64,000 nucleotides of DNA from a virus (IMGVR_UViG_3300044641_005618), one strand, 5' to 3'. Numbered from the stretch's first letter, positions 1-64,000 are shown. Numbers and translations: made by a program. Notes: a model not told the origin generated them from the sequence alone.

Positions 1-151
1 TTCGGCAAGTTCCCGCTGTGCCGTAGGCCGTGCCGTTGGGGCGAACACAGCGAGTGAAATCATAGCTTGACCCGTAAAGGGAATCTACAAGTTTTTCTTT
101 CGCCACTTCTTGGTAGTGTTCAAGAGCCGTGTTTGAGAAGTTGCCTTGCAT
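1..151 (-). CDS. 5' part of another modular-family gene (leader + YDFTRC module), running off the window edge
   Basis: Manual translation from ATG 151: MQGNFSNTALEHYQEVAKEKLVDSLYGSSYDFTRCVRPNGTAYGTAGTCR; GGGTAAAT motif 21 nt upstream. An alternative ATG lies at 157. Confidence 0.85.
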   Translation of the reverse strand, partial: MQGNFSNTALEHYQEVAKEKLVDSLYGSSYDFTRCVRPNGTAYGTAGTCR

Positions 152-172
152 GTACATACCGTCCTCTAAGTA

Positions 173-180
173 ATTTACCC
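173..180 (-). promoter_or_regulatory. GGGTAAA late-type promoter motif
   Basis: GGGTAAAT, 21 nt before ATG 151. Confidence 0.7.
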
Positions 181-402
181 GCAATTGCTTCGCAATTCGC
201 TGAGAATGTGGTCTATGCTAGCAGGGTGGAGTAGTTCGGTTGTGGTTGGCGAGGAATAGCGATAGCCATGGGAGCGAGCCCATTTGAGTAGGGACTGTTC
301 AAGGTCGAAGCATTCTCCGAGGGTGGCGTGGTGATTTCTACACTGAACTGTCTCCCGGTGACTATTTAACACCAGGTTTTCCAAAAAAGACGTAGTAGTC
401 AA
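175..402 (-). CDS. hypothetical protein
   Basis: 75-aa ORF on the coding strand with a TTG start; no recognisable motif. Confidence 0.35.
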   Translation of the reverse strand: MTTTSFLENLVLNSHRETVQCRNHHATLGECFDLEQSLLKWARSHGYRYSSPTTTELLHPASIDHILSELRSNCG

Positions 403-966
403 AGAAAGTGTCGCTAAGACTTAGTCTGTCTTCGGAGGAATACTTAATTTTACCAAGGCCCTCTATGCGAAAACCTCTACGTTTGATTCCACTGGATCTC
501 CCACTTTTCGCTGCTTGCCCTGGAGCATAAATTCCTACTCCTCTTTCTTTGATGACTTGATTACCTTTAGCTCCCCCTACCCTTTTTTCCTCCTGCACTC
601 TTCAGTGTTTCCCTTTAAGGCGTTTAGTCTTTGCCGATCTGAACTCCAAAAACCGGTTTTATTTCTCTTACAAACTTCGTGGGTTGCATAGGCGCCCAAC
701 ACAGGAATAACAGAGTCCCCTCCTGCTTTAACCCTTCCTGTCATCATATTCACTGAGGCTAAATCTTTAGTCTCTCCGTAAACTTCCCAACGAATCCTAT
801 GCGCTTTTATGTGGTCTTTGACTAAGCACTCGACTATGTTGTCCTCTTTGTATTCGCCTCCAGCGTGACCCGGTAAAATGCGATGAGTTTGAGATGATAT
901 ACCATGACCTAGAAGTGCTTTCTCTTTTTCTTTGAGATGTAGTATATAAGAAGTGTACTTGTCCAT
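362..966 (-). CDS. free-standing HNH-like homing endonuclease, apparently split by a frameshift near 577-598
   Basis: ORF 577..966 has an HNH-like pattern (THRILPGHAGG..N.V...H..AH); ORF 362..598 continues the same K-x-x-G-x-G repeat style (KRNKTGFW / KERGVGIY); the two overlap by 22 nt across an A6 run. Confidence 0.55.
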
Positions 967-1023
967 AGAAAATCCTCCACGCTTGTTATAGCGCAGAGGA
1001 CAGTGCAGTAAAGATTGCTAAAA

Positions 1024-3044
1024 TTAGCCTACACTTGGTGCGGTCAAAGCAACTGGCGTTGCAGCGACAGAGGCCAAATCAAGGGGAAAATTATGGGCAT
1101 TCATTACCCGGTAGGGTAACCGCTGTTTCCAACGGGATCGGACTATATCATCAAATTGCTTTTGCAATTTGTCGGGCGCTAATCTGGTTTTACGTAGCAC
1201 GCTTGTTACACCCAGTAGTCTCTGAACCTTCCTTAGAAGCGTCTAAGGCTTGGCTGCTGATTGGCCCTTGGGCTTTCCAGCAATTCACCCGATTTAAAGA
1301 GCGCAATGCCTAGTTTCACGCTCGTGCATAACTTCTAAGCCTAAATTTGCTTTATTAAGCAAATCTGCCCAAGTGTTAACCACACGACCCTGGCTATCTT
1401 GAATGGACTGGTTAAAATTGAAACCATTTAAGTTAAATCCTGCGACAAAGATACCGCAAGCAGCAAACCAGATTCCAATCACAGGGAGTGCTGCCATAAC
1501 AAAGTGCAGAGAGCGACTATTGTTGAAAGAAGCGTATTGGAACAAGAGGCGTCCCAGATACCCGTGAGCGGACACCAGATTGTAGGTTTCTTGGTTTTGC
1601 CCAAATTTGTAACCGTAGTTCTGACTTTCATTCTCAGTGGTTTCTCTTACCAAAGATGAGGTTACAAGAGAGCCATGTGTGGCACTGATTAAAGCACCTC
1701 CGAACACACCGGCAACTCCAATCATGTGGAAGGGAGACATTAGTATGTTATGCTCCGCAGAAAAAACCAACATGAAATTGAACTGGCCGGAGATTCCCAG
1801 AGGGAATCCGTCAGAGAATGATCCTTGGCTGATGGGGTAAGCCAGGAAAATTGCGGTTGCCGCTGCTACGGGGGCAGAGTAAGCCACGCAAATCCAGGGT
1901 CTTTGGCCGAGGCGATAAGAAAGTTCCCACTCACGCCCCATGTAGCAAAAGATGCCAATAAGGAAGTGGAAAACGATAAGTTGGTAAGGGCCACCATTGT
2001 AGCAGGGTGGCGTCCGCTAGTTCCCTAACGGCGTGGACTATATTATCGTTTTGCTTCGCAAAACAAAACGTCGGGAGCTCTAGCCTGTCATTAAGAAACA
2101 CTGTAGTTTCTCAGGTAGTCTCTGAACGTTCCTCCGGTGTACCGAAGGCTTCGCTGCTGATTGCCCGTTTTGCAGAAGCAAAACTAGGGTTCCCAGTCAA
2201 TTCACCCGATTTAGGGTGGCCCTACAGGCTGAGCCACTCATCAAGGGAAGCAGCTTCCCAGATTGGATAGAACACCTACCCGTAAGTTTCCTTACGGAGC
2301 TGACTATATCATCAACTTGTAAACAAGTCGTCGGGCGCTAGCGGTGTATTACATCCCACGCTTGGGAAACCACCTAGTCGATGAACGTTTCCTAGAAGAT
2401 CGTCTAGGACTTCGCTGCTGATTGCCCGTTTTGCTAAGCAAAACTAGGGTTCCCAGTCAATTCACCCGATTTGCTTACGGCCTCACGGCAGTAAGGCACT
2501 CCTTTACGAATGCAATCCAATCGCATTAGAACTTGGTACTACGGCACCACTGATGCTTTCTCTGTGAGAAAGTGGACTATATCTTCATCTTTGTTTTTGC
2601 AAAGAGCTGGGCGCTCTGTTTACTTCTTTTCGATGTAAAGCCTGTTATTAAGAAACACTGTAGTTTCTCAGGTAGTCTCTGAACGTTCCTCCGGTGTACC
2701 GAAGGCTTCGCTGCTGATTGTCTTAGTATCCCAACTTTGGAGTTGAATACTCAAGGTATCCCAGCAATTCACCCAGTTTACTTCTGCGAATCACTTCGCA
2801 GTGACACCATCTAGATGTTGTTGCCGTACATAAGCGAACCAGCAACTGGCTCACGAATTCCGTCGATATCGACAGGAGGTGCTGCGACGAACGCAACGAT
2901 GAAGCAAATAGTTGCAGCTAGCAACGTGGGGATCATGATTGTACCGAAATTTCCGATATATAACCGGTTGTCGGTACTCGTGACCCAACTAAGGTAACGC
3001 TCCCAAAGATTACTCTGAGGACGTTGTAAAACTGAACTAGCCAT
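1024..3044 (-). CDS. psbA: photosystem II D1 protein, 5 exons (3044-2815, 2555-2510, 2272-2232, 2002-1318, 1101-1024), 359 aa
   Basis: Exons sum to 1080 nt and restore canonical D1 across each junction: YGNNI|[15 protein letters not shown]|[14 protein letters not shown]|YNGGPYQL...VMHER|[10 protein letters not shown]. Confidence 0.97.
1102..1317 (-). mobile_element. group I intron 4 of psbA (216 nt, ORF-less), between codons R334 and N335
   Basis: 5' exon ends in U (CGU), intron ends in G; conserved elements AAAUCGGGUGAAUUGCUGGAA, AAUCAGCAG, GUUCAGAGACUA and GAUAUAGUC. Confidence 0.93.
2003..2231 (-). mobile_element. group I intron 3 of psbA (229 nt, ORF-less), within codon L106
   Basis: P1 pairing of exon GUGGCU with intron GGCCAC places a U.G pair at the splice site; terminal G; core elements present. 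Confidence 0.92.
2273..2509 (-). mobile_element. group I intron 2 of psbA (237 nt, ORF-less), after codon H92 (nt 276)
   Basis: Exon ends CAU, intron ends G before UUC UAU CCA; core elements present. Confidence 0.92.
2556..2814 (-). mobile_element. group I intron 1 of psbA (259 nt, ORF-less), within codon I77
   Basis: Exon ends AU, intron ends G before C AUC AGU GGU; core elements present. Confidence 0.92.
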
Positions 3045-3240
3045 TTAGCATGATTAAGTAAGTGATCTTAGGGAAAGATCTGTTACAAAACCCTCACTAC
3101 CCTAAGGTGAGGCAGGATGAGAGACAGATTGACTTGCCTAGTCCCGGTAGCGGCAAGGCGGTTGAAAGAATCAACCGCGACACAGGTAGTATAGGGTGCT
3201 TAGCGATCGGTAAACGTTGGTTCCAAAACTTTGCTGGAGG

Positions 3241-3379
3241 AAAACTTTACTGCTGTACCGTCCGGTCTCACACGCCGTGTAAAGACATACTCACCACCTT
3301 CAGTAAAGTTTACAGACTAAGTATGAGTTGCAAGCTGAGCAAACTGCTCAAGTACGGTTTCGGAAAAAGACCCTTGCAG
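3241..3379 (-). pseudogene. decayed copy of the leader + YDFTRC cassette
   Basis: Reads (L)QGSFSETVLEQFAQLATHT*SVNFTEGGEYVFTRRVRPDGTAVK: CTG in place of ATG, in-frame TAG at 3319-3317, D>V and C>R in the module. Confidence 0.75.
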
Positions 3380-3472
3380 GGGTAATTTGTTTCTATACCC
3401 GCTTATACCACCTTCTCTAAGTCTGGTACGCACCCCTCAGAATCTCCTCCCAGGTTAAGTGCCAAGGCTCAT

Positions 3473-4630
3473 TCAGGTAGTGGAGTTAAAGGTCCTATGA
3501 GTCGTATAAGGGGTAGCTTTCAGAGACTCTTCGAAGAATCCGGGTTTGTTTGTCTTAAGCCCTGCCCCAAAAATAACCGTATGCCAAAGGGATATCTCTC
3601 TAGAGCTTTCTTTAAACATGTAAGTTTGATCCAGACTCGCCTCGGAAGAGGTGGAGGGGACCATTTTCCCGTTACTTTTCTTGGCATACTGGTTCATCCC
3701 TGGCGGTCCATCAATTTCTTCCCCGTCCTTCGTCGTTTTTGGTCTGGAAAATCCCATCTTAACATAAGCGTCCATTCTACTCTGACCCCTACCGTCTTCC
3801 GTCCAAGCTTTCGTCGTCACTACGGCGCCCTCTGGAAGAGACTTAACAAGAGCTTCGTACGTACGACGGACGGTGTTTGCCACTTCAATTTGCTCCCCTC
3901 TCTGCGTTACTGTACCCGCGTCATACTTTCCGTTAACCTTAAAGTCGAAGTGTTTTCGCCCAAACTCCGTCTTCACACGATGTCCTGACTTTGTTGTGAC
4001 TTCAGTGACGATGCTCGCAAAGGGGGAAGAAACGAAGACTTTGGTTCCCGCCGGAACGTTGTCCACCATACCGCTTAGGATTTTTTCGTTAGTCTTAAAT
4101 TTGTTTAGTTCCTTGTTGAGCCTTTCCAGCTCAAAGTCTAGGTATTCGTCAGGTTTGGGGTGCTTCTTCTTATACTCATTTAGTTCTTTTATCTTCTCCT
4201 CTATACTCTTCCTGGGCAAACCCCCTGTTAGCTTAGTGGTATCACCTACCAACTCACCTCCGATTTTGGGCTTAGTTGGTTCCTTTGGCTTGGGAGGTAT
4301 CTCTGAACCTTTCTTCTCGTCAATTAGCTTCTGAATCTTGGCGGCCTGGTGAGGCTTTACTCTCGGATCACCTGGAAGCTTTTCCAGGTCCCCGACGGAA
4401 GGGCTCTTAACCGTCTTCCCAACGCGCATTTCTCGAACCCTCGGTGGGACTTCACCCTTGGCCTCTTCCGTACCCTTCCTACACTGCCCCGCCGTCCCAT
4501 ACACAGTACCGTCCGGTTTCACACAGCGTGTAAAGTCATAGGTTTCCCCCTCAGCAAAATCCGCACCTTGCAGTTTAATCACAAGATTCCTGTAGGAATC
4601 TAGCGCAATTTCTGAGAAGTAACCACCCAT
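3473..4630 (-). CDS. modular-family protein: leader + YDFTRC + DPR module + GNAT-like C-terminal domain
   Basis: Start revised to ATG 4630 (MGGYFSEIALDSY); DFAEGETYDFTRCVKPDG; C-terminal GRGQSRMDAYVKMGFS resembles the GNAT R/N-x4-5-Y-x-K-x-G-F motif. Confidence 0.7.
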   Translation of the reverse strand: MGGYFSEIALDSYRNLVIKLQGADFAEGETYDFTRCVKPDGTVYGTAGQCRKGTEEAKGEVPPRVREMRVGKTVKSPSVGDLEKLPGDPRVKPHQAAKIQKLIDEKKGSEIPPKPKEPTKPKIGGELVGDTTKLTGGLPRKSIEEKIKELNEYKKKHPKPDEYLDFELERLNKELNKFKTNEKILSGMVDNVPAGTKVFVSSPFASIVTEVTTKSGHRVKTEFGRKHFDFKVNGKYDAGTVTQRGEQIEVANTVRRTYEALVKSLPEGAVVTTKAWTEDGRGQSRMDAYVKMGFSRPKTTKDGEEIDGPPGMNQYAKKSNGKMVPSTSSEASLDQTYMFKESSREISLWHTVIFGAGLKTNKPGFFEESLKATPYTTHRTFNSTT

Positions 4631-4652
4631 CTGTACAGAGTCAAGTACCAAC

Positions 4653-4660
4653 TTTTACCC
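4653..4660 (-). promoter_or_regulatory. GGGTAAA late-type promoter motif
   Basis: GGGTAAAA, 22 nt before ATG 4630. Confidence 0.75.
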
Positions 4661-4667
4661 TACGACC

Positions 4668-6152
4668 TCAGACGGATGAAAGCAGTGTAAGGTGTTTCTT
4701 CGCCCGAGTAACCTGTACATAGCACAGATTGCTTTCCTGAGCAAGCTCCCACGGCTTCTTCGCCCAGCGGCTCGGGCTCAGGCGGTCCATATCCAGTGCA
4801 AACACGCGGTCCCACTCTCGCCCCTTGGCCCGGTGAATGGTAGACAGTGTGAGGACCTTTCTCTGGTTTCCTTCGCTGTCCGAGAAAAGCTCTCGAATGT
4901 TGTTCACAAGAACCTCAATCGAGTCGCCAGGATCGCAGTTTTCAATCAGAACACGAAGCGTCCCCACCTGGTCTTCTACCGTGGAGCACCGGTCGTTGTT
5001 GCCCTTCGCCTGGGCTTTGGTCATTTCGGCACCTTCCCACTGCTCCAGCCTCTCTTCAAGCTGAGCAACCGTGGTAACTTTTTTCCATCGCTTTGCCAGC
5101 TTGATTAGGCCCTCCCCGATGGCCCGCCCTTCAACTCTGCACGCTGTGCCCTCACGCAGCAATTTGTAGGCAAGTTCGATAAGGGGCTTCGTGGTGCGGC
5201 ACAGGATGGCGTCCGACGCCCCAAATTCCCCTTTGCCTATGGCTTTTTTGACGGTCGTGCTATCCACAACTCCCTCTGGAGCACTTTCGTGTGCCTCAAT
5301 GTGGCTGACCCACTCCTGGGCTTTTGAAACAATCTTCTTGGGGCACCGGTAGGTGACAGTGAGTGGAAGCTCTGTGGCTTGAAACTCCGTTGCAATGTTC
5401 TCTAGGGAGGCATGGTCAGCCCCGGTGAATCCGTAGATCGCCTGGTGTTCGTCACCCACGGCGACAAAACGCCCAGTCGGCTTCAGCATTTTCTTCATCA
5501 TTGCTCGACGGACGAAGTTCGCGTCTTGCGCCTCGTCTAGAAAGCACCAGTCGTACTGACGAAATGGAAGGTTCTTCACCAGCGGTCCATAAATCATGTC
5601 GTCAAAGTCCACGACTTTGCCCAGCATGGAGTTGCTTTTGCGCACCAGTTTCACCGTTTCACGAATGGCATCGTCGTAAGAGACGTCTTCAGGGAGCAAG
5701 TCTCCGAGAGAAAAATGGCTTACCATCGCGTCCCAACTGAACGCAGGGTCAATTTGGTAGCCGAGTTGCTTTGCCATTGCCGCTGTGGCGACGCAAAACC
5801 GGCGAATTCCCCAGTTTTCTATCGTGTCCTCCGCAATGTTTCCCAGTTTCTTCCCGTCAACCTTAATGTTTTTATGAGCAGCACGCAGCGCAGCGAAGCC
5901 GAACGAGTGACACGTCCCGGTCCGCACTCGGCTCTGCAGCCCCAAAGGTGCTACACGCTGAGCAATCTCCTCAGAAATTGCCTTGTTGTACGCACAGAAC
6001 GCCACTTCCCCTTCTGTCTCGGGGAGCATTTCCACCAGCAGGGTGGTCTTTCCAGACCCCGCTACTGACCTTACGATGAGGTTACCGGATCCGGTTCGAA
6101 CCCAACCCTTGGCGGCTTGCTGCTGAGGGGACAGGGAGAGAGTGGTTTTCAT
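4668..6152 (-). CDS. UvrD/Rep-like superfamily 1 helicase
   Basis: AGSGKT, DEAQD, VGDEHQAIYGFTGA, TYRCP, STIHRAKGREW and YVQVTRAK motifs. Confidence 0.93.
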   Translation of the reverse strand: MKTTLSLSPQQQAAKGWVRTGSGNLIVRSVAGSGKTTLLVEMLPETEGEVAFCAYNKAISEEIAQRVAPLGLQSRVRTGTCHSFGFAALRAAHKNIKVDGKKLGNIAEDTIENWGIRRFCVATAAMAKQLGYQIDPAFSWDAMVSHFSLGDLLPEDVSYDDAIRETVKLVRKSNSMLGKVVDFDDMIYGPLVKNLPFRQYDWCFLDEAQDANFVRRAMMKKMLKPTGRFVAVGDEHQAIYGFTGADHASLENIATEFQATELPLTVTYRCPKKIVSKAQEWVSHIEAHESAPEGVVDSTTVKKAIGKGEFGASDAILCRTTKPLIELAYKLLREGTACRVEGRAIGEGLIKLAKRWKKVTTVAQLEERLEQWEGAEMTKAQAKGNNDRCSTVEDQVGTLRVLIENCDPGDSIEVLVNNIRELFSDSEGNQRKVLTLSTIHRAKGREWDRVFALDMDRLSPSRWAKKPWELAQESNLCYVQVTRAKKHLTLLSSV

Positions 6153-6172
6153 GAATGGGCTTTCATGATCTA

Positions 6173-6201
6173 ATTATACCGTTTCTGACGAGCAGAAACA
6201 A
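6173..6201 (-). promoter_or_regulatory. sigma70-type (early) promoter of the helicase
   Basis: TTGTTT-17 nt-TATAAT, 20 nt before ATG 6152. Confidence 0.7.
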
Positions 6202-6293
6202 GCCGGGAAACCGGCCAAGGCTGGGCGGTAAACCGCCTTCCCCCCGCGAACAGCACAAAAGTATTTGCATACTTAGTTGTGTAAGAGCTGTCT

Positions 6294-6461
6294 TCAGCGA
6301 GCTTGGTTGAGCAATCTCTGTCCGAACTCTCGTAGGTCTTGATTTCTTTCCAAATTGCCAATCATCATCGCCATTCTCCCCACTTCAGCACTCCCATCCG
6401 TTTTTAGAGCGTCCTGGACCAGGGGGTCGGCCATGAATTTTTTGATTGAGTCTTTGTTCAT
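6294..6461 (-). CDS. 55-aa ORF translationally coupled to the 758-aa modular protein (candidate immunity/partner)
   Basis: Manual translation MNKDSIKKFMADPLVQDALKTDGSAEVGRMAMMIGNLERNQDLREFGQRLLNQAR; ATGA overlap with the upstream stop. Confidence 0.7.
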   Translation of the reverse strand: MNKDSIKKFMADPLVQDALKTDGSAEVGRMAMMIGNLERNQDLREFGQRLLNQAR

Positions 6462-8734
6462 AGGAATAGTTCTCCGGCGACATCAAGATTAGGGAAAGAC
6501 TTGCACGCTGCATCCAGCAGCTTGTTGAATCCGGGTGTTTTCTCCATTTCCCTGTACTTTCTTATAAATTTGTCCCAGTTGGCTCGCTCGTATCCATCTT
6601 CTTCTGTAAAGAAGTATTTTGTACGGTACTTTACTTTGATATTGTTCCTCTTGTCTAAGACCTGAATGTCCCGTGAAACGTATCTTTTTAGATCTCTGTC
6701 AGTTAACTCGGGGCTATCCCCACGACCCTTAAGGGAAGCTGAACGGTGGAGCAGGTTGACTAAAACTTCTTCCGCAGGTGAGGGACTAAACGAGCCAATA
6801 CCAAACCACTCTCCAATTTTTTCCGGGCCACCGAGAAAACTGTGTAGTAAAACGTGGACTCGGTCGTGCTCCCAGTCGACTGAGCCCGGATACGCAGTTA
6901 GGCCAGCTTTTTTCCTCCATTCCTCCGCAGCGGCTTCCACAGCGACGAAGTCCAAGTTGTTCCCCCCTTCAAACAACCTTTTCGGTGCTTTACTTGTTTT
7001 GGGTCGAGGTTTTTTCTTGTCTGCCGCCTGCTCTACCCCTTTGCGACACTTTCCTTTCGTGCCGTACGCAGTGCCATCGGGCCTCACACAACGTGTAAAG
7101 TCATAGCGTTCCTCTTCGGAGAAGCACTCATCGTTTAGCTCAGAGGTGAGCTGTGAGTAGGCAACTAGTGAACTTTCGGAGAATGTTCCGTTCATTTTGC
7201 TCTTGGCGAGGGCTGGGGCAACAGGGTCTTTTGAGGTCGTTTTGCTCTTAGGGGGTGGTTCCCATGAGTGGTCCTTCATGAGCTGATTATACCGTCTTTG
7301 AGCCTCTAACATCCTTGTAATTTCCTCGCGGTTGAGCGCACCCTCCTTGTCGAGTGCCGTTTGCAGTTCAGCCCTGGCTTTTTTCGTCGCCAGGGTGCCC
7401 CCGTAATTCGCCCGCACACGCTCGGTAATGTTCGCGTTAAGAACCATTGCGTTACCCAATTCCTGCCCTCTCAGTTCTCTCTTCGGTGCAAGTTCCTGGC
7501 GCCTTTGACCTTCTTTCGCCGCTCCCCTGGCGGGAGAGGAGTCCCCGACCATCGTGTCTTTCTTCGCCCCTCCAGGGTTCCGATCGTCCATTGCATCGTT
7601 AACACGTCGCATCCGTATTTGGGCCAGTCGATTTCTGTTAGCGTACACAACTCGCCCTGCTCGCCCTTCTGCGTTGGATAACCTGCTCCCCAAAGGTGCC
7701 TGAAGCGCACCACGGTCTCTAAGGTAGTCTTGTGCTTTAGCGCCTATCTGTTCGCCCCTTTTGAACATAGCTTCAGTTCTTCTTGCCATTGCAACTGAGT
7801 GTGGTAATGTACCCCCCTTGGAAGTTGCCGCTTGAGGTCCCTTTAACCCCTCCCCCTGCTTCTCCTTCAACAACTTATTCAGCTGCCCCCTTTGCCTATC
7901 ATTCAGTCTCGGGTCACTCAGAACTTTCTTAAGGTCCTCAGCCCCCAAAGCCTTAATCTTCTCAGTAACCCGCATTCCACCCGGCTTCGCCCCCCTCTTC
8001 TTCTTGTCCGACACCATCTCCTTGCTTGGAGTGGGGTCCGCAGCCTGAGAAATTCGGGCCTTGCTCGGAAACTTTGTGACCCCGCTCGGAGTCAGGTTCT
8101 CTGGTACAAGGGGAACCATCACACCGGTCTCAATTCTCCCTTTGTCCAGGGAGTCCCGAATTTGCATCTTCGTCTGATTGAGCTTTTTATAGGCACTACT
8201 CAACTTTTCAATCTTATCCTGTGTGGTTTTCCTTAGGTCATCAAACTTCGGTGAGTCTGACATGCGCTTCAGCAACCCCTCCTGGCGGCTTAGCTTCTCT
8301 CCCACCTCTTTCATTTTCTCGTTAATTACAGCCCAGTGCTCACCGGTTAGAGCCGCTTTGACTTTGCCCTTTGCACCCACCGTTTGAGTCCGCCCAGAGC
8401 TTTCTACAATCTTCGACCCTTTCGGGAGCATTCCCGCAAGTTGGCTTATTGCATCGTTCTCTCCCTTGTCCTCTTGGACCCCCTTGCGGCAGGTCCCCCC
8501 GGTGCCGTATGCAGTGCCATTGGGGCGGACGCAGCGGGTGTAGTCGTAGTTCTCAATGTATTCTCCGCGAGCCTCACCGGATTTTGCAACAAATTGCTGC
8601 TCTCCACGACTCCTAGCCCCTTCAGAGAAATCTTGAAGTCCCCCTACACTTGAGATGGCGGACGCTTCGTAGCCTGCATCCCGCATCATCGCGAGAAACT
8701 TTTCGGCGGAGTCAGGGGTGAAGGAGCCTTGCAT
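6458..8734 (-). CDS. modular-family protein with two leader + YDFTRC units, a DPR module and a C-terminal HDxxH domain
   Basis: MQGSFTPDS...YDYTRC at the N-terminus; internal MNGTFSESSLVAY (ATG 7195)...CFSEEERYDFTRC; C-terminal WEHDRVHVLLH...AEE. Confidence 0.8.
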   Translation of the reverse strand: MQGSFTPDSAEKFLAMMRDAGYEASAISSVGGLQDFSEGARSRGEQQFVAKSGEARGEYIENYDYTRCVRPNGTAYGTGGTCRKGVQEDKGENDAISQLAGMLPKGSKIVESSGRTQTVGAKGKVKAALTGEHWAVINEKMKEVGEKLSRQEGLLKRMSDSPKFDDLRKTTQDKIEKLSSAYKKLNQTKMQIRDSLDKGRIETGVMVPLVPENLTPSGVTKFPSKARISQAADPTPSKEMVSDKKKRGAKPGGMRVTEKIKALGAEDLKKVLSDPRLNDRQRGQLNKLLKEKQGEGLKGPQAATSKGGTLPHSVAMARRTEAMFKRGEQIGAKAQDYLRDRGALQAPLGSRLSNAEGRAGRVVYANRNRLAQIRMRRVNDAMDDRNPGGAKKDTMVGDSSPARGAAKEGQRRQELAPKRELRGQELGNAMVLNANITERVRANYGGTLATKKARAELQTALDKEGALNREEITRMLEAQRRYNQLMKDHSWEPPPKSKTTSKDPVAPALAKSKMNGTFSESSLVAYSQLTSELNDECFSEEERYDFTRCVRPDGTAYGTKGKCRKGVEQAADKKKPRPKTSKAPKRLFEGGNNLDFVAVEAAAEEWRKKAGLTAYPGSVDWEHDRVHVLLHSFLGGPEKIGEWFGIGSFSPSPAEEVLVNLLHRSASLKGRGDSPELTDRDLKRYVSRDIQVLDKRNNIKVKYRTKYFFTEEDGYERANWDKFIRKYREMEKTPGFNKLLDAACKSFPNLDVAGELFL

Positions 8735-8753
8735 ACGATTTCCCGTGTATGCC

Positions 8754-9041
8754 TTATTTTACCCTGTTTGCTTCGCAGGCGTAAAGGGGTGGTTTACCCC
8801 TCACCTTGATCCCCCCCCCCCCTCCGCAACCACTCTTAATCTCCTCGGACCGCACCCACTCCTTCAACCCAGCAACGTACGCCCTTAGCAACTCAGCTTG
8901 TTGCAAGTTCTGGGGGCACCCCGTTCTAAGATGCAAGGACATGTGTCGGTCTATTGCATCTAGGCAGGTTTTGATAACAGGGTTCCACGGTTCCCTGACC
9001 TCGGTGTTGTATGTTCTTTTTGTCTCGTCAAAGTTTTCCAT
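8754..9041 (-). CDS. hypothetical protein with a G12 tract near the 3' end
   Basis: 95-aa ORF; REPWNPVIKTCLDAIDRH segment resembles small cyanophage hypothetical proteins. Confidence 0.6.
   Translation of the reverse strand: MENFDETKRTYNTEVREPWNPVIKTCLDAIDRHMSLHLRTGCPQNLQQAELLRAYVAGLKEWVRSEEIKSGCGGGGGIKVRGKPPLYACEANRVK
8757..8764 (-). promoter_or_regulatory. GGGTAAA late-type promoter motif
   Basis: GGGTAAAA, 22 nt before ATG 8734. Confidence 0.75.
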
Positions 9042-9218
9042 TGTCTCGGGAGCTACGTGCTCAGGTTAAGAATCCGCTTCGTGAAGCAGCTAATTTCCAA
9101 GGGTGCGACCTTTGGTTTCGGGCTCCGAACAGTCACAAATAGTCCGTCATTTGCCAGAATTCGTACACAAATAAGGAGTGGGAGCGCAAAGAGCCGGGTT
9201 CTTCTACCGCAAGCACAA

Positions 9219-9935
9219 TCAAACAACTTGGAGTGTGCGATTGTAGTACATTTTGCGGTCTTCAAGACCGTTGTAGCCGCCGTTAACTCTCCTGGTAACC
9301 TGCTCCACCGAGGGGTTCTTATCACAAAGCTGATTCATCTTGTTGTTTTGCCACCAAAATCCTGCCGAGCTAAAGGGATAATTATCGGCAACATAGTCAA
9401 CACCCTTCATCACAGCAGGATCTTTGATGAAGTCGGCAAAATCTTGGTAGTTGGCTCGTCCAGTCAGTTGAATGTAGCCGGCTCCCTTGAAGCGAGGCCC
9501 GTCTCCTGGCTGGGTATTGCCGAGATCAGCCCTGTCCTCATAGTCCCAGCCGGAGGCGAGCTCCTTTTTGTAACGTCCGCCCCCTGATTCATGGGCGGTC
9601 TGGCTGAGGAAATGGCGGAGCCTGGGCTTTGTGGTTACGCCAAAACGTTGCAGGCATTCGTTGAGCTCGGTCACTTCCTCGTCCTTGATCATCCCTGGTC
9701 CGCAGATCCAAATGCTTGCCAGTTGCTGTTTGGTGATCAAAGCCGCACCAGAGGCCCGGTCGAGACCAGGGGAATCTGGAGAGGTGCGGAATTGGATGAC
9801 CCAGGGGGCAGTGTCATCCATGAGGGCTGGATCTACCTTGGCGGCAAAGGCCTTCATCGCTTCCACATGATTGCGATTATCCTTACGAAAGTAGGTGATG
9901 AAGTCGAGGAATTTTTCTGGTGTAATTCTGGCCAT
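9219..9935 (-). CDS. glycoside hydrolase family 19 (chitinase-like) endolysin
   Basis: [52 protein letters not shown]; start revised to ATG 9935. Confidence 0.9.
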
Positions 9936-10133
9936 GATCGGGGAAATTAATGACAAAAAGACTTCAATCAGAATTCAAAACCGGAATCAAGCTGATGACA
10001 AGCCATTGAGAAGGTTTCTTCACGCCAACGGCTGGACCCGGGATGGTTCAAACCTCCGCCTGCTAGAACTCAAGAAACTTGAAGCTTGGTTTGCGGCGAG
10101 CCTTTCGATGCCGGAGCCCCAGTTGGCAAGTGG

Positions 10134-11153
10134 TTAGAGGCCGCTCTTGAGTCCGGTGGGCTTGCCCTTGACGCTGGTGACGATCCGACCATCACCGCTA
10201 CCAGGACCCCGATCCCAGAAGATGCGATCAAAGGTGTCGTAGCTGTATTCGTCGTAGGCACCGCCGATGCCGATGTCGTAGCTATCGGAAGCACCATGGC
10301 GGGTGCCAAAGGGATCGTGGACAAGCCAAAGCTTGCGTTCGAGATCGTGCCCAACCAACAACACAATATGGCCACCACTCTTATACTTAACGCCGATCAC
10401 CACTGGAATATCCTTGCTCAAAGAGAGTAGGAGATCATCGGCTGAAATGCTCTGCTGGGTGTAATAAGATTCGATGCCTAGATCCTTGAGGGCCTTGGTC
10501 TGGCAATTGTGATCTATGGTGTCACCGTAGGGGGCAAGCAGCTTCTGGTAAGCCGATTCCGGTTCCTTTAGACCCTGGCTAGTAGCGGAGCGGCTGAGCT
10601 CGCCATTGAGGAGAAAATCAGCCAACATCGTGCAAGAGGTAAGATTGCACTGGCGGTATCCGTTACCAAAGGTGGGATGCCAGTCGTTATCCGTTTGGCC
10701 AAGATATTTGACAGGAAGCTTGATCGCCTGCGGCTGACCCTCAAGCTCGACATGGGGCTGATAGGCATACACCGTATCCAGTTTGGTTTTGCCATCGCTA
10801 GCCAGGATGGGGGTGACAAGCTGGAGCTTGACGTGTTGAAAACGGTCGGGGGTGATAGCGCTGACCGGCAGCCGGGTGCCCGCCTGGACCAAAGTCTTTT
10901 CAGAGGGTTCCAGATCTTGGGAACCGACTGGATGATTTTTAAAAATGGTAGTGATACGGGCGGTTACAGGTTGTGTGGGCGGAGTGTAGGGCGTGCGGTA
11001 TTTTCGCACCCATTTTGCTTCGTCGGTGAGCAGCTCGGGTTGCTTCGCAAAAACTTGCTTAGCAAAGTCGAGGAAAGCAGCTTCTTGGTTGGGGTTATCG
11101 CTTCTACGGTGTCGAACGAAATCGAGAAACTTTTCCGGTGTGAATTGTGGCAT
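10134..11153 (-). CDS. C39-like cysteine peptidase (putative cell-wall hydrolase) sharing an N-terminal module with the GH19 lysin
   Basis: YRQCNLTSCTM (Cys), GGHIVLLVGHD (His), WLVHDPFG (Asp). Confidence 0.8.
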   Translation of the reverse strand: MPQFTPEKFLDFVRHRRSDNPNQEAAFLDFAKQVFAKQPELLTDEAKWVRKYRTPYTPPTQPVTARITTIFKNHPVGSQDLEPSEKTLVQAGTRLPVSAITPDRFQHVKLQLVTPILASDGKTKLDTVYAYQPHVELEGQPQAIKLPVKYLGQTDNDWHPTFGNGYRQCNLTSCTMLADFLLNGELSRSATSQGLKEPESAYQKLLAPYGDTIDHNCQTKALKDLGIESYYTQQSISADDLLLSLSKDIPVVIGVKYKSGGHIVLLVGHDLERKLWLVHDPFGTRHGASDSYDIGIGGAYDEYSYDTFDRIFWDRGPGSGDGRIVTSVKGKPTGLKSGL

Positions 11154-11188
11154 TGTTCCCTGGTTACTTAGTTACTTGGTTACTAAGG

Positions 11189-11196
11189 TTTTACCC
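11189..11196 (-). promoter_or_regulatory. GGGTAAA late-type promoter motif
   Basis: GGGTAAAA, 35 nt before ATG 11153; three 8-nt repeats lie in between. Confidence 0.65.
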
Positions 11197-11246
11197 TCGG
11201 CCCCGTAAGAGGAGTCCCTGAGAGCACAAGGAAAGGTTCCCCCGGC

Positions 11247-11411
11247 CTATGTCTCAGTAGTATCCGTCTTGTACCTGTTAATGCCCCTGATGAAGGAGTC
11301 CATGTTGGTTGCTTTCTCGGCATCTTCGATGAACTTGCGCCTATCCTCGAAAAGGACCGGTTGAATAAGAACAGCGAGAATGCGGCTGATTGTGGGGTCG
11401 TTGATGTTCAT
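11247..11411 (-). CDS. 54-aa ORF translationally coupled to the ART-like protein (candidate immunity/partner)
   Basis: Manual translation MNINDPTISRILAVLIQPVLFEDRRKFIEDAEKATNMDSFIRGINRYKTDTTET; ATGA overlap. Confidence 0.7.
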   Translation of the reverse strand: MNINDPTISRILAVLIQPVLFEDRRKFIEDAEKATNMDSFIRGINRYKTDTTET

Positions 11412-12787
11412 TCGTTTTCGTCGGGGATTTGTGAGTCCATGGCGGCAATGATTGCTCCACGGTTAAGGAGAACCAAATAGTCTTTCCCAAGTGAGGGGAA
11501 AGTGAAGGCGTGGATTCCCACTGCCGCTGCAGCTTCCCCCAAGTCCTTGAAGCGGTACCCGGTCTTATTCTGAGCTTCGTTCAGGGTTATTTCCCTCCAC
11601 CCCATGAGCTGTTCCATTCCCTCTTGCGCTGTTTTACCACTGAATTGTACTATATTTGCGTCTTTTCTAAGTGCAAAAGCCGTAACTTTTGAAGAAAGAT
11701 TATTCCTATCCCCTGCATACTCTTTTGCTGTCTTAATGGCTTTACGGGTAGACGCTTCGCTCGGGTCGTGGTAGGAAGGTGCTGCGGCGTAGGACCCATT
11801 GCCGAATATTCCTTTACCAGGGTAGTGACTACCCCCCTCGCTCCCCAACCCCTTAAATTGATCCGCGAATTTCTCGTCCCCAACACCACGATAGAAGATT
11901 AGAGGTGACCCGTCCGAGTTTGTTACAATGTCCTTTCGTTTTCGTAAATCGTCAACCGTTGCAACAAGTTCGGGCTTGGCGTTGAATCCCTGCTTCTCGT
12001 AAAGGGACTTTAAACTTGGCGACCACGGTAATTCTGTTTCACCGGAATCTTTCGGGACTCGTTTAGGAATCGGGGAGCTACTTCCCGGAGTCTTGTCATA
12101 CTTAGGGGAATTCTTTAGATCCGCTTCGTACGTCTTCGGGTCTCTGCCTGGCTTCTTCCTTTCCTTCAGCTCTCTTTCCTTCTGATAAATCAACAGTCGA
12201 AGATTAATCAATCGAGCCTTATTTGCAACCGTGTCCAACTCCGGCGACTTGACCAGGGTTTGCATCATCCTGTAACTTCTTTTTATTTCCGCCACTGCTT
12301 TGGGGCCTGACCCAACCCAATCGTATTCATCCTGCACCTTAGGGTTGTTTTCTGAGACTGCTTTCCTCAGCTCTTCCCTGCTGGTTTTCCTATCTGGCCC
12401 GCTACCCTTCTTGGACATCTGGCCCTCAGGAGCTTTCACTCCCCCTTTGCTCTTGAGCAAACCTTCTAAAACTGCCCTTTGCTTTGGGGTTACGCGAGGG
12501 TCCTGGAGAACCTTCTTAAGGTCTTCAGCTCCCAACCCTTTTATTTTTTCGGTGAGCCTCATTCCCCCTGCCTTAGGGCCACGCTTTCCTTTTACTTGAC
12601 TCTCCTCTTTCGCCCCAATTTCTGTACCCTGCTTACACTTTCCTCGGCTACCGTATATAGTACCGTCCTTCCTCACACAACGTGTAAAGTCGTACGTTTC
12701 CCCCTCGGAGAAGTTCAAAGGGTGCGTCTCGGCGACGAGAGCTTCGTACGCTTGGAGAGCTTCAAAAGAAAAAGAACCGTGTGCCAT
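11408..12787 (-). CDS. modular-family protein: leader + YDFTRC + DPR module + ADP-ribosyltransferase-like C-terminal domain
   Basis: Start revised to ATG 12787 (MAHGSFSFEALQAY); LNFSEGETYDFTRC; IFYRG...GKGIFGNGSY...AKEYA...YLVLLNRGAI resembles ART/PARP-fold motifs. Confidence 0.7.
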   Translation of the reverse strand: MAHGSFSFEALQAYEALVAETHPLNFSEGETYDFTRCVRKDGTIYGSRGKCKQGTEIGAKEESQVKGKRGPKAGGMRLTEKIKGLGAEDLKKVLQDPRVTPKQRAVLEGLLKSKGGVKAPEGQMSKKGSGPDRKTSREELRKAVSENNPKVQDEYDWVGSGPKAVAEIKRSYRMMQTLVKSPELDTVANKARLINLRLLIYQKERELKERKKPGRDPKTYEADLKNSPKYDKTPGSSSPIPKRVPKDSGETELPWSPSLKSLYEKQGFNAKPELVATVDDLRKRKDIVTNSDGSPLIFYRGVGDEKFADQFKGLGSEGGSHYPGKGIFGNGSYAAAPSYHDPSEASTRKAIKTAKEYAGDRNNLSSKVTAFALRKDANIVQFSGKTAQEGMEQLMGWREITLNEAQNKTGYRFKDLGEAAAAVGIHAFTFPSLGKDYLVLLNRGAIIAAMDSQIPDENE

Positions 12788-12804
12788 GTTTGTAATAGGT
12801 GAAG

Positions 12805-13341
12805 TTATTCGTTGCAAACCGGCAATGTTGGCTTCCTTTCAGCTTGGCCGCCTTGCCTACCTAAGTCTTGTACTTGTTGCTGAGGCTGCTGGTCGAAAGT
12901 TTGGCCTTGCTGCTGTGCCGCTTGCTGCGCTTGCTGGGTGGCCTGGCGTTGCTCTGTGCTTCGAGGCTGGGGCCTCGGACGGCAGTTTTCCTCATAGCTT
13001 GCCGAGAGTTCCTTGCCCTTTTGCCCCAACTCATCAAACATTGCGAGTCCTTTAAGATCGCTACGCGATCTTGGGCCTTGCTGCGGGTTTCCTTTCGGGA
13101 GAGAAACAGGGAAGATTGACTCTGAACTTTGCTCTTTTTGCTTACCCTCACTTCCTTTTTGTTTCCCCGGACGACTATCAATGTCCATGCCTTGTAAACT
13201 TTGGGCGTGCGTAGTTTTGTTCTCTCTCGGAAGCTTCTCTGTGGTCTTGCCCGTCAAAAACTGCTGTTCCCACGGAGACTCCCCGTATAGCATTTCTTGT
13301 ACTGCAGCTAAAGACTCGGTTGTAAATCCGGGGACGTTCAT
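12805..13341 (-). CDS. Gln-rich protein with a leader-like N-terminus
   Basis: MNVPGFTTESLAAVQEML; QQAQQAAQQQGQ low-complexity tail. Confidence 0.6.
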   Translation of the reverse strand: MNVPGFTTESLAAVQEMLYGESPWEQQFLTGKTTEKLPRENKTTHAQSLQGMDIDSRPGKQKGSEGKQKEQSSESIFPVSLPKGNPQQGPRSRSDLKGLAMFDELGQKGKELSASYEENCRPRPQPRSTEQRQATQQAQQAAQQQGQTFDQQPQQQVQDLGRQGGQAERKPTLPVCNE

Positions 13342-13426
13342 TCTTACTAGTTCTTTTTCGATTGGATCTGAGTGGAGGTTAGCGTTCCGTGCTCCAAGGT
13401 ACTCCCGCTCTTGCGGTGAGTTCTAC

Positions 13427-13993
13427 TCATCGCATTCTTCCACTAACTACTCCACCCTTAATACCCGACTCTACTCTTTTACGGAAAGAGTCTCTCTTTC
13501 TCTCTTCCGGGGTCATAGCCTCACGCTCTTTCGCTTCCTTGGTCCCAGCCTCGCTTCTACCCTCAAGTTTAAGCCTTTCTGCCATAGCCTTCTTTATGGC
13601 TAAGGCGTGGCCCTCTTTCACATCGGTTTCATCGTTGTCTATGGCTTTAATCACCGCCTTATGAATTGCCCCCAAGTGCTTCACTGACTCTGCCTTTGCG
13701 TAAATCTTGTTAAAGGTCTCGTCCGCGTCACTATTCCAGCTTATATTTCGTTTAGCGTCCTCTCTCGCTAGCTCCAGTTGTTCCGGCGTCATTGGGCCGA
13801 ACCCATGGCTTTTTGTTATGGCCACCTCTATTCCCTTGCGGCATTGTCCCGCCGTCCCATATGCGCTACCATCAGGTTTTACACATCGAGTGTAGTCGTA
13901 CGATTCTCCCTCAGAGAAGTTCTGGGGGTATCTTTGAGAAACAAGTGCTTCGTAAGCTGAGAGGGCTTCACAGGAAAAGGAACCGTTTGCCAT
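13427..13993 (-). CDS. short modular-family protein (leader + YDYTRC + basic helical tail)
   Basis: MANGSFSCEALSAY...QNFSEGESYDYTRCVKPDGSAYGTAGQCRKG. Confidence 0.85.
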   Translation of the reverse strand: MANGSFSCEALSAYEALVSQRYPQNFSEGESYDYTRCVKPDGSAYGTAGQCRKGIEVAITKSHGFGPMTPEQLELAREDAKRNISWNSDADETFNKIYAKAESVKHLGAIHKAVIKAIDNDETDVKEGHALAIKKAMAERLKLEGRSEAGTKEAKEREAMTPEERKRDSFRKRVESGIKGGVVSGRMR

Positions 13994-14014
13994 GGGGGGT
14001 CTGCTTTAAACTTA

Positions 14015-14022
14015 TTTTACCC
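14015..14022 (-). promoter_or_regulatory. GGGTAAA late-type promoter motif
   Basis: GGGTAAAA, 21 nt before ATG 13993. Confidence 0.75.
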
Positions 14023-14057
14023 CACTTCCTTTCAACAAGGCCAATAGCCGTCCAACC

Positions 14058-14375
14058 TTACCCCTGGCAAGAACCGTCGGGACGTCCACAAGTTGCGAAA
14101 TCCAAGGCACCGCCAAGCATCGAAGCAACCTCTTGAGCAACCTCTTCGGAATAACCTATAGAAGTTAGCCGCTCTGCATGATCCTTCGACTTACCTGCCA
14201 TTGAAAGTGCTATGGCAATAGCCTGGTCTTGAGACTTAACAACCTTACCTTCTTTCCCTTTCTTTCCTCTCCCAGAGTGCAACGGCTTCGGGTCGCCGTG
14301 CTTCCACCGGTGCATCACTTGCCCCACTTTGTCTTTGTGAGAAGACATCGAGTGGTCGTCAGGAAGCTTCGACAT
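14058..14375 (-). CDS. small basic phage protein (DUF6496-like) ending in a truncated DFxxC module
   Basis: KVGQVMHRWKHG..LHSG..G..VKSQDQAIAIALS; ends LDFATCGRPDGSCQG; start revised to ATG 14375, with a GGGTAGACTT variant motif upstream. Confidence 0.65.
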   Translation of the reverse strand: MSKLPDDHSMSSHKDKVGQVMHRWKHGDPKPLHSGRGKKGKEGKVVKSQDQAIAIALSMAGKSKDHAERLTSIGYSEEVAQEVASMLGGALDFATCGRPDGSCQG

Positions 14376-14467
14376 TTTACGTGAACCGGACTTACATAAG
14401 TCTACCCTGTTTAGGGTAAGGTAACCCTTTCGCAGGAAAGGTGTGGAAAACCGTACCGCCATTGGGG

Positions 14468-14641
14468 CTAGAGGTAAGCCCCGCCTAAGAGCGCATCTTC
14501 ACTCACATCCCCCTTCTCTCGCAGCTTCATTGCAGCTTCAAGGTACGGATTTGCACCTTCACCAAGCTCGCCGCGCCGTTCTTTGTAACGAGACATGAGC
14601 GCGATATACTGCGCGTCGTTTTTTCCTGTGGTCCTTTTCAT
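14468..14641 (-). CDS. kinase-partner small protein A (57 aa)
   Basis: Manual translation MKRTTGKNDAQYIALMSRYKERRGELGEGANPYLEAAMKLREKGDVSEDALLGGAYL; TAATG overlap with the kinase stop. Confidence 0.8.
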   Translation of the reverse strand: MKRTTGKNDAQYIALMSRYKERRGELGEGANPYLEAAMKLREKGDVSEDALLGGAYL

Positions 14642-16206
14642 TAGATCCCCTCGTAGAGTGTGTTGATCACTTCCATCGCTTGCTTGTCGCTTAGCTTAGC
14701 CCAAGGTCCCACCTTATACTTCTCGTCGCGAGTGCTAGTTTTAGTGGTAAGGACTTTAGTCATGTCTTCACCGTCTATTCCAAAACTTCGGAGTTTCTCA
14801 ATGGCCTTTTCTTTGTTTATGTATGCTTTGTAGGCTAGCGGGGCGTCTTCTTCGAGAAATGCCAAGTAGTTTGCTTTTTGTTTCGGTGTGATATTCTTTC
14901 TTTCCACATCTGAAATCATGTTTCCACCTGGACCCCAACTCGAAAAGGTAGAGTCTGCGCTTTTTCCTCTGGGTCCCGGAAAGGCTCCTAGTGCCTCCAC
15001 AAGAGCAGCTTTCGGATTGTCTTGCGCCAGCCCCATATCAACGAATCGCCCTTTACCCTTCTCATCTACCAAAACATTGCCCCCATGCATATCATTGTGT
15101 GCGACCCCCATCCTGTGCAGATCTGCACGAGCCTTCCAATAGGCGTCGGTATTCGCTTTACTGGAATCTCTACTCGGATTCATACCTAGAGGGGTCCCTT
15201 GAACTTTCGACATAGCGATACGACCGTTCCTCAGGTCTACCCCCGTTCCCTTAGGTCCAGTGGGTCCGCCAATATCCGCAGCAATCAGCTTCGGCCCCAG
15301 GTCGGCTTTACCAACTTTATCGACGATAGCCGCCTCTGTACGGCTAACCATACCTCTTTTAACAACTTCGCCGTCCGGACTTAGAATCGCAGTGCCGAAC
15401 ATACCCGACCCCAGCATCTTAGCCTTTTCGCCAAAGGTTCGACTCCAACCATCGTACTTCGGGTCTCCCTGTCTCACATGGTTGCTCTTTTCGATCTTAG
15501 AGTCTATGATCGCGGCTATTTCTTCCTCGTAGGATAAACCATCTGAGTTCACTTTCTTGGAGGCCTCTCTTGGCCCCCGATTCTCCTCAAGAATGCTCTT
15601 GATGTCGTCCAGAACTTCTTTCTTCGTTACTTTTGCTCCGCCGCTCTGACCCCCACCGGGTCCTAACCCTAACCCTGACGCTTTTCGTTGTGACACAGCC
15701 GAAACTTTTTTAGCGATCGCCGGTGAAAGTTGCCGTTCGGCCAGCAGCTTGTTTACTTGCGCTCTCTGTTTGTCGTTCAGCCTCGGGTCATTTAGAACCT
15801 TCTTCAGTTCTTCAACGGGTAGCGCCTTGACTTTGGCTGTCAAACGCATTTTTCCCTGCGTTACGGCCCCCTTTGACGGGTCCGGTACCGCTTTCTTACT
15901 CAACAGCTTCTCTGAGAGTTTTGAGAGTGATGAGTGGAGCTCAGGAGGGAGAGGTTTCCCCGGTAGCGTTGGTTTCACCCCCTTCTTCACCCCTTTGCCT
16001 TCACCTCTTACTTTTTTCCCTGGAGCGTCTTCCTTAACTTGCTCTGTACCCTTCCTACACTGTCCCGCCGTCCCATACACAGTGCCATCTTTCCTCACAC
16101 AACGAGTGAAGTCATACGTTTCCCCCTCAGAAAAGTCCGAGGGGTGCTGTTCGGCGATCAGTGTTTTGTACGCCTGAAGAGCATCGGACGAGAAGGAACC
16201 TTGCAC
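14641..16206 (-). CDS. modular-family protein: leader + YDFTRC + DPR module + protein kinase domain
   Basis: Start revised to GTG 16206; LGSGMFG glycine loop, VVK, HNDMHGGNV catalytic loop, FVDMG. Confidence 0.88.
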   Translation of the reverse strand: MQGSFSSDALQAYKTLIAEQHPSDFSEGETYDFTRCVRKDGTVYGTAGQCRKGTEQVKEDAPGKKVRGEGKGVKKGVKPTLPGKPLPPELHSSLSKLSEKLLSKKAVPDPSKGAVTQGKMRLTAKVKALPVEELKKVLNDPRLNDKQRAQVNKLLAERQLSPAIAKKVSAVSQRKASGLGLGPGGGQSGGAKVTKKEVLDDIKSILEENRGPREASKKVNSDGLSYEEEIAAIIDSKIEKSNHVRQGDPKYDGWSRTFGEKAKMLGSGMFGTAILSPDGEVVKRGMVSRTEAAIVDKVGKADLGPKLIAADIGGPTGPKGTGVDLRNGRIAMSKVQGTPLGMNPSRDSSKANTDAYWKARADLHRMGVAHNDMHGGNVLVDEKGKGRFVDMGLAQDNPKAALVEALGAFPGPRGKSADSTFSSWGPGGNMISDVERKNITPKQKANYLAFLEEDAPLAYKAYINKEKAIEKLRSFGIDGEDMTKVLTTKTSTRDEKYKVGPWAKLSDKQAMEVINTLYEGI

Positions 16207-16230
16207 TGTGCAGAATCTATACCTACACAA

Positions 16231-16238
16231 TTTTACCC
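16231..16238 (-). promoter_or_regulatory. GGGTAAA late-type promoter motif
   Basis: GGGTAAAA, 24 nt before GTG 16206; overlaps the upstream stop codon. Confidence 0.7.
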
Positions 16239-16442
16239 TTCGACATCAACCTCTAGCTCTTCCAGAAAGTCTCGAAGCTGCCGCGTCTGGTGTGACAACC
16301 GTGAAAGAAGCAAAACGGAGTCCGCCAGGAACTCTTCGAGTTCGTCACGAGACAACTCCTTGAGTCTCTTTCGCACAGATTGGGCGCGGAACTCAATCTC
16401 CAGGGGAAGCGGTGTTACGCTAAATGTCCTCGGTGAATCCAT
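16233..16442 (-). CDS. NblA-like phycobilisome degradation adaptor (divergent)
   Basis: PLPLEIEFRAQSVRKRLKELSRDELEEFL fits the NblA L-x-L-E-x-x-F two-helix pattern; start revised to ATG 16442. Confidence 0.5.
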   Translation of the reverse strand: MDSPRTFSVTPLPLEIEFRAQSVRKRLKELSRDELEEFLADSVLLLSRLSHQTRQLRDFLEELEVDVEG

Positions 16443-17097
16443 GTGCAATTGCCTGCAATTTGTAGAATTTGTCTGCGGCCCACTCTCTCTCTTCAGACGA
16501 CAGGTCTTTGTCCTCAGCATATTTGACCACAGTATTGAGTTCGGACTCTGAAAGTTCTTTCATGGACCTTACGAGTTCGGGAGAAGCCACGTAAGGCTTA
16601 ACATCGTCGTCGTTAAAAATAAACTCTCGTGTGGTCCAATCTTCAGGGTTAGAGTCGTAGGAAACATGGTAGTTATGAGTTGTCATATCAACCATAATTA
16701 CTTTCGATTCAGGTAATCCCAACTCTGTCGCAATTTCGGTGTAAGTCTTCTTTTGCTTCAGTAACTCGTCTACCTTGGTTTTATACGTCGCAACCCATCG
16801 CGGGGTTTTCACCATTCGGGAGTAGTCTCGCAAAGCGTGCTGGATATAGCCTCTGGCGGTTCTCCAAGCAAAGGTGCTAAACTGAACTTTTTTGTCGGGA
16901 TCATATCGTGTAGCAGCAACGCAGAGTGCGAAATTCGCTATTGACTCGAGGTCCTCTCTTGTGAGAGATCCGGTGTATCCGCCTGTCGAGCACTTGGCAC
17001 CGTAGGCGAGTCGTCCAGCGATCCATTTGTGGTCTCTTACCAAACACTGTTGCTCTTTTGTGAGCTCAGGGTAGCGCCTGTAGCGTCTTTTTGCCAT
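16420..17097 (-). CDS. SigF/sigmaB-like (group 3) RNA polymerase sigma factor
   Basis: YDPDKKVQFSTFAWRTARGYIQHALRDYSRMVKTPRW parallels the SigF/sigmaB region 2 (FDP..G..FSTYA...I.H.LRD....VR.PR.W); HTH TYTEIATELG; start revised to ATG 17097. Confidence 0.8.
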   Translation of the reverse strand: MAKRRYRRYPELTKEQQCLVRDHKWIAGRLAYGAKCSTGGYTGSLTREDLESIANFALCVAATRYDPDKKVQFSTFAWRTARGYIQHALRDYSRMVKTPRWVATYKTKVDELLKQKKTYTEIATELGLPESKVIMVDMTTHNYHVSYDSNPEDWTTREFIFNDDDVKPYVASPELVRSMKELSESELNTVVKYAEDKDLSSEEREWAADKFYKLQAIAHGFTEDI

Positions 17098-17098
17098 A

Positions 17099-19042
17099 TT
17101 AAGCCTCGCAGCTTTTGCATTCGTTGTAAGCGCCGTCTGAATCGTCATGGGCGCTGACCGTCTCGGTGTTATTCGATTGTTTGTATGCTATGTAGTCGGT
17201 ATAACCTCCAATGTGTTTCTTGAAAAGCCACAGTTGGGGTACAGTTGTCCACTCAGGGTTCCAGAAGCCTTTCTCCTCCGCTTCCACTTTAGTAATTTCT
17301 TCGTACCGAACTCCCTCCATAGATAGCTCGTTCTTAAGTTTCACACACCACGGACAACCCTCGCGGGTCACAATCAAAGCAGGAACAACTTCTTTATTCG
17401 TAAGAAGGCTGCTTGACTTTAGGTAATAAAGCGACTTTAGCTTCATTTTCCATGCCGCTAGGTGCAGACGAGTAATATACGATGCATCCGACTTCGGGTC
17501 GGGAAACAGATTTAGCGATTGACCCTGACACACGTAGGGTTGCCGATCTGCCGCCTGCTTAATAAGCTCAAACTGGTCTACCTCTCGTGCAGTCTTGAAC
17601 ACCTCTTTCTCGTGCTCAGTTAAGCATTCAACACCCTGAACACTCCCCTTGGCCACTAGAATTTGATCCCAAACTTCCGGACCTACTCCTCGATCGCAGA
17701 AGATTTTTTCAAGGTACTGGTTCTTTCGAACATAAGTGCCCTTGGCTTGTTTGGCGACGTAGTAGTTTCGGTCTCGTGGCTCTATGCCTTCGGTGCCTGC
17801 CCCGCAAATCACACTATTTGTTTTGGTCGGTGCGATCGCGATTAAGTGCGTGTGACGCATTCCGGTGCCCTTGCACCATTCTGGTTCCCCAAACCGCTCG
17901 GCCAACTCCTTCGACGCTTTGACTGCTTCTTCCTTCATCCACCGAGTTGTTTCAACATTCAACGCTCGCGCCCCTTGTGACTTCACGGGTAGTCCATGCA
18001 GTTGATAGAGGGAGTGAAGTCCCATGACTCCCAAGCCAAGAGCACGGCTTTTCTCTGCGAAACGAACGGATCTACCCATGCCAACCTTGTCTTTGGCTTT
18101 GCGTATAAACTCACTAACGACCGCCTCAAGGAAGTGGATCCCAATTTGAGGAACAGTGCGGCCTGAGACAGGGGACTTCCAGTCCTTAAACTCGTCGTAG
18201 CGACTCAGGTTTAAGCTGCTGAGGACGCACACGAATGAGTGGTTCTCGTCAGTGTGTAGGAAGATTTCCGAGCACAAATTACTGGTCTTTACAGTCAGTC
18301 CCCTTTCTTTGTAGCAGTCCGGGTTCTGGTTATTAGCATTGTCAATAAAGATTAGGTACGGGGTCCCCGAGATCATTCTTGTTCTCAAAACCTCTGCGAA
18401 CAACTCATGCTTTTGTTTGTCTCCCTTTATCATGGACTCAACCCACTCGTCGGTTATTGTGAGTGCTATGTTTGAGTCTACCCATGTCCTCGGATCCCCT
18501 TTTGTGTGATCCTTTGCACGAAGCAGTTCTGGAACGTCCGGGTGATCAATAGGCAGGTAAAAAGCGAATGATCCTCTCCTGACTCCCCCTTGGCTCACAA
18601 CTCTCGCACAAATGTCGTATTGCTGCATCCAGGGCACAGCACCAATTGATTTTCCACCCCCGGTTATAGGCGACCCTGCAGGACGAATTTCCCCGAAGTA
18701 GTTGCCCACTCCGCCCCCACTCTTGCTTAGTTGAGCTACTTCTTTTAAGTGTGAGTAGATAGAGGAAATGCTATCTGAAGGGTGAACAGAGAAGCACGAT
18801 ATAGGCTGACCACGGTATGTACCGAAGTTGGAAGCCACCGGACTCGCCGCGCCGATCCATCCGGACCATAGGCAGTGGAACAAGTCTTCGTCTAGTGTCG
18901 GATCTTCGTTTATCTTTGACGCCGTTTTTGCGAGACGGCTAAACATATCCTTCGGAGTCTCACCTACTAATAAGTAGCCATTAGAGAGAGTATGAAGGGC
19001 CTCTTCATTCATCCAATGTGGGCGGGTAAGTTCTGTATTCAT
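17099..19042 (-). CDS. nrdA: class Ia ribonucleotide reductase alpha subunit with an inserted glutaredoxin domain
   Basis: SNLCSEI, CVLSS, APTKTNS; CPWC...TVPQ..IGGY glutaredoxin domain before the terminal CKSC; no N-terminal ATP cone seen. Confidence 0.95.
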   Translation of the reverse strand: MNTELTRPHWMNEEALHTLSNGYLLVGETPKDMFSRLAKTASKINEDPTLDEDLFHCLWSGWIGAASPVASNFGTYRGQPISCFSVHPSDSISSIYSHLKEVAQLSKSGGGVGNYFGEIRPAGSPITGGGKSIGAVPWMQQYDICARVVSQGGVRRGSFAFYLPIDHPDVPELLRAKDHTKGDPRTWVDSNIALTITDEWVESMIKGDKQKHELFAEVLRTRMISGTPYLIFIDNANNQNPDCYKERGLTVKTSNLCSEIFLHTDENHSFVCVLSSLNLSRYDEFKDWKSPVSGRTVPQIGIHFLEAVVSEFIRKAKDKVGMGRSVRFAEKSRALGLGVMGLHSLYQLHGLPVKSQGARALNVETTRWMKEEAVKASKELAERFGEPEWCKGTGMRHTHLIAIAPTKTNSVICGAGTEGIEPRDRNYYVAKQAKGTYVRKNQYLEKIFCDRGVGPEVWDQILVAKGSVQGVECLTEHEKEVFKTAREVDQFELIKQAADRQPYVCQGQSLNLFPDPKSDASYITRLHLAAWKMKLKSLYYLKSSSLLTNKEVVPALIVTREGCPWCVKLKNELSMEGVRYEEITKVEAEEKGFWNPEWTTVPQLWLFKKHIGGYTDYIAYKQSNNTETVSAHDDSDGAYNECKSCEA

Positions 19043-19078
19043 AGTGATTTCAAGAGTTAAGAATGTGGTTGTAGCGTA

Positions 19079-20059
19079 TTACACCAAGTCTAGAACCAGA
19101 TCCTTTAAGTTAACTCTCAAAAAGTCCTGAGTCGGTTTTGCAACGTAGGCGTCCCCCGACTTTGCTTGAGCGAAAACGTCTGTACTTGTCGCGCCTGCAG
19201 CAATAGGGTCGAACCACTGTTTAATCCTGTTCGCAGACTCTATGTCGACTTGGAACAAGGGTACGGATATTCCAAGCTTAGTCAACCTGTCGTTTGCTCG
19301 CCAGCGAAGATAATGCTTCGTGTCCTGCAGAGTAATGGTGTCGAGAGTACGTCCTTCAAAGATCTGGTTAAGGAACGCATCCTCATTTCGGAGTACCGCG
19401 TCAAACCCTTGGAAAATCGCCTCGGCCTCACTAGGGGTTAACGGGTCCTCCTTGATTAGCTCACGAAAGAGTTGTATTCCGGTATCGCTGTGCTGTTGCT
19501 CGTCTTGAATTGACCATGATATAATTTGCGATAGCCCTCTGTACCTTCCGTTGAGATTCAAGGAAAGAAGGACTGCGAAGGAAGAAAACAGCGAGACACC
19601 CTCGGCAGCGCCACTGAATACCGCGAGGGACTCTTTAATGTTTTTCTTTCCTAGAAAGAACCCAATCTTTTGACGGGCTATGGGGTCACCAAGGAAAGCC
19701 TCAAATTCGTCTAGACCCAGGGTGTCCGATAAGAGATTATATGCTTCGGCGTGAACAACTTCAGAGAAAGCAAAGGTTCGAGCCACTGCCGCAATCTCAT
19801 GTTTAGGAAACCACTCCGGAATCTTTGACCAGTAGTCCCCAATGTGTGTCTCAAGAATGGTGAAACCACGCAAAATTCCCCCAACAATCTCACGTTCGCT
19901 TTGAGTTGCACTTTGCCAGTCTCGAACATCACTTTCAAATTGTGCTTCTTCAGGACCCCAAAGAGAAAGGCGAGCTTTCTGATAAGTTTTGAAAAAATCA
20001 GGGTATTCAAATTCCCCGTTAAGTTTGTAGGCTTCTCGATACTGAGTTATGCTTGGCAT
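19079..20059 (-). CDS. nrdB: class Ia ribonucleotide reductase beta subunit
   Basis: Diiron motifs ETHIGDYW, EVVHAEAY, EGVSLFSSF, DEQQH. Confidence 0.95.
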   Translation of the reverse strand: MPSITQYREAYKLNGEFEYPDFFKTYQKARLSLWGPEEAQFESDVRDWQSATQSEREIVGGILRGFTILETHIGDYWSKIPEWFPKHEIAAVARTFAFSEVVHAEAYNLLSDTLGLDEFEAFLGDPIARQKIGFFLGKKNIKESLAVFSGAAEGVSLFSSFAVLLSLNLNGRYRGLSQIISWSIQDEQQHSDTGIQLFRELIKEDPLTPSEAEAIFQGFDAVLRNEDAFLNQIFEGRTLDTITLQDTKHYLRWRANDRLTKLGISVPLFQVDIESANRIKQWFDPIAAGATSTDVFAQAKSGDAYVAKPTQDFLRVNLKDLVLDLV

Positions 20060-20657
20060 TTAGTCGTTCTAAGCGTTTGCGTTCTTTTTCTGCGAGATAT
20101 CTGTCTCGTGCAGGTTTGTGTTTTTCATGGCTCCACCACTCGGGTTGGTTTCCGTGTTTCCAAACAGCGTACCCTTTCTCGCCCATTAGGTAATTTCGGT
20201 ACGCTTGAACCGGGTTTGCTGGATCTTTGTACTGGTCCGGCATAGCTTGAACGAACGGTGAGTGGTCTCTCGAACTCGCCGCGTTGAAGTTTTTGTAGAG
20301 CAAGGTCCGAACTTCATCTAAGCCGAACAAAGCACCGTGGTATTTGTTGTATCGTTCCCAGTACTCCTGAGCCATACCGAAAGCGTGCTCCACGACCCAG
20401 TGAACATTGGCTGGCGTTTCGTACAGCCACTTTGAACAGGGGTGGTAAGCGAAACCTTTCGTCCCGTAGAACAACTTTTCAGACTCCAGGAGAGCCAGTT
20501 GCCTATTGAGTCCGGGCTTCTCGATTTTCACCTCAAAGGTGTTAAACGCCCAAGGTGCCAGTAACTGCAAGCTCTCAGTCGTCATTTTTACGACGAGCTT
20601 GTCAGGCAGGGATGCTCCCGCGATTTGCGGGTCTTCATGCACTGCAAAGATGTTCAT
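20019..20657 (-). CDS. pyrimidine-dimer DNA glycosylase-like protein
   Basis: MNIF....DP..A...L.DK.VVKM..E..QLL, HPC..W, EY..RY.K.H, QAMPDQYK, AYR.Y. Confidence 0.7.
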   Translation of the reverse strand: MNIFAVHEDPQIAGASLPDKLVVKMTTESLQLLAPWAFNTFEVKIEKPGLNRQLALLESEKLFYGTKGFAYHPCSKWLYETPANVHWVVEHAFGMAQEYWERYNKYHGALFGLDEVRTLLYKNFNAASSRDHSPFVQAMPDQYKDPANPVQAYRNYLMGEKGYAVWKHGNQPEWWSHEKHKPARDRYLAEKERKRLERLNAKHNSVSRSLQT

Positions 20658-20723
20658 TTGTTTCGAACGAAGTAGTTTAGTTTAGCGTGAAAAAAGGTAA
20701 ACTCTTCCGAATTTGTTTCAACC

Positions 20724-20758
20724 AAAGAAAAACCACCCCCGGTTATCCCGAAGGCGGT
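20724..20758 (-). terminator. intrinsic terminator after hli
   Basis: ACCGCCTTCGGG-ATAA-CCGGGGGTGGT followed by a U-rich tract. Confidence 0.6.
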
Positions 20759-20780
20759 CACTCGATCTCTTATAAAGATC

Positions 20781-20984
20781 TCACCAAATTCCTGGTATAA
20801 TTTGCCCAGTGACTGCGTAAGACCCAAGTGCAGCGACTATTCCAATCATCGCCGCTCTCCCATTCATCCTTTCTCCTAAAAAGTCCCAGTCTATCATAGG
20901 CCGGTAGTTTGAGTCTACGGGAGTAATCGGGGGCTCAATTGCAAAGTTGTTGAGCCGACCCTTTTCATCAGAAGTGACTGTCAT
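20781..20984 (-). CDS. hli: high-light-inducible protein
   Basis: ERMNGRAAMIG chlorophyll-binding motif; MTVTS..GRLNNFAIEP N-terminus and GQIIPGIW end typical of cyanophage Hli. Confidence 0.92.
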   Translation of the reverse strand: MTVTSDEKGRLNNFAIEPPITPVDSNYRPMIDWDFLGERMNGRAAMIGIVAALGSYAVTGQIIPGIW

Positions 20985-21047
20985 TTTGTTTGTTCAGTGT
21001 TTAAGTTTAGTGGTTGCTAGAAGAGGTGAAACAGCTTTGTCGTACGG

Positions 21048-21299
21048 TCACAGAGTGGACCCCGAATTCGAGACAACTTGCTCCAAAGGAAGGGTCACCT
21101 CGCCGGACTGCTGGTGCTGGCCCAAAGCAGCTAGGCCCGTGGTGAGATTTTCGTAGTCTTCACCCACGCTCTGCCCTTTTCTCTCGGCTTTTCTGCGCTT
21201 ACGCTCATTCAACCACAGTTGCATGTAAGCAAGTTCACCGGGAGTGTGAAGCTCAGGGTGCTTCAGTGCTTCTTTTACAAGCTTTTTTGCTTTTGTCAT
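21048..21299 (-). CDS. cyanophage-type small hypothetical protein
   Basis: KLVKEALKHPELHTPGELAYM. Confidence 0.6.
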   Translation of the reverse strand: MTKAKKLVKEALKHPELHTPGELAYMQLWLNERKRRKAERKGQSVGEDYENLTTGLAALGQHQQSGEVTLPLEQVVSNSGSTL

Positions 21300-21634
21300 C
21301 GTTTAATCTCCTGAACAGTGAAGAAAGTGCACCCGAGGTGCATGCAAAAGGTTTGTGCAATTTCCGACGAGGACCGCCCGCCGCAGGTGAACACGTCCAC
21401 AGCTGCCTGGCCTTTCTCAGGCCACGTGTGAATCGAAATATGACTCTCAGCAAGCAAGATAATGCCTGTCAAACCTTGCGGGTCAAACTGATGAAGGATC
21501 GGCTCGCTAAGGGCCACCAACTCGTGTTGGAGCACTGTGAGTCTGAACGCATCTCGAAGCCGATCGATGCAATTTAGCTTGTCGAAGTCAGCGTCGAAAA
21601 TGCGAACTAGAGCATGAGTTCCAAGACTTTCCAA
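21296..21634 (-). CDS. speD: S-adenosylmethionine decarboxylase
   Basis: F.PQG.TG..LLAESHISIHTWPE, VDVFTCG. Confidence 0.93.
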   Translation of the reverse strand: MESLGTHALVRIFDADFDKLNCIDRLRDAFRLTVLQHELVALSEPILHQFDPQGLTGIILLAESHISIHTWPEKGQAAVDVFTCGGRSSSEIAQTFCMHLGCTFFTVQEIKR

Positions 21635-21650
21635 TTCATAAATACCTCAA

Positions 21651-22007
21651 TTATTCAGAAGTGTGCTGTTCTAAAATTTGTTTTACCCCCCCTCTTAGTT
21701 CCCTTAGAGACAGGGCACCTTGCAAGAATCCTAGGTACTTTCCCGTTGAACTCAGGAAGAGGTAAGTAGGGAAGTCTATCTCGTAGGTGTCTGAAACTGC
21801 GTAGCGTTCGAGACACTGGTAGATTCGAGTCCGTGTTGCGTTCCCATTAAAGTCTCGAAGGGTGTCAAAGGGTATCTCTTGAAAAGAAACTTCGGGAAAC
21901 CCCTCAAACATGGACTTGTCGAACCGGGACATCGTGTCACAGACTGGACATCCAAGGTCGAACACCTTGGTTACAACAACCGCTGCGTTAGGCTTATTTT
22001 CTGTCAT
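21651..22007 (-). CDS. thioredoxin-fold protein
   Basis: CPVC motif and downstream FPTY cis-Pro loop. Confidence 0.65.
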   Translation of the reverse strand: MTENKPNAAVVVTKVFDLGCPVCDTMSRFDKSMFEGFPEVSFQEIPFDTLRDFNGNATRTRIYQCLERYAVSDTYEIDFPTYLFLSSTGKYLGFLQGALSLRELRGGVKQILEQHTSE

Positions 22008-22016
22008 TATCCCGCC

Positions 22017-22631
22017 TCAAATAAAGTTTCGAAGTTCGGGACTAACCTCACGCACTTTTTTGGTGAAACGTGAAATGTGGCCGTTTGTAGCCTGTTTCGT
22101 AAGCCCATACTTTTGAGCAACTTCCCCCTGTCGCATTGCCTTTCTGCCAAGTAGTCCGAAACGGTCGCAGACGATTTGTGCTCTCTTGCTGTCAAGAGAA
22201 CCACAACCCTTCTTTATAATGTCTGCAATGTCTATGCGAGCAAACTCTTCTTTCAGCTCGTAAGCGTTCGGGTCTTCAAGGTTGTTCGACCAGTCTGACT
22301 GCTCTAAGGATAGCGCAAATTTGGGGTTCTTTTTCTCTTTTCGTGCAGCACCTTGAACCGCACCACGAACATTAGGGTAGATCCACGTCATTGGGCGAAT
22401 ACCTCGCCCGTTGACCCTGTAGTTAAGGTCAAACGTTTTGATAGCCTTTACGATGCCAAGTAAACCCTCTTGAACAAGATCATCGTAGATATAATCGTGA
22501 CCCATAAATTTGTACCTTATAGCAAACTTATGAACAAGGGGTGTGAACTGCTTCAGAGTCTCTGTGACCGCTAGAGAATCTCCTCGAACTGCGTTGTAAA
22601 AGGTTTCGTCTGTGTACATGGTGTTTTTCAA
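22017..22631 (-). CDS. second sigma70-family sigma factor
   Basis: DDLVQEGLLGIVKAIKTFD (region 2), RFGL.G...MRQGEVAQKYGLTKQ (region 4). Confidence 0.85.
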   Translation of the reverse strand: MKNTMYTDETFYNAVRGDSLAVTETLKQFTPLVHKFAIRYKFMGHDYIYDDLVQEGLLGIVKAIKTFDLNYRVNGRGIRPMTWIYPNVRGAVQGAARKEKKNPKFALSLEQSDWSNNLEDPNAYELKEEFARIDIADIIKKGCGSLDSKRAQIVCDRFGLLGRKAMRQGEVAQKYGLTKQATNGHISRFTKKVREVSPELRNFI

Positions 22632-22639
22632 CTACAATA

Positions 22640-22668
22640 AGTATAGCGCCTCTGAGGGGAAAGGCAAA
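22640..22668 (-). promoter_or_regulatory. sigma70-type (early) promoter of the second sigma gene
   Basis: TTTGCC-17 nt-TATACT. Confidence 0.6.
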
Positions 22669-22708
22669 GCCGGTATCCCGGCGTTTTTAGGCGGGTATCC
22701 GCCATCCC

Positions 22709-22936
22709 TCACGCTTGTGAATTGTGATATTCTTCCAAAAGGTCTTTGGAAGGCAATCTTTCGTGGTTTTGCCGCATTACCCAAACGCAAGCTGCTTTCT
22801 GAGTGACCCAAGCCGTGTAGAGCTGCTTAGTCAGTACCTTCAGCTCTTCAAGGTTAGTACAAGAATCAATGTCCCTGTGAAACCTCTCCATCTCAAATGT
22901 TTGGGTTAAAGTCAGGGAGATGGCATCAGAACTCAT
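22709..22936 (-). CDS. nblA: NblA-like protein (cyanophage type)
   Basis: LTLTQTFEMERFHRDIDSCTNLEELKVLTKQLYTAWVTQKAACVWVMRQ; start revised to ATG 22936. Confidence 0.65.
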   Translation of the reverse strand: MSSDAISLTLTQTFEMERFHRDIDSCTNLEELKVLTKQLYTAWVTQKAACVWVMRQNHERLPSKDLLEEYHNSQA

Positions 22937-23435
22937 GGTTTTCGTCAAAGTAAATAACTTGAACACGAACCTCACAAAGAAGGTCGCTTGCAATTTTGAA
23001 ACTGTCGGACCACTTGGACCCGGACAGAACTGGTGCTGGGCAGATAATCTTCTTAACACCTGCCTGAGCGAGCATGCTTGCGCAAGGCGAACACGGATGG
23101 CGAGTTATGTAGGCTGTAGCCCCGAGCAGAGTGGATCCCCTGCGTGTGGCGTCGATTATCGCATTCCGTTCGGCATGAATAATCACCTTGTTCTTGTAAT
23201 CTGAGTCTTTTAGGCGGTGAAGATCATCAGACAGTCCTTCAGGAAAACCGTTGAATCCCTCGCAGATTGCCCTTTTGTCCTTAACCATTACACACCCAAC
23301 TTTTTGCTTCGGGTCTTTACTCCAGGAGGAAATTTCCTGGGCCCGGCGAATAAATCTTCGGTCCCACACAGACAAAAAAGGGTTGATGTCCGGTGTGAAA
23401 TCAGCGATTGTCACCGCTTCCTGAAAGAACACCAC
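22926..23435 (-). CDS. dCMP deaminase
   Basis: SKDP..KVG, HAE..AI, PCSPC zinc motif; start uncertain. Confidence 0.9.
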   Translation of the reverse strand: MVFFQEAVTIADFTPDINPFLSVWDRRFIRRAQEISSWSKDPKQKVGCVMVKDKRAICEGFNGFPEGLSDDLHRLKDSDYKNKVIIHAERNAIIDATRRGSTLLGATAYITRHPCSPCASMLAQAGVKKIICPAPVLSGSKWSDSFKIASDLLCEVRVQVIYFDENHEF

Positions 23436-23730
23436 GTGCGGCTCGAGAGGCTAGCTTGTCCAAGTTCATTTGTGCAATATCCTCAAGGGAATAGTCAATT
23501 TCTGTCGCGAGTTGCGACAAATACCAAAGCACGTCTCCAGCTTCTTTCGCAATTTGGTCTCTCTTTTCATCCGTGATAACTCCCTGGTCGTCTCGAATAA
23601 TCTTCTTAACTTTCTCCGCTATCTCTCCAGTTTCCCCACTCAATCCCAGTGTCGGGTACACGAAATTCGACCCTAGATTAGGATAAACTGCAGTGGCTCG
23701 TGATTTTTCTTGGTAAGTGTTTAGATCCAT
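23401..23730 (-). CDS. mazG: MazG-like nucleoside triphosphate pyrophosphohydrolase
   Basis: LGLSGETGEIAEKVKK, KEAGDVLWY. Confidence 0.9.
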   Translation of the reverse strand: MDLNTYQEKSRATAVYPNLGSNFVYPTLGLSGETGEIAEKVKKIIRDDQGVITDEKRDQIAKEAGDVLWYLSQLATEIDYSLEDIAQMNLDKLASRAARGVLSGSGDNR

Positions 23731-23773
23731 TTTGTTTCAGCTTGTTGAAATGTGTTTGATTGTTTGGGAAGGG

Positions 23774-24274
23774 TTAGTAACTAAACTCAATTTCCTGGAC
23801 TTCGCCTTGCTCAGCCATTGTTCCGTAAGATTTGAAAACGAGCCCGAGGTTAAAGCGAATTGTTGTAGGGATTTTCCCCACAAACTTGGCCACACCCTTC
23901 AGTATGCTCTGAGCTGAAAGAATTTCGTAGTCGAACGTCTCAACGCTAGTCTCAGGGAGAAAGACATTAAGGCTCAAGTGGCCACCATCAGGAAGAAACT
24001 GGTAAGTGGTCTGTCCGACAACTATAGCCCCTTGGTTATCGTTCAGCTGGGAGCGCAAGGTTACTAGCAGTACCATCCACTCAACATTATTATAGTTCCC
24101 CTCAAACGGAGATAGAAGGTCGAAGGTCGAAGGTGAAACCCGGTAGCCGTAGTCAGCTTCAGACTCCGCCACCACTGCAACGTGGCTCAGATGAACTCCG
24201 TAGTGACCGGACTTTCCTCTTTTAACGAGGCTCTCGTTAAGGTAGCTGTGGGGGTCCTTGTAAGTTTGTGCCAT
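23774..24274 (-). CDS. hypothetical protein
   Basis: 166-aa ORF tightly packed on the coding strand. Confidence 0.6.
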   Translation of the reverse strand: MAQTYKDPHSYLNESLVKRGKSGHYGVHLSHVAVVAESEADYGYRVSPSTFDLLSPFEGNYNNVEWMVLLVTLRSQLNDNQGAIVVGQTTYQFLPDGGHLSLNVFLPETSVETFDYEILSAQSILKGVAKFVGKIPTTIRFNLGLVFKSYGTMAEQGEVQEIEFSY

Positions 24275-24818
24275 TTGGTTCAGGATGTTCGTAAACTACG
24301 TAGCCGCCGTTTGTGACGTTTCGGAAAGGGTCGTTTGGGAGCACTTCCGCTGTATTATTGCGAATGCGGTTCTTTCGTAAACTCCCCTCATCGCCGAACT
24401 GAGGGTGCTTTCCGAGCAGGTCCCAGACGTGTCGCTTTGACTCAATGCTGAAAGACCCAAAGTAGCGGTCAACAGCGTTGTTTTCAGACCCTGATGTTGT
24501 TCTCAGGGGGTTGGCTTCTGAAAACGTCTTCTCTCGGGGCTGAGAGAGGTCGTCTCGCGACTTCACTTTACGACTTAAAGATCTCTTCAAGCCGAAAGTA
24601 CCCGACCCATTACCATACCCGCCCTGAGAGTTTATCGGAGTGGGTAGGTCGGGTTGAGACTCTTTCGGATTTTGAAAAAGTTCGTCCATCAGTTCAGAGG
24701 TAAGCGCAAGGAAGGTACGAAAGAGTTCTCGCTCACTTTGCGAACACCGACGATATACCGAGTCGTAAAGTACTGCCCAGGTTCGGGCACCAAGTAGCCG
24801 AATTTCACAATTTGCCAC
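24237..24818 (-). CDS. hypothetical protein
   Basis: 193-aa ORF; start uncertain because it overlaps the upstream ORF. Confidence 0.5.
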   Translation of the reverse strand: MANCEIRLLGARTWAVLYDSVYRRCSQSERELFRTFLALTSELMDELFQNPKESQPDLPTPINSQGGYGNGSGTFGLKRSLSRKVKSRDDLSQPREKTFSEANPLRTTSGSENNAVDRYFGSFSIESKRHVWDLLGKHPQFGDEGSLRKNRIRNNTAEVLPNDPFRNVTNGGYVVYEHPEPNGTNLQGPPQLP

Positions 24819-25069
24819 AGTGACACAAGGTGAAAGGCGTAAGCAAGATGCTCTGTCCCCTCTATGAAGGTCTTCACAAGAAGGCGAGGAGTGTACAACT
24901 CACAGAGACAACTCAGTTCCTGAACCGTTCCAATCTTGTCGTACAACCCTGCGGGGTCATCTGCCAAGACAAAACCCTCGGATTCCAGTTGCTCCTTGAG
25001 CCTAAGTTGCTTTTGGCATTCGTATGTAAAAGAATCCACGAGGGTTTGTTCAGAGTTTTGTATGTTCAT
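24689..25069 (-). CDS. hypothetical protein
   Basis: 126-aa ORF; ATGA overlap with the helicase stop. Confidence 0.65.
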   Translation of the reverse strand: MNIQNSEQTLVDSFTYECQKQLRLKEQLESEGFVLADDPAGLYDKIGTVQELSCLCELYTPRLLVKTFIEGTEHLAYAFHLVSLWQIVKFGYLVPEPGQYFTTRYIVGVRKVSENSFVPSLRLPLN

Positions 25070-27356
25070 ACTTTTACCCCTTTAGCCTCGTAGAGTTTTT
25101 TACGTGCGGATTCTCGGAACCTTTCAGCAACATCGGGTGAGTAGTTCTTGTCAAGAAGCCAATCGTCACAGCAATTTGTCTTAGGGTTAAGTAGTCTTTG
25201 TTTGTCCATGTCTTCCATGGATTCAACTAGCTTTTCCCCTTCCAAAACAAGTTCCTCTTGAGCGTGACGACAATTGTTCCAGTTTTCAATGACGTAGTTC
25301 GCCTCGCCACCAATCTTAAAACCATCCCTCATCACCAGCTTTTCCATTATCTCTCGAATTAGCGTCAGAGCTGTTTTGTCCTTGGTCTCTTGCCGCTGAC
25401 CCGTCGTTTCGTCGAACAGAAACTCTCGTGCGAGGGAAATTGCCTTTCTCACAGATTCCCACCTTAGCTCTCGGAAACCTTGGTAGTAATGTGTCGACGG
25501 ACGCCCTGCGTTCTCCCACTCTTTTTTCATGCTCGCAGTTAAGTGTTGGCACGACGGGTCCACTCCCACAAAGTAAAGAGAACTGAGATACTCGTAGAGA
25601 ACGTCCGGCGTCAGCTCGGGCATGAAGCTAAGGTCTGACCCCGTTCGAACCGAGTGAGCGAACGCCATGGCATTAACGAGTGCCTGTGTGACATCGGCTT
25701 TGAATCGGATCCTTTGTCGTGTGGTCCAATAGCGCACTTCAACCTGAAGGCGATTGATGCGGGGATCAGCTACATCGTTAATGATTTCCCAGAACCTATC
25801 GGTAGCGAGGCGGAGACACCAAAGATACAACGCATCAGCACTCACACCTAGCTTATTAGCGAGGTAAGGAATGTGTGCTCGTGGGCGAAGGTCGGGAGAC
25901 CCCTCTGACACTGTCCCTTTCGTGTTCTCGATGTTTTTTGTTACCTCGTACTCCCTATATGTACTAATGAGCTTAATTCGATCTATGATCCCGGGGTCGA
26001 GATCGTAGGCAAACTTACTGTTCCAGTCATTGGAGTTAACCAATATGACTGTCTTTGGCCAAATTTGCTCGGCCTTCTCGAACTTTTCTTCTACTTGAAA
26101 TACCATGTGTTCAGACAACCTCGCTATGGTTATCTCGGGTCTTACCCAGCTGAATGTTACCATTCAGAGCAGACTATATCTTACTCCCCTTAGGGAGTCT
26201 TCCCGTTTCGAACCGCTTGGCTCTACTCTCTTTCGAGATAGTCGTTAGGCTTTCAAACCTTTCGGTTTGTTTAGCACGGTAGATTGCCCGTGGTACACAC
26301 GGGGTTCCCCCGTTTAGGGAAGTTTGCTCTCCGGTGTTTCCACCAGAGGGGGCTATACCGTCAAGCTAACCCATTCGTAATCAGAATCTTGGTCTCCTCA
26401 GAAGCAAGGAACTTCTTGAGAGAAGCCAAGGAGGTATCATCCTTGTATGCTATGTCACTAAGAGCAGCAGCTTTAAGGCCGAAGCGATCCTCAGTCGATT
26501 TAAACGTGTGAGTTACAAAACCGCACTTGGAAAAAGCTGCGGTCATTCCATTGAAGAGAGTCGACTTTCCTAATCCAGCATCCTTACCCACAATCACCCC
26601 CGCCATACGAGCAGTGTGATCTACAGGCTGGTCCTTTCCCGGTGGCAAGTGATTTGACCTGCCGACACCAATTCGCCCAATAATTAGTCTAAGCATTTCC
26701 CTCTCGGCTTCAGGAAAGATTGAGAAAACGTCAGCTAAGGTCACCATTTGCAGAACAGGGTTGAACCAGTCTCTGTCGGGAACCCACGACCTTGGATTAG
26801 AGACAGGAACTCCACCCCACCGAGCCGCAGGGTCAAACGTATGGCCGTAACTTAGCGTGTCATGAATGCTCTTGCTCATGTTTATTCTCTTCATCTTCAG
26901 CAGCCGCTCTGTGAAAGAGACGAGATCTGAGTCACCGGCTTTCGGCTTGAATAAAGGTTCCCAGAAAGTTCTTACGTCGTCTGGACACAAGTCAGGGTGA
27001 AAACAGGATTCGATCTTCTCAAAGTCGTCGTACACTGATATGTCTTGCAAAGGGTTGAAGTCTGCCGGGTACTGAATTCCCCTTACCATTACAGGTGGCG
27101 TGGGCTTCAGAATGCGGTGCCTACAGTGATCACCTGACTCGTCAATTTCAACAACGAACCCCCTCGCCTTCAGTAGAGTAATGCCTGAGTTGTAAAGCTC
27201 GGACACTTTTGTGGGTGCTCTTTTTTTCTTCTCTTGTTTTTCCTCTCCGTCTTTCTTCGACCGGAAGGACGCTGCCTTGTTTCGCTCTTTTGCTTCGGTT
27301 AGTATTCCAATCTCTTGTTTCGTACTTCCGAGTCCCCCGGAAAAGGGATCTGCCAT
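25066..27356 (-). CDS. superfamily 3 (D5-like) helicase/NTPase, 2 exons (27356-26369, 26102-25066), 674 aa
   Basis: Walker A GKDAGLGKST, Walker B-like IAYKDD; splicing restores KILITNGLFQVEEKF and motif C ILVNSN; exons sum to 2025 nt. Confidence 0.8.
26103..26368 (-). mobile_element. group I intron (266 nt, ORF-less) in the SF3 helicase gene
   Basis: P1 GGGUUA/UAGCCC with the U.G pair at 26369; GACUAU and AAGAUAUAGUC core; P9 CUGAAUG-GUAA-CAUUCAG GNRA hairpin; terminal G at 26103. Confidence 0.85.
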
Positions 27357-27393
27357 GTATCCTCTTGTTGTTTAGGTTTGACGGTGTAGTATA

Positions 27394-27425
27394 GCAAAAG
27401 ACCCCAGCGGTAAGCCAGGGTCTTG
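27394..27425 (-). terminator. intrinsic terminator
   Basis: AAGACCC...GGGTCTT stem followed by TTTT. Confidence 0.55.
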
Positions 27426-27463
27426 TTGTCCCAAGAGTTTAACTCAGGGACTTAAATTGTTGA

Positions 27464-28435
27464 TCAAAAATCCAGAGCAAAGCTCTCAGGGTTCTGAACA
27501 AAGTTCGGACACTTCAGCGTCACTTTTGCTGCAGCGTTGCCGTTGTACTCGAAGTGCTCAAGAACCTTTAGAGTTGCGGGAGCGTCAGGAGTAATCAAGG
27601 GCTCAGCAGCAAGAATCTTCTTCATTGCGGAGTTTGGCTTGACAATCACCCAGTCGGAGACTTCGGTTTCTTGGTCTATCCACTCTCCCTCGACTTGAAC
27701 GCGAACTGGTGCCACGAATGGCTCAGTCACTTTCGCTTGCAGAAAGTAGTCGGTACCGAAAGCACCACCTTCCTTGACTCGATAAGAAGTGATTGTGTAT
27801 TCGCCTAAGGGTAGACTCGCGACTTTGACGAAAGGACCCACAAGACGCTCTCCCCCTGTGTTTTCACCACGCTTGGAAAGATCCGGTGCGGCATAAACCT
27901 TTTCAGCAATCGCTTCGGGATTTTCATCGAGCAAGAGTTCGAGAAGATCTGCGGGAAGTTCCTCCTTAATTTCCTTCTTCCGAATTGTAATAGGAAGAGT
28001 GTAAAGAGTGCCGTCTCCTTGTACGGATACAGAAAGAACGGGCTCGGTGTATTTGCCGATCTGCTCATCCTTAAAGGCGAACTTTAGTCCTTTCGGAGCG
28101 TTAGCCACTCCGACCTTGCCAGGAGCCAACAGAAGGGGAATATCCCGATCACCCCAACGAATTACAAGGCCACCTACCTCCGTAGAGAAGATTGTGGGAG
28201 AGTAAAGACGTTGAAATGTCCCATTCGGGTCAGCCTTCACAGTGAAGGTAGACGCTTCAGGGTCGAAATCCTCGCCAGTTAGCGCACGAAAGATGGTTGA
28301 CAACCCATTGCGGTAAGACTCGGGCAGAGCCTTGTTTGGAATGTCGGTGTATGCCCGTGAGTAGCTCTTTGACTCCAACCTTGCGCGGTTTTTGTCGTCG
28401 AGTTGGGGCAGAATTTTGAATGTAGTTACAGCCAT
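27464..28435 (-). CDS. hypothetical replication-region protein (possibly ssDNA-binding), C-terminus ALDF
   Basis: Start revised to ATG 28435; lies directly upstream of the helicase; function not established. Confidence 0.55.
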   Translation of the reverse strand: MAVTTFKILPQLDDKNRARLESKSYSRAYTDIPNKALPESYRNGLSTIFRALTGEDFDPEASTFTVKADPNGTFQRLYSPTIFSTEVGGLVIRWGDRDIPLLLAPGKVGVANAPKGLKFAFKDEQIGKYTEPVLSVSVQGDGTLYTLPITIRKKEIKEELPADLLELLLDENPEAIAEKVYAAPDLSKRGENTGGERLVGPFVKVASLPLGEYTITSYRVKEGGAFGTDYFLQAKVTEPFVAPVRVQVEGEWIDQETEVSDWVIVKPNSAMKKILAAEPLITPDAPATLKVLEHFEYNGNAAAKVTLKCPNFVQNPESFALDF

Positions 28436-28535
28436 TGTGTTACTTGTGAAGAACGCGATAAACTGAGCCCTATTGCCCAGCACGTTCAACACAAGTATAG
28501 GCTTGCCCCGGACTAGTAAACTCCCGTGTTGCCCC

Positions 28536-30125
28536 CTACGTTTTGCCAATGCGACGAAGATTCAACTGCCTGACCTTCTCGAACGGTAGATCAACAACAC
28601 CGCTTCCGTTCACAAACTTGATGCCCAGCTCCTTTGTCAAATAATCGTACAAGCCCCGGTCGGTCACTAAAGTCTGAGAAGTTCCAAAAAGTTTTGCTAA
28701 AAGATGAAAGGAGTCTGCAGCCTCCGACTCTTTTTGTGCAACTTGTCCACTCGATGGCTCGGGGTAGGTTTGCGCAGGGTTGTTAAACCCGAGAGAACCC
28801 CAAGCGTAGTTGTGCCAACTCTCCAGAGTTCCTGTGCTTCCAATCAAGTTTTTCTCTTTGGCTTTTCCGAGCCAGGACTCGCCGAGTGCCTTGTTCATGA
28901 GATTCCCGAGGCCGTACTGACGGCTAGCCTGAATGGAAACTTCCACTCCGCCGTCCGTCTGAGTGTACTCAATGCCATTAACAATCCAGTCTTCTATGAA
29001 AGTTCCACTGAAGTTTGGAATGAATACTACATCATTCGGCTTCACCCCGGTAAGGGCAGGGCACATAAAAACTGAGGCACTTAGCTTTGAACTGCGCTCT
29101 TGCTGTATCTCAAGTTTTCGCTTCTCCCCGTCTTGATTTTCCTTTAGGCGCACTCCGGGCCTAGCACGGGAGTTGGCCGTGTTTCCAGCTCCGCTCTTGC
29201 TCTGGGACTGTTGAGCCGCCACTGCTTGCTGGCTCTGTGGAGTTGACGTCGCAGGTTGTCCCTGTGTTCCCGGCTGCGCAGGCTGAACTTTTTCTTGTGT
29301 GCTCTCCAAACTCGTCTGAGTCTTTTGAGGGGGCTGCCATTCAGACGTTTTTGTGATTGTGTTTATGATCCCTGGCCCAAGGAAGTACCCGTACCGAACA
29401 GTGGGATCGGGGAACTGGCTCTGCGGGGCGAGTTCCTCTACTGTGGTCTTATCTGACAAGTACGGTCCCAGCACCACGCAACTTGCAGAAAGTTTTTGGA
29501 AAGTTCCCGGAGAAACAATGTTCGTCGCCATAACGAGCCCACCAGTTTGCTCAACGAGGTTTTTCACGCTGTCAAGGTAGTTGGACCCCTCGGAATAGTT
29601 TGACAGAACTTTCGTTGTTTTCAGACTTTCTTGCATCTGCTTCGTGACTTTCACAAGATCATACTTTTCGACCCCGAACGTGTAGTCAAGCTGCGATAAA
29701 TTTGCAAGAGGCGACGTTCCCTGGTCGCTAGCTTGCGCCGTACTCTTTATATTTGCATTCACGAGCCCATCAAGTTCAGACGCGAGTTTCACTTCCAGCG
29801 ACATTTCCTTCCCGTATACCTCTGTCTGTCCAGACCAAACGAACGAAAAGGTGATGGAACGTCCGTTCAAGTAGTAGTACCGGACTGTAATTGTGCGGTT
29901 GAGCGCAGTTTCCAGCAGTTTTTCGTAGACGCTGAACGCAGCGCCAGTCGGATTCCATCTCATTGAGCCAGTCGGGGTCTGCCCTGAGTCCTGTAAAGAC
30001 ACCCTCACATTGTACACCAGTGGCTGGTTCGTCAGCCCCGTTGTGCTACCGTCGAAGTTGTGGTTCATCAGGTTCACGTCCCCCCAAACAACCTCGCAGC
30101 GGGGGATTATCAAACTGTTTGCCAT
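28536..30125 (-). CDS. baseplate hub-like tail protein
   Basis: Follows the tape measure gene; beta-rich, with ASVFMCPALTGVKPNDVV..WIVNGIEYT pattern typical of hub proteins; start revised to 30125. Confidence 0.55.
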   Translation of the reverse strand: MANSLIIPRCEVVWGDVNLMNHNFDGSTTGLTNQPLVYNVRVSLQDSGQTPTGSMRWNPTGAAFSVYEKLLETALNRTITVRYYYLNGRSITFSFVWSGQTEVYGKEMSLEVKLASELDGLVNANIKSTAQASDQGTSPLANLSQLDYTFGVEKYDLVKVTKQMQESLKTTKVLSNYSEGSNYLDSVKNLVEQTGGLVMATNIVSPGTFQKLSASCVVLGPYLSDKTTVEELAPQSQFPDPTVRYGYFLGPGIINTITKTSEWQPPQKTQTSLESTQEKVQPAQPGTQGQPATSTPQSQQAVAAQQSQSKSGAGNTANSRARPGVRLKENQDGEKRKLEIQQERSSKLSASVFMCPALTGVKPNDVVFIPNFSGTFIEDWIVNGIEYTQTDGGVEVSIQASRQYGLGNLMNKALGESWLGKAKEKNLIGSTGTLESWHNYAWGSLGFNNPAQTYPEPSSGQVAQKESEAADSFHLLAKLFGTSQTLVTDRGLYDYLTKELGIKFVNGSGVVDLPFEKVRQLNLRRIGKT

Positions 30126-30126
30126 A

Positions 30127-33100
30127 TTAGTGGTTCCTAAGTTCATCCACAACCATTCCAATTCGCATAGCGACTAAGGAAGCGAGTTCCTCTGGGTCTT
30201 GGTTCGGCTGTTGATAAATAGTTATCGGGGCGTGAATAGTTGAGCTACCGAATCCTTCAGACGTGTTTGAGGTGATCGAAGTGACTTTCGCCGACGGTGG
30301 CATCATTTTTCTCTCCCAAGACTCGGCTTCCTTTTGGTTGGAGAAGAACGCAGGGGTCCCCTTCCCGAGAGCGTACGCTACGTGAACATGATCCATGTGG
30401 TTTGGAATTGTCCACGGAACCTTCACACCGTTTTTTATGCTGAATCCCAGGGGCGTGTAGTAAAGCTCTGCCATTCTACCACCCGAAGTAGAGGCCAGTC
30501 GCTGAGCATAGGCGAGCATCGCGCCAGGTGAGCCCGCTACGTCAATAGCTCGTCCGGCGTAATGATACGACCCAGGGGCGTGTTTCCCTCCCGTTGTTGA
30601 GGTTATCGTGAGTCCTAGATTTTGTGCCAGCGAACTTGCCGCCCCCAAACTCCCGGACATCATTCCGAGTGCCCCCCCAAACATTCCCCCAGCGGAGGAT
30701 GCAATTTGAGAGATTTGCTTTCCTATTGCTGAGAACATTGATGCTGTTTGGTTTTGATTGCTATTCAGTTGTTCTTGAACCTTAGAGAACATGTTATTAT
30801 TATGCTCCTGAGCTTTAGATAAGGCCGATCCAAGACTGTTTATTTGAGTTTGAGACTCAATAACTTGGCCGGAAACTTTGAACAATCCCTCTGTAAATCT
30901 CTTACCGTTTTCGGTGTACACTTGGTTGTTCTCGTTCATTGTGGTCGTGAGCTGACCGAATCCCTCTTTGAGAGTTTCCATGAAAGAGCCCACTCCAAGA
31001 CCACCCGCAGCAGGTATAACCGTTTCACTGCTGTTTGCTATCACGAGACTAGAATTTGAAGGTTTGTTTGCCATTTCAAAGCTAATTGCTTGTCCCAAAC
31101 TCCCGGAGAAAGGGTTTGCACTACCAAACGCGGCTGCTTTCGCCTTTGGCTCTCGTTCAGGTGTCTTACCGGCGGAAGGTATAATCGTCTCACTGCTATT
31201 TGCTATTACAAGGCTGGAGTTTGCGGGTTTGTTTGCCATTTCAAAGTCTATGGCTTGGCTCAAGCTCCCGGAGAAAGGGTTTGCGCTCCCAAACGCGGAT
31301 GCCTTTGCCTTCGGAGCTCTTGCAGAAGACGCACCGGCAGCAGGTCTCGGAGACGCTTTGCTACTCCCTGGCACACGGTCACTGATCCAACCCCCAACAC
31401 TAATTGCAATATCATTAATCTTACGTCCAATGGCCGTAAAAAGATTTCCGACTGCCCCGATGATTATGCCCCCTAAGCCCACCACGCTTTCCGCAGCTCC
31501 GATGAGAGTTTCAATTATTCCGCTAAAGATTTTTTTAACGCCCTGAACTATCAATTGCTGATTTCCCGTGAATATGCCCACGAGTAAATCCCAAATTCCT
31601 GTGAAGAAATTCGTAAGTCCCCGAAGTATGTCACCCAGGCCCCCCAAGAACAGTCCGGCTGCCGAAGCGACCCAGTTTGTGCTCTCGGATAGTTTGGCCC
31701 CCGTGTCCTTCAGCCAATCCGCGAGCATTCGCAACGGACCTTCGAAAATTACAAAACCCGCTACGAGCGCCACAATGGGTAAGGCAAACCCTGCCACACC
31801 CGCCAGAGCACCTCCAGCCAAACCAGCAAAAACACCCATCAGCATGTTGCCGAATCCCATGATTGCGAGGGGAACCACCCCCGCTATTACAGCACTGATG
31901 AAAGCCGGAGCAGCCAACAACAGAAAAACCTTTCCCAGGGCGTCGCCGAGCGGTGTAACACCTTGGAGTGCATTACCGTTGTTGAACAGCATCTTAAGGA
32001 TAATATCCTTGAAGGTGTCGAGTACAATTTTCATGTACCTTTCACCGTCAACTTCTCCACCCTTAAACCCTTTCATGAAGTCTGAGAGGAATTTTTGGAT
32101 ACCCGTTCCAACGTCTTTTCCTGCCTGTTCGGGGTTGAAATAGCTCGCAAGTGCCTTAAAAGTCTCTGCTAAGCCCCTGCCGAGTGCTTCAGCTAGGCTC
32201 TTCTTACCTGAGGCTATATCAGACCCTAAGTTCTCAAAGTTGTCCTGCAGTTCAGTTAAAGGTCTCGCAAGAGCCCCGATAATTGAGTTGACGGGTCCTA
32301 TCAAAAGGTTCCCCGCTGAGTTCATCATGTTAGCAAAACTTTGCAACAGCGGCCCGAATTGAGTCGCTATCACTTCGATCGGAGAGTCTGCTGACTTGTA
32401 GAAGTCATCGAGGTTTTTTATAAATCGAACCCTGTTGTTCTTCTGTTGTTCCTCAATCTTCTGTATCTCAGCCTCTTTCCTGCCTTGTTTCGCAAGTGCT
32501 TCTAAAACTTCCTTGTTTCGCCTATCGTACTTCGCTATTTGCTTGTCTCTCGCACCACTTGAGGTCATCATTGCTAAGGTCTTCTCTCCCTGTTTGCCAA
32601 TGTCTGCTGTTAATGTGAGAATACCGGACGGACCGAGAAAGGTGTCGTTTACGGACTGCATACCACCTGCAATCGTATTCTTAGCTTCTTCAAGAGCAGC
32701 CTCAGGCATTGCGATCGAGAAACCGTAACTGGCTGCCTTGATCCTTCCCTCGACAGTGTTACCGAACTTTTTAAGACCTTCTTTGAGGGATGAGACGAGG
32801 ATCGGGTTGTTTTCAAAGACGGATAATTGTCTGTTGATTGTCCCCGATCCAAGGAACTGTGTAACTCCCATAGCAGCCTGGGGTGCGTACGCTGGACTAG
32901 TAATTACAGATCCGATTTGGGAGTACAAGATAGCGAGTTTCTTGCCGACGCCGTTTTCTCCCCCCATCACTTCATTTAGTTTCTCCCTACTTACAATAGA
33001 AAGGTCTGTGATGCCTTTCTCCTTTAGCATCACAGGGAGCAGGTTGTCGCCGAGCTGTCTTGACAGAATTTGTATGGTTTTTGAGCTTACTGTACTTGTT

Positions 33101-33771
33101 CGAATAATCTCGTTAATCGCGCTATCCATGGAGCGACTAATGTTCTTCGTCTGAAGGTACATATCGTTCGAAGCGTCCTTCAATGCCTGACCCTCTTTGC
33201 CGGCCAGTCCCTGTTTGAACATTCCCTCTTTATTCAGGGACCCGAACAAGGAACCACGAGCCATGACATCTCCAAGCTGGTCTTGAACTGCCTCAGAGTA
33301 TCTCTTTCCTACGAACCCTAGACCCTGCTGAAGGATGTTTACAGCGGAAGAGGCCCCCGCTGTTAAAGCATTCGCAAACCCTTCTCCTACTTTTATGAGT
33401 GCGTTTGCCTCGAGAATTTTCCCCAGAATCTTTGCATCTTCCTGCGCTGCCTTTAACCCGGACTTATCGATGGGGAGCCCTTTCTTCGACACCGAGTCAA
33501 GGTCTTTGCCAAGCATCTGAACTTCTTCGCGAGCTGCTTGAATACCGGATTTGTCGAACTTAAACTGAAGCTTGTTCAGAGTCTTCATTTCATTCTGAAG
33601 AGTCTTCAGCTCTGAGTTAGCCGCCTTAAATCCGTCTCGCAAAGATACCGCAGCATTATCCTTGCTGAGGGGTTTGCTCAGCTTCTGAAACTCCTTATTT
33701 AGATCCCTTAGCTTCTTGGTAATTTGATCGTCAAACTTACCAATCAGTGTAAAGGTCTTATTCTCCGCCAT
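30127..33771 (-). CDS. tape measure protein with a C-terminal M15-like zinc peptidase domain
   Basis: 1214 aa, helical with a hydrophobic middle; GKHAPGSYHYAGRAID...HMDHVHVA (H-x6-D...HxH). Confidence 0.8.
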   Translation of the reverse strand: MAENKTFTLIGKFDDQITKKLRDLNKEFQKLSKPLSKDNAAVSLRDGFKAANSELKTLQNEMKTLNKLQFKFDKSGIQAAREEVQMLGKDLDSVSKKGLPIDKSGLKAAQEDAKILGKILEANALIKVGEGFANALTAGASSAVNILQQGLGFVGKRYSEAVQDQLGDVMARGSLFGSLNKEGMFKQGLAGKEGQALKDASNDMYLQTKNISRSMDSAINEIIRTSTVSSKTIQILSRQLGDNLLPVMLKEKGITDLSIVSREKLNEVMGGENGVGKKLAILYSQIGSVITSPAYAPQAAMGVTQFLGSGTINRQLSVFENNPILVSSLKEGLKKFGNTVEGRIKAASYGFSIAMPEAALEEAKNTIAGGMQSVNDTFLGPSGILTLTADIGKQGEKTLAMMTSSGARDKQIAKYDRRNKEVLEALAKQGRKEAEIQKIEEQQKNNRVRFIKNLDDFYKSADSPIEVIATQFGPLLQSFANMMNSAGNLLIGPVNSIIGALARPLTELQDNFENLGSDIASGKKSLAEALGRGLAETFKALASYFNPEQAGKDVGTGIQKFLSDFMKGFKGGEVDGERYMKIVLDTFKDIILKMLFNNGNALQGVTPLGDALGKVFLLLAAPAFISAVIAGVVPLAIMGFGNMLMGVFAGLAGGALAGVAGFALPIVALVAGFVIFEGPLRMLADWLKDTGAKLSESTNWVASAAGLFLGGLGDILRGLTNFFTGIWDLLVGIFTGNQQLIVQGVKKIFSGIIETLIGAAESVVGLGGIIIGAVGNLFTAIGRKINDIAISVGGWISDRVPGSSKASPRPAAGASSARAPKAKASAFGSANPFSGSLSQAIDFEMANKPANSSLVIANSSETIIPSAGKTPEREPKAKAAAFGSANPFSGSLGQAISFEMANKPSNSSLVIANSSETVIPAAGGLGVGSFMETLKEGFGQLTTTMNENNQVYTENGKRFTEGLFKVSGQVIESQTQINSLGSALSKAQEHNNNMFSKVQEQLNSNQNQTASMFSAIGKQISQIASSAGGMFGGALGMMSGSLGAASSLAQNLGLTITSTTGGKHAPGSYHYAGRAIDVAGSPGAMLAYAQRLASTSGGRMAELYYTPLGFSIKNGVKVPWTIPNHMDHVHVAYALGKGTPAFFSNQKEAESWERKMMPPSAKVTSITSNTSEGFGSSTIHAPITIYQQPNQDPEELASLVAMRIGMVVDELRNH

Positions 33772-33809
33772 TCTCTTTTCTCGTGCAGAAATAGCCGGGT
33801 GTTAATAGA

Positions 33810-33817
33810 CTTTACCC
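33810..33817 (-). promoter_or_regulatory. GGGTAAA late-type promoter motif
   Basis: GGGTAAAG, 38 nt before ATG 33771. Confidence 0.6.
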
Positions 33818-33823
33818 TTAGTA

Positions 33824-35347
33824 CTAAAACTGCCCTTGACCCCGAGGCAGTGTCTTTCTAACCTCAACCCCATTGTTAGTGTAACTCACGGTACTCTCTC
33901 CCTTTTTATTCACATTGACTCTCACATTCGTTGCTCCTGATGGTACTCCGGGAATTTTCGTTGTCGGCGAAACACCTTGATTAGTCTGTCCAGCCACGCC
34001 GTCTCTTCTCCGGGACGAGTTGGTTTGCTGCTGATTCACAACTACCGGACGAGTCGATAGAACACTCGCAACGGCACCTAAATTCGAGGTAGTCCCGGAA
34101 ACTGTTTTGCTTGCTACGTCTCTCCCGTCATCAACTTGGTACGAGGGAACTTGTGAAAAGGAAATGTCAACCTTGGCACGTGTTGCAAGGCCAGTCAAGT
34201 CTCTCATTTCCTCCTTCACCTTCACCTCCTTAATAAGGAAGCACCCACCATCAACATCACCATATCTCTTATTATTTGCATAGACCCAATACACGGGTAC
34301 CTTAACGTAGCCGTTTTGCGTGTCCAGTGTGAAACTCAGGAGTTTTTCCAAGTCAGAAACCTTCCCTTCAATGGTCTTCCCCCTTGTGAAACCCTCCACA
34401 AGAGCGTTTGACATACTTAGTTCCCTCATTCCCCGGCTGCCCGATATCACGGGTGGCAGGTTTGTGCCGAAAATTGGAACTCTATCCACCTGAACGGCGG
34501 TTGACCAGGAAATTTCTTCAGGTGCGCAGATAAAGTTCCACACTGAGGACTGTTGTGAATCTTGAGAGAAGGGTTGTCCTACTGTGGAGCTTGTAAGAAT
34601 CTGCGGGATCGTCGATATTGCCTTAAATGCGTCAGGGCTCCCAAACGGAACACCACGAAAGGAACCCGCTAAGTTGGCTTGTTTTGTCAAGTCTCCGAGG
34701 ACAGCTCCAGAGGCACTCTGAAATGCTGCTGAGTAGTCGGCCTTCGGTGTTGGGGGCAATCCCCCTGAAGACGGAACACTTTGCCCTGCAGGTAGAGATG
34801 TTTGAACACCACTCCCACCCCTACCCGACACTTGATCCGTAATTTCCGCCTGGGCTCCAGAAACTGCGGGCTTAATAGAAAACACCACGTCAGCACCGTT
34901 TGTTCCAGGGTTGTAAGCGTACCCTTGGTAGTCTGCGTCTGGCTCGTTTCCTGCCCCTGGAAAGAACTTGGTTGGGCTACTTACTGTTGCCGGGAATAAT
35001 GTACCCAGAAGGTCTCTCGACAAGTTACTAACCGCGTTTCCCGCAAAGTCTTGAACCAACGAACCCAGGGGGCCAAGGGCTTTTGAGTTGACGATAGAAG
35101 CCGTCAAGGACTGGGATATGGCTTGACTACCGGTTGAAATTAGCCCCGGTGTTACTGCCGAGCTCAAAAACGAAGTGAGTGACTGCGGGCTTAACCCTGC
35201 GGTGCTCGCCCACTGGTCTGACAATTTGGGGCTCAAAGCCACTCGGACCGCTGAAGACGCGAGATTATTTATTAAACCCCCTGCAACACCGTTCACAAGG
35301 GAGTTTGAGCTTACTGAGATTGTAGGAATGACTCCGGAAAAGGCCAT
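33824..35347 (-). CDS. tail tube initiator/baseplate protein (contractile tail)
   Basis: WNFICAPEEISW...VPIFGT..P..SG..GMRELSM pattern of tube-initiator-like proteins; adjacent to the tape measure gene. Confidence 0.55.
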   Translation of the reverse strand: MAFSGVIPTISVSSNSLVNGVAGGLINNLASSAVRVALSPKLSDQWASTAGLSPQSLTSFLSSAVTPGLISTGSQAISQSLTASIVNSKALGPLGSLVQDFAGNAVSNLSRDLLGTLFPATVSSPTKFFPGAGNEPDADYQGYAYNPGTNGADVVFSIKPAVSGAQAEITDQVSGRGGSGVQTSLPAGQSVPSSGGLPPTPKADYSAAFQSASGAVLGDLTKQANLAGSFRGVPFGSPDAFKAISTIPQILTSSTVGQPFSQDSQQSSVWNFICAPEEISWSTAVQVDRVPIFGTNLPPVISGSRGMRELSMSNALVEGFTRGKTIEGKVSDLEKLLSFTLDTQNGYVKVPVYWVYANNKRYGDVDGGCFLIKEVKVKEEMRDLTGLATRAKVDISFSQVPSYQVDDGRDVASKTVSGTTSNLGAVASVLSTRPVVVNQQQTNSSRRRDGVAGQTNQGVSPTTKIPGVPSGATNVRVNVNKKGESTVSYTNNGVEVRKTLPRGQGQF

Positions 35348-36018
35348 TATTTCCACCCTTGGCTACGGGTTTTCTTCACGTTAGTGTTCTTCTTATCGTC
35401 CCTCTTCACATCTTTCACAATTTGGGGAATTGCATCCAGAGAGGACTCGTCTAGGCGATATGTGCAAATCCACCCTCGCTCAGTTGGTGCAATCTCAAAG
35501 TTGAAACGGTGACTGTCGTACTGAAAAGTTCCTGCGAACGTTCCGTCGTCTACTTGCAAAAAGTCGTTCGAACTTGATGGGTACTTGCCCTTAGCATCAC
35601 GAATGCTGTTTACCGAGTCCCCGAAAACACTCTCAATAACGCTTGTAAGTACCCTTTCAACTTTTTCAGCAGTTCCCAGGTTATCCTCAACGAAGTCGTC
35701 TGAAATACTCTGAGGGTCGCTTGCGCTATCCCAGAGCTTTTCGGGGGAAATATTCTCTATGGACTCTGCAGACGGCCAGTGATCGGGGTTTACCTTTTGT
35801 AGCAACTCTAAGGTCTCGTCAACTTCTTCAGTACTCAGGTCTTCCACCCCCTCAACCTTAGAGAGTGCAGAGACTAGTGAAACGTCTCCATCGGCGAATT
35901 CGTGGGCAAAGTTATCCAGGTAACCCTGAGGAATGCTTGCAGCATTTCCTCCGCACGCTTCGAGAAGAAGGTGCGCCATTGAACTACAATGGGCGAAGTA
36001 GGATAAGTCGGACTGCAT
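35347..36018 (-). CDS. hypothetical acidic protein
   Basis: 223-aa ORF with the late motif upstream. Confidence 0.65.
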   Translation of the reverse strand: MQSDLSYFAHCSSMAHLLLEACGGNAASIPQGYLDNFAHEFADGDVSLVSALSKVEGVEDLSTEEVDETLELLQKVNPDHWPSAESIENISPEKLWDSASDPQSISDDFVEDNLGTAEKVERVLTSVIESVFGDSVNSIRDAKGKYPSSSNDFLQVDDGTFAGTFQYDSHRFNFEIAPTERGWICTYRLDESSLDAIPQIVKDVKRDDKKNTNVKKTRSQGWK

Positions 36019-36041
36019 CCCGGCACAATCATTCTCCCTAG

Positions 36042-36049
36042 TTTTACCC
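36042..36049 (-). promoter_or_regulatory. GGGTAAA late-type promoter motif
   Basis: GGGTAAAA, 23 nt before ATG 36018. Confidence 0.72.
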
Positions 36050-36060
36050 GTTTTACCGCC

Positions 36061-37044
36061 CTAAAGTCTCGTTGGTGAATCTAAACCCACCTTAGCAAAC
36101 TGAATTAGGGTCTGATCAAAGTGGTCACTCCGAAGGTTAACTCCGGGTTCATTTAAGCATTCTACAAGGTTTTCATACCATGGGGCGTCTTTTTCTATAT
36201 TGTAGTCAAGGTTGGGTTCTGTCAAATCGAATAAGGATTTTGGGCTGCCTGGTGGCAAATTATCTCCCATGTCACCAAATTTAACTTTCCAGTCGGCAAG
36301 ATTTTTGGGGTGGTCTAAGTCGAAACCCATCCTCCATTTAGTATGCTCAATTACACCTGCATTATCTACAAGTCTTGCTTGAATTTTCTCTTTTGGGAAG
36401 GGGACACGAGTGTTTGCGAAATACACTCCAATGTCTTCATCTACAAGTTGAGACCAATCTCTGTCTAGGGTGGATAGCAAAATTTGCCGGTCTCTTACAA
36501 CAGACCCTGGTTCGCTATCTCGAGAAAGCCGATAAACGGCCCCGGCAATATCATCGGCCTCAAAACCTTCCTGAGAGAACACCGGATAGTACTTGTTGAC
36601 GTATTCCCACCCTATGTCAAAGATGCGCCAAAACGTATCTGTCTTGTCCCCCCGAGTACCTTTGTAATTAGTTGGAATTTCTGATATGTTTTTTCCTTTC
36701 TTCTCGGCATATTCTACCCAGGCGGTCTGAACTTCTGTGGACTCTATCATGACCCGGTCGCGCCAGTAGTTCCCTGTGTCTTTGAACCGACTATCCGCAA
36801 CCACGACTATACGGTAGGGGTGCCTCGGGAGCATATCTGGCCCCCGGTTAATTTTTAGGGCCCAACACCCTTTTATCAGTTTGTCCTCTACATCCTTATT
36901 TACAGACCCCTCGACTTTATCTTCGAACCACCGTTTCACGTCGTGTAAATAAACGTGGAAATCAACAACTACGAGTGGGGCGGGGTTACTATCGAGCTTA
37001 AAGTAGGACTCTAATTTTGGTCTTGGCGTTTCACTTTCACTCAT
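36061..37044 (-). CDS. 5'-3' exonuclease / T4 RNase H-like flap nuclease
   Basis: VVDF, GFEADDIA, STLDRDWSQL, GDMGDNLP; start revised to ATG 37044. Confidence 0.85.
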   Translation of the reverse strand: MSESETPRPKLESYFKLDSNPAPLVVVDFHVYLHDVKRWFEDKVEGSVNKDVEDKLIKGCWALKINRGPDMLPRHPYRIVVVADSRFKDTGNYWRDRVMIESTEVQTAWVEYAEKKGKNISEIPTNYKGTRGDKTDTFWRIFDIGWEYVNKYYPVFSQEGFEADDIAGAVYRLSRDSEPGSVVRDRQILLSTLDRDWSQLVDEDIGVYFANTRVPFPKEKIQARLVDNAGVIEHTKWRMGFDLDHPKNLADWKVKFGDMGDNLPPGSPKSLFDLTEPNLDYNIEKDAPWYENLVECLNEPGVNLRSDHFDQTLIQFAKVGLDSPTRL

Positions 37045-37093
37045 ATAATTCAGCGGTAGCACCCTTATTCTAGGTTCTACCGCTATTCGTAAA

Positions 37094-37327
37094 CTATATT
37101 GTTTTCGGCATAGGTAAGTCTATGTAGTATGCCGGAAGGCCAACTTCTTCCTCGGAAAATCGCGAGTCAGATAAACTGTGCCATTCACCTGATTTAAAGA
37201 GCCACACGTCACAATTTGACACTTGAAAGTCCCCACTCCTATCCGAGAATGCGACCCAGTATTCTTTGTCGACCGGGGGGGAATCCTCCGCAATCTTCCA
37301 GAATCCTTTTGCGATTTGATTATTCAT
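37094..37327 (-). CDS. small hypothetical protein
   Basis: W.KIAEDSPP...YWV pattern common in small phage proteins. Confidence 0.55.
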   Translation of the reverse strand: MNNQIAKGFWKIAEDSPPVDKEYWVAFSDRSGDFQVSNCDVWLFKSGEWHSLSDSRFSEEEVGLPAYYIDLPMPKTI

Positions 37328-38127
37328 GTTAGGGGTAATTGTGCTCTTAAGATCTCAACTTCGGCCTTTAGTTTCAAAATCTCACGATCCTTCACGTCTT
37401 CAGCGTATAAGGGCTTTTGTGTCTTCTCATCGAACAGAGAGCGATAGATGGTCGGAAACTGTGTTGAGAAGATTGTTCGAACTGCCCGTGCTAGCTCAAC
37501 GTGCTCCCACTGTGCCACACCTTCATCGTCTCTCACTCCGATGTAGTGAATGAAGGAGCGGACGCTTCCCTTCAGGTACATGCGAGTGTAAACCCCTTCT
37601 GGTAACACAAATCGGGCCATCTCTTTTGCGATGCCCTTGTCCAGAAGGTTTGTGTAGGACTGGAGCGCTGCTTTATACGCAAACTCAAACTCAGCCAACA
37701 TAAAGTCTGTGAGGCTGGGGTCCTCGGCTACAAAACTGTTTTGCCGGTTCTTGGTGTCTTGCAACCGCGCCTGTTCAGGCATGTAGAAGAGATCCTTGAA
37801 TGTTGGTAAGTCCTCCGTATGCTTGCGCATCATTTCTTGGTTCTCATACCGCCCCGAAAACTGCTGAAATTTGAACGAACTATGCCTAAGAACCTGAACA
37901 GAAATTGCAAGCGGTGTTACAACTTCCACGGTGAGGTCGGCCTGGTCAAACACGCTCCAGTGGCCCTCTTTCGCACAGTACTTGAGCAGATGCTCAATTT
38001 TAGGGTTGCTCTGGTCTTTGCTCGTTACGCGTGCGATGTATGCTATCAGCTCCTCCCCTTGGGGGGTGGTGCTTACAAGGCGAGATTTGCTGGAGCCTTC
38101 GATGAACCACGGATTGTTATTCTCCAT
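37324..38127 (-). CDS. thyX: flavin-dependent thymidylate synthase
   Basis: QVLRHSSFKFQQFSGRY, AKEMARFVLP, SVRSFIHY..R....AQWEH. Confidence 0.95.
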   Translation of the reverse strand: MENNNPWFIEGSSKSRLVSTTPQGEELIAYIARVTSKDQSNPKIEHLLKYCAKEGHWSVFDQADLTVEVVTPLAISVQVLRHSSFKFQQFSGRYENQEMMRKHTEDLPTFKDLFYMPEQARLQDTKNRQNSFVAEDPSLTDFMLAEFEFAYKAALQSYTNLLDKGIAKEMARFVLPEGVYTRMYLKGSVRSFIHYIGVRDDEGVAQWEHVELARAVRTIFSTQFPTIYRSLFDEKTQKPLYAEDVKDREILKLKAEVEILRAQLPLT

Positions 38128-38128
38128 G

Positions 38129-38509
38129 TCAAGAAGCTCCCTGTGAGGTTAGACGGGCTTCGAGTCTATCAGCAATCCCCGCGACAATCTCAGCCATAGT
38201 GGCTACGGCAGTGGAGTCATTGATCTTAATAGCCGGATCTTGAACACTGAAAAAAGGGTGTTCCACGGGCTCATTCCCCCTTTGTGACTCTTCACCCGAG
38301 GACAATGCAAGAAACTCGTCGTAGTCTAACGGGTAGCCTATTGCTCTCAAGAACCGCTCAAAATTCTCAATCATTTCGCTAAGGTCCGCCTCAGACGAAA
38401 ACTGTATAGATACTCGTGGGTCGGATGGATCTTCGGCGTCAATGAAAGCTGGGAACCCCTCGGTGGAAGGCTCGTAGAGAAAGGTAATTGTACCAAACAT
38501 TGTATTCAA
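38129..38509 (-). CDS. hypothetical protein
   Basis: 126-aa ORF in the operon. Confidence 0.6.
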   Translation of the reverse strand: MNTMFGTITFLYEPSTEGFPAFIDAEDPSDPRVSIQFSSEADLSEMIENFERFLRAIGYPLDYDEFLALSSGEESQRGNEPVEHPFFSVQDPAIKINDSTAVATMAEIVAGIADRLEARLTSQGAS

Positions 38510-39126
38510 AAGTCGAGAGAAATTTCGTCAGAGCTTAATGCGGCAAGGTCTAAACCTTTCGCCATGAGATCCATAATACGAACGGTAGATATGCAATCTG
38601 CAAGGGCGTCGTGTGCGGGCAACCCGGACAAGTTTGGAAGTTTCTGCCAGCGCACACCGCCCTTGCTTTCGTTCCACTCACCCCTCCACTCTGAGTACCT
38701 GTCCATGCAACAACTCGCCCCCGAAAATTTGGGAACCGCCATGTTATACTTCTTATACAAGTGTACTAAAAGGGCAATGTCAAAGTCTGCGTTATACGCT
38801 ACAACGTGCTTGTTTTCGAGTACAAAGGATATTAGCTTTGCAACTTGAGGGAAGACAGGGCTCTCACTAACCATGTCGTTGGATATACCGTGTATCCCAA
38901 CTAGCTGGTCACTCATTGGCTGAGCGGGTTTTATCAGCATGGAAAACAACGGTCGCATAGCGGTGTTTGTTACAGTGAGTTGAACAATTTCCGTTGTGGG
39001 GTCGTTTCTCAGAATTCCCGTGGTTTCGCAGTCAATGACTACGGTTTTTGTATCAGCAAGGCGCTCTTTCGCCCATTCTGACGATTTTCGCTTGAGCTCT
39101 TTAAACTCTAACTCTGTTGGTTTCAC
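38506..39126 (-). CDS. DEDDh 3'-5' exonuclease (DnaQ-like), C-terminus SLDF
   Basis: VIDCETTG, AYNADFD, AHDALADC. Confidence 0.9.
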   Translation of the reverse strand: MKPTELEFKELKRKSSEWAKERLADTKTVVIDCETTGILRNDPTTEIVQLTVTNTAMRPLFSMLIKPAQPMSDQLVGIHGISNDMVSESPVFPQVAKLISFVLENKHVVAYNADFDIALLVHLYKKYNMAVPKFSGASCCMDRYSEWRGEWNESKGGVRWQKLPNLSGLPAHDALADCISTVRIMDLMAKGLDLAALSSDEISLDF

Positions 39127-39376
39127 TGTTTAGGTAAGTTTCTAAGGCGGGGTCGTCCGCTTCAGCTTCATTGTAGGTTGCCTCTAAGGGAGGTAAACTC
39201 TGGGCGTCACGGTACTCCCTCTCGATCCTTTCGTGCCATTCTATCACCTTCGTGAAAGCAACGATTAGGTCTGTTGCGTAGCCTCGGACTCTCTCACGGT
39301 TTCCCGGCCCGTCTTGCAAAACGAACTCAAAGTAAGTTCGTCCGTTATGGTCGTGGCTTTCGATTTCAATCTTCAT
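39101..39376 (-). CDS. hypothetical protein
   Basis: 91-aa ORF in the operon. Confidence 0.55.
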   Translation of the reverse strand: MKIEIESHDHNGRTYFEFVLQDGPGNRERVRGYATDLIVAFTKVIEWHERIEREYRDAQSLPPLEATYNEAEADDPALETYLNSETNRVRV

Positions 39377-39740
39377 AGTTCTTAGTTAGAGACACAGGGA
39401 GAATCCCATAATCTTCGAGTCCAAACAGGCCCCTGTCAATTGACTTCCCCCCCATCCGAGTGTAGGAGTAAACCTTACCGGTGAAGCGCACACGCTCGTT
39501 CTTTCCGGGTACGCCCCCGGCCATCTTAAACTGCCTCTTCAACACCCACAAATGGTCAAGGTAAATTGACTCTCCCAGTGGCAAAGGGGTTACAAAAACG
39601 TTCACAAGGCATAACGAATCAAGATCTTTTCTCTTACCGTGGGGGCGAAACTCTTTCACTCTGCCTGAGCAATCCACCTCAGTTCCCAGTAGGTACTTCA
39701 GATCATCTCGCTGTCGTATTACTGAGGATGTTTCTGTCAC
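39366..39740 (-). CDS. hypothetical protein
   Basis: 124-aa ORF in the operon. Confidence 0.6.
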   Translation of the reverse strand: MTETSSVIRQRDDLKYLLGTEVDCSGRVKEFRPHGKRKDLDSLCLVNVFVTPLPLGESIYLDHLWVLKRQFKMAGGVPGKNERVRFTGKVYSYTRMGGKSIDRGLFGLEDYGILPVSLTKNYED

Positions 39741-39785
39741 ATTTAGTGAGTTGTTTCTACTTGGAGTTTAGCGCTGTTAAGCCAA

Positions 39786-39793
39786 GGGTAAAG
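39786..39793 (+). promoter_or_regulatory. GGGTAAA late-type promoter motif on the plus strand
   Basis: GGGTAAAG, 21 nt before ATG 39815; orientation follows the only plus-strand gene. Confidence 0.72.
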
Positions 39794-39814
39794 CTTCTTA
39801 CACGAACCTACTCG

Positions 39815-40573
39815 ATGAGCGACACACTCGGCAAACAAACATTCGGACTAACCAAAAAAGACTACACCGACAAACTAAGTAGAATTATAGAGAACCACCG
39901 AGTAAATTCCCAGCTTATCGGTGAACCAAAGGATTTCGTCTTAAGGTCGTGCCGAGTCACACCTACATGGGAAAAGTTGTCAACAGACCCCGAAGTTAAG
40001 CTCTATCTTAGGAATGTCGATATCGCCGGTGGGATGAGAGTGAAAATGCTAAGCCTCGAAAGAGGTGGCTCCAAGCAACCTGTACCCAAGAAGAAACTTA
40101 TCGACTTTTTGTACCCTCCCAAGAAAATCTCAACCAGTGCAAGCTCAGAGGAGAAGCATTTTAATGCGGTAAAAGCAGCCATGAGGAGCGGTGTGTCTCA
40201 ACAGCTGAAGGATTTTCGAGACTCTGTGAGTCTTCCGGCAACTTGCTACCTAACGGGAAAGAATCTAAGGAGGGGCATGAAGACAGACGTAGACCACGTG
40301 GGTTTGTCTTTTGCTGAAATTGCCGATTCGTTTGTTAGACTAAACTCGTTGACCTATGTGGATATTTTCTTAGTGGGACCACCCACGGCGAAGGAGTTTA
40401 AGGACAAAACCCTGTGGAAAGAATGGAAAAGCTATCACCTTGCAAAGGCTAATTTTTCTCTGGTGTGCTCCTCGGCTAATCGGTCAAAGGGGTGCGAGGG
40501 TTACAAAACTTCTGAGGAAGTTCTGGGGTCTTTCTCCAAATGTGATACGGAGGATCTTTCCCTGGATTTTTGA
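39815..40573 (+). CDS. DCL/DUF3223-like, HNH-related putative nuclease, C-terminus SLDF
   Basis: C.LTG....DVDH....F...AD.F...W...W..YH...A...V...AN.SKG; start revised to ATG 39815. Confidence 0.65.
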   Translation: MSDTLGKQTFGLTKKDYTDKLSRIIENHRVNSQLIGEPKDFVLRSCRVTPTWEKLSTDPEVKLYLRNVDIAGGMRVKMLSLERGGSKQPVPKKKLIDFLYPPKKISTSASSEEKHFNAVKAAMRSGVSQQLKDFRDSVSLPATCYLTGKNLRRGMKTDVDHVGLSFAEIADSFVRLNSLTYVDIFLVGPPTAKEFKDKTLWKEWKSYHLAKANFSLVCSSANRSKGCEGYKTSEEVLGSFSKCDTEDLSLDF

Positions 40574-40590
40574 AATAGTACAAATCCAGG
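40561..40590. terminator. probable bidirectional terminator between convergent genes
   Basis: CCTGGATTT...AAATCCAGG inverted repeat. Confidence 0.5.
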
Positions 40591-40605
40591 TGTTCGTTGA
40601 CTTTT

Positions 40606-41317
40606 TTAGTTAAAGCAGCCTAAGTGGGTGTTCGGCCCTACTGATTGATGGTAACCGTAATCGTTCCACCACTTATTTGAGCCCCCTGAACTCTGCACAT
40701 CGGTGGACGCAGTGTATTGAAGCGTGCCTGTTTTACCCGATGCACCAAAGGTCACGCTGTAAACGCCACTAGTTAACGAGTTTCTGTTTAACCAGACGCC
40801 TTCACTGCCGGTGAACGTTGCGACACCCGTTGACGTAGCGCTGACCAGCTGACGACATTTGCTGCCCCGCAGAAGCTGTAATTACCGAAAAGATAAAACG
40901 CACCGAAAAACAAGTCAAATCTATTTGTCCATGTGTGGGCAACCGGGGGACCGCTTGCTGATGATGTCGCCGTATTAAAAAAGTAGTCAAAACGTTGTGC
41001 CTTTTGGCTAGTGTCAGAAAGCCCTGAGTTATTATTTAGATAGTCTACAGCTGCAGATAGTGACTGCCCCGAAGGGGCCCATATCACGGAATCATCGTTA
41101 CAGGTTAAGTCCTTGTATATGAAATTTCTTTGGTTTGGCGTTGCTCCTGTATCCATGGCGCCACCAGACGGGTTGAGTTGCAACGGCCTTGTATTGCCAC
41201 TTCTGCTTGGTACAGGTACGTAAACGATTGTTGATGTTGTAAACGTCAGCACGGATGGCTCAGGCCCCACGCCAACGCTGCCCAGAAACGCTGGATCTCG
41301 AAAGCCAAATCCCTCAT
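40606..41317 (-). CDS. tail-fibre-associated protein, apparently frameshifted
   Basis: ORF 40788..41270 plus an open -1 frame from about 40840 to TAA 40606 (TSTGVATFTGSEGVWLNRNS...); start ambiguous. Confidence 0.4.
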
Positions 41318-41321
41318 CCTC

Positions 41322-42611
41322 TTACCCCTGCACCGTGTAAACTGCCGTAGCGTCATCATTAGACGTCCCCCAGAAGCGCACGCTGAGAATCGCTGTTTTA
41401 CCTGCCGCAATAGTTGAGGGCACCGTAGCCGGTGACTGAGTGAATATCCAGCTCGGGAAGGTGAACGCACGGGATGTGCTGTCACAAATGATCCGAATTG
41501 ATACTTCTCGTCCGGCTTCGAGATTGCTTGTCGTAAACGTAACTGGGCCAGCAAGGACAAGGGTGGCCATTTTACCGGCTAAGACACCCATGTCCAGGTT
41601 CACCGTGGCCGCGTAAGTTAGGGTAGTTGGAGAGTCTTCGGTTGCCTGTGGCCCAGTGGGACCCACGGGTCCAACTAAAGAAACGAAAGTACCCCAAGTA
41701 CTTTCAGTCTTTGGCCCATAGAAAGTTGAATTGGTTGTATCAATATAGAAGTCCCCCACGAATCCAAGAGCTAAGCCTGGCGACCCTGGCCCAGAGAGTA
41801 TAGTTTTTCCACTCACTCCCGAGGCACCAGTCGCACCCGCCGCCCCCACTCCCGTCGCTCCCGTGGCCCCCGTGGCCCCCGCCCCGGTTGCGCCTACCGC
41901 CCCCGTGGCCCCAGTTGTTCCAACCCCCGTCGCCCCGGACGCACCAATTAGACCGGTTTCACCGACTGGGCCAGTTGGCCCTGTAACCCCAATCGGACCG
42001 GTTGCTCCAGTAGCCCCAGCTACTCCAACGCCTGTCGCCCCCGTCGCCCCGGTTGCACCAACGGCTCCCGTCGCCCCGGACGCACCAATTAGACCGGTTT
42101 CACCGACTGGGCCAGTTGGCCCTGTAACCCCAATCGGACCGGTTGCTCCAGTAGCCCCAGCTACTCCAACGCCTGTCGCCCCGGTTATTCCAACGCCCGT
42201 AGCACCAACGGCTCCTGTCGCCCCTACAACTCCAACACCCGACGCACCCGTTGCCCCGACTGCACCCGTTGCCCCGACTGCCCCCGAAACTCCTGTGGCA
42301 CCTTGGGGAGGGTCCCGTTGAATAGAGTTCCATGAGAAGCCATTCCAAACATTGAGAGACCCTTCAGTTGTGTCGTACCATAGCTCCCCTAGGCACAGAC
42401 CCAAGAAGTATGGGGCTGAAACCCCAGAGTTTGGGGGTTCTGGGCCAACATGGCACGGACCGACCTTTCTGAGATTACCCTCAGTGTCTGCGAAGTATAA
42501 ACCAGGTTCTTCAGTACCTATGTTTGCAGCTAACTGCCCGTCCTGTAAAGTAAGGGGGTTCGGTCTTTTTTTCTCGTCTGTACTTCGTAGAACCAAGGTG
42601 GTTTGAGACAT
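41322..42611 (-). CDS. collagen-like (GATG repeat) tail fibre protein
   Basis: N-terminal LRS..KKRP.P..L.DGQLA.N...EPGLYF domain; long G-x-T repeat region. Confidence 0.85.
41926..42181. repeat. direct repeat with 141-nt period (about 115 nt identical) in the collagen-like gene
   Basis: ccgtcgccccggacgcaccaattagaccgg... occurs at about 41927 and 42068. Confidence 0.85.
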
Positions 42612-42673
42612 ACTCTCCTTAGGGTTTTTCGACTCTTATTGAAAGTTATACCCTTTGGGACAACGGGGCAGTG

Positions 42674-42949
42674 TTAACTAAAGCCTACTGGCCATATTTG
42701 GCCGGTGGATCTTAGTACAACTTGAAGGGTGGCAACAACAACTGGATCAAATCCGGCTGTTACAAAGTTGATGCCCCCGGCATTTCCGATACTAGGTGTC
42801 ACAGGGTTAACGCCGGTAATTTGTGTGGTAAATCCCGCTGGAGCTACTCTCGATTGTGGGCCAAGATCTCTCAGAGCAATAATTGACCCCGCAAAAGATC
42901 CACTATCCCAAAGTGCTCCCGATATGCTCTGCGCTGTGGTTATTGACAT
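42674..42949 (-). CDS. small tail-associated protein
   Basis: 91-aa ORF coupled to the upstream gene. Confidence 0.55.
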   Translation of the reverse strand: MSITTAQSISGALWDSGSFAGSIIALRDLGPQSRVAPAGFTTQITGVNPVTPSIGNAGGINFVTAGFDPVVVATLQVVLRSTGQIWPVGFS

Positions 42950-43923
42950 CAGACTGTTCGTGCGAGGAATACGGGGTTGCTAGTTATACCATTCTGGGAC
43001 CCGCTGTTTGCAAACGTTAATATCTCGTATTCTTCTACCCCGGCAGTTACCGTGGCATTGTCTTGTATCGCTAAGATGTTACTATTTTTAATGGAAGAAA
43101 TGCCGAAGTCTGTCGGTAAATCCGTTGAATGTACGCTAGTGAGCCGAATACCATTGAATACCGGGTTAAAGTTTGTGCCCGCACTCGGATTTGCATCTGT
43201 TGTCCAACCGGGCAAGACAAAACCTTCTTGAGGAAACTCTGCAATGCCAGTTGAACCAAAATTAACTGGAATGCTATACACCGTGCAGTTTACATCAAAA
43301 GAATGCCCCTGAGAAGACGTGCCTATACTTGAACCAAGAAGAAGCTCCCGCCTATTACGGTGAATGGAGTTTATCCTAACTCGCCTATCAGGTGCAATGA
43401 CCCGATAGATGCCACTATGGTATCCAAGATTTAAGTTGTAAAACGCCCTAAAAGTTGCACCGGGAGGGTCAATCGTAATCGTCTGATATGTTGTACCAGT
43501 TCTAAGTACAAAAAAGCTTCGCCCACTTGATGTGTAACGGGTAATTGAGAAGCTAATTGATGTGGAAATCGCCAGAAGTGCAAACGCTGAGTCAAGATTA
43601 GCAGTATTAGTGCTAAACCAATCTACATATTGCGTACCAGCACCACCAACACCTGCTGGAATCTTGGATGTAACATTCCACCCTGTACTGGTTCTAACCC
43701 AGACTCCAGTTCCATCGAACGAGAACCAGTAGTATGTTTTACCGTAAGTTTTGGCGGCATCATAAGTAATCTCTAAAACCCGGTGTTCTCTGCCACCAGA
43801 AGAAAAAGAGTCGTGCCAGGCTGTCATTAACCCGGCGCCAATAAAGGCATCTCGTACTGCATCTGTGACTTGAATGATTGTCCAAGGCGCAACGGCGGCA
43901 TATGATTGTTTGGTGACGGCCAT
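42949..43923 (-). CDS. tail-fibre-associated structural protein
   Basis: 324 aa, S/T/G/N-rich, between fibre genes. Confidence 0.6.
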   Translation of the reverse strand: MAVTKQSYAAVAPWTIIQVTDAVRDAFIGAGLMTAWHDSFSSGGREHRVLEITYDAAKTYGKTYYWFSFDGTGVWVRTSTGWNVTSKIPAGVGGAGTQYVDWFSTNTANLDSAFALLAISTSISFSITRYTSSGRSFFVLRTGTTYQTITIDPPGATFRAFYNLNLGYHSGIYRVIAPDRRVRINSIHRNRRELLLGSSIGTSSQGHSFDVNCTVYSIPVNFGSTGIAEFPQEGFVLPGWTTDANPSAGTNFNPVFNGIRLTSVHSTDLPTDFGISSIKNSNILAIQDNATVTAGVEEYEILTFANSGSQNGITSNPVFLARTV

Positions 43924-43928
43924 AATTG

Positions 43929-44861
43929 TTAGTTCTCCTGAGGATGAGTTGTTGTGGTTAAGGTTATTGCGCTGGACCCCTCGCTACGTTTGACTAATCT
44001 AACGTAAACAAGGCCGTTTGAGTCTCCCTGAAGAAGTGGGACAGGGTTTTGAATAATTGTTTCGGGTGTCAGGGTTGTTACATTTTCCGAGTATGGCTTA
44101 TTGTCCCCGAGGTTTATAATAGACTGCAAAGGACCGCCGGGCGTTGATCGGGGGTCTGCCGATCTTTGTGCACTTGACCTGTACATTCTGACCCATGCTG
44201 GGTCGGAAACTTGAATGGCGACTAGTTCTGAAAGTTTTCCTAAGTTCATTGTAAAGTTTTCCTCGTCCCCTTGGGACAGCAAACTGGTGGTGTGGGTGGT
44301 GTTTACTCTCATGGCCCCCACAGGACCTGTAGCTCCTATGTCGCCCGCAGGACCCGTAGCCCCGATGACACCTACACCCGTAGCCCCAGCAGGGCCCGTA
44401 GCCCCAGTAGCTCCAATCGCACCAGAAGTTCCTACACCTGTAGCCCCAGCAGGGCCCGTAGCCCCAGTAGCTCCAATCGCACCAGAAGTTCCTACACCTG
44501 TAGCCCCAGCAGGGCCCGTAGCCCCCGTGACACCGGTTGCACCGGGTGACGGACCGCCATCCCCAAGAATTGCAAACCACGAGAAGCCATCCCAGATATT
44601 GAGTGCCCCTTCAGTTGTGTCATACCACATTTCGCCGACACAGTTTCCACCGTGGTAAGACTGGGGGACACCGGAGTTTGGTGGCTCTGGACCAACGTGA
44701 CACGGCCCAACTTTTCGAAGACTCCCATCAGTGTCGGCAAAGTACAAACCTGGCTCTGCAGGGTCTATGTTTACTGCTAACTGCCCTGGAAAAAGAGTTT
44801 CAGGGTTCGGACGCTTCTTTTCTACCCCGCTTCTAAGAATCTGAATTGTTCGAGTCGTCAT
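43929..44861 (-). CDS. second collagen-like tail fibre protein (paralogue of 41322..42611)
   Basis: Same N-terminal KKRP...GQLA.N...EPGLYFADT domain; GATG repeats; SD-like GAGGGAG before ATG 44861. Confidence 0.85.
44380..44520. repeat. 60-nt tandem repeat (2 full copies plus a partial copy)
   Basis: gtagccccagcagggcccgtagccccagtagctccaatcgcaccagaagttcctacacct x2. Confidence 0.85.
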
Positions 44862-44885
44862 GGGTACTCCCTCGTTCAAGGGAAA

Positions 44886-45368
44886 TTAAAGGTGAACTTC
44901 GACCGTGAAGCTTTGGGAGGTAGAGCTGACTTGCCCAACTGAGTTAAAAGCATTGACTCTGCAAGTGTAAGTGCCCGTGGAGTCTTGCGTAGTATCTTCA
45001 AGAGTCAAAGAACTAGATGTAGCGTCGGGGACTACCAGCCCACTTAAGCCCACCCATTGGTACGTAACCTCACACTCCTTTGACGAGTACTCGCAATTCA
45101 GAACTATGTTGCTACCAACATGGGCTCGTTGGAATGAGTTGCTAATGTTGAGGGGAGTGAGACTAGGGGAGCCGAGAATGGCGTTGGTGGTGAAAGATGG
45201 GTCAATTTCACGAGCACGGTTGACGGCGTCTTCCAAGGTTAAAAACTCCTCGAACGTGGATTCGTCCGGGGCTCCGGTGTTGGCACCAGCAATGTGGATG
45301 AGTGAGACTCCAGTGGGCAAAATAGCTAACCCGCAAGTGTTGGGGGTTTGCACGGTGTAATTTTTCAT
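44886..45368 (-). CDS. Ig-like domain virion protein
   Basis: VLNC...VTYQW....ATSSSLTL...DSTGTYTCRV. Confidence 0.75.
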   Translation of the reverse strand: MKNYTVQTPNTCGLAILPTGVSLIHIAGANTGAPDESTFEEFLTLEDAVNRAREIDPSFTTNAILGSPSLTPLNISNSFQRAHVGSNIVLNCEYSSKECEVTYQWVGLSGLVVPDATSSSLTLEDTTQDSTGTYTCRVNAFNSVGQVSSTSQSFTVEVHL

Positions 45369-45372
45369 AATT

Positions 45373-45993
45373 TTAGTTGTTAGTTACAATCCAACCGGAG
45401 GAAACGAGAGTAGCTTTTGCCGCTAAACCAGCTGGTCCCGGTGGGGAATTTGTCCCACCGGAAATGTTTATTGAACGATTTCCGGTTGATGAGCCCCGTC
45501 CAGCCGCAATAGCAACAAGAATAGCATCAACTGAGGATTGATTTAAGGCATTATTGTTAAAGTAGTATTGAATGGGGAAGCCAACGGTACTCGTTTTAAT
45601 AATTCCTATTCTCGTGATGGCCGTTAGAAGGGGGCAGTTGGCAATACTTACAACTCCCCCATTAGTTTCAATGTTAAGCCCGTCTATGTTTTCCAATCTT
45701 TCTGCATTAATTATAAATGTAGACTCCGGCGCCGTATAATATGGAGAGTACCAAACATCCACCATTTTAGTCACAAATGACCCGCTTACCGCACCGCCGC
45801 CGCCCAGGGTGAGAATTCTAAATGAGTTAAAAGTTACAGTTCGATAGGGGTCTGGACAAGACACGTTCGGGGTAATATCCGACCCCAGGAAAAGGATGGG
45901 AGGATAAACAGCTGACACCGGGTCGGATGCGTAAATACCGGGATAAGACCCAATATTGCTATCATTACCATAAAATTGTGAAAGTGAAGACAT
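45373..45993 (-). CDS. tail-associated structural protein
   Basis: C-terminal NNALNQSSVDAILVAI...INISGGTN.PP...AAKATLV..GW.V cap. Confidence 0.6.
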   Translation of the reverse strand: MSSLSQFYGNDSNIGSYPGIYASDPVSAVYPPILFLGSDITPNVSCPDPYRTVTFNSFRILTLGGGGAVSGSFVTKMVDVWYSPYYTAPESTFIINAERLENIDGLNIETNGGVVSIANCPLLTAITRIGIIKTSTVGFPIQYYFNNNALNQSSVDAILVAIAAGRGSSTGNRSINISGGTNSPPGPAGLAAKATLVSSGWIVTNN

Positions 45994-48900
45994 TAGCTAA
46001 GCCTCCAACCGTTTGTAGAGTCAATGTAAGTAAAGGTCATAGCAGCATACTTTTTGTCAAGGGTGAGGTTTTGTGAAAGTCCCATTATGTTTGAGCCGTT
46101 GCGGCCAACTACAGTATTCAACCAAGTGCCAGCAACAACTACAGTCAGGGCGTCTCCAGGGGAGGGTGTTGCTGGTAATGTAATCGTTTTTCCTGAGGCG
46201 GTGACAACCACGTAGTCGGGTACTGAAGCCGTGTAGTTGTCATTAACTACTACAACTGGAATTCCACCGGTTGAAGTCTGAACCCACTGCCTCGATGTTC
46301 CGTCGTTGTACAGAATGAAGAGGGCTCCGGAGTTAGGATTCCAGTACAACGACCCGTCTATTGCCCCCTCGGGGGAACTTCCAATCGAAGGTGCAGTGGT
46401 AAGGGCGGGAACTTTGAGCTTGACTGTCGAGTCCGAGACATCAATACCCAACCCCCCTGTAATATCCGAGGAAATATTCTGGTTGTTGCTCTCGGGGAAG
46501 TAGCTCCCAAGGTCGGCTACACCCAGGGTCTCATTCGTGCTTAAGTCAGTTAACCCTGCAGCAGTTACAAAATAACCTTCCTGATTTGAGCCTGTTGCGT
46601 AAACACGGCCCCCAAGCTGGTTGGTGAAGTAGTAAGTGAACTGGTTTTGAATTGACAAGTCCCCTTGATAAGACGGTAAAGCTTTCGTGTAGTTTAAGAA
46701 ACCCGCCCACTCCCAAGAATGGCCAAACATGCGGACTGTGGATGGCCTACGGAAGTCAATAGACCAGTGTGCCAAGGCATTCGCCACTCCCGACGGCGCA
46801 TACCCTTTCATGTCCTCACTATTTGATGTGTCAAGCTCCCTGTTAGGGGTTGTGGTAGGAGTCAATAAGCTTCTGGCTTGGCTATTAGTAAAGCCGATGC
46901 CAACTAGAAACTGGTAGAGACCACGGTAGTCAGTAGCAGTAGTATACTGGCCCTTAATTGCTTCGTCGTTCGTCCAGCATGTTGTTAAGTTGTATCCACA
47001 ATTCGAAGTTCCGGCTAAACCGTCCGTGTCGTTGTCAAAGACAACTACAGGAGTGGTGTTCAGGAAGAAGTCGTAAGCATTGTAGTCAGACTCCATGTGA
47101 ACGTACGACTCTTTCCACTTCTCGAAGTCGAAAACAGTGTCGAAGTTTTTAAGGACACAACTATAGTGTTTATTCAGGTGGCGTACTGTTTCTCCCTTGC
47201 GGTAGTACTCACCAGGGGTCCAAGTTTTGACTGCGTTGGACCGCTGTAAAACAACTCTGGACTTTTTAGCAACAGCGTCTGAGCCAATTGGAACCAAGTC
47301 CGACTTTTTCACAATAACCAAGTCCGAGTCTGACATGAGGCTTAGAACAGGTCCCCCAGGAGAGGTTTGTAGAACGTAGTCTCTCATCGGAGAGCGAACA
47401 TTCGGGTTCGTGTTTGTGATGTTTACGCTAAACTGCCTCTGGCTCGGGGACCTTGTGTCAACTAGGCGACGAATAAACACTCGACTACCTGAAAGGCTCG
47501 CCTGGTTACCCGTACCCCCAGGCACACCACCGATCTGATTCTGCATTGCAGCAGATATCTTAATTTGCTCGGGGTTTGCAGCATCCCAGGCGCCCGTAGC
47601 TAAAGGTGCTCTCCAGGAAAAACCTCGTGGGTTTTCTATCCAAAGGTAACTTCCAGCTTTGAACGTGTAATTTCTGGAAGCCAGAATTTGAGGCTCTCCT
47701 GAATAAACTTCCGACTCCAAAAGTGGTTTGTCTAGAGTTATAATAGTTGAGTTGTTCACCTGACCGGAAGAGACCTTGCCGATCTCAATGGTTCTGACGA
47801 CAGTTTGCTGATCCGCTAAGTTGGTGGCAACGTTTATGGTTGCAACGTCCCAATTCGTATCTTGAGGAAAAGCCTCAGACTTGTAACCTTCGGCTAAAGC
47901 AGCACAGCCACCGAAGGAACTATTGGAGTTAGTTATTGAGATTTCTCCGCCGCTTTTCACCCAGTGGTGCACACCTTGCCCAATGGCAAACACGGAAACC
48001 TCCTGAACGAACGCGTCGTTAATAGCTCGTATATGGTAGGACCTTCGAGTAGGGTCCATTCTCAGGTTGTTGGGGTCTAGGGTAATATAGGTGTTGTAGT
48101 TGGAAATCGTGTTCCCCCAAACGTTCGTGAAGGCGTTATATCTCTGCCAACAGTACAAGTCTCTCTGCAGGGAAACTCCAGTGAACTGAGATGTTACGAT
48201 GGACTTAAACCCGGTCACATCATTCCCATCCGCGTTTATGCCACAGAGGCCATAGCTGGATCTTATGGAACAGTTAAAAATGTACGGAGAGGAGCCGGTG
48301 ATTCCGTCAGTGGTCTCCTCCGGAATCCCTGAGGGTTGGGGTGCAACAATTTCGGTCTCTCCTGGGTTTGTGATGAGGTTTGGACTGAGTTGAGCGAAAA
48401 TTGTCTGAGCTTTAGCGTAGTACGCAGTTAGGTCAGTGTCGGAGACGAACGAGAAGCAATCGAGCAAGTGGTGGCTAGCCGCTAAACCCAGCTTGTCCTT
48501 GAAAGTAAAGTTGAAGAAGAACCCTCCCCCTGTAACGCGAAGAATCGAACCCCTGTTCGTGTCAATGTTCCCGGTCTTGGCCGGAACATAGTTCGGTCTA
48601 ATTATGGTTTTTCTCAAGTCCGCACCAATAACAGACACCCCTCGGGGAAGTATGACCCCGGCGTAAGAGTTGCTGTTCATCGCACTTAACTGGGACTCCG
48701 TTGGAGTCGTGCCGCTAACCCACGGGCTAACTGTAGCGCTCCCTGGCGTCCCATCAATGATGTGCTCTCCTGCCGAGCATTTTATCACAAAGCGGTCAAA
48801 TGCTAACGGGTTCGGTTGTGTTCCCACCTGGAATCGAGCAACCTCAAGAGCGGCTCTTTGAATTGTCTTGAATGGCTTCTGAGGAGTGTACCCTGACACA

Positions 48901-49481
48901 GCCATCTGATTTGTTACAATCGGTGAAACGGTGTTATCATAAATTCCTGAGACAAAAATGTCACTCCCAATCTGAGGGTTAACGTAAAGGGTGTAAGTCC
49001 CTGTGAGAAGTGCCTGGTTTAAGTCCGGTGGCCCATAAGATGCCGGAACCCAAGAGGTTCCTGTGCAAATGTACAGTCGCTCACTTTCACTGTTCCAGTA
49101 CAGACTTCCGATTGTGGCTTCGTCTTCGTTTGTTCCAATTTCAGGGACATTTTCAACTGTCCCGAAAGGTAGCGAGACTTTTATCGCCGTGCCGACTAAA
49201 TTTAAGCCAAATCCCGGATTCCTAACAACCCACGAAAGCACCCCGTTGGTGCCAACGGTGAGCTGACCACCAACCACCGGGGCAGCGGGCCAAACATACG
49301 AGTTAAAGGCTGTATTGCTGTTAGTTTTAATCACCCCTGACGAGGTCGAAGCATTGAAGGAAATAGTCCCGTCCAGCCCTATTGTTACGCCAGCCCCCTC
49401 CTTAACCCCCTGGGGCTGACCAGATAAAACAGCGCCCTTGCCGCTGTCTCCCATGAGTAGTTGAGCTCTTGTTAATGCCAC
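45993..49481 (-). CDS. large virion structural (tail fibre/baseplate) protein
   Basis: 1162 aa; LYVNPQ.GSD...PFKTIQRAALE and SPYIFNCSIRS.YG..G..ADG motifs; GTG start. Confidence 0.75.
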   Translation of the reverse strand: MALTRAQLLMGDSGKGAVLSGQPQGVKEGAGVTIGLDGTISFNASTSSGVIKTNSNTAFNSYVWPAAPVVGGQLTVGTNGVLSWVVRNPGFGLNLVGTAIKVSLPFGTVENVPEIGTNEDEATIGSLYWNSESERLYICTGTSWVPASYGPPDLNQALLTGTYTLYVNPQIGSDIFVSGIYDNTVSPIVTNQMAVSGYTPQKPFKTIQRAALEVARFQVGTQPNPLAFDRFVIKCSAGEHIIDGTPGSATVSPWVSGTTPTESQLSAMNSNSYAGVILPRGVSVIGADLRKTIIRPNYVPAKTGNIDTNRGSILRVTGGGFFFNFTFKDKLGLAASHHLLDCFSFVSDTDLTAYYAKAQTIFAQLSPNLITNPGETEIVAPQPSGIPEETTDGITGSSPYIFNCSIRSSYGLCGINADGNDVTGFKSIVTSQFTGVSLQRDLYCWQRYNAFTNVWGNTISNYNTYITLDPNNLRMDPTRRSYHIRAINDAFVQEVSVFAIGQGVHHWVKSGGEISITNSNSSFGGCAALAEGYKSEAFPQDTNWDVATINVATNLADQQTVVRTIEIGKVSSGQVNNSTIITLDKPLLESEVYSGEPQILASRNYTFKAGSYLWIENPRGFSWRAPLATGAWDAANPEQIKISAAMQNQIGGVPGGTGNQASLSGSRVFIRRLVDTRSPSQRQFSVNITNTNPNVRSPMRDYVLQTSPGGPVLSLMSDSDLVIVKKSDLVPIGSDAVAKKSRVVLQRSNAVKTWTPGEYYRKGETVRHLNKHYSCVLKNFDTVFDFEKWKESYVHMESDYNAYDFFLNTTPVVVFDNDTDGLAGTSNCGYNLTTCWTNDEAIKGQYTTATDYRGLYQFLVGIGFTNSQARSLLTPTTTPNRELDTSNSEDMKGYAPSGVANALAHWSIDFRRPSTVRMFGHSWEWAGFLNYTKALPSYQGDLSIQNQFTYYFTNQLGGRVYATGSNQEGYFVTAAGLTDLSTNETLGVADLGSYFPESNNQNISSDITGGLGIDVSDSTVKLKVPALTTAPSIGSSPEGAIDGSLYWNPNSGALFILYNDGTSRQWVQTSTGGIPVVVVNDNYTASVPDYVVVTASGKTITLPATPSPGDALTVVVAGTWLNTVVGRNGSNIMGLSQNLTLDKKYAAMTFTYIDSTNGWRLS

Positions 49482-49507
49482 TGTTCAGAACTAACATATA
49501 TAAAGAG

Positions 49508-49515
49508 TTTTACCC
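49508..49515 (-). promoter_or_regulatory. GGGTAAA late-type promoter motif
   Basis: GGGTAAAA, 26 nt before GTG 49481. Confidence 0.7.
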
Positions 49516-49518
49516 TAG

Positions 49519-52500
49519 TCATAGCACACCCGTCTCGTTCGCCAGAGATAGGACTATACCCGGCCCCCACCTTAAGAAACTACTCCCGTACTTACCCTGG
49601 TTTGGACAGAAAATAAACTCTGCGTTGGACACTACTCGTAGGTTTGCTACGGTGTTAGGTAGAGGGGCGTCAGTCGGGTCTAAGAAAGTCAAAACAGAAT
49701 TTTCCACAGTGTAGGATACACCAGGTAACTGCAACGCACCACCCAAGCTGAGCATAATATTCTCCGCTGTTACAGCAGAAGCATTCACCACCTTACCTCC
49801 GTACTTTAAGGGGAATGAAGTTCTAGCCCCGTTAAACTCCCCACTAATGTCGTCAAGTGAGTAAACTTCTACAGGGTAAGTCGAACGCAAAGACCAGTAC
49901 GAACCCGAACAAACAGATCTAATGTCTAGGGTAGTTCCTTCGGGGGGAACTCCTGTGAAGGAAAACCGAACAGTTGTTGGAGAGGTCCTCTCAACAGAAT
50001 AAGAGAACGGCAGAGAAGAGTTGACAGCGGACAAGGGTATTTGCTCCACCCCACCCAAAAATACGAACGTGTTGTTGGCGGTGACTTCCAGTGGGGCCAA
50101 TAAGCTTGGGTCTAAGGGAATGGTGGCCGTGAAGTTCGTTCTTGCTCCGTCAAAGGGCTCAACGAAGCTCAAAGACGCAACGGTTAGAGTTCGATTTGAG
50201 TCAACACTGGTTACAACCCGAATATTGCAGGACAAGCCTGCTGGAGGGGATTCTGCGAATTGGATCCTGTTCCCGATCAGAGAGTAGTTCACAAAGGGCT
50301 TTTGTACAGAAGCTCCGAGAGTTACAAATAAGGATTCTGCGGACAGCTGATCTGGCGGTATTGCTAAGCCACTGCGAGTCAAGTCAAAGGTTGAACGGGA
50401 CCCGTTGAGCTCAGGTGAGATGTCGTCGGCAGAGTATACAACAACTTGAGAAGGGAACTCAACGTATGGCTGTTCTTCATATATTTGTTGGTTGCTGGGG
50501 TTAATTGTCGGAGTAGAGTACTCGTAGAAGTTCGCTGTTAGCGCTTGACGCTGTGGGCCAAACTGAACAATTTCCCCCTTATCATTCACTCCCATTACGG
50601 TAAGTCTCCCGCTCCAAGTAGTGGTGGCTTGGTAGTCGGTAGCTAACTTTCGAGTGAAGTCGTTGCTCTGAAACTCGGGGAGTCCTCGAGAGTAGTTATA
50701 GTAACCCGCGTAAGCCCAAGTGTGGGTGTTGGCAGATATAATCGAAGGTTGGTTAAATTCAAGAGGCCATTTATCTACCGTCAATGAGTAACCGTTTGTG
50801 GGAAGATTACCAACGAGGGACATAATTGACATTAGCCGTTCCCCCCAGTACTTTGGAACCAAATAAGGTTTTAGGACCCCCTTTGAATAGCCCATGACTT
50901 CAAAGAAGCGATACATTGCCCTTTTTGTGCTAGTCCAATCGGGGTCGTAAAGCTCAGGCTGAGGGAGTGGATTTGTACTACAAACTGTGACTACAGTCTG
51001 CTGTGGCCAGTTGTTTCCCGGTAGTGTTGTCGGGTAGTAACTGTTCTCATAAGTTAGACGTATTCCTCGAACGACGGTTCCGTTCAAGTTTATGACTCGA
51101 ATGTACTCAACACCAGAAGAAGAACTAAGTCGAATCACCGACGTTGTTTGACGTGGGTTCTCAATATCAACAGACGACAAAACGGAAAATTCCACTATTG
51201 AGGGTCGGTATCTCCGGGGTAGCGGAGTTAAGGTGGCGTCTTGTTTCAATTGCACCTCAGTCAAAGCAGAGACCGTGTAGGTGGCAGCGCCATCAGCTAA
51301 GTCTTTTAGGCACAGTCCAAGACTCTCTGTGCTGTCGTCCCCGTCATAAACACTCTGAGAAGAGTAAGTTGGGTAGGGGTCAGTGGCACCTCTAAAGTAG
51401 CTCTGCTCTGAGTACCCCTCTGTACTCAGGTAGGAGTCGATCGCGTAAGAACCTTGAAAAGTTTCTGAGACCTTTTCTTGTTTTTCCAGGACACTTGTGT
51501 CAACGAACGGTGAGCAGGTCTCGATCGGAGCCACAGAGAAAGGACCAAAGCTGTCCGTGAAACTTGAAGCCTCACCGTAATAAACGCAGTTCCACAGGTT
51601 GTTTTCAGCGGCGTACCAGTTTCTGTTTCTGTATGTCGTGTACGATCCAGACGGAAGGTTGAAATTACTTCCTTGCCCCCAGGGGCGACTGTAGTCGGTC
51701 GCCGTAATTGCCACATAGTAAGTAAGATCTTGGTTACTATCCCCAATGACGTAATTAAACTGAGGGGAAGACCCTTGTCCACCCGTCTCCATGGCGTCAA
51801 CTGTGAAGAGTCTCCCCCAACCCCCCAGGACCCCTGGGTCGAATTGAACATTCGGTCTTAGCGAAATTGAACCCTGTTGTTGGCTGGTTTGGTTTAGTCT
51901 TAGTACGGATCCTATTTGTGGGGCAATAGCGTTCGGTAGGGTGTTTCTTATAAACAGACTGTACGATCTTTCAAAGTCTTGTCTTGGGTCAGTAAACCTT
52001 CGAATATAGGGGACACCAAGAATTGGTAGTAGACTCTCATCATTCGGTATCGTACTGTCTGATGACCTTAAGCGGAGTTTAGCGAAGTTTACGGGGTCCC
52101 CAAGGCCAGTAATAACCGTTGGCCCCCCGTCTGCGGCAAAAAATCCGCGGTAGGTGCAGGACTCAGTTTCAACCCAAAGTGCTGTCCCTGGCCCTAAGGA
52201 GTAAGGAAGTAAGTGACAAGGGGAAAAGTCTGAGCTCAGCTCTAGTATTTGCGTGTTCGGGTCCTCGGGGTCGATATAAATCGCCTTAATCTTTCCCCCA
52301 AGGGAAAGTATTCTCTTGTTGTCTGGGTTCTCTACCTGAGACTTAAGCAGGGCCAGTGGCCTTTGAACGCCCTCAAGAACGAATCCCTTTCCGTTAGGCT
52401 TCGCACCGCCTATTGTGTTAATTCCAAGGAAACCCTCAGACTTAAACGCAACCGATCCGAAGTTTGTCGTGCTATTTGTTAGGCTGCAGGTTCCGCCGTT

Positions 52501-54291
52501 TAGTGCCCAAACCCCAATCGCAGGGCCGATACTATACACAGATTGAAACTGCCCGTGAGCCCCATTCCTGACGCGGAACCCGAAGTGTCGAAAGTCCCTT
52601 TCGATGTCTACAATTCCTATGCTTTGGCCGCCTGGCTCCGTGAGGCTCTTGTAGTAATACCGTATGTTATTTACGGGAGTGGAGTTTAACAAGGAAAGTT
52701 GATCCTTCACTGTAACGTCGGACAGCGAAGAAGGGCGAAGCTCCACTGGAGTCGATAGAAACTTCGCTTCAGTCAAATTCCACCACTTTTGCTCTGGTAG
52801 CTTCGTGGCCGGGTTTACGAGGGTTGTGTAAATTTCGTACACGCACGGGTCGTTCTGTAAAGAAACCGCTGTGCAAGAGACTGCGACTACCGACTTAAAC
52901 CCGGAAACAGACGCCCCGTCGAAATCCCCCCAGTTCATGCCATAGTCGGATCTGAGAACAACGTCTTTTGCGTAAAACGGCGAGTTTCTCGTGGTGTTTG
53001 AATCCTCGTTGTTAGGGTAGGCCCCAACTGGGGCTACGATTGTATAGTCCCCGCTATCTACTAGGGACATGCCCTTTGTGACTTTCCCGCCAAAGAAGTC
53101 AGGAAATGCCTTCTGAACTTTCGTGAAGTACTCACCAATCTCAAATAAAGTTGCGTTTTCGAACACCTTGAGCCTGTGAGCAGACTTTAGAGTGTTTTCC
53201 ACTAAAAACTTCGGCGTTGTCTTATCACTGAATGTCGGTAAAGAGGAGAAAGGTACGTACTCCGCAGCGGGAGTCTCTGTTTGAGACCCGAAAGATAAGT
53301 AAAAGCGGTCAGTATCAATGGGGACAACATAGTAGTTCCCTGCGGTGAATGTCCCTGTGCTCTGATCCACAGTCGGCTCGAAACTTACGGACGCGACATC
53401 ATTGAATAAGTGTCCGTGCGGTCTTTCGGAAATAAAAACGGCTAGTCCGTTTTCTTCTGTAATTGAAATAACAGTTCTCGATGACAATTTGTCAACTACG
53501 GAGAAGGACTCAGCTACAGAATTTCCTACGCATTTGAAAATTGAGCTTAAGGGTTGGTCAATTCCTCGATAAGCTGCAGGAAATGCCGGGTTGAAATATG
53601 ACGGAACAAATGCCGGGGAAACAACGCACTTTTTTAGATCGAGCCCTATAATAGAGATGCCGAAGGGGACAATTATCCCTCCACTTAGTGGGTTGAACTG
53701 CTGGAGTTGCGCAGTTGTAACTTTGTCGCCTGAAGAAGAGAAATTTACAGTGAAGTCATCGAGGCTAACGCCGGGGCCATTGTTGGCTGTTATGAGAGAG
53801 GAGGAGAGAAGGATCGTATAGCGATTGCTTTCGTTCGAAGTGGGGAAACCAGCTAAAACGCGGCTTATGTATATCTTCGAAAGCTCAAGTATTGCTCGGG
53901 ATAAAGTCTGAAAGGGCAAGGCTTGCCCGTCGTTTCGAAGAGAATCCGTTGAGTACTTAAACTCAGGCGCAACAAACACTATGCTCCCCCCGCCACCGAG
54001 GAAAGGAGCGGACACCGTGCGCCATTGACTCGTTGCGTCTCCTACATTGAGTGTGCCGTCCTCGGTGTCGAACCACAACTCTCCCTTTTCCGGGAGGTTC
54101 GTAGGAGGAAGGGGCAGCACTGAGGGGGGCCCAACTTTAATTACTTGACCGTCAGTGACTGAGAAGAAAAGCCCTGGTTCTTCGCTGTTTGTGTTTAAGC
54201 CGATTTCACCTGGCGGAAGGTGAGACGCACTCGGCCTCTTTCCGGCGATTGAGGAGCGCTTCAGAACTATTCGTTTGGCTTTGGCTGACAT
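49519..54291 (-). CDS. large virion structural protein, paralogue of 45993..49481 with a fibre-type N-terminus
   Basis: 1590 aa; KRSS..GKRP...L.PGEIGLN N-terminus; shared PF.T..RA.LE and SP....L.S.YG...G.V.GFKS domains; repeated F-[D/N]-G-x-R-x-x-F units near the C-terminus. Confidence 0.78.
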   Translation of the reverse strand: MSAKAKRIVLKRSSIAGKRPSASHLPPGEIGLNTNSEEPGLFFSVTDGQVIKVGPPSVLPLPPTNLPEKGELWFDTEDGTLNVGDATSQWRTVSAPFLGGGGSIVFVAPEFKYSTDSLRNDGQALPFQTLSRAILELSKIYISRVLAGFPTSNESNRYTILLSSSLITANNGPGVSLDDFTVNFSSSGDKVTTAQLQQFNPLSGGIIVPFGISIIGLDLKKCVVSPAFVPSYFNPAFPAAYRGIDQPLSSIFKCVGNSVAESFSVVDKLSSRTVISITEENGLAVFISERPHGHLFNDVASVSFEPTVDQSTGTFTAGNYYVVPIDTDRFYLSFGSQTETPAAEYVPFSSLPTFSDKTTPKFLVENTLKSAHRLKVFENATLFEIGEYFTKVQKAFPDFFGGKVTKGMSLVDSGDYTIVAPVGAYPNNEDSNTTRNSPFYAKDVVLRSDYGMNWGDFDGASVSGFKSVVAVSCTAVSLQNDPCVYEIYTTLVNPATKLPEQKWWNLTEAKFLSTPVELRPSSLSDVTVKDQLSLLNSTPVNNIRYYYKSLTEPGGQSIGIVDIERDFRHFGFRVRNGAHGQFQSVYSIGPAIGVWALNGGTCSLTNSTTNFGSVAFKSEGFLGINTIGGAKPNGKGFVLEGVQRPLALLKSQVENPDNKRILSLGGKIKAIYIDPEDPNTQILELSSDFSPCHLLPYSLGPGTALWVETESCTYRGFFAADGGPTVITGLGDPVNFAKLRLRSSDSTIPNDESLLPILGVPYIRRFTDPRQDFERSYSLFIRNTLPNAIAPQIGSVLRLNQTSQQQGSISLRPNVQFDPGVLGGWGRLFTVDAMETGGQGSSPQFNYVIGDSNQDLTYYVAITATDYSRPWGQGSNFNLPSGSYTTYRNRNWYAAENNLWNCVYYGEASSFTDSFGPFSVAPIETCSPFVDTSVLEKQEKVSETFQGSYAIDSYLSTEGYSEQSYFRGATDPYPTYSSQSVYDGDDSTESLGLCLKDLADGAATYTVSALTEVQLKQDATLTPLPRRYRPSIVEFSVLSSVDIENPRQTTSVIRLSSSSGVEYIRVINLNGTVVRGIRLTYENSYYPTTLPGNNWPQQTVVTVCSTNPLPQPELYDPDWTSTKRAMYRFFEVMGYSKGVLKPYLVPKYWGERLMSIMSLVGNLPTNGYSLTVDKWPLEFNQPSIISANTHTWAYAGYYNYSRGLPEFQSNDFTRKLATDYQATTTWSGRLTVMGVNDKGEIVQFGPQRQALTANFYEYSTPTINPSNQQIYEEQPYVEFPSQVVVYSADDISPELNGSRSTFDLTRSGLAIPPDQLSAESLFVTLGASVQKPFVNYSLIGNRIQFAESPPAGLSCNIRVVTSVDSNRTLTVASLSFVEPFDGARTNFTATIPLDPSLLAPLEVTANNTFVFLGGVEQIPLSAVNSSLPFSYSVERTSPTTVRFSFTGVPPEGTTLDIRSVCSGSYWSLRSTYPVEVYSLDDISGEFNGARTSFPLKYGGKVVNASAVTAENIMLSLGGALQLPGVSYTVENSVLTFLDPTDAPLPNTVANLRVVSNAEFIFCPNQGKYGSSFLRWGPGIVLSLANETGVL

Positions 54292-54331
54292 TTGCTAAAG
54301 AGCTTAAGACTGTGTGCAGAGGCACTCATAC

Positions 54332-54339
54332 TTTTACCC
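54332..54339 (-). promoter_or_regulatory. GGGTAAA late-type promoter motif
   Basis: GGGTAAAA, 40 nt before ATG 54291. Confidence 0.6.
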
Positions 54340-54341
54340 CC

Positions 54342-54503
54342 TCAAATGTACCTCGCTGCCTCTTTCGCCTCAGAGCTCACTCCGCGTTTCCCAAGCTCCA
54401 TTGCCGTGTTAAGAATTTCCCGAGCGCGACTTCTTTCGCGTGGGTTTCCCCTCACCCTCTTGTAGAGGGACATTAAGTCCAGGTACTTTTGATCCTTTTC
54501 CAT
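54342..54503 (-). CDS. kinase-partner small protein B (53 aa)
   Basis: Manual translation MEKDQKYLDLMSLYKRVRGNPRERSRAREILNTAMELGKRGVSSEAKEAARYI; TAATG overlap. Confidence 0.8.
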   Translation of the reverse strand: MEKDQKYLDLMSLYKRVRGNPRERSRAREILNTAMELGKRGVSSEAKEAARYI

Positions 54504-55771
54504 TAACTAACCCCTTCGTATAGTATGGAAATAAGCCTTGCAGCGTCGTCCTTGCCGATCTTACCCCAAGCACCTTTGTTGTAAGAGCTGAGTGGTTGGT
54601 CTAAACTGTGGGTCACCACCTCAGCAATATCGTCTTTGTTAAGACCAAGCTTTTCCATCTCGGTGTAAACTTTGATTCGGTTTCGTATAATCTTCCCGAG
54701 GTTTGTTTGGGGGGTAGTACCCTTCGAAGTAGCTGTAGCGGATGGTGGCAAGTAAAACTGCTTGTTGTCTCGTGCCTGGAAATCCCCTGAGTTTTCATTG
54801 AGTGGCTTTCTGAGCATTGCACCAGGGGGTAGTAAGTACCTCACCGATAAAACTCCAATGGCCTCTGAGAGAGCTGCACGAGGGTCATCCTGTGAAACAC
54901 CGAAGTCAACAAAACGTGCTTTCCCCTTGTCATCGATAATTACGTTTCCTACGTGGGCGTCATTATGGGCAACACCTTGCTCATGGAGTTTCTTTCGTAG
55001 GGCGTAGTAAGAGTCGCCCACAGTTGTGTTTCCAACTGGGCTTTCGTAAGAGTCAAAGTCTTCAGCTGACTTACCCTTTACACGGGACATTGCTATTCTT
55101 CCAGGGTAGTACCCAGCGTTGTTGAACTCAGCAGACTTATTCATCTCAGCCGAGATTAGCTTGGGGGTTATATCCTTTCCACTTAATTTCTCAAGAATTC
55201 TCACTTCATTTTCCCCCACCTCCCCTCTTTTCACGACTACGGACGGGGGTGGTTTGGATGCAATTACCGCTCCGTACAATCCTGATCCTAGCCCTTTTGA
55301 CCCCGACTCGTACGACTGTTTCCAGTCGTAGCTACCACCTAACTTTAGGGTTGGTGTGAACTCGGTGTCGAATTCGAGTGCGTTTTGGCGTTCTTGAATA
55401 GCTGGGCGGTCCGCCCTGGTGTGCTTAACCCATGTGTCAAAGAGTGCCTTTTCAACTTTCGTAGCCCTGTCTATCTCCTCGTCCGTCATATACTCTTTGT
55501 TACGTAGCTCAGCAAGCTGGCGCTCTGCCTCCCGCTTTAACGAGGGGAAGTCACTACTGGCATTGACCGTTGCCTTCGGGCCTAAGGCTAGGGCATCAAT
55601 AAGGTCCTTGACCAAGGGGTTTGTCTCGCCATTCTTAGCAACTTTGCCTGCTAAGGACCCCTGTAAGTTTTCTACTTGGTGGGATAGTTTAGGGGTCAAG
55701 GAGGCTCTGCACTTAGCCTCGCGGCTAATGCAGGTACCTCCACAGCTCTTCCCCTTAGTGCAGCGCTTCAT
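54503..55771 (-). CDS. protein kinase with an N-terminal C-x5-C-x3-C-x6-C module
   Basis: MKRCTKGKSCGGTCISREAKC; LGSGLYG, VVK, HNDAHVGNV, FVDFG. Confidence 0.88.
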   Translation of the reverse strand: MKRCTKGKSCGGTCISREAKCRASLTPKLSHQVENLQGSLAGKVAKNGETNPLVKDLIDALALGPKATVNASSDFPSLKREAERQLAELRNKEYMTDEEIDRATKVEKALFDTWVKHTRADRPAIQERQNALEFDTEFTPTLKLGGSYDWKQSYESGSKGLGSGLYGAVIASKPPPSVVVKRGEVGENEVRILEKLSGKDITPKLISAEMNKSAEFNNAGYYPGRIAMSRVKGKSAEDFDSYESPVGNTTVGDSYYALRKKLHEQGVAHNDAHVGNVIIDDKGKARFVDFGVSQDDPRAALSEAIGVLSVRYLLPPGAMLRKPLNENSGDFQARDNKQFYLPPSATATSKGTTPQTNLGKIIRNRIKVYTEMEKLGLNKDDIAEVVTHSLDQPLSSYNKGAWGKIGKDDAARLISILYEGVS

Positions 55772-56223
55772 TTTCTATTAGCGACTTCACCTGGTTCTTT
55801 GAAGTTATGTAGCAGTTCTTGTAAGCGATCGATACGGGTACTCATAGAGTCAATCCGCTCTGAGTAGGAAGTCTCCATACCGGCAGCGATATTGTGGTCG
55901 TCATTGTTCTTTCGAGCCAGGTCAAGCGTTGCCATTTTGCCGTCAATTTCCTCGCGCTCTTTCACAAGTTTCTTTGTCGCAGCCATCTGCCTTTGAAGTT
56001 CTTGAAACGCTCCACGCTGTCGAGAGAGCTTCATGGCAAAGCCCAAGTCAGCAATTGCTCTCGATATCGCTTCGTGCCGCTCGCCCATAGCGTCGTACTC
56101 CCCGAAGCTGGGGCGGAGAGTCGAGGTGGCTGAGGGTTCCATCACAGTTCCTCGGTAGTAATCCGTCGGAGTGTGGGAGAAACCTTCAAGCTGAAGTTCA
56201 TTCTCGGGGAAGTTAGGATTCAT
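55768..56223 (-). CDS. hypothetical coiled-coil protein
   Basis: 151 aa; contains SFGE and SYSE motifs; late motif upstream. Confidence 0.6.
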   Translation of the reverse strand: MNPNFPENELQLEGFSHTPTDYYRGTVMEPSATSTLRPSFGEYDAMGERHEAISRAIADLGFAMKLSRQRGAFQELQRQMAATKKLVKEREEIDGKMATLDLARKNNDDHNIAAGMETSYSERIDSMSTRIDRLQELLHNFKEPGEVANRK

Positions 56224-56263
56224 GGGTTCCCTTCTTGAGAAAAGAGATTCTTGTTGTACATAA

Positions 56264-56271
56264 CTTTACCC
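56264..56271 (-). promoter_or_regulatory. GGGTAAA late-type promoter motif
   Basis: GGGTAAAG, 40 nt before ATG 56223. Confidence 0.6.
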
Positions 56272-56286
56272 TTCACTACTGTGGGT

Positions 56287-56808
56287 CTAACCGCCGAGCT
56301 GACGAATTTGACTCTGTATGGCCTGGCGCCCACTCTCGGTGGTTTGACTCGCTAAGGCTTTCTTAAGCCCTTCTACCCTGTTCGTTTGAACTGCGGAGGA
56401 CTGCGACTGGGTCGGCTGCTTTGCGAACGGCACTTTTTGCTTCGGGCCCACCTTTGCCTCTCCTGCAACAGACCCCCAGGCTACGATTACTGGCTTGCCT
56501 CCCTTGATGGCCCAGCCGAACTTCTTCCCCTCAACCGTAAAAGCCTTTTTATTGGCTGCGGACGCTTGCTCTTTTGTTGACGCCCCGGCACCTTGTTTCT
56601 GAGCTTCGTTGCTTAGCTGCTCTTCTTGCTTGCTTCTTTTCGACGTGTCGAAATCTTTCCCCCCGGTCCCCCCAACTTTCCTGCACACACCGTATACCAT
56701 CTTCTCATCGGATTCACACGCCGCAAAGTCCCAGTCGATAATTGTGTAGTGGACACCTTCGATTGAGTGATCAACTGAAGGGAAGTTAAAATTGTTCATG
56801 GGTGTCAC
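56287..56808 (-). CDS. basic protein with a divergent DFxxC module
   Basis: WDFAACESDEKMVYGVCRKVG. Confidence 0.65.
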   Translation of the reverse strand: MTPMNNFNFPSVDHSIEGVHYTIIDWDFAACESDEKMVYGVCRKVGGTGGKDFDTSKRSKQEEQLSNEAQKQGAGASTKEQASAANKKAFTVEGKKFGWAIKGGKPVIVAWGSVAGEAKVGPKQKVPFAKQPTQSQSSAVQTNRVEGLKKALASQTTESGRQAIQSQIRQLGG

Positions 56809-56957
56809 AGGTAGGCGGCGGCTTTAAACTCTTCTTCAGATACTGTTCCGGATTTAGCTAGTTTTTGCATAGCTTTGAAAATCACAGATGCTTCCTTCTC
56901 CTCGCCTTGAAAGAGTGCGTGTTTTCGGTAAGAGGCGAGTTTAACATAGATGCTCAT
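56805..56957 (-). CDS. kinase-partner small protein C (50 aa)
   Basis: Manual translation MSIYVKLASYRKHALFQGEEKEASVIFKAMQKLAKSGTVSEEEFKAAAYL; ATGA overlap. Confidence 0.78.
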   Translation of the reverse strand: MSIYVKLASYRKHALFQGEEKEASVIFKAMQKLAKSGTVSEEEFKAAAYL

Positions 56958-57841
56958 AGAATTCCCTCGTAAAGGGATTTGAGAAACTCCTTGACTTCGG
57001 AGTTTGAAAGATTCCTAATCGCCGGAGGTAGATCCGCTTCTTTGGTTCGTATTTCTACAGAATCATTCGAGTCGAACTTCAAGTTCGACACAACTTTACC
57101 CCAGTTCTCTTGAAATTTTCTGTATAGAACACTTCCCTGGCCGTCGTCTTCACCGAAAGCGGTTCTCGAGGAAGAGTCTTTGTTGGTAAGTAAGGCCTCC
57201 ACTAAAGCGTGACGGCTACCAATTTGAGATAGACCGAAATCTACGAACATAGTTCTCTTGGTTTTCGGGTCATAGAATACGTTTCCGTCGTGAGTATCGT
57301 TATGAGCTATTCCCGCCAAATGCATTCGAGCTCTTGCTCTCATCATGGAATCAATTTGCTCAACCTTTTGTTCCTTAGACAGGGACTGAGAAGATAGGGG
57401 CTTTCCTTTCGCTTCTTTCATTTGAATCATTCCGTCTCCCGAGGTGACATGCCCCCCAAATATAATTCTATTCACTAATTTCTCGTTTTTTAAGGGTGTA
57501 ACAGAAACTAAAGATGGGGCCAATCCTGTCCCACTTAAACGAGTTAGAGCTTCAGCTTCATGTTGACCTATTTTTCCTTTCTTAATAACTGTAGGAGGTG
57601 GACCCGCGTTCAAACGAACCTCCCCCATGTCCCCTTTTCCAAACGCTTCCCCCTCGTCAAACGCTTTCTGTATACTCCTTTTTTCGTTTTCTTGGCCCAC
57701 TTCAACCCCTTTTCTGCACCGTCCGGCTGTGCCGTAGTGCGTGCCGTCCAACCTTTCACAACGTGTGAAATCGTGAACCCCGGTGAGGAGTTCCCTCACC
57801 CTTTGAACAGAGTTATCTGTAAAGTAACCGAGTTTGCTCAT
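56954..57841 (-). CDS. modular-family protein: leader + HDFTRC module + protein kinase domain
   Basis: Start revised to ATG 57841 (MSKLGYFTDNS); FGKGDMG, VIK, HNDTHDGNV, FVDFG. Confidence 0.86.
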   Translation of the reverse strand: MSKLGYFTDNSVQRVRELLTGVHDFTRCERLDGTHYGTAGRCRKGVEVGQENEKRSIQKAFDEGEAFGKGDMGEVRLNAGPPPTVIKKGKIGQHEAEALTRLSGTGLAPSLVSVTPLKNEKLVNRIIFGGHVTSGDGMIQMKEAKGKPLSSQSLSKEQKVEQIDSMMRARARMHLAGIAHNDTHDGNVFYDPKTKRTMFVDFGLSQIGSRHALVEALLTNKDSSSRTAFGEDDGQGSVLYRKFQENWGKVVSNLKFDSNDSVEIRTKEADLPPAIRNLSNSEVKEFLKSLYEGIL

Positions 57842-57851
57842 GAGATTGAAA

Positions 57852-58193
57852 TTACCATTTCTCACGGTCTGACCAATACGCAGCAGAAGACTTCCCCTTC
57901 GCAATATTAGCAGCATGCCTCGCCTTAAACGACTGCCGTCTGGCCTTGTAAGACTCTGACTCTCCCTCTTTCTTCGGTGACCCCTTCACACCTTGCTGCC
58001 CGAATCGAATCAGCTTGCCCCCTTTGGGTGCACCGGGATAGCACGACTTTACAATATGGGAGCTTGTTGGGTGACTCGGAGTGGCGTGAGGGTCGTTACA
58101 GTCAAGAGAGCTTTTGTCTACCTTTTCCGCATACTTTTCCAGTGCAGCCTCTCGAAAAGAAGCGTAGGACGAATTGTCAAATGATCCCCACAT
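57852..58193 (-). CDS. leader-bearing small basic phage protein
   Basis: MWGSFDNSSY leader (ATG 58193); KLIRFGQQG...SFKARH..NI.KGK.SAAYW...KW, a pattern common in phage small proteins. Confidence 0.75.
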   Translation of the reverse strand: MWGSFDNSSYASFREAALEKYAEKVDKSSLDCNDPHATPSHPTSSHIVKSCYPGAPKGGKLIRFGQQGVKGSPKKEGESESYKARRQSFKARHAANIAKGKSSAAYWSDREKW

Positions 58194-58197
58194 TGTC

Positions 58198-58572
58198 TCA
58201 ATCTTCGTATTGCAACGCGTCGGCAACCGAGGTCATGCTGTTCTCAGCCTCAGCCAACTTTGCCGCCATCCACGGACTCAGATTCGTGTAAGGCCCAACC
58301 AGTTCCAGTATAGTTTCAATATTGTCCCTCATAGATCGCAACTGAGAAATGGCCATGCTGCCGTTCGGTTCGACTTCCCTGTCGTCTTCGGCAGCGTCTT
58401 CGTAGTCGGAGTCGTAGTCATCCTCGTCGTCCTCACCCATAAAGAAGGTGTCAGGGTCCCTCCCTGGCTCTTTCTCGAATGCTGGAGCAACTCCCATGAA
58501 GTTGCTGGGGTTTTCAACCCCGTACTTGTAAGCGCTGTAAGCTTCCGGTGAAAAGGATCCCCAGTGACTCAT
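58198..58572 (-). CDS. leader-bearing small acidic protein
   Basis: MSHWGSFSPEAYSAY; MA.SQL......I...L....WM..KL..A...M..V.D pattern seen in cyanophage structural proteins. Confidence 0.72.
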   Translation of the reverse strand: MSHWGSFSPEAYSAYKYGVENPSNFMGVAPAFEKEPGRDPDTFFMGEDDEDDYDSDYEDAAEDDREVEPNGSMAISQLRSMRDNIETILELVGPYTNLSPWMAAKLAEAENSMTSVADALQYED

Positions 58573-58596
58573 TTCTGTAAGTGGTTAACTACCTAA

Positions 58597-58604
58597 CTTT
58601 ACCC
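58597..58604 (-). promoter_or_regulatory. GGGTAAA late-type promoter motif
   Basis: GGGTAAAG, 24 nt before ATG 58572. Confidence 0.72.
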
Positions 58605-58605
58605 C

Positions 58606-58977
58606 TTAGTTATTCGCGTTCTCCCTATGCCTGTAAAACTGCATAGAAAGCTCTTCCACTTTATCGACTAGCCGGTTGTGGTCTGTCTTCAGAGTGTACT
58701 TCTCAGGAAGTTCCGCTCGCATATCGTTAAGAGCTTTCTCAACATTCTTAATGTGGGAAAGGACATTCTCGTTTTGAACTGTATTCGCTGCAATCAGAGC
58801 GTTAATTCTTTTGTCGTTCTCCTCAATAAGACGTTCTATCTTTTGGTCTGCGTTGTTTCTCAGGTACTGAACTCTTTTTTCGTTCTTACCTTGAATTACA
58901 AAGGTGCCACCGACACCTGCAAGACCGGCTGTGAAAATCCAGCCGCAGATTATGAGTGGTATTTCAAAAAGTCCCAT
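58606..58977 (-). CDS. membrane-anchored coiled-coil protein
   Basis: N-terminal hydrophobic helix followed by heptad repeats. Confidence 0.65.
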   Translation of the reverse strand: MGLFEIPLIICGWIFTAGLAGVGGTFVIQGKNEKRVQYLRNNADQKIERLIEENDKRINALIAANTVQNENVLSHIKNVEKALNDMRAELPEKYTLKTDHNRLVDKVEELSMQFYRHRENANN

Positions 58978-58979
58978 GT

Positions 58980-59774
58980 TTACTCCGGCAACCTTGACTG
59001 ACCAGCTTCGACCGCTGCTCTAGCTGCTTTCCTTGAGCTCCTTCTTGCACTCGGAGCCTCTTCGCTGAAGTCTGGGGAAGGCAAGCCTGACTCCCCTTGC
59101 CCCATTCGATCTTTCACCGTTTGGGGAAGACCCGACTCCCAGCCGTACTTCTTAGCAATGCGAATAATCTCGGACATAATTTTGCGCGGGTTCGCTGCCC
59201 TGCCCACGGAAGACCACGCCGCTGAGACATCTTGAGTGCTCGCAATGGGGAAGGACATACCGGGCCCAGCAAACTCTCCCCGCTCCTCTCCGGACTGCAG
59301 CTTCTGCCTTTTATTTGCGGACCACTCTCGAAAGTCTGCGTCGCTTTTCGCTGCTGCTTTGCAAGAGTCGCATTTGCATTTTCCAGTCCCTTTGCACGTT
59401 GTTTGTGAGAAGGGCTGAGGCATAGACATTAGCTCAGTGTCATCGGCGAAATTATACTCTTTTCTTTTTATTTCACGAAATGCCGCTATCCTGGCCCGTT
59501 TACGCCCGAAAATCTCTTTCATAGCAGCTTGGCCGTCTGCGTGAGCATCTCGGTCACGATTGACTAAGTTTTCTTTCTTCTGACGGCTAGCCTTGTTGGC
59601 GTCTAAGAGTGCCTCGTTGTGAAAAGACATATTACCGTCTTTGTCAGTTCGCCACTTTTTTCCTGTGCGGTTCATTTCCTCAAGTTTGTCTGTGGAAATA
59701 GCTGTAGCCGCATTCATGGAACCGCCGACTCCCGGCAGGGTTACAGACGAAAAGTCTAAGTTAGCACCGTACAT
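58980..59774 (-). CDS. hypothetical probable head-associated protein with a Cys cluster
   Basis: CKGTGKCKCDSC; FAGP..SFPI....DV..A...GRA; YNFAD, DFRE and DFSE motifs. Confidence 0.65.
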   Translation of the reverse strand: MYGANLDFSSVTLPGVGGSMNAATAISTDKLEEMNRTGKKWRTDKDGNMSFHNEALLDANKASRQKKENLVNRDRDAHADGQAAMKEIFGRKRARIAAFREIKRKEYNFADDTELMSMPQPFSQTTCKGTGKCKCDSCKAAAKSDADFREWSANKRQKLQSGEERGEFAGPGMSFPIASTQDVSAAWSSVGRAANPRKIMSEIIRIAKKYGWESGLPQTVKDRMGQGESGLPSPDFSEEAPSARRSSRKAARAAVEAGQSRLPE

Positions 59775-59797
59775 AGGGGTCTTACGTTGATTCTTAA

Positions 59798-59805
59798 CTT
59801 TACCC
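59798..59805 (-). promoter_or_regulatory. GGGTAAA late-type promoter motif
   Basis: GGGTAAAG, 23 nt before ATG 59774; GTTT 13 nt further upstream. Confidence 0.72.
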
Positions 59806-59853
59806 TCTTTTCGCTCAGAAACGGACTCCAGGGTTTACTTCCCCACGTAAACG

Positions 59854-60174
59854 TTAGACCTTACTTTCTTCGTCCAAGTTGTCGTCTTCTTTGGTCTTGC
59901 GCTTGCGGCTCCCTCGCACAGTTGAAATTATTTCCGAAACATTTTGCCCTGAGGAGGGGACTAAAAGTGCTAAAATTGTGGTGAGTGCTAGTTTCCCGGT
60001 CTCGTTAAAAGTATTGGTCGCATTGTTACAGATAAGGGTTACTTTTGTGGAGTCTTTGTCACGTTCTGCGTAGGACTGGCAGGACCACGTTTGATACCCT
60101 ACAATTAGAAACTGAATTAGAAATATACCTGCTAATGCTCGAATAAGCAGAGCTCTCTCGTTGAATTGAACCAT
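59854..60174 (-). CDS. two-transmembrane small protein (possible holin)
   Basis: Two hydrophobic segments and a highly charged C-terminal tail. Confidence 0.5.
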   Translation of the reverse strand: MVQFNERALLIRALAGIFLIQFLIVGYQTWSCQSYAERDKDSTKVTLICNNATNTFNETGKLALTTILALLVPSSGQNVSEIISTVRGSRKRKTKEDDNLDEESKV

Positions 60175-60195
60175 GCTTGCCCCGCTAGTATAGAG

Positions 60196-60203
60196 TTTTA
60201 CCC
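60196..60203 (-). promoter_or_regulatory. GGGTAAA late-type promoter motif
   Basis: GGGTAAAA, 21 nt before ATG 60174; GTTT 14 nt further upstream. Confidence 0.7.
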
Positions 60204-60878
60204 TTTCAAGGACAGCAAAACCGAGAGAAGAGAAAGATCTCCGAGAAGTTTAGCTGAGGTTGCTTGAGAGGTTTGCTCAGAAAAGGATGCCTCAGAACCT
60301 CTAAATAACTTCTGAAGCCTTAAAAGGTCGGCGCTGTACTTTCGTGATATGGCGCCCGAAATTTGGGCCACTTTGGGAAGTTTTGACCCTACAAACGCAG
60401 CACCAACTCCAGTGAACTTTCCTGCAAGTAGGGGCAGAGCTTGATGGATAATCTCACGACTTTCCTGGCTGGTTAGAAAACTGTCCACGCCCGCGTGGGC
60501 ACTTTTTCCCAGGAACGCGGCAGAAGCTTCTGTGAGCAGGTCCCTTACAAAGTCCTCACCCGACCTTAAATGGCGAGAGTGAAGTCCCGTGGCAACCACC
60601 GCTTGAACAATTGTTTCCGACAACTTTTCTGTGGTTTCCGGGGGTATGCCGTAGCGAGTTTCCAGGTACTTTGATACCAAGGGTCCAACAACTTTCCCCG
60701 CTTTCCACGACGTTACGTTGGCCCCAACATGCTCTCCAAGGTGCAACAACCTCTCGCTGTTACGCGAGAGACTGTCGCTCACTGGCGCCGGCAACTTTTT
60801 CTCGCACTTAAAATCCTTGCTTATGCAAGTCGCTGAGCAAGACTTTCCTGCTGTGCATTTTTTCCTAGGATTGCCCAC
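60198..60878 (-). CDS. protein with an N-terminal C-x5-C-x3-C-x6-C module and a helical domain
   Basis: KKCTAGKSCSATCISKDFKC; SFSE near the C-terminus. Confidence 0.75.
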   Translation of the reverse strand: MGNPRKKCTAGKSCSATCISKDFKCEKKLPAPVSDSLSRNSERLLHLGEHVGANVTSWKAGKVVGPLVSKYLETRYGIPPETTEKLSETIVQAVVATGLHSRHLRSGEDFVRDLLTEASAAFLGKSAHAGVDSFLTSQESREIIHQALPLLAGKFTGVGAAFVGSKLPKVAQISGAISRKYSADLLRLQKLFRGSEASFSEQTSQATSAKLLGDLSLLSVLLSLKG

Positions 60879-60890
60879 TGATTGTTCCCC

Positions 60891-61493
60891 TTAGTCATGG
60901 CCAGGGTCAAGGTCAGAGTCAAGGTCAGAGTCAAGGTCGTCTTCGCTTTCATTCAAGAGCTCGTCTACTATGCGGTCAATATCCTCGTCAGATAGCTCTT
61001 CGTCATAGTCGTCTTCCAGTTCTTCCAGTTCGTCCGACTCATCCAGCTCGGATTCTTCGCTCAAGAGCTCGTCGATTAACCGTTCTACTTCGTCATCGGT
61101 AAGCTCCGGCTCGTCTTCTTCGCCCGTGTCAAAATAAGCGTCATCTTCGTAGTCGTCATCTTCGAGCGAATCCTCAGAAAGCTCTTCACCGTCGCCATCT
61201 GCAAGAAGCTGATCAATAAGCTCCTCAAGCTCTTCGTCGGAGAGCTCTTTCTCGGGTTCTTCAATTCCTGGAACAAGAATTTGATTGGCTTGAAAGTCCT
61301 TGTTTGACCCGTCGTTCGCTTTCCACAAACCAGTGTGCTGAATCCACGGCGAAGTGTTCAGAACTAAGTTGGTTGGAAGGCCCGTGTATTTATCAGTCTC
61401 TTGGTCTTCCGGCTCAAGGATCTGTGCTGCGTAGGCAGCTCTGAACGCTTCAATCGAGTCAGTGTCGAAGTCACCGTTGATTCTGTTAGACAT
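60891..61493 (-). CDS. leader-bearing, extremely acidic protein with three ELsDEE..liDeLL repeats
   Basis: NGDFDTDSIEAFRAAY leader; ELSDEELEELIDQLL, ELTDDEVERLIDELL, ELSDEDIDRIVDELL. Confidence 0.75.
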   Translation of the reverse strand: MSNRINGDFDTDSIEAFRAAYAAQILEPEDQETDKYTGLPTNLVLNTSPWIQHTGLWKANDGSNKDFQANQILVPGIEEPEKELSDEELEELIDQLLADGDGEELSEDSLEDDDYEDDAYFDTGEEDEPELTDDEVERLIDELLSEESELDESDELEELEDDYDEELSDEDIDRIVDELLNESEDDLDSDLDSDLDPGHD

Positions 61494-61516
61494 TGTATGG
61501 TTTGTGGACTGCTAAA

Positions 61517-61524
61517 CTTTACCC
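61517..61524 (-). promoter_or_regulatory. GGGTAAA late-type promoter motif
   Basis: GGGTAAAG, 23 nt before ATG 61493. Confidence 0.72.
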
Positions 61525-61534
61525 TCCGATCACC

Positions 61535-61900
61535 TCAGATCGATTCGTACTTGCCTGAAACATCCTGCAGCATCTTTCCGTTGCCTTGGAGGTTCTCTCG
61601 GTACTTCTTGATCTCGGATTGGACATCGGCGCGGAACTTTCCTTCCTCGATAAGCTTTCTCTTGCGTTCTTCTTGGGTCTCTTCAGACTTTTCAATAAGT
61701 CGTCCATCTGCGGTAACTTCAAGGTCGCTTTGTAGCTTCGATGGGGCAGCAGGATTCGGATTCACCTCAAGAGTTAAACGATCAAGCAACTTGTCGAAGT
61801 GATCTCGAAGTGAGCGGCGGCAGATAGCGTTGGCGGATATGTCCATTGGACCGCACGGTACGCGATACAGCTTCTCAATTTTGTCCTTCGTCTTTAGCAT
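61535..61900 (-). CDS. hypothetical protein
   Basis: 121-aa ORF in the operon. Confidence 0.6.
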   Translation of the reverse strand: MLKTKDKIEKLYRVPCGPMDISANAICRRSLRDHFDKLLDRLTLEVNPNPAAPSKLQSDLEVTADGRLIEKSEETQEERKRKLIEEGKFRADVQSEIKKYRENLQGNGKMLQDVSGKYESI

Positions 61901-61902
61901 AG

Positions 61903-62238
61903 TTATGCTCCATTACGGGGCTTTTCCACCCATTCTTTGTCGTAGTCAGCGTAATGCCGGCCCTTTTGCTTTTCCTTGAGTGGCTTTGCCGATGCTTTGT
62001 TCGACTCTCTCATACCAAGGATCAAGGTGTCTCGCATTGCTCGAAGTTGCTCGCGGGGGATTGTGCACAGGTTGCTGTCGCGATACGAACGGAACTTGTG
62101 AGCAACATCTGAAGGGTCGTCACACTGCAAGAAAACGGACCATACCCCGTAGGATTGAGGGTGGCTGAGGGAGCCAGGCGGTAGGCTTTGCTCCAAGGCC
62201 AAGCGGTCGGGGCGAGGGAAGCGAGTGTCTCTCCTCAT
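61903..62238 (-). CDS. hypothetical protein
   Basis: 111-aa ORF in the operon. Confidence 0.6.
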   Translation of the reverse strand: MRRDTRFPRPDRLALEQSLPPGSLSHPQSYGVWSVFLQCDDPSDVAHKFRSYRDSNLCTIPREQLRAMRDTLILGMRESNKASAKPLKEKQKGRHYADYDKEWVEKPRNGA

Positions 62239-62342
62239 GGTTTTGCCTCAAGGCTGGGCTTTGGCGGGGCACAAATCACGGTGCTGTTGTTATGTCTGGC
62301 TATGGTGAGTTTTACCCCCCCCCTCTCCATTTTAACCTTAGA

Positions 62343-62356
62343 GGGGCCGAAGCCCC
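62343..62356 (-). terminator. UUCG-tetraloop hairpin, possible terminator
   Basis: GGGGC-TTCG-GCCCC just after the stop at 62359; weak U tract. Confidence 0.5.
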
Positions 62357-62358
62357 TG

Positions 62359-62943
62359 TCAATCTTCTGTGTCTACTCCGGGAATTTCTCCTCTGAACAT
62401 CATATCGTCGTCTGTTTGCCTTGCCCAGTAACTCTCTTTCAGGTCTGAAACTGAGGGAAGGCCTCTTTTCGGTATGTTAAAGTCTTTTAAGGCTTCTACC
62501 ACTTCTTTAGCAATTCCTTGTCTCTGCGATTTAGTTAATTCACTGGGCCATAACTCATCTTTTCGAATTTCTTTAACAATAGATTCAACGGTTAAATTAA
62601 CCTTGGCTTTAACCATAGACGGGGTTGTAACCTTGCCCCCACTTCTTTGAGCTGTGGCTTTCTTTTCTACCGGTTGTTTGGCTTCTTCAGTACCCTTCTT
62701 ACACTTCCCTCGGGTGCCATAGGCCGAGCCGTCGGCTCGGACACACCGTGTAAAGTCAAAAGAGCCAAGGAGTGTGTTCACAGCTTCTTCAATGAATGGG
62801 TATTTGTTCCCGTAATTTTCAGAGAAGGACAAACCTTCGGATGCTAACGCATCCGCTTCATTGCGGAGTTCTAAAGCTTCGCCTAAGTTACCTTTCAGTG
62901 CTTCTGAGAGGGCTTCGAGGTAACAGTGGTCGAGTTTGTTCAT
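62359..62943 (-). CDS. modular-family protein with an FDFTRC module
   Basis: LSFSE...FDFTRCVRADGSAYGTRGKCKKG; start revised to ATG 62943. Confidence 0.82.
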   Translation of the reverse strand: MNKLDHCYLEALSEALKGNLGEALELRNEADALASEGLSFSENYGNKYPFIEEAVNTLLGSFDFTRCVRADGSAYGTRGKCKKGTEEAKQPVEKKATAQRSGGKVTTPSMVKAKVNLTVESIVKEIRKDELWPSELTKSQRQGIAKEVVEALKDFNIPKRGLPSVSDLKESYWARQTDDDMMFRGEIPGVDTED

Positions 62944-62990
62944 GGTTGACAATCAGAAAGTTGCGGGAGAGTTTCACCCCCATCTTTTTA

Positions 62991-62998
62991 TTTTACCC
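62991..62998 (-). promoter_or_regulatory. GGGTAAA late-type promoter motif
   Basis: GGGTAAAA immediately after the phoH terminator, 47 nt before ATG 62943. Confidence 0.6.
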
Positions 62999-63000
62999 TT

Positions 63001-63022
63001 AAGAAAGGGGCCTTTCGGCCCC
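63001..63022 (-). terminator. intrinsic terminator after phoH
   Basis: GGGGCC-GAAA-GGCCCC followed by TTTCTT. Confidence 0.75.
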
Positions 63023-63060
63023 TTGTCTTAGTCATGCCACCCCGTCAAGGAAAGTAGTGA

Positions 63061-63783
63061 TCAAGCTTCGTAAGCCTCCAAGATTTCAGCTATAATTCCA
63101 TTTCTTACAATATCCTCTCTTTCAAACTTAACTCTCCCTACGCCCCGAATGGAGGAAAGTCGATGGTAGCAGTCTAAGAGTCCGTTTTCAGGTTTAAACA
63201 CATCGAGGTCAATTTGTCTAGTGTCCCCTGTAATGATAACTTTTGAATCTTTTCCAACCCTACTAATGACGGTTTTGACGTTTTCAGGCATAGAGTTCTG
63301 AGCCTCATCAAAAAGAATCAGACACTCATTTAGCGATCTTCCCCGTAAGTCCTCTAGAAGAGTGGGCTCTACAATTTTCTTATCGACCAAGTAGTCAGCA
63401 GCCCCCCTACTCTTAGTCATTACAACCAAATTGTCGTATACTGGCCCAACAAGAGGTTTCATCTTTTCCTCAAGCGTTCCAGGCAAGGCACCCCTACTTC
63501 TTTGATGAGAGCATCCTACATCACTTCGAATGTAGTAAACTTTCTGTATATTACCTTTTGAAATCTCAGTCAAACCCCACCACAGGGCCACAAGAGTTTT
63601 CCCAACTCCGGACGGTCCAATAGCTATGGTAACTGTATTTTTATTCAAAGAAGTCCAAAGATCTTCTTGGCGGTCAGACTTTGAGTAGAAGGGTATGACA
63701 TCCATACCCCGGCCATAGGAACGTTCAACCGTTTGAGCTGTTTCAGCGCGACGTGACTTGCGCTTGTCTCGACTTTTCAACAT
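63061..63783 (-). CDS. phoH: PhoH-family ATPase
   Basis: GPSGVGKT, LRGRSL, DEAQN, GDTRQID, DIVRN. Confidence 0.95.
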   Translation of the reverse strand: MLKSRDKRKSRRAETAQTVERSYGRGMDVIPFYSKSDRQEDLWTSLNKNTVTIAIGPSGVGKTLVALWWGLTEISKGNIQKVYYIRSDVGCSHQRSRGALPGTLEEKMKPLVGPVYDNLVVMTKSRGAADYLVDKKIVEPTLLEDLRGRSLNECLILFDEAQNSMPENVKTVISRVGKDSKVIITGDTRQIDLDVFKPENGLLDCYHRLSSIRGVGRVKFEREDIVRNGIIAEILEAYEA

Positions 63784-64000
63784 GGTATAAGAGGACTTGA
63801 CAACAGTGGATAGCTTGTATTCTTCGTTGATAACCAGGACTACATAATCCTCCCCCTTTTTCGAAACGAATGGTAGAGTTTATTGTGAAAGGGAAACCCT
63901 ACGGGCTAGTTTCACCCGTTGGCCCCCCCCCCCCTTTTTTTTGACTAAATGGTGGCGTTTAAGTCACTCGTGAATCCTTTCTACGAATAGATCGAAACCG

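Follow-up and report, generated by a model that had tools for sequence, protein, structure and literature searches.

Protein kinases have been detected in the virions of several cyanophages. In the virion proteome of S-CREM2, the kinase ORF14 is represented by 21 peptides and its small partner ORF13, in purified virions, by one peptide (11.5 per cent coverage); the authors caution about possible carry-over, and kinases are also reported in virions of S-CRM01, S-TIM5, and S-CBWM1 (PMC10665884). ORF13 is entered as a hypothetical protein in the table of that paper, and no discussion of it was found in the available text (PMC10665884). In phage T4, the capsid-targeting sequence comprises 10 residues, of which positions 4 and 7 serve targeting and positions 8 and 10 serve processing (PMC9026906).

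We analysed a 64,000-nucleotide stretch of viral DNA (the window) in which three kinase genes, each coupled to a small gene, had been predicted. All six open reading frames (three kinases and three small genes) are present on the minus strand where the original prediction had placed them:

14641..16206, minus strand: kinase 1, in which an N-terminal leader of ~60 aa bearing a C-x13-C module is joined by a long linker to a Rio/WaaP-like kinase domain at the C-terminus
~14644-15513, minus strand: kinase domain of kinase 1, supported by catalytic motifs, the AF2 model, and VIA-align
14468..14641, minus strand: small partner 1, 57 aa, dN/dS of 0.02-0.11 against relatives, modelled in complex with kinase 1
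14639..14656, minus strand: coupling junction 1, GAGGGG followed by ATC TAATG, with one base common to stop and start
54503..55771, minus strand: kinase 2, 422 aa, with an N-terminal Cys-rich variant motif of the KGKSCGGTC type and a C-terminal kinase domain
54342..54503, minus strand: small partner 2, 53 aa, C-terminal end ..ARYI, dN/dS of 0.14-0.24
56954..57841, minus strand: kinase 3, 295 aa from the ATG at 57841, in which the kinase domain comes straight after the leader
56805..56957, minus strand: small partner 3, 50 aa, C-terminal end ..AAYL, start overlapping the stop of kinase 3 (ATGA)

The three kinases are paralogous, with ~34 per cent identity to one another. The three small proteins are homologous, as had been proposed: partners 2 and 3 are 40-41 per cent identical to small partner 1, and one profile matches all three. 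The Y-x-x-L motif and shared C-terminal strings previously read in them proved exact on re-translation. The small genes have 50-57 codons, and each kinase stop does overlap the small-gene ATG, which shares 1 or 4 bases with the end of the kinase gene. Junctions 1 and 2 both read TAATG (1-base overlaps at 14641 and 54503, respectively), and junction 3 reads ATGA (4-base overlap at 56954-56957). The overlap at junction 1 is kept in relatives, with GTG as the start in G001/L013. At all three junctions, a GAGGG-type Shine-Dalgarno-like word lies 6-10 nt upstream, within the codons for the conserved LYEG of the kinase C-terminus. The starts of kinase 1 (GTG at 16206) and kinase 3 (ATG at 57841) are consistent with the N-terminal leader of the family, and this ~60-aa leader is common to at least eight proteins of the window. 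Contigs from RNA libraries span the kinase 2/partner 2 junction (54442-54812) and kinase 3/partner 3 (56796-57042 and 56901-57071), which is weak evidence, as such libraries can contain DNA.

The small genes are confirmed as real, well beyond chance expectation, by their spread, their low dN/dS, and their specificity within the window. In a profile search of 1.84 billion proteins, the small-partner domain was found in 127 representative clusters (E <= 1e-3); nearly all of these matches are small proteins with the motif at the extreme C-terminus, and three look spurious. The family pattern is YxxLM..YK..R...G-x-V-S....AAYL-COOH, with Leu replacing Arg23 in partners of the kinase 3 type. The window's small genes match the family profile with E-values of 5e-22, 5e-19, and 7e-17, and they are the only profile matches within the window, each directly after a kinase. 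Their dN/dS values (0.01-0.24) indicate purifying selection. In the AF2 model of small partner 1 (pLDDT 94.6), a long helix (residues 9-43) is followed by a turn, a short helix (48-55), and a C-terminal Tyr-Leu. No relatives of the family were found in Pfam, PHROG, or PDB, and the 50-57-aa helical protein has no HTH or other family match. The database records examined label the small proteins hypothetical, with the exception of MC09, where the small gene itself is labelled a kinase. This widespread family is previously unnamed.

Adjacency, a 3:3 complement in a sister genome, and co-divergence support the earlier view of the small proteins as cognate partners of the kinases and indicate that the pairing is conserved. 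Among IMG/VR loci found via the kinase, a small gene directly follows the kinase in 33 of 37, at a distance of -1, -11, +1, or <70 nt. The same order occurs in S-CRM01, S-B68, S-N03, MC09, and S-CREM2, and match coordinates in S-H34 and MA01/MA10/ME01 are compatible with it, so that the adjacency extends to dozens of loci. When the search was begun from the small protein, four independent loci had enough flanking DNA: a kinase adjoins the small gene in three (L051, L052, and L053/54) and lies just downstream of it in the fourth (L046). The sister jumbo phage G002 (277 kb, 98 per cent complete) encodes exactly three kinases and three partners, all adjacent. The distance matrices of kinases and partners correlate (r = 0.84; 0 of 10000 permutations as high), and the nearest neighbours of kinase and partner agree for all three window pairs, the closest relatives of small partner 3 being the partners of kinase 3's closest relatives (L036 and L041). 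On the question of whether the small family always follows a kinase, the pairing is conserved, but the partner gene of L049/L050 has no kinase within 3 kb. Some family kinases, conversely, have no small gene beside them: those of L025 and L037, two of the four in L035, one of the two in L036, and gp161/162 of S-CBWM1. The kinase fold therefore does not need a partner.

The kinases look active: their intact catalytic residues predict catalytic competence. All three have the glycine loop, β3 lysine, αC glutamate, HxDxxxxN, and D[MF]G. An alignment of 24 homologues shows little or no variation at G37, G40, K52, E60, H139, D141, N146, D159, and G161, which upholds the earlier observation that glycine loop, lysine, HxDxxxxN, and D[F/M]G are retained. 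The AF2 model of kinase 1 has a bilobal kinase fold (pLDDT 89.4, pTM 0.90). Foldseek returned at least 500 kinase matches to this model, with low TM scores (0.3-0.4). The best structural match in VIA-align is Rio2 (Z 11.2, rmsd 3.5, 174 aligned), followed by WaaP (Z 10.8), Rio1 (Z 10.2), and Bud32 (Z 9.8); kinases acting on proteins, sugars, RNA, and antibiotics are all represented among the nearest folds. Pfam scores are marginal for kinase 2, which narrowly exceeds the APH cut-off (24.3 bits; cut-off 23.2) and ties ABC1 (22.9); kinases 1 and 3 fall below every family cut-off, with alignments limited to the catalytic loop. The HipA family is not among the Pfam matches of the kinases, nor is a HipA chain among the 50 structural matches listed.

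Complex modelling, which had been suggested as a check, was carried out for small partner 1 and the domain of kinase 1. This pair scores 0.85, and the best of three controls scores 0.00. Of 80 solved complexes, 58 attain this mark, as do 2 of 110 mismatched pairs; the yardstick is rough here because custom alignments were used. The result concerns one model of one pair, built from shallow custom alignments (24 and 22 rows). At least 93 per cent of contacts are common to the runs, the partner has a pLDDT of at least 83, and recall of a known complex by the predictor is unlikely, because the partner has no solved relative; a peptide tail in a kinase cleft is, at the same time, an easy solution for a predictor. 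On the kinase side, the modelled interface (L34, G35-G40, A42, V50, K52, M101, D141, H143, N146, L148, V158, and D159) corresponds to the ATP pocket and the catalytic loop. This predicted position in the ATP/catalytic cleft is what an inhibitor would adopt, and neither part of the earlier alternative, a substrate or an activating subunit, would fit it.

We therefore favour the reading that every small protein is dedicated to its own kinase, to which it binds so as to block the active site (probability roughly 0.55), and the best account of the model is that of a predicted inhibitor plugging the ATP site. Binding and geometry are predicted as follows. The long helix of the partner would lie lengthwise in the interlobe cleft of the kinase. 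Its invariant Lys20 would pair with the Mg-binding DFG aspartate (K20 touches D159 in the model) and Arg23 with the catalytic-loop aspartate (R23 touches D141), while the short C-terminal helix would sit over the glycine loop. The last two residues, which are invariant, would enter the ATP site, with the tyrosine in the adenine pocket (Y56 has modelled contacts with kinase residues 34/42/50/52/101/158/159) and the terminal leucine beside the β3 lysine, near which its carboxylate may lie. With the tail so placed, ATP is predicted to be unable to bind for as long as the partner stays. Translational coupling, through the overlap and the Shine-Dalgarno-like word in the last kinase codons, could have the cap ready as each kinase is finished. 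Of the original proposal of a cognate inhibitor or immunity factor, the pairing is thus supported and inhibition agrees with the modelled cleft position, but no link to immunity or toxin-antitoxin biology was seen.

As for what follows synthesis, we infer inhibition, packaging in this phage, and release. Late synthesis of the kinases would be followed by loading into the head and by delivery with the DNA to the next host; the partner would silence the kinase in the producing cell and probably also inside the particle. Among partners of the long form, 28 of 46 begin with M-x-x-[LIFMV]-x-x-[FWLY]-[LIMVF]-x-E, compared with 0 of 77 short forms. This motif agrees with the rule for the T4 capsid-targeting sequence, and kinases neighbouring long-form partners start with a similar N-terminal tag. 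The T4-type 10-residue tag (hydrophobic residues at 4 and 7, [LI]-x-E at 8-10) is absent from the window's three partners. From the long-form tag and the S-CREM2 virion peptide, it follows that the partner probably accompanies the kinase into the head and does not stay in the producing cell. The earlier statement that it silences the kinase until packaging is therefore probably too narrow. A simple inhibitor that is packaged and delivered together with its kinase would have to be released at some step. The partner might come off on ejection because it unfolds in the tail, is diluted, is outcompeted by cellular ATP, or is degraded by proteases once free. We put forward only tentatively the fuller idea of a new class of kinase inhibitor, the members of which would plug the ATP pocket with their C-terminal Tyr-Leu-carboxylate and be co-loaded into the capsid with virion-delivered kinases, as a safety catch that is freed only on ejection into the next host.

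The evidence for travel into the head also suits a non-inhibitory obligate subunit, which might activate the kinase, help it to fold or stay soluble, or serve as a packaging adaptor that keeps the nucleotide-free kinase fit for loading. Cgi121 on Bud32 and ACP on WaaP would be comparable cases, and the nearest structural relatives of the kinases are indeed minimal kinases with partner proteins (Bud32-Cgi121, 4ww5; WaaP-ACP, 6dfl). The partner was seen in S-CREM2 virions (PMC10665884), and a head-targeting tag of its own, as in the long forms, is more in keeping with a subunit that travels than with an antidote that remains in the cell. We nevertheless regard this explanation as unlikely: the modelled tail in the adenine pocket, with Lys and Arg on the catalytic aspartates, would be incompatible with catalysis while bound, and several family kinases manage without a partner.

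We consider it improbable that the kinase uses its small protein as a substrate or phospho-regulated pseudosubstrate, with Ser47 or else Tyr56, Tyr12, or Tyr19 as acceptor. Ser47 and Tyr56 are invariant in 24 paired sequences, and the Thr or Asp found at the serine position in some family members can resemble a phosphomimic. However, Ser/Thr/Asp at the first helix turn in G-x-V-S-x-x-[AE] is a classic N-cap pattern, and the modelled helix 48-55 begins right after Ser47, which lies outside the modelled interface; Tyr56 is placed by the model in the adenine pocket, away from the phospho-acceptor site. A strict toxin-antitoxin or immunity module (serving addiction, abortive infection, or the exclusion of superinfecting phages), in which the toxic kinase is stable and the antidote is labile and stays in the cell, would share the coupled two-gene architecture, an active-site occlusion resembling that of HipS on HipT (PMC10627512), and a nonpolar C-terminus that could act as a degron in the free partner. 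It is nevertheless very improbable, and the original label 'toxin/immunity-like' is not sustained: the kinase fold looks Rio/WaaP-like rather than HipA-like, with no HipA family or chain among the matches listed; the partner lies downstream, has no DNA-binding domain, and seems to be packaged; the genes have virion and effector genes as neighbours, in phages that are lytic; and one phage has three pairs.

If the fuller idea of a co-loaded inhibitor freed on ejection is true, phages would have a built-in timer for injected enzymes, and each kinase paralogue its own co-evolving cap. The closest described counterparts are S-CRM01 gp130 ('PKN8'), S-CREM2 ORF14 ('APH/ChoK-like kinase'), and the kinases of S-B68 and S-N03, which have a homologous kinase core. 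The S-CRM01 and S-B68 kinases are matched in tblastn with E-values of 2e-10 to 3e-10 (29 per cent identity over ~140 residues) and by the kinase-family HMM with E-values of 1e-23 to 1e-28. Phages of the S-CRM01/S-CREM2 type carry the same small-protein family directly downstream of the kinase, as in the window. They are, however, T4-like myoviruses with a single kinase of 650-820 aa and a partner of 74-79 aa, both with a T4-type tag, whereas the window belongs to a jumbo cyanophage from lake water with three shorter paralogues that have a different ~60-aa leader and with untagged partners of 50-57 aa joined by stop/start overlap. The S-CREM2 kinase, together with the small protein (one peptide), has been detected in virions (PMC10665884). 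T4 internal proteins with the capsid-targeting sequence (PMC9026906) resemble the long-form partners and kinases of T4-like cyanophages in the 10-residue tag (hydrophobic residues at 4 and 7, [LI] at 8, and Glu at 10), but differ from the untagged window partners and from the window kinases, the leader of which is different and longer.

Rio2, Rio1, Bud32, and WaaP are likewise short kinases that have no canonical activation segment after DFG, but they share only 11-16 per cent sequence identity with the window kinase, and a helical C-lobe ending in a conserved LYEG[IV] C-terminus is peculiar to the phage family. In HipBST, HipS is a small separate protein that sterically blocks the glycine-rich loop and active site of HipT, with Trp65 as the bulky aromatic blocker where Tyr56 is predicted in the window partner (PMC10627512). 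The two systems are unrelated in sequence and fold, as HipT is of the HipA type and HipS corresponds to a HipA N-subdomain; HipBST also includes a third, DNA-binding protein in a chromosomal toxin-antitoxin locus (PMC10627512), whereas the window pairs belong to lytic phages and to virion-linked proteins. The predicted placement of Tyr56 has a further parallel in p27Kip1 on Cdk2-cyclin A, where Tyr88 of the inhibitor occupies the ATP pocket (bioRxiv 10.1101/2020.03.12.989517; PMC7254055). Yet p27 is disordered and eukaryotic, it contacts the cyclin as well, and phosphorylation frees its tyrosine (PMC7254055), whereas the window partner is predicted to be a folded helical 50-mer whose plug is the very C-terminus.

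Three paralogous protein kinase genes of this jumbo cyanophage are each followed by a small ORF, encoding a protein of 50–57 aa, that overlaps the kinase stop codon. All six ORFs lie where the original prediction had placed them, on the minus strand throughout:

14641–16206, minus strand, kinase 1 (521 aa)
14468–14641, minus strand, small partner 1 (57 aa)
54503–55771, minus strand, kinase 2 (422 aa)
54342–54503, minus strand, small partner 2 (53 aa)
56954–57841, minus strand, kinase 3 (295 aa)
56805–56957, minus strand, small partner 3 (50 aa)

The frame of kinase 1 is open as far as a TTG at 16230, and the GTG at 16206 agrees with the common N-terminus of the family. Stop and start codons are joined as TAATG in pairs 1 and 2 and as ATGA in pair 3, and 6–10 nt upstream of every junction lies a GAGGG-type word encoded by the conserved final codons of the kinase. 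The C-terminal LYEG of the kinases is not a mere by-product of this Shine–Dalgarno word for the downstream gene, because LYEG persists where a spacer of 40–70 nt parts the kinase from the small gene. The kinases share ~34 per cent mutual identity; small partners 2 and 3 are 40–41 per cent identical to partner 1, with Y12, L15, K20, G44, V46, S47, and Y56 common to the three. A blastn search of the region against a phage collection returned no match.

The Gly loop, the β3 Lys, the αC Glu, H-N-D-x-H-x-x-N, and D-[MF]-G vary little or not at all among 24 kinase homologs, and LYEG[IV] is conserved at the C-terminal end. In Pfam searches the catalytic loop alone aligns, with APH, ABC1, and Pkinase at or below the cut-offs, and PHROGs returns weak 'kinase' families. 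The AF2 model of the kinase 1 domain (pLDDT 89.4) found canonical kinases only among the Foldseek matches listed from the PDB (TM 0.3–0.4). Structural neighbors were taken from a VIA-align search, which superseded Foldseek, and include, among the matches listed, Rio2 (Z 11.2; rmsd 3.5 over 174 residues), WaaP (Z 10.8), Rio1 (Z 10.2), YabT (Z 10.2), Ark1 (two entries; Z 9.9–10.1), and Bud32 (Z 9.8). From the kept catalytic motifs and these nearest folds, the window kinases are predicted to be intact and atypical, of the minimal Rio/WaaP type. Homologs already carry annotations as Ser/Thr or APH-like kinases. Several cyanophages package kinases in their particles, and homologs of the window kinases are reported from virions of S-CRM01, S-CREM2, S-TIM5, and S-CBWM1 (PMC10665884). 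The window kinases are of this known kind, the cyanophage virion-associated kinases.

The small partners form a family without a counterpart in Pfam, PHROGs, or the PDB. A profile built from close homologs and the window's three sequences was searched against 1.84 billion proteins and yielded 127 representative clusters at 50 per cent identity; in the 64-kb window it matches just small partners 1, 2, and 3. Three long matches were judged spurious (P0098, a 144-aa repeat protein, and P0133 and P0142, long repeats that look TPR-like by eye). These aside, the matches are 44–124 aa long and fall into two size classes, of about 50–57 aa and about 72–89 aa. The end of the small domain is almost always the last residue of the protein or lies one or two residues short of it, and none of the 127 representatives has the domain fused to a kinase. 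One 102-aa protein (P0131; contig L048, 277–585) carries the domain as a tandem duplicate. The ratio dN/dS of the small genes among relatives is 0.01–0.24 (dS up to about 1), and in the nearest IMG/VR record the start codon of small 1 has changed from ATG to GTG with the 1-base overlap and all residues but one kept. The small proteins found nothing above noise in Pfam (sole match EF-hand_8, E 0.039), no match in PHROGs, designed helical and TPR proteins only in a profile search of the PDB, and no usable match in the ESM Atlas; most records enter family members as 'hypothetical', and we found no discussion of the family in the literature searched.

Lake metatranscriptome contigs, 90–99 per cent alike, span the junction of kinase 2 and small 2 (54442–54812) and cover small 3 with the end of kinase 3 (56796–57042 and 56901–57071). 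Contigs across these junctions are consistent with co-transcription and are proof of neither transcription nor translation; they are uninformative on strand, level, and translation, and some runs lack cover in parts of the region. In contigs from three runs, the match to the window breaks off at 55770–55772 and restarts at 55817–55832, and relatives therefore diverge shortly before the start codon of kinase 2.

The original prediction had suggested checking whether the small family always follows a kinase, and in most loci it does. A kinase-based search recovered 37 IMG/VR loci, in 33 of which a small ORF adjoins the kinase, with a gap of −1, −11, or +1 nt or a spacer of <70 nt. Small-protein tblastn matches occur in 12 isolated-phage records, all of Synechococcus myoviruses and each just downstream of a kinase match, and the order kinase then small gene is seen in the annotation of S-CRM01, S-B68, MC09, S-CREM2, and S-N03. 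In the reverse direction, we inspected loci around seven diverse small-protein representatives, leaving two short ones (L047 and L048) out of the judgement. The small gene comes after a kinase, or after the C-terminal part of one, in L051, L052, and L053/54; in L046 it immediately precedes what looks like a split kinase gene, and L049/L050 has no kinase within 3 kb of it. Kinases without a partner are found in L025, L037, L044, L045, and S-CBWM1 (gp161/162), and some of the tandem copies of L035 and L036 lack one as well. In L025 (2434–6768), a natural 'partner-less' variant, the homolog of the 1590-aa fibre-like protein of the window comes straight after a kinase 2-type gene, and the small partner is missing. 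The L051 contig has three small-family genes (183–422, 419–694, and 2561–2746) around one kinase.

Pairwise distances of kinases and partners are correlated (r = 0.84 for 19 dereplicated pairs; none of 10000 permutations as high), and each window partner has its nearest relatives among the partners of its kinase's nearest relatives. Inheritance and duplication thus act on the pair as a unit, the correlation alone being no proof of physical co-evolution. G002, a 277-kb, 98 per cent complete sister jumbo phage, has kinases and partners in equal number, exactly three of each, every pair adjacent. Its third pair (135719–136874) lies ~85 kb from the kinase 2 pair, compared with 2.4 kb in the window (56805–57841; L031 was also compared), and only a short leader-bearing ORF was found upstream of its kinase 2, the place of kinase 3 in the window. 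The third pair seems to be mobile or exchanged as a cassette.

Modelled alone, partner 1 forms a long helix (residues 9–43), a G-x-V-S turn, a short helix (48–55), and a two-residue tail (pLDDT 94.6). Pair 1 was run as a check of the proposed kinase–partner complex, and the kinase 1 domain with partner 1 scored 0.85, compared with 0.00 for the best of three controls; 58 of 80 solved complexes attain this mark, as do 2 of 110 mismatched pairs, both counts being only approximate here because custom alignments were used. Runs share at least 93 per cent of contacts, and the pLDDT of the partner is 83 or higher. The score is unlikely to reflect a known complex learned by the predictor, because the PDB profile search found no solved relative of the partner.

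On kinase 1, the modelled interface is formed by the ATP pocket together with the catalytic cleft (L34, G35–G40, A42, V50, K52, M101, D141, H143, N146, L148, V158, and D159). One face of the partner's long helix (13, 17, 20/21, 24, 27/28, 31, 34/35, 38, and 41/42) lies on the cleft, with K20 contacting D159 and R23 contacting D141. Residues 48–57 also take part: Y56 contacts the adenine-pocket residues 34, 42, 50, 52, 101, 158, and 159, and L57 contacts A42 and K52. With the partner in place, ATP would be excluded from the pocket, a modelled geometry that fits an inhibitor and not an activator or a substrate. The V-S position, which varies among Ser, Thr, and Asp, was considered as a phosphosite and is best read instead as a helix N-cap. 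A cognate inhibitor, as originally proposed, is thus the best-supported reading, by prediction only, with the partner filling the ATP/catalytic cleft in the pair 1 model. The strict toxin/immunity reading is unsupported as stated.

The same holds for silencing that lasts 'until packaging', since a partner homolog, S-CREM2 ORF13, was detected in purified virions (one peptide, 11.5 per cent coverage; PMC10665884). In T4-like cyanophages, the kinase and the long-form partner both start with M-K-x-L-x-x-F-[LI]-x-E, a pattern present in 28 of 46 long-form partners and 0 of 77 short forms. It fits the rule for the 10-residue T4 capsid targeting sequence, with targeting at positions 4 and 7 and processing at 8 and 10 (PMC9026906). 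This tag and the S-CREM2 virion proteome suggest that in T4-like cyanophages kinase and partner enter the head together. The three partners of the window, from a jumbo phage, have no N-terminal tag and may be carried into the head bound to their kinases.

Five T4-like cyanophage loci (L001, L002, L006, L007, and L008) keep a four-gene cluster in which the genes for the kinase and its small partner are flanked by one for a ~150-aa protein, ahead of the kinase, and one for a 580–970-aa protein, after the partner. A T4-type F-[LI]-x-E tag is present close to the N-terminus of every product of the cluster, and all four S-CREM2 products (ORF12–15; ORF12 is annotated there as a Cas9-like nuclease) appear in the published virion proteome (PMC10665884). 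Homology of the 151-aa ORF upstream of kinase 2 to the ~150-aa gene upstream of myovirus kinases is unsupported, because identity is only 18–20 per cent and the N-terminal resemblance is faint.

An N-terminal module of ~60 aa is common to at least eight window ORFs with unrelated C-terminal parts, kinases 1 and 3 included:

1–217, minus strand, module ORF
3473–4651, minus strand, module ORF
6458–8734, minus strand, module ORF (two copies)
11408–12817, minus strand, module ORF
13427–13993, minus strand, module ORF
14641–16206, minus strand, kinase 1
56954–57841, minus strand, kinase 3
62359–62952, minus strand, module ORF

The module consists of a G-S-F-S..A-L..A-Y leader followed by D-F-T-R-C-x-R-x-D-G-T-x-Y-G-T-A-G-x-C-R-K-G, is also present in S-CBWM1 gp165 (L003, 4247–4720), and may be a virion-loading or delivery module or packaging signal. 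Kinase 2 has C-x-K-G-K-S-C-G-x-x-C-I-x(5-6)-C (55700–55771) in place of this leader, and the same type of Cys motif heads several unrelated proteins (L035, 3702–4871; L046, 1180–2289, 3269–4117, and 5234–6145). Just upstream of kinase 3, a 124-aa ORF (57852–58226, minus strand) has at its C-terminal end a ~70-aa motif (..H-P-T-K-S-H..F-G-Q-Q-G-V-K-G-S-P-K-K-E-G-E-S-E..A-R-H-A-x-N-I..S-A-A-Y-W) that also terminates proteins in two further kinase loci (L034, 474–1349; L045, 1966–3243).

A dedicated, conserved active-site cap, if true, would explain how packaged kinases stay harmless during their production in the late infected cell, and its deletion, or a change of its last two residues, would be a simple handle on the role of the kinase at entry. 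Phage kinases are emerging as broad tools of host takeover and anti-defence, as reported for the T7 kinase (Nature 2026, PMC13645617). If true, the small family would also join the few natural protein inhibitors that act as ATP mimics, and its 50-residue scaffold would be a small, naturally evolved means of obstructing the pocket of a kinase. Among the closest functional, non-homologous analogs of the small partner on its kinase are HipS on HipT (PMC10627512) and p27, which places Tyr88 in the ATP pocket of Cdk2 (10.1101/2020.03.12.989517).
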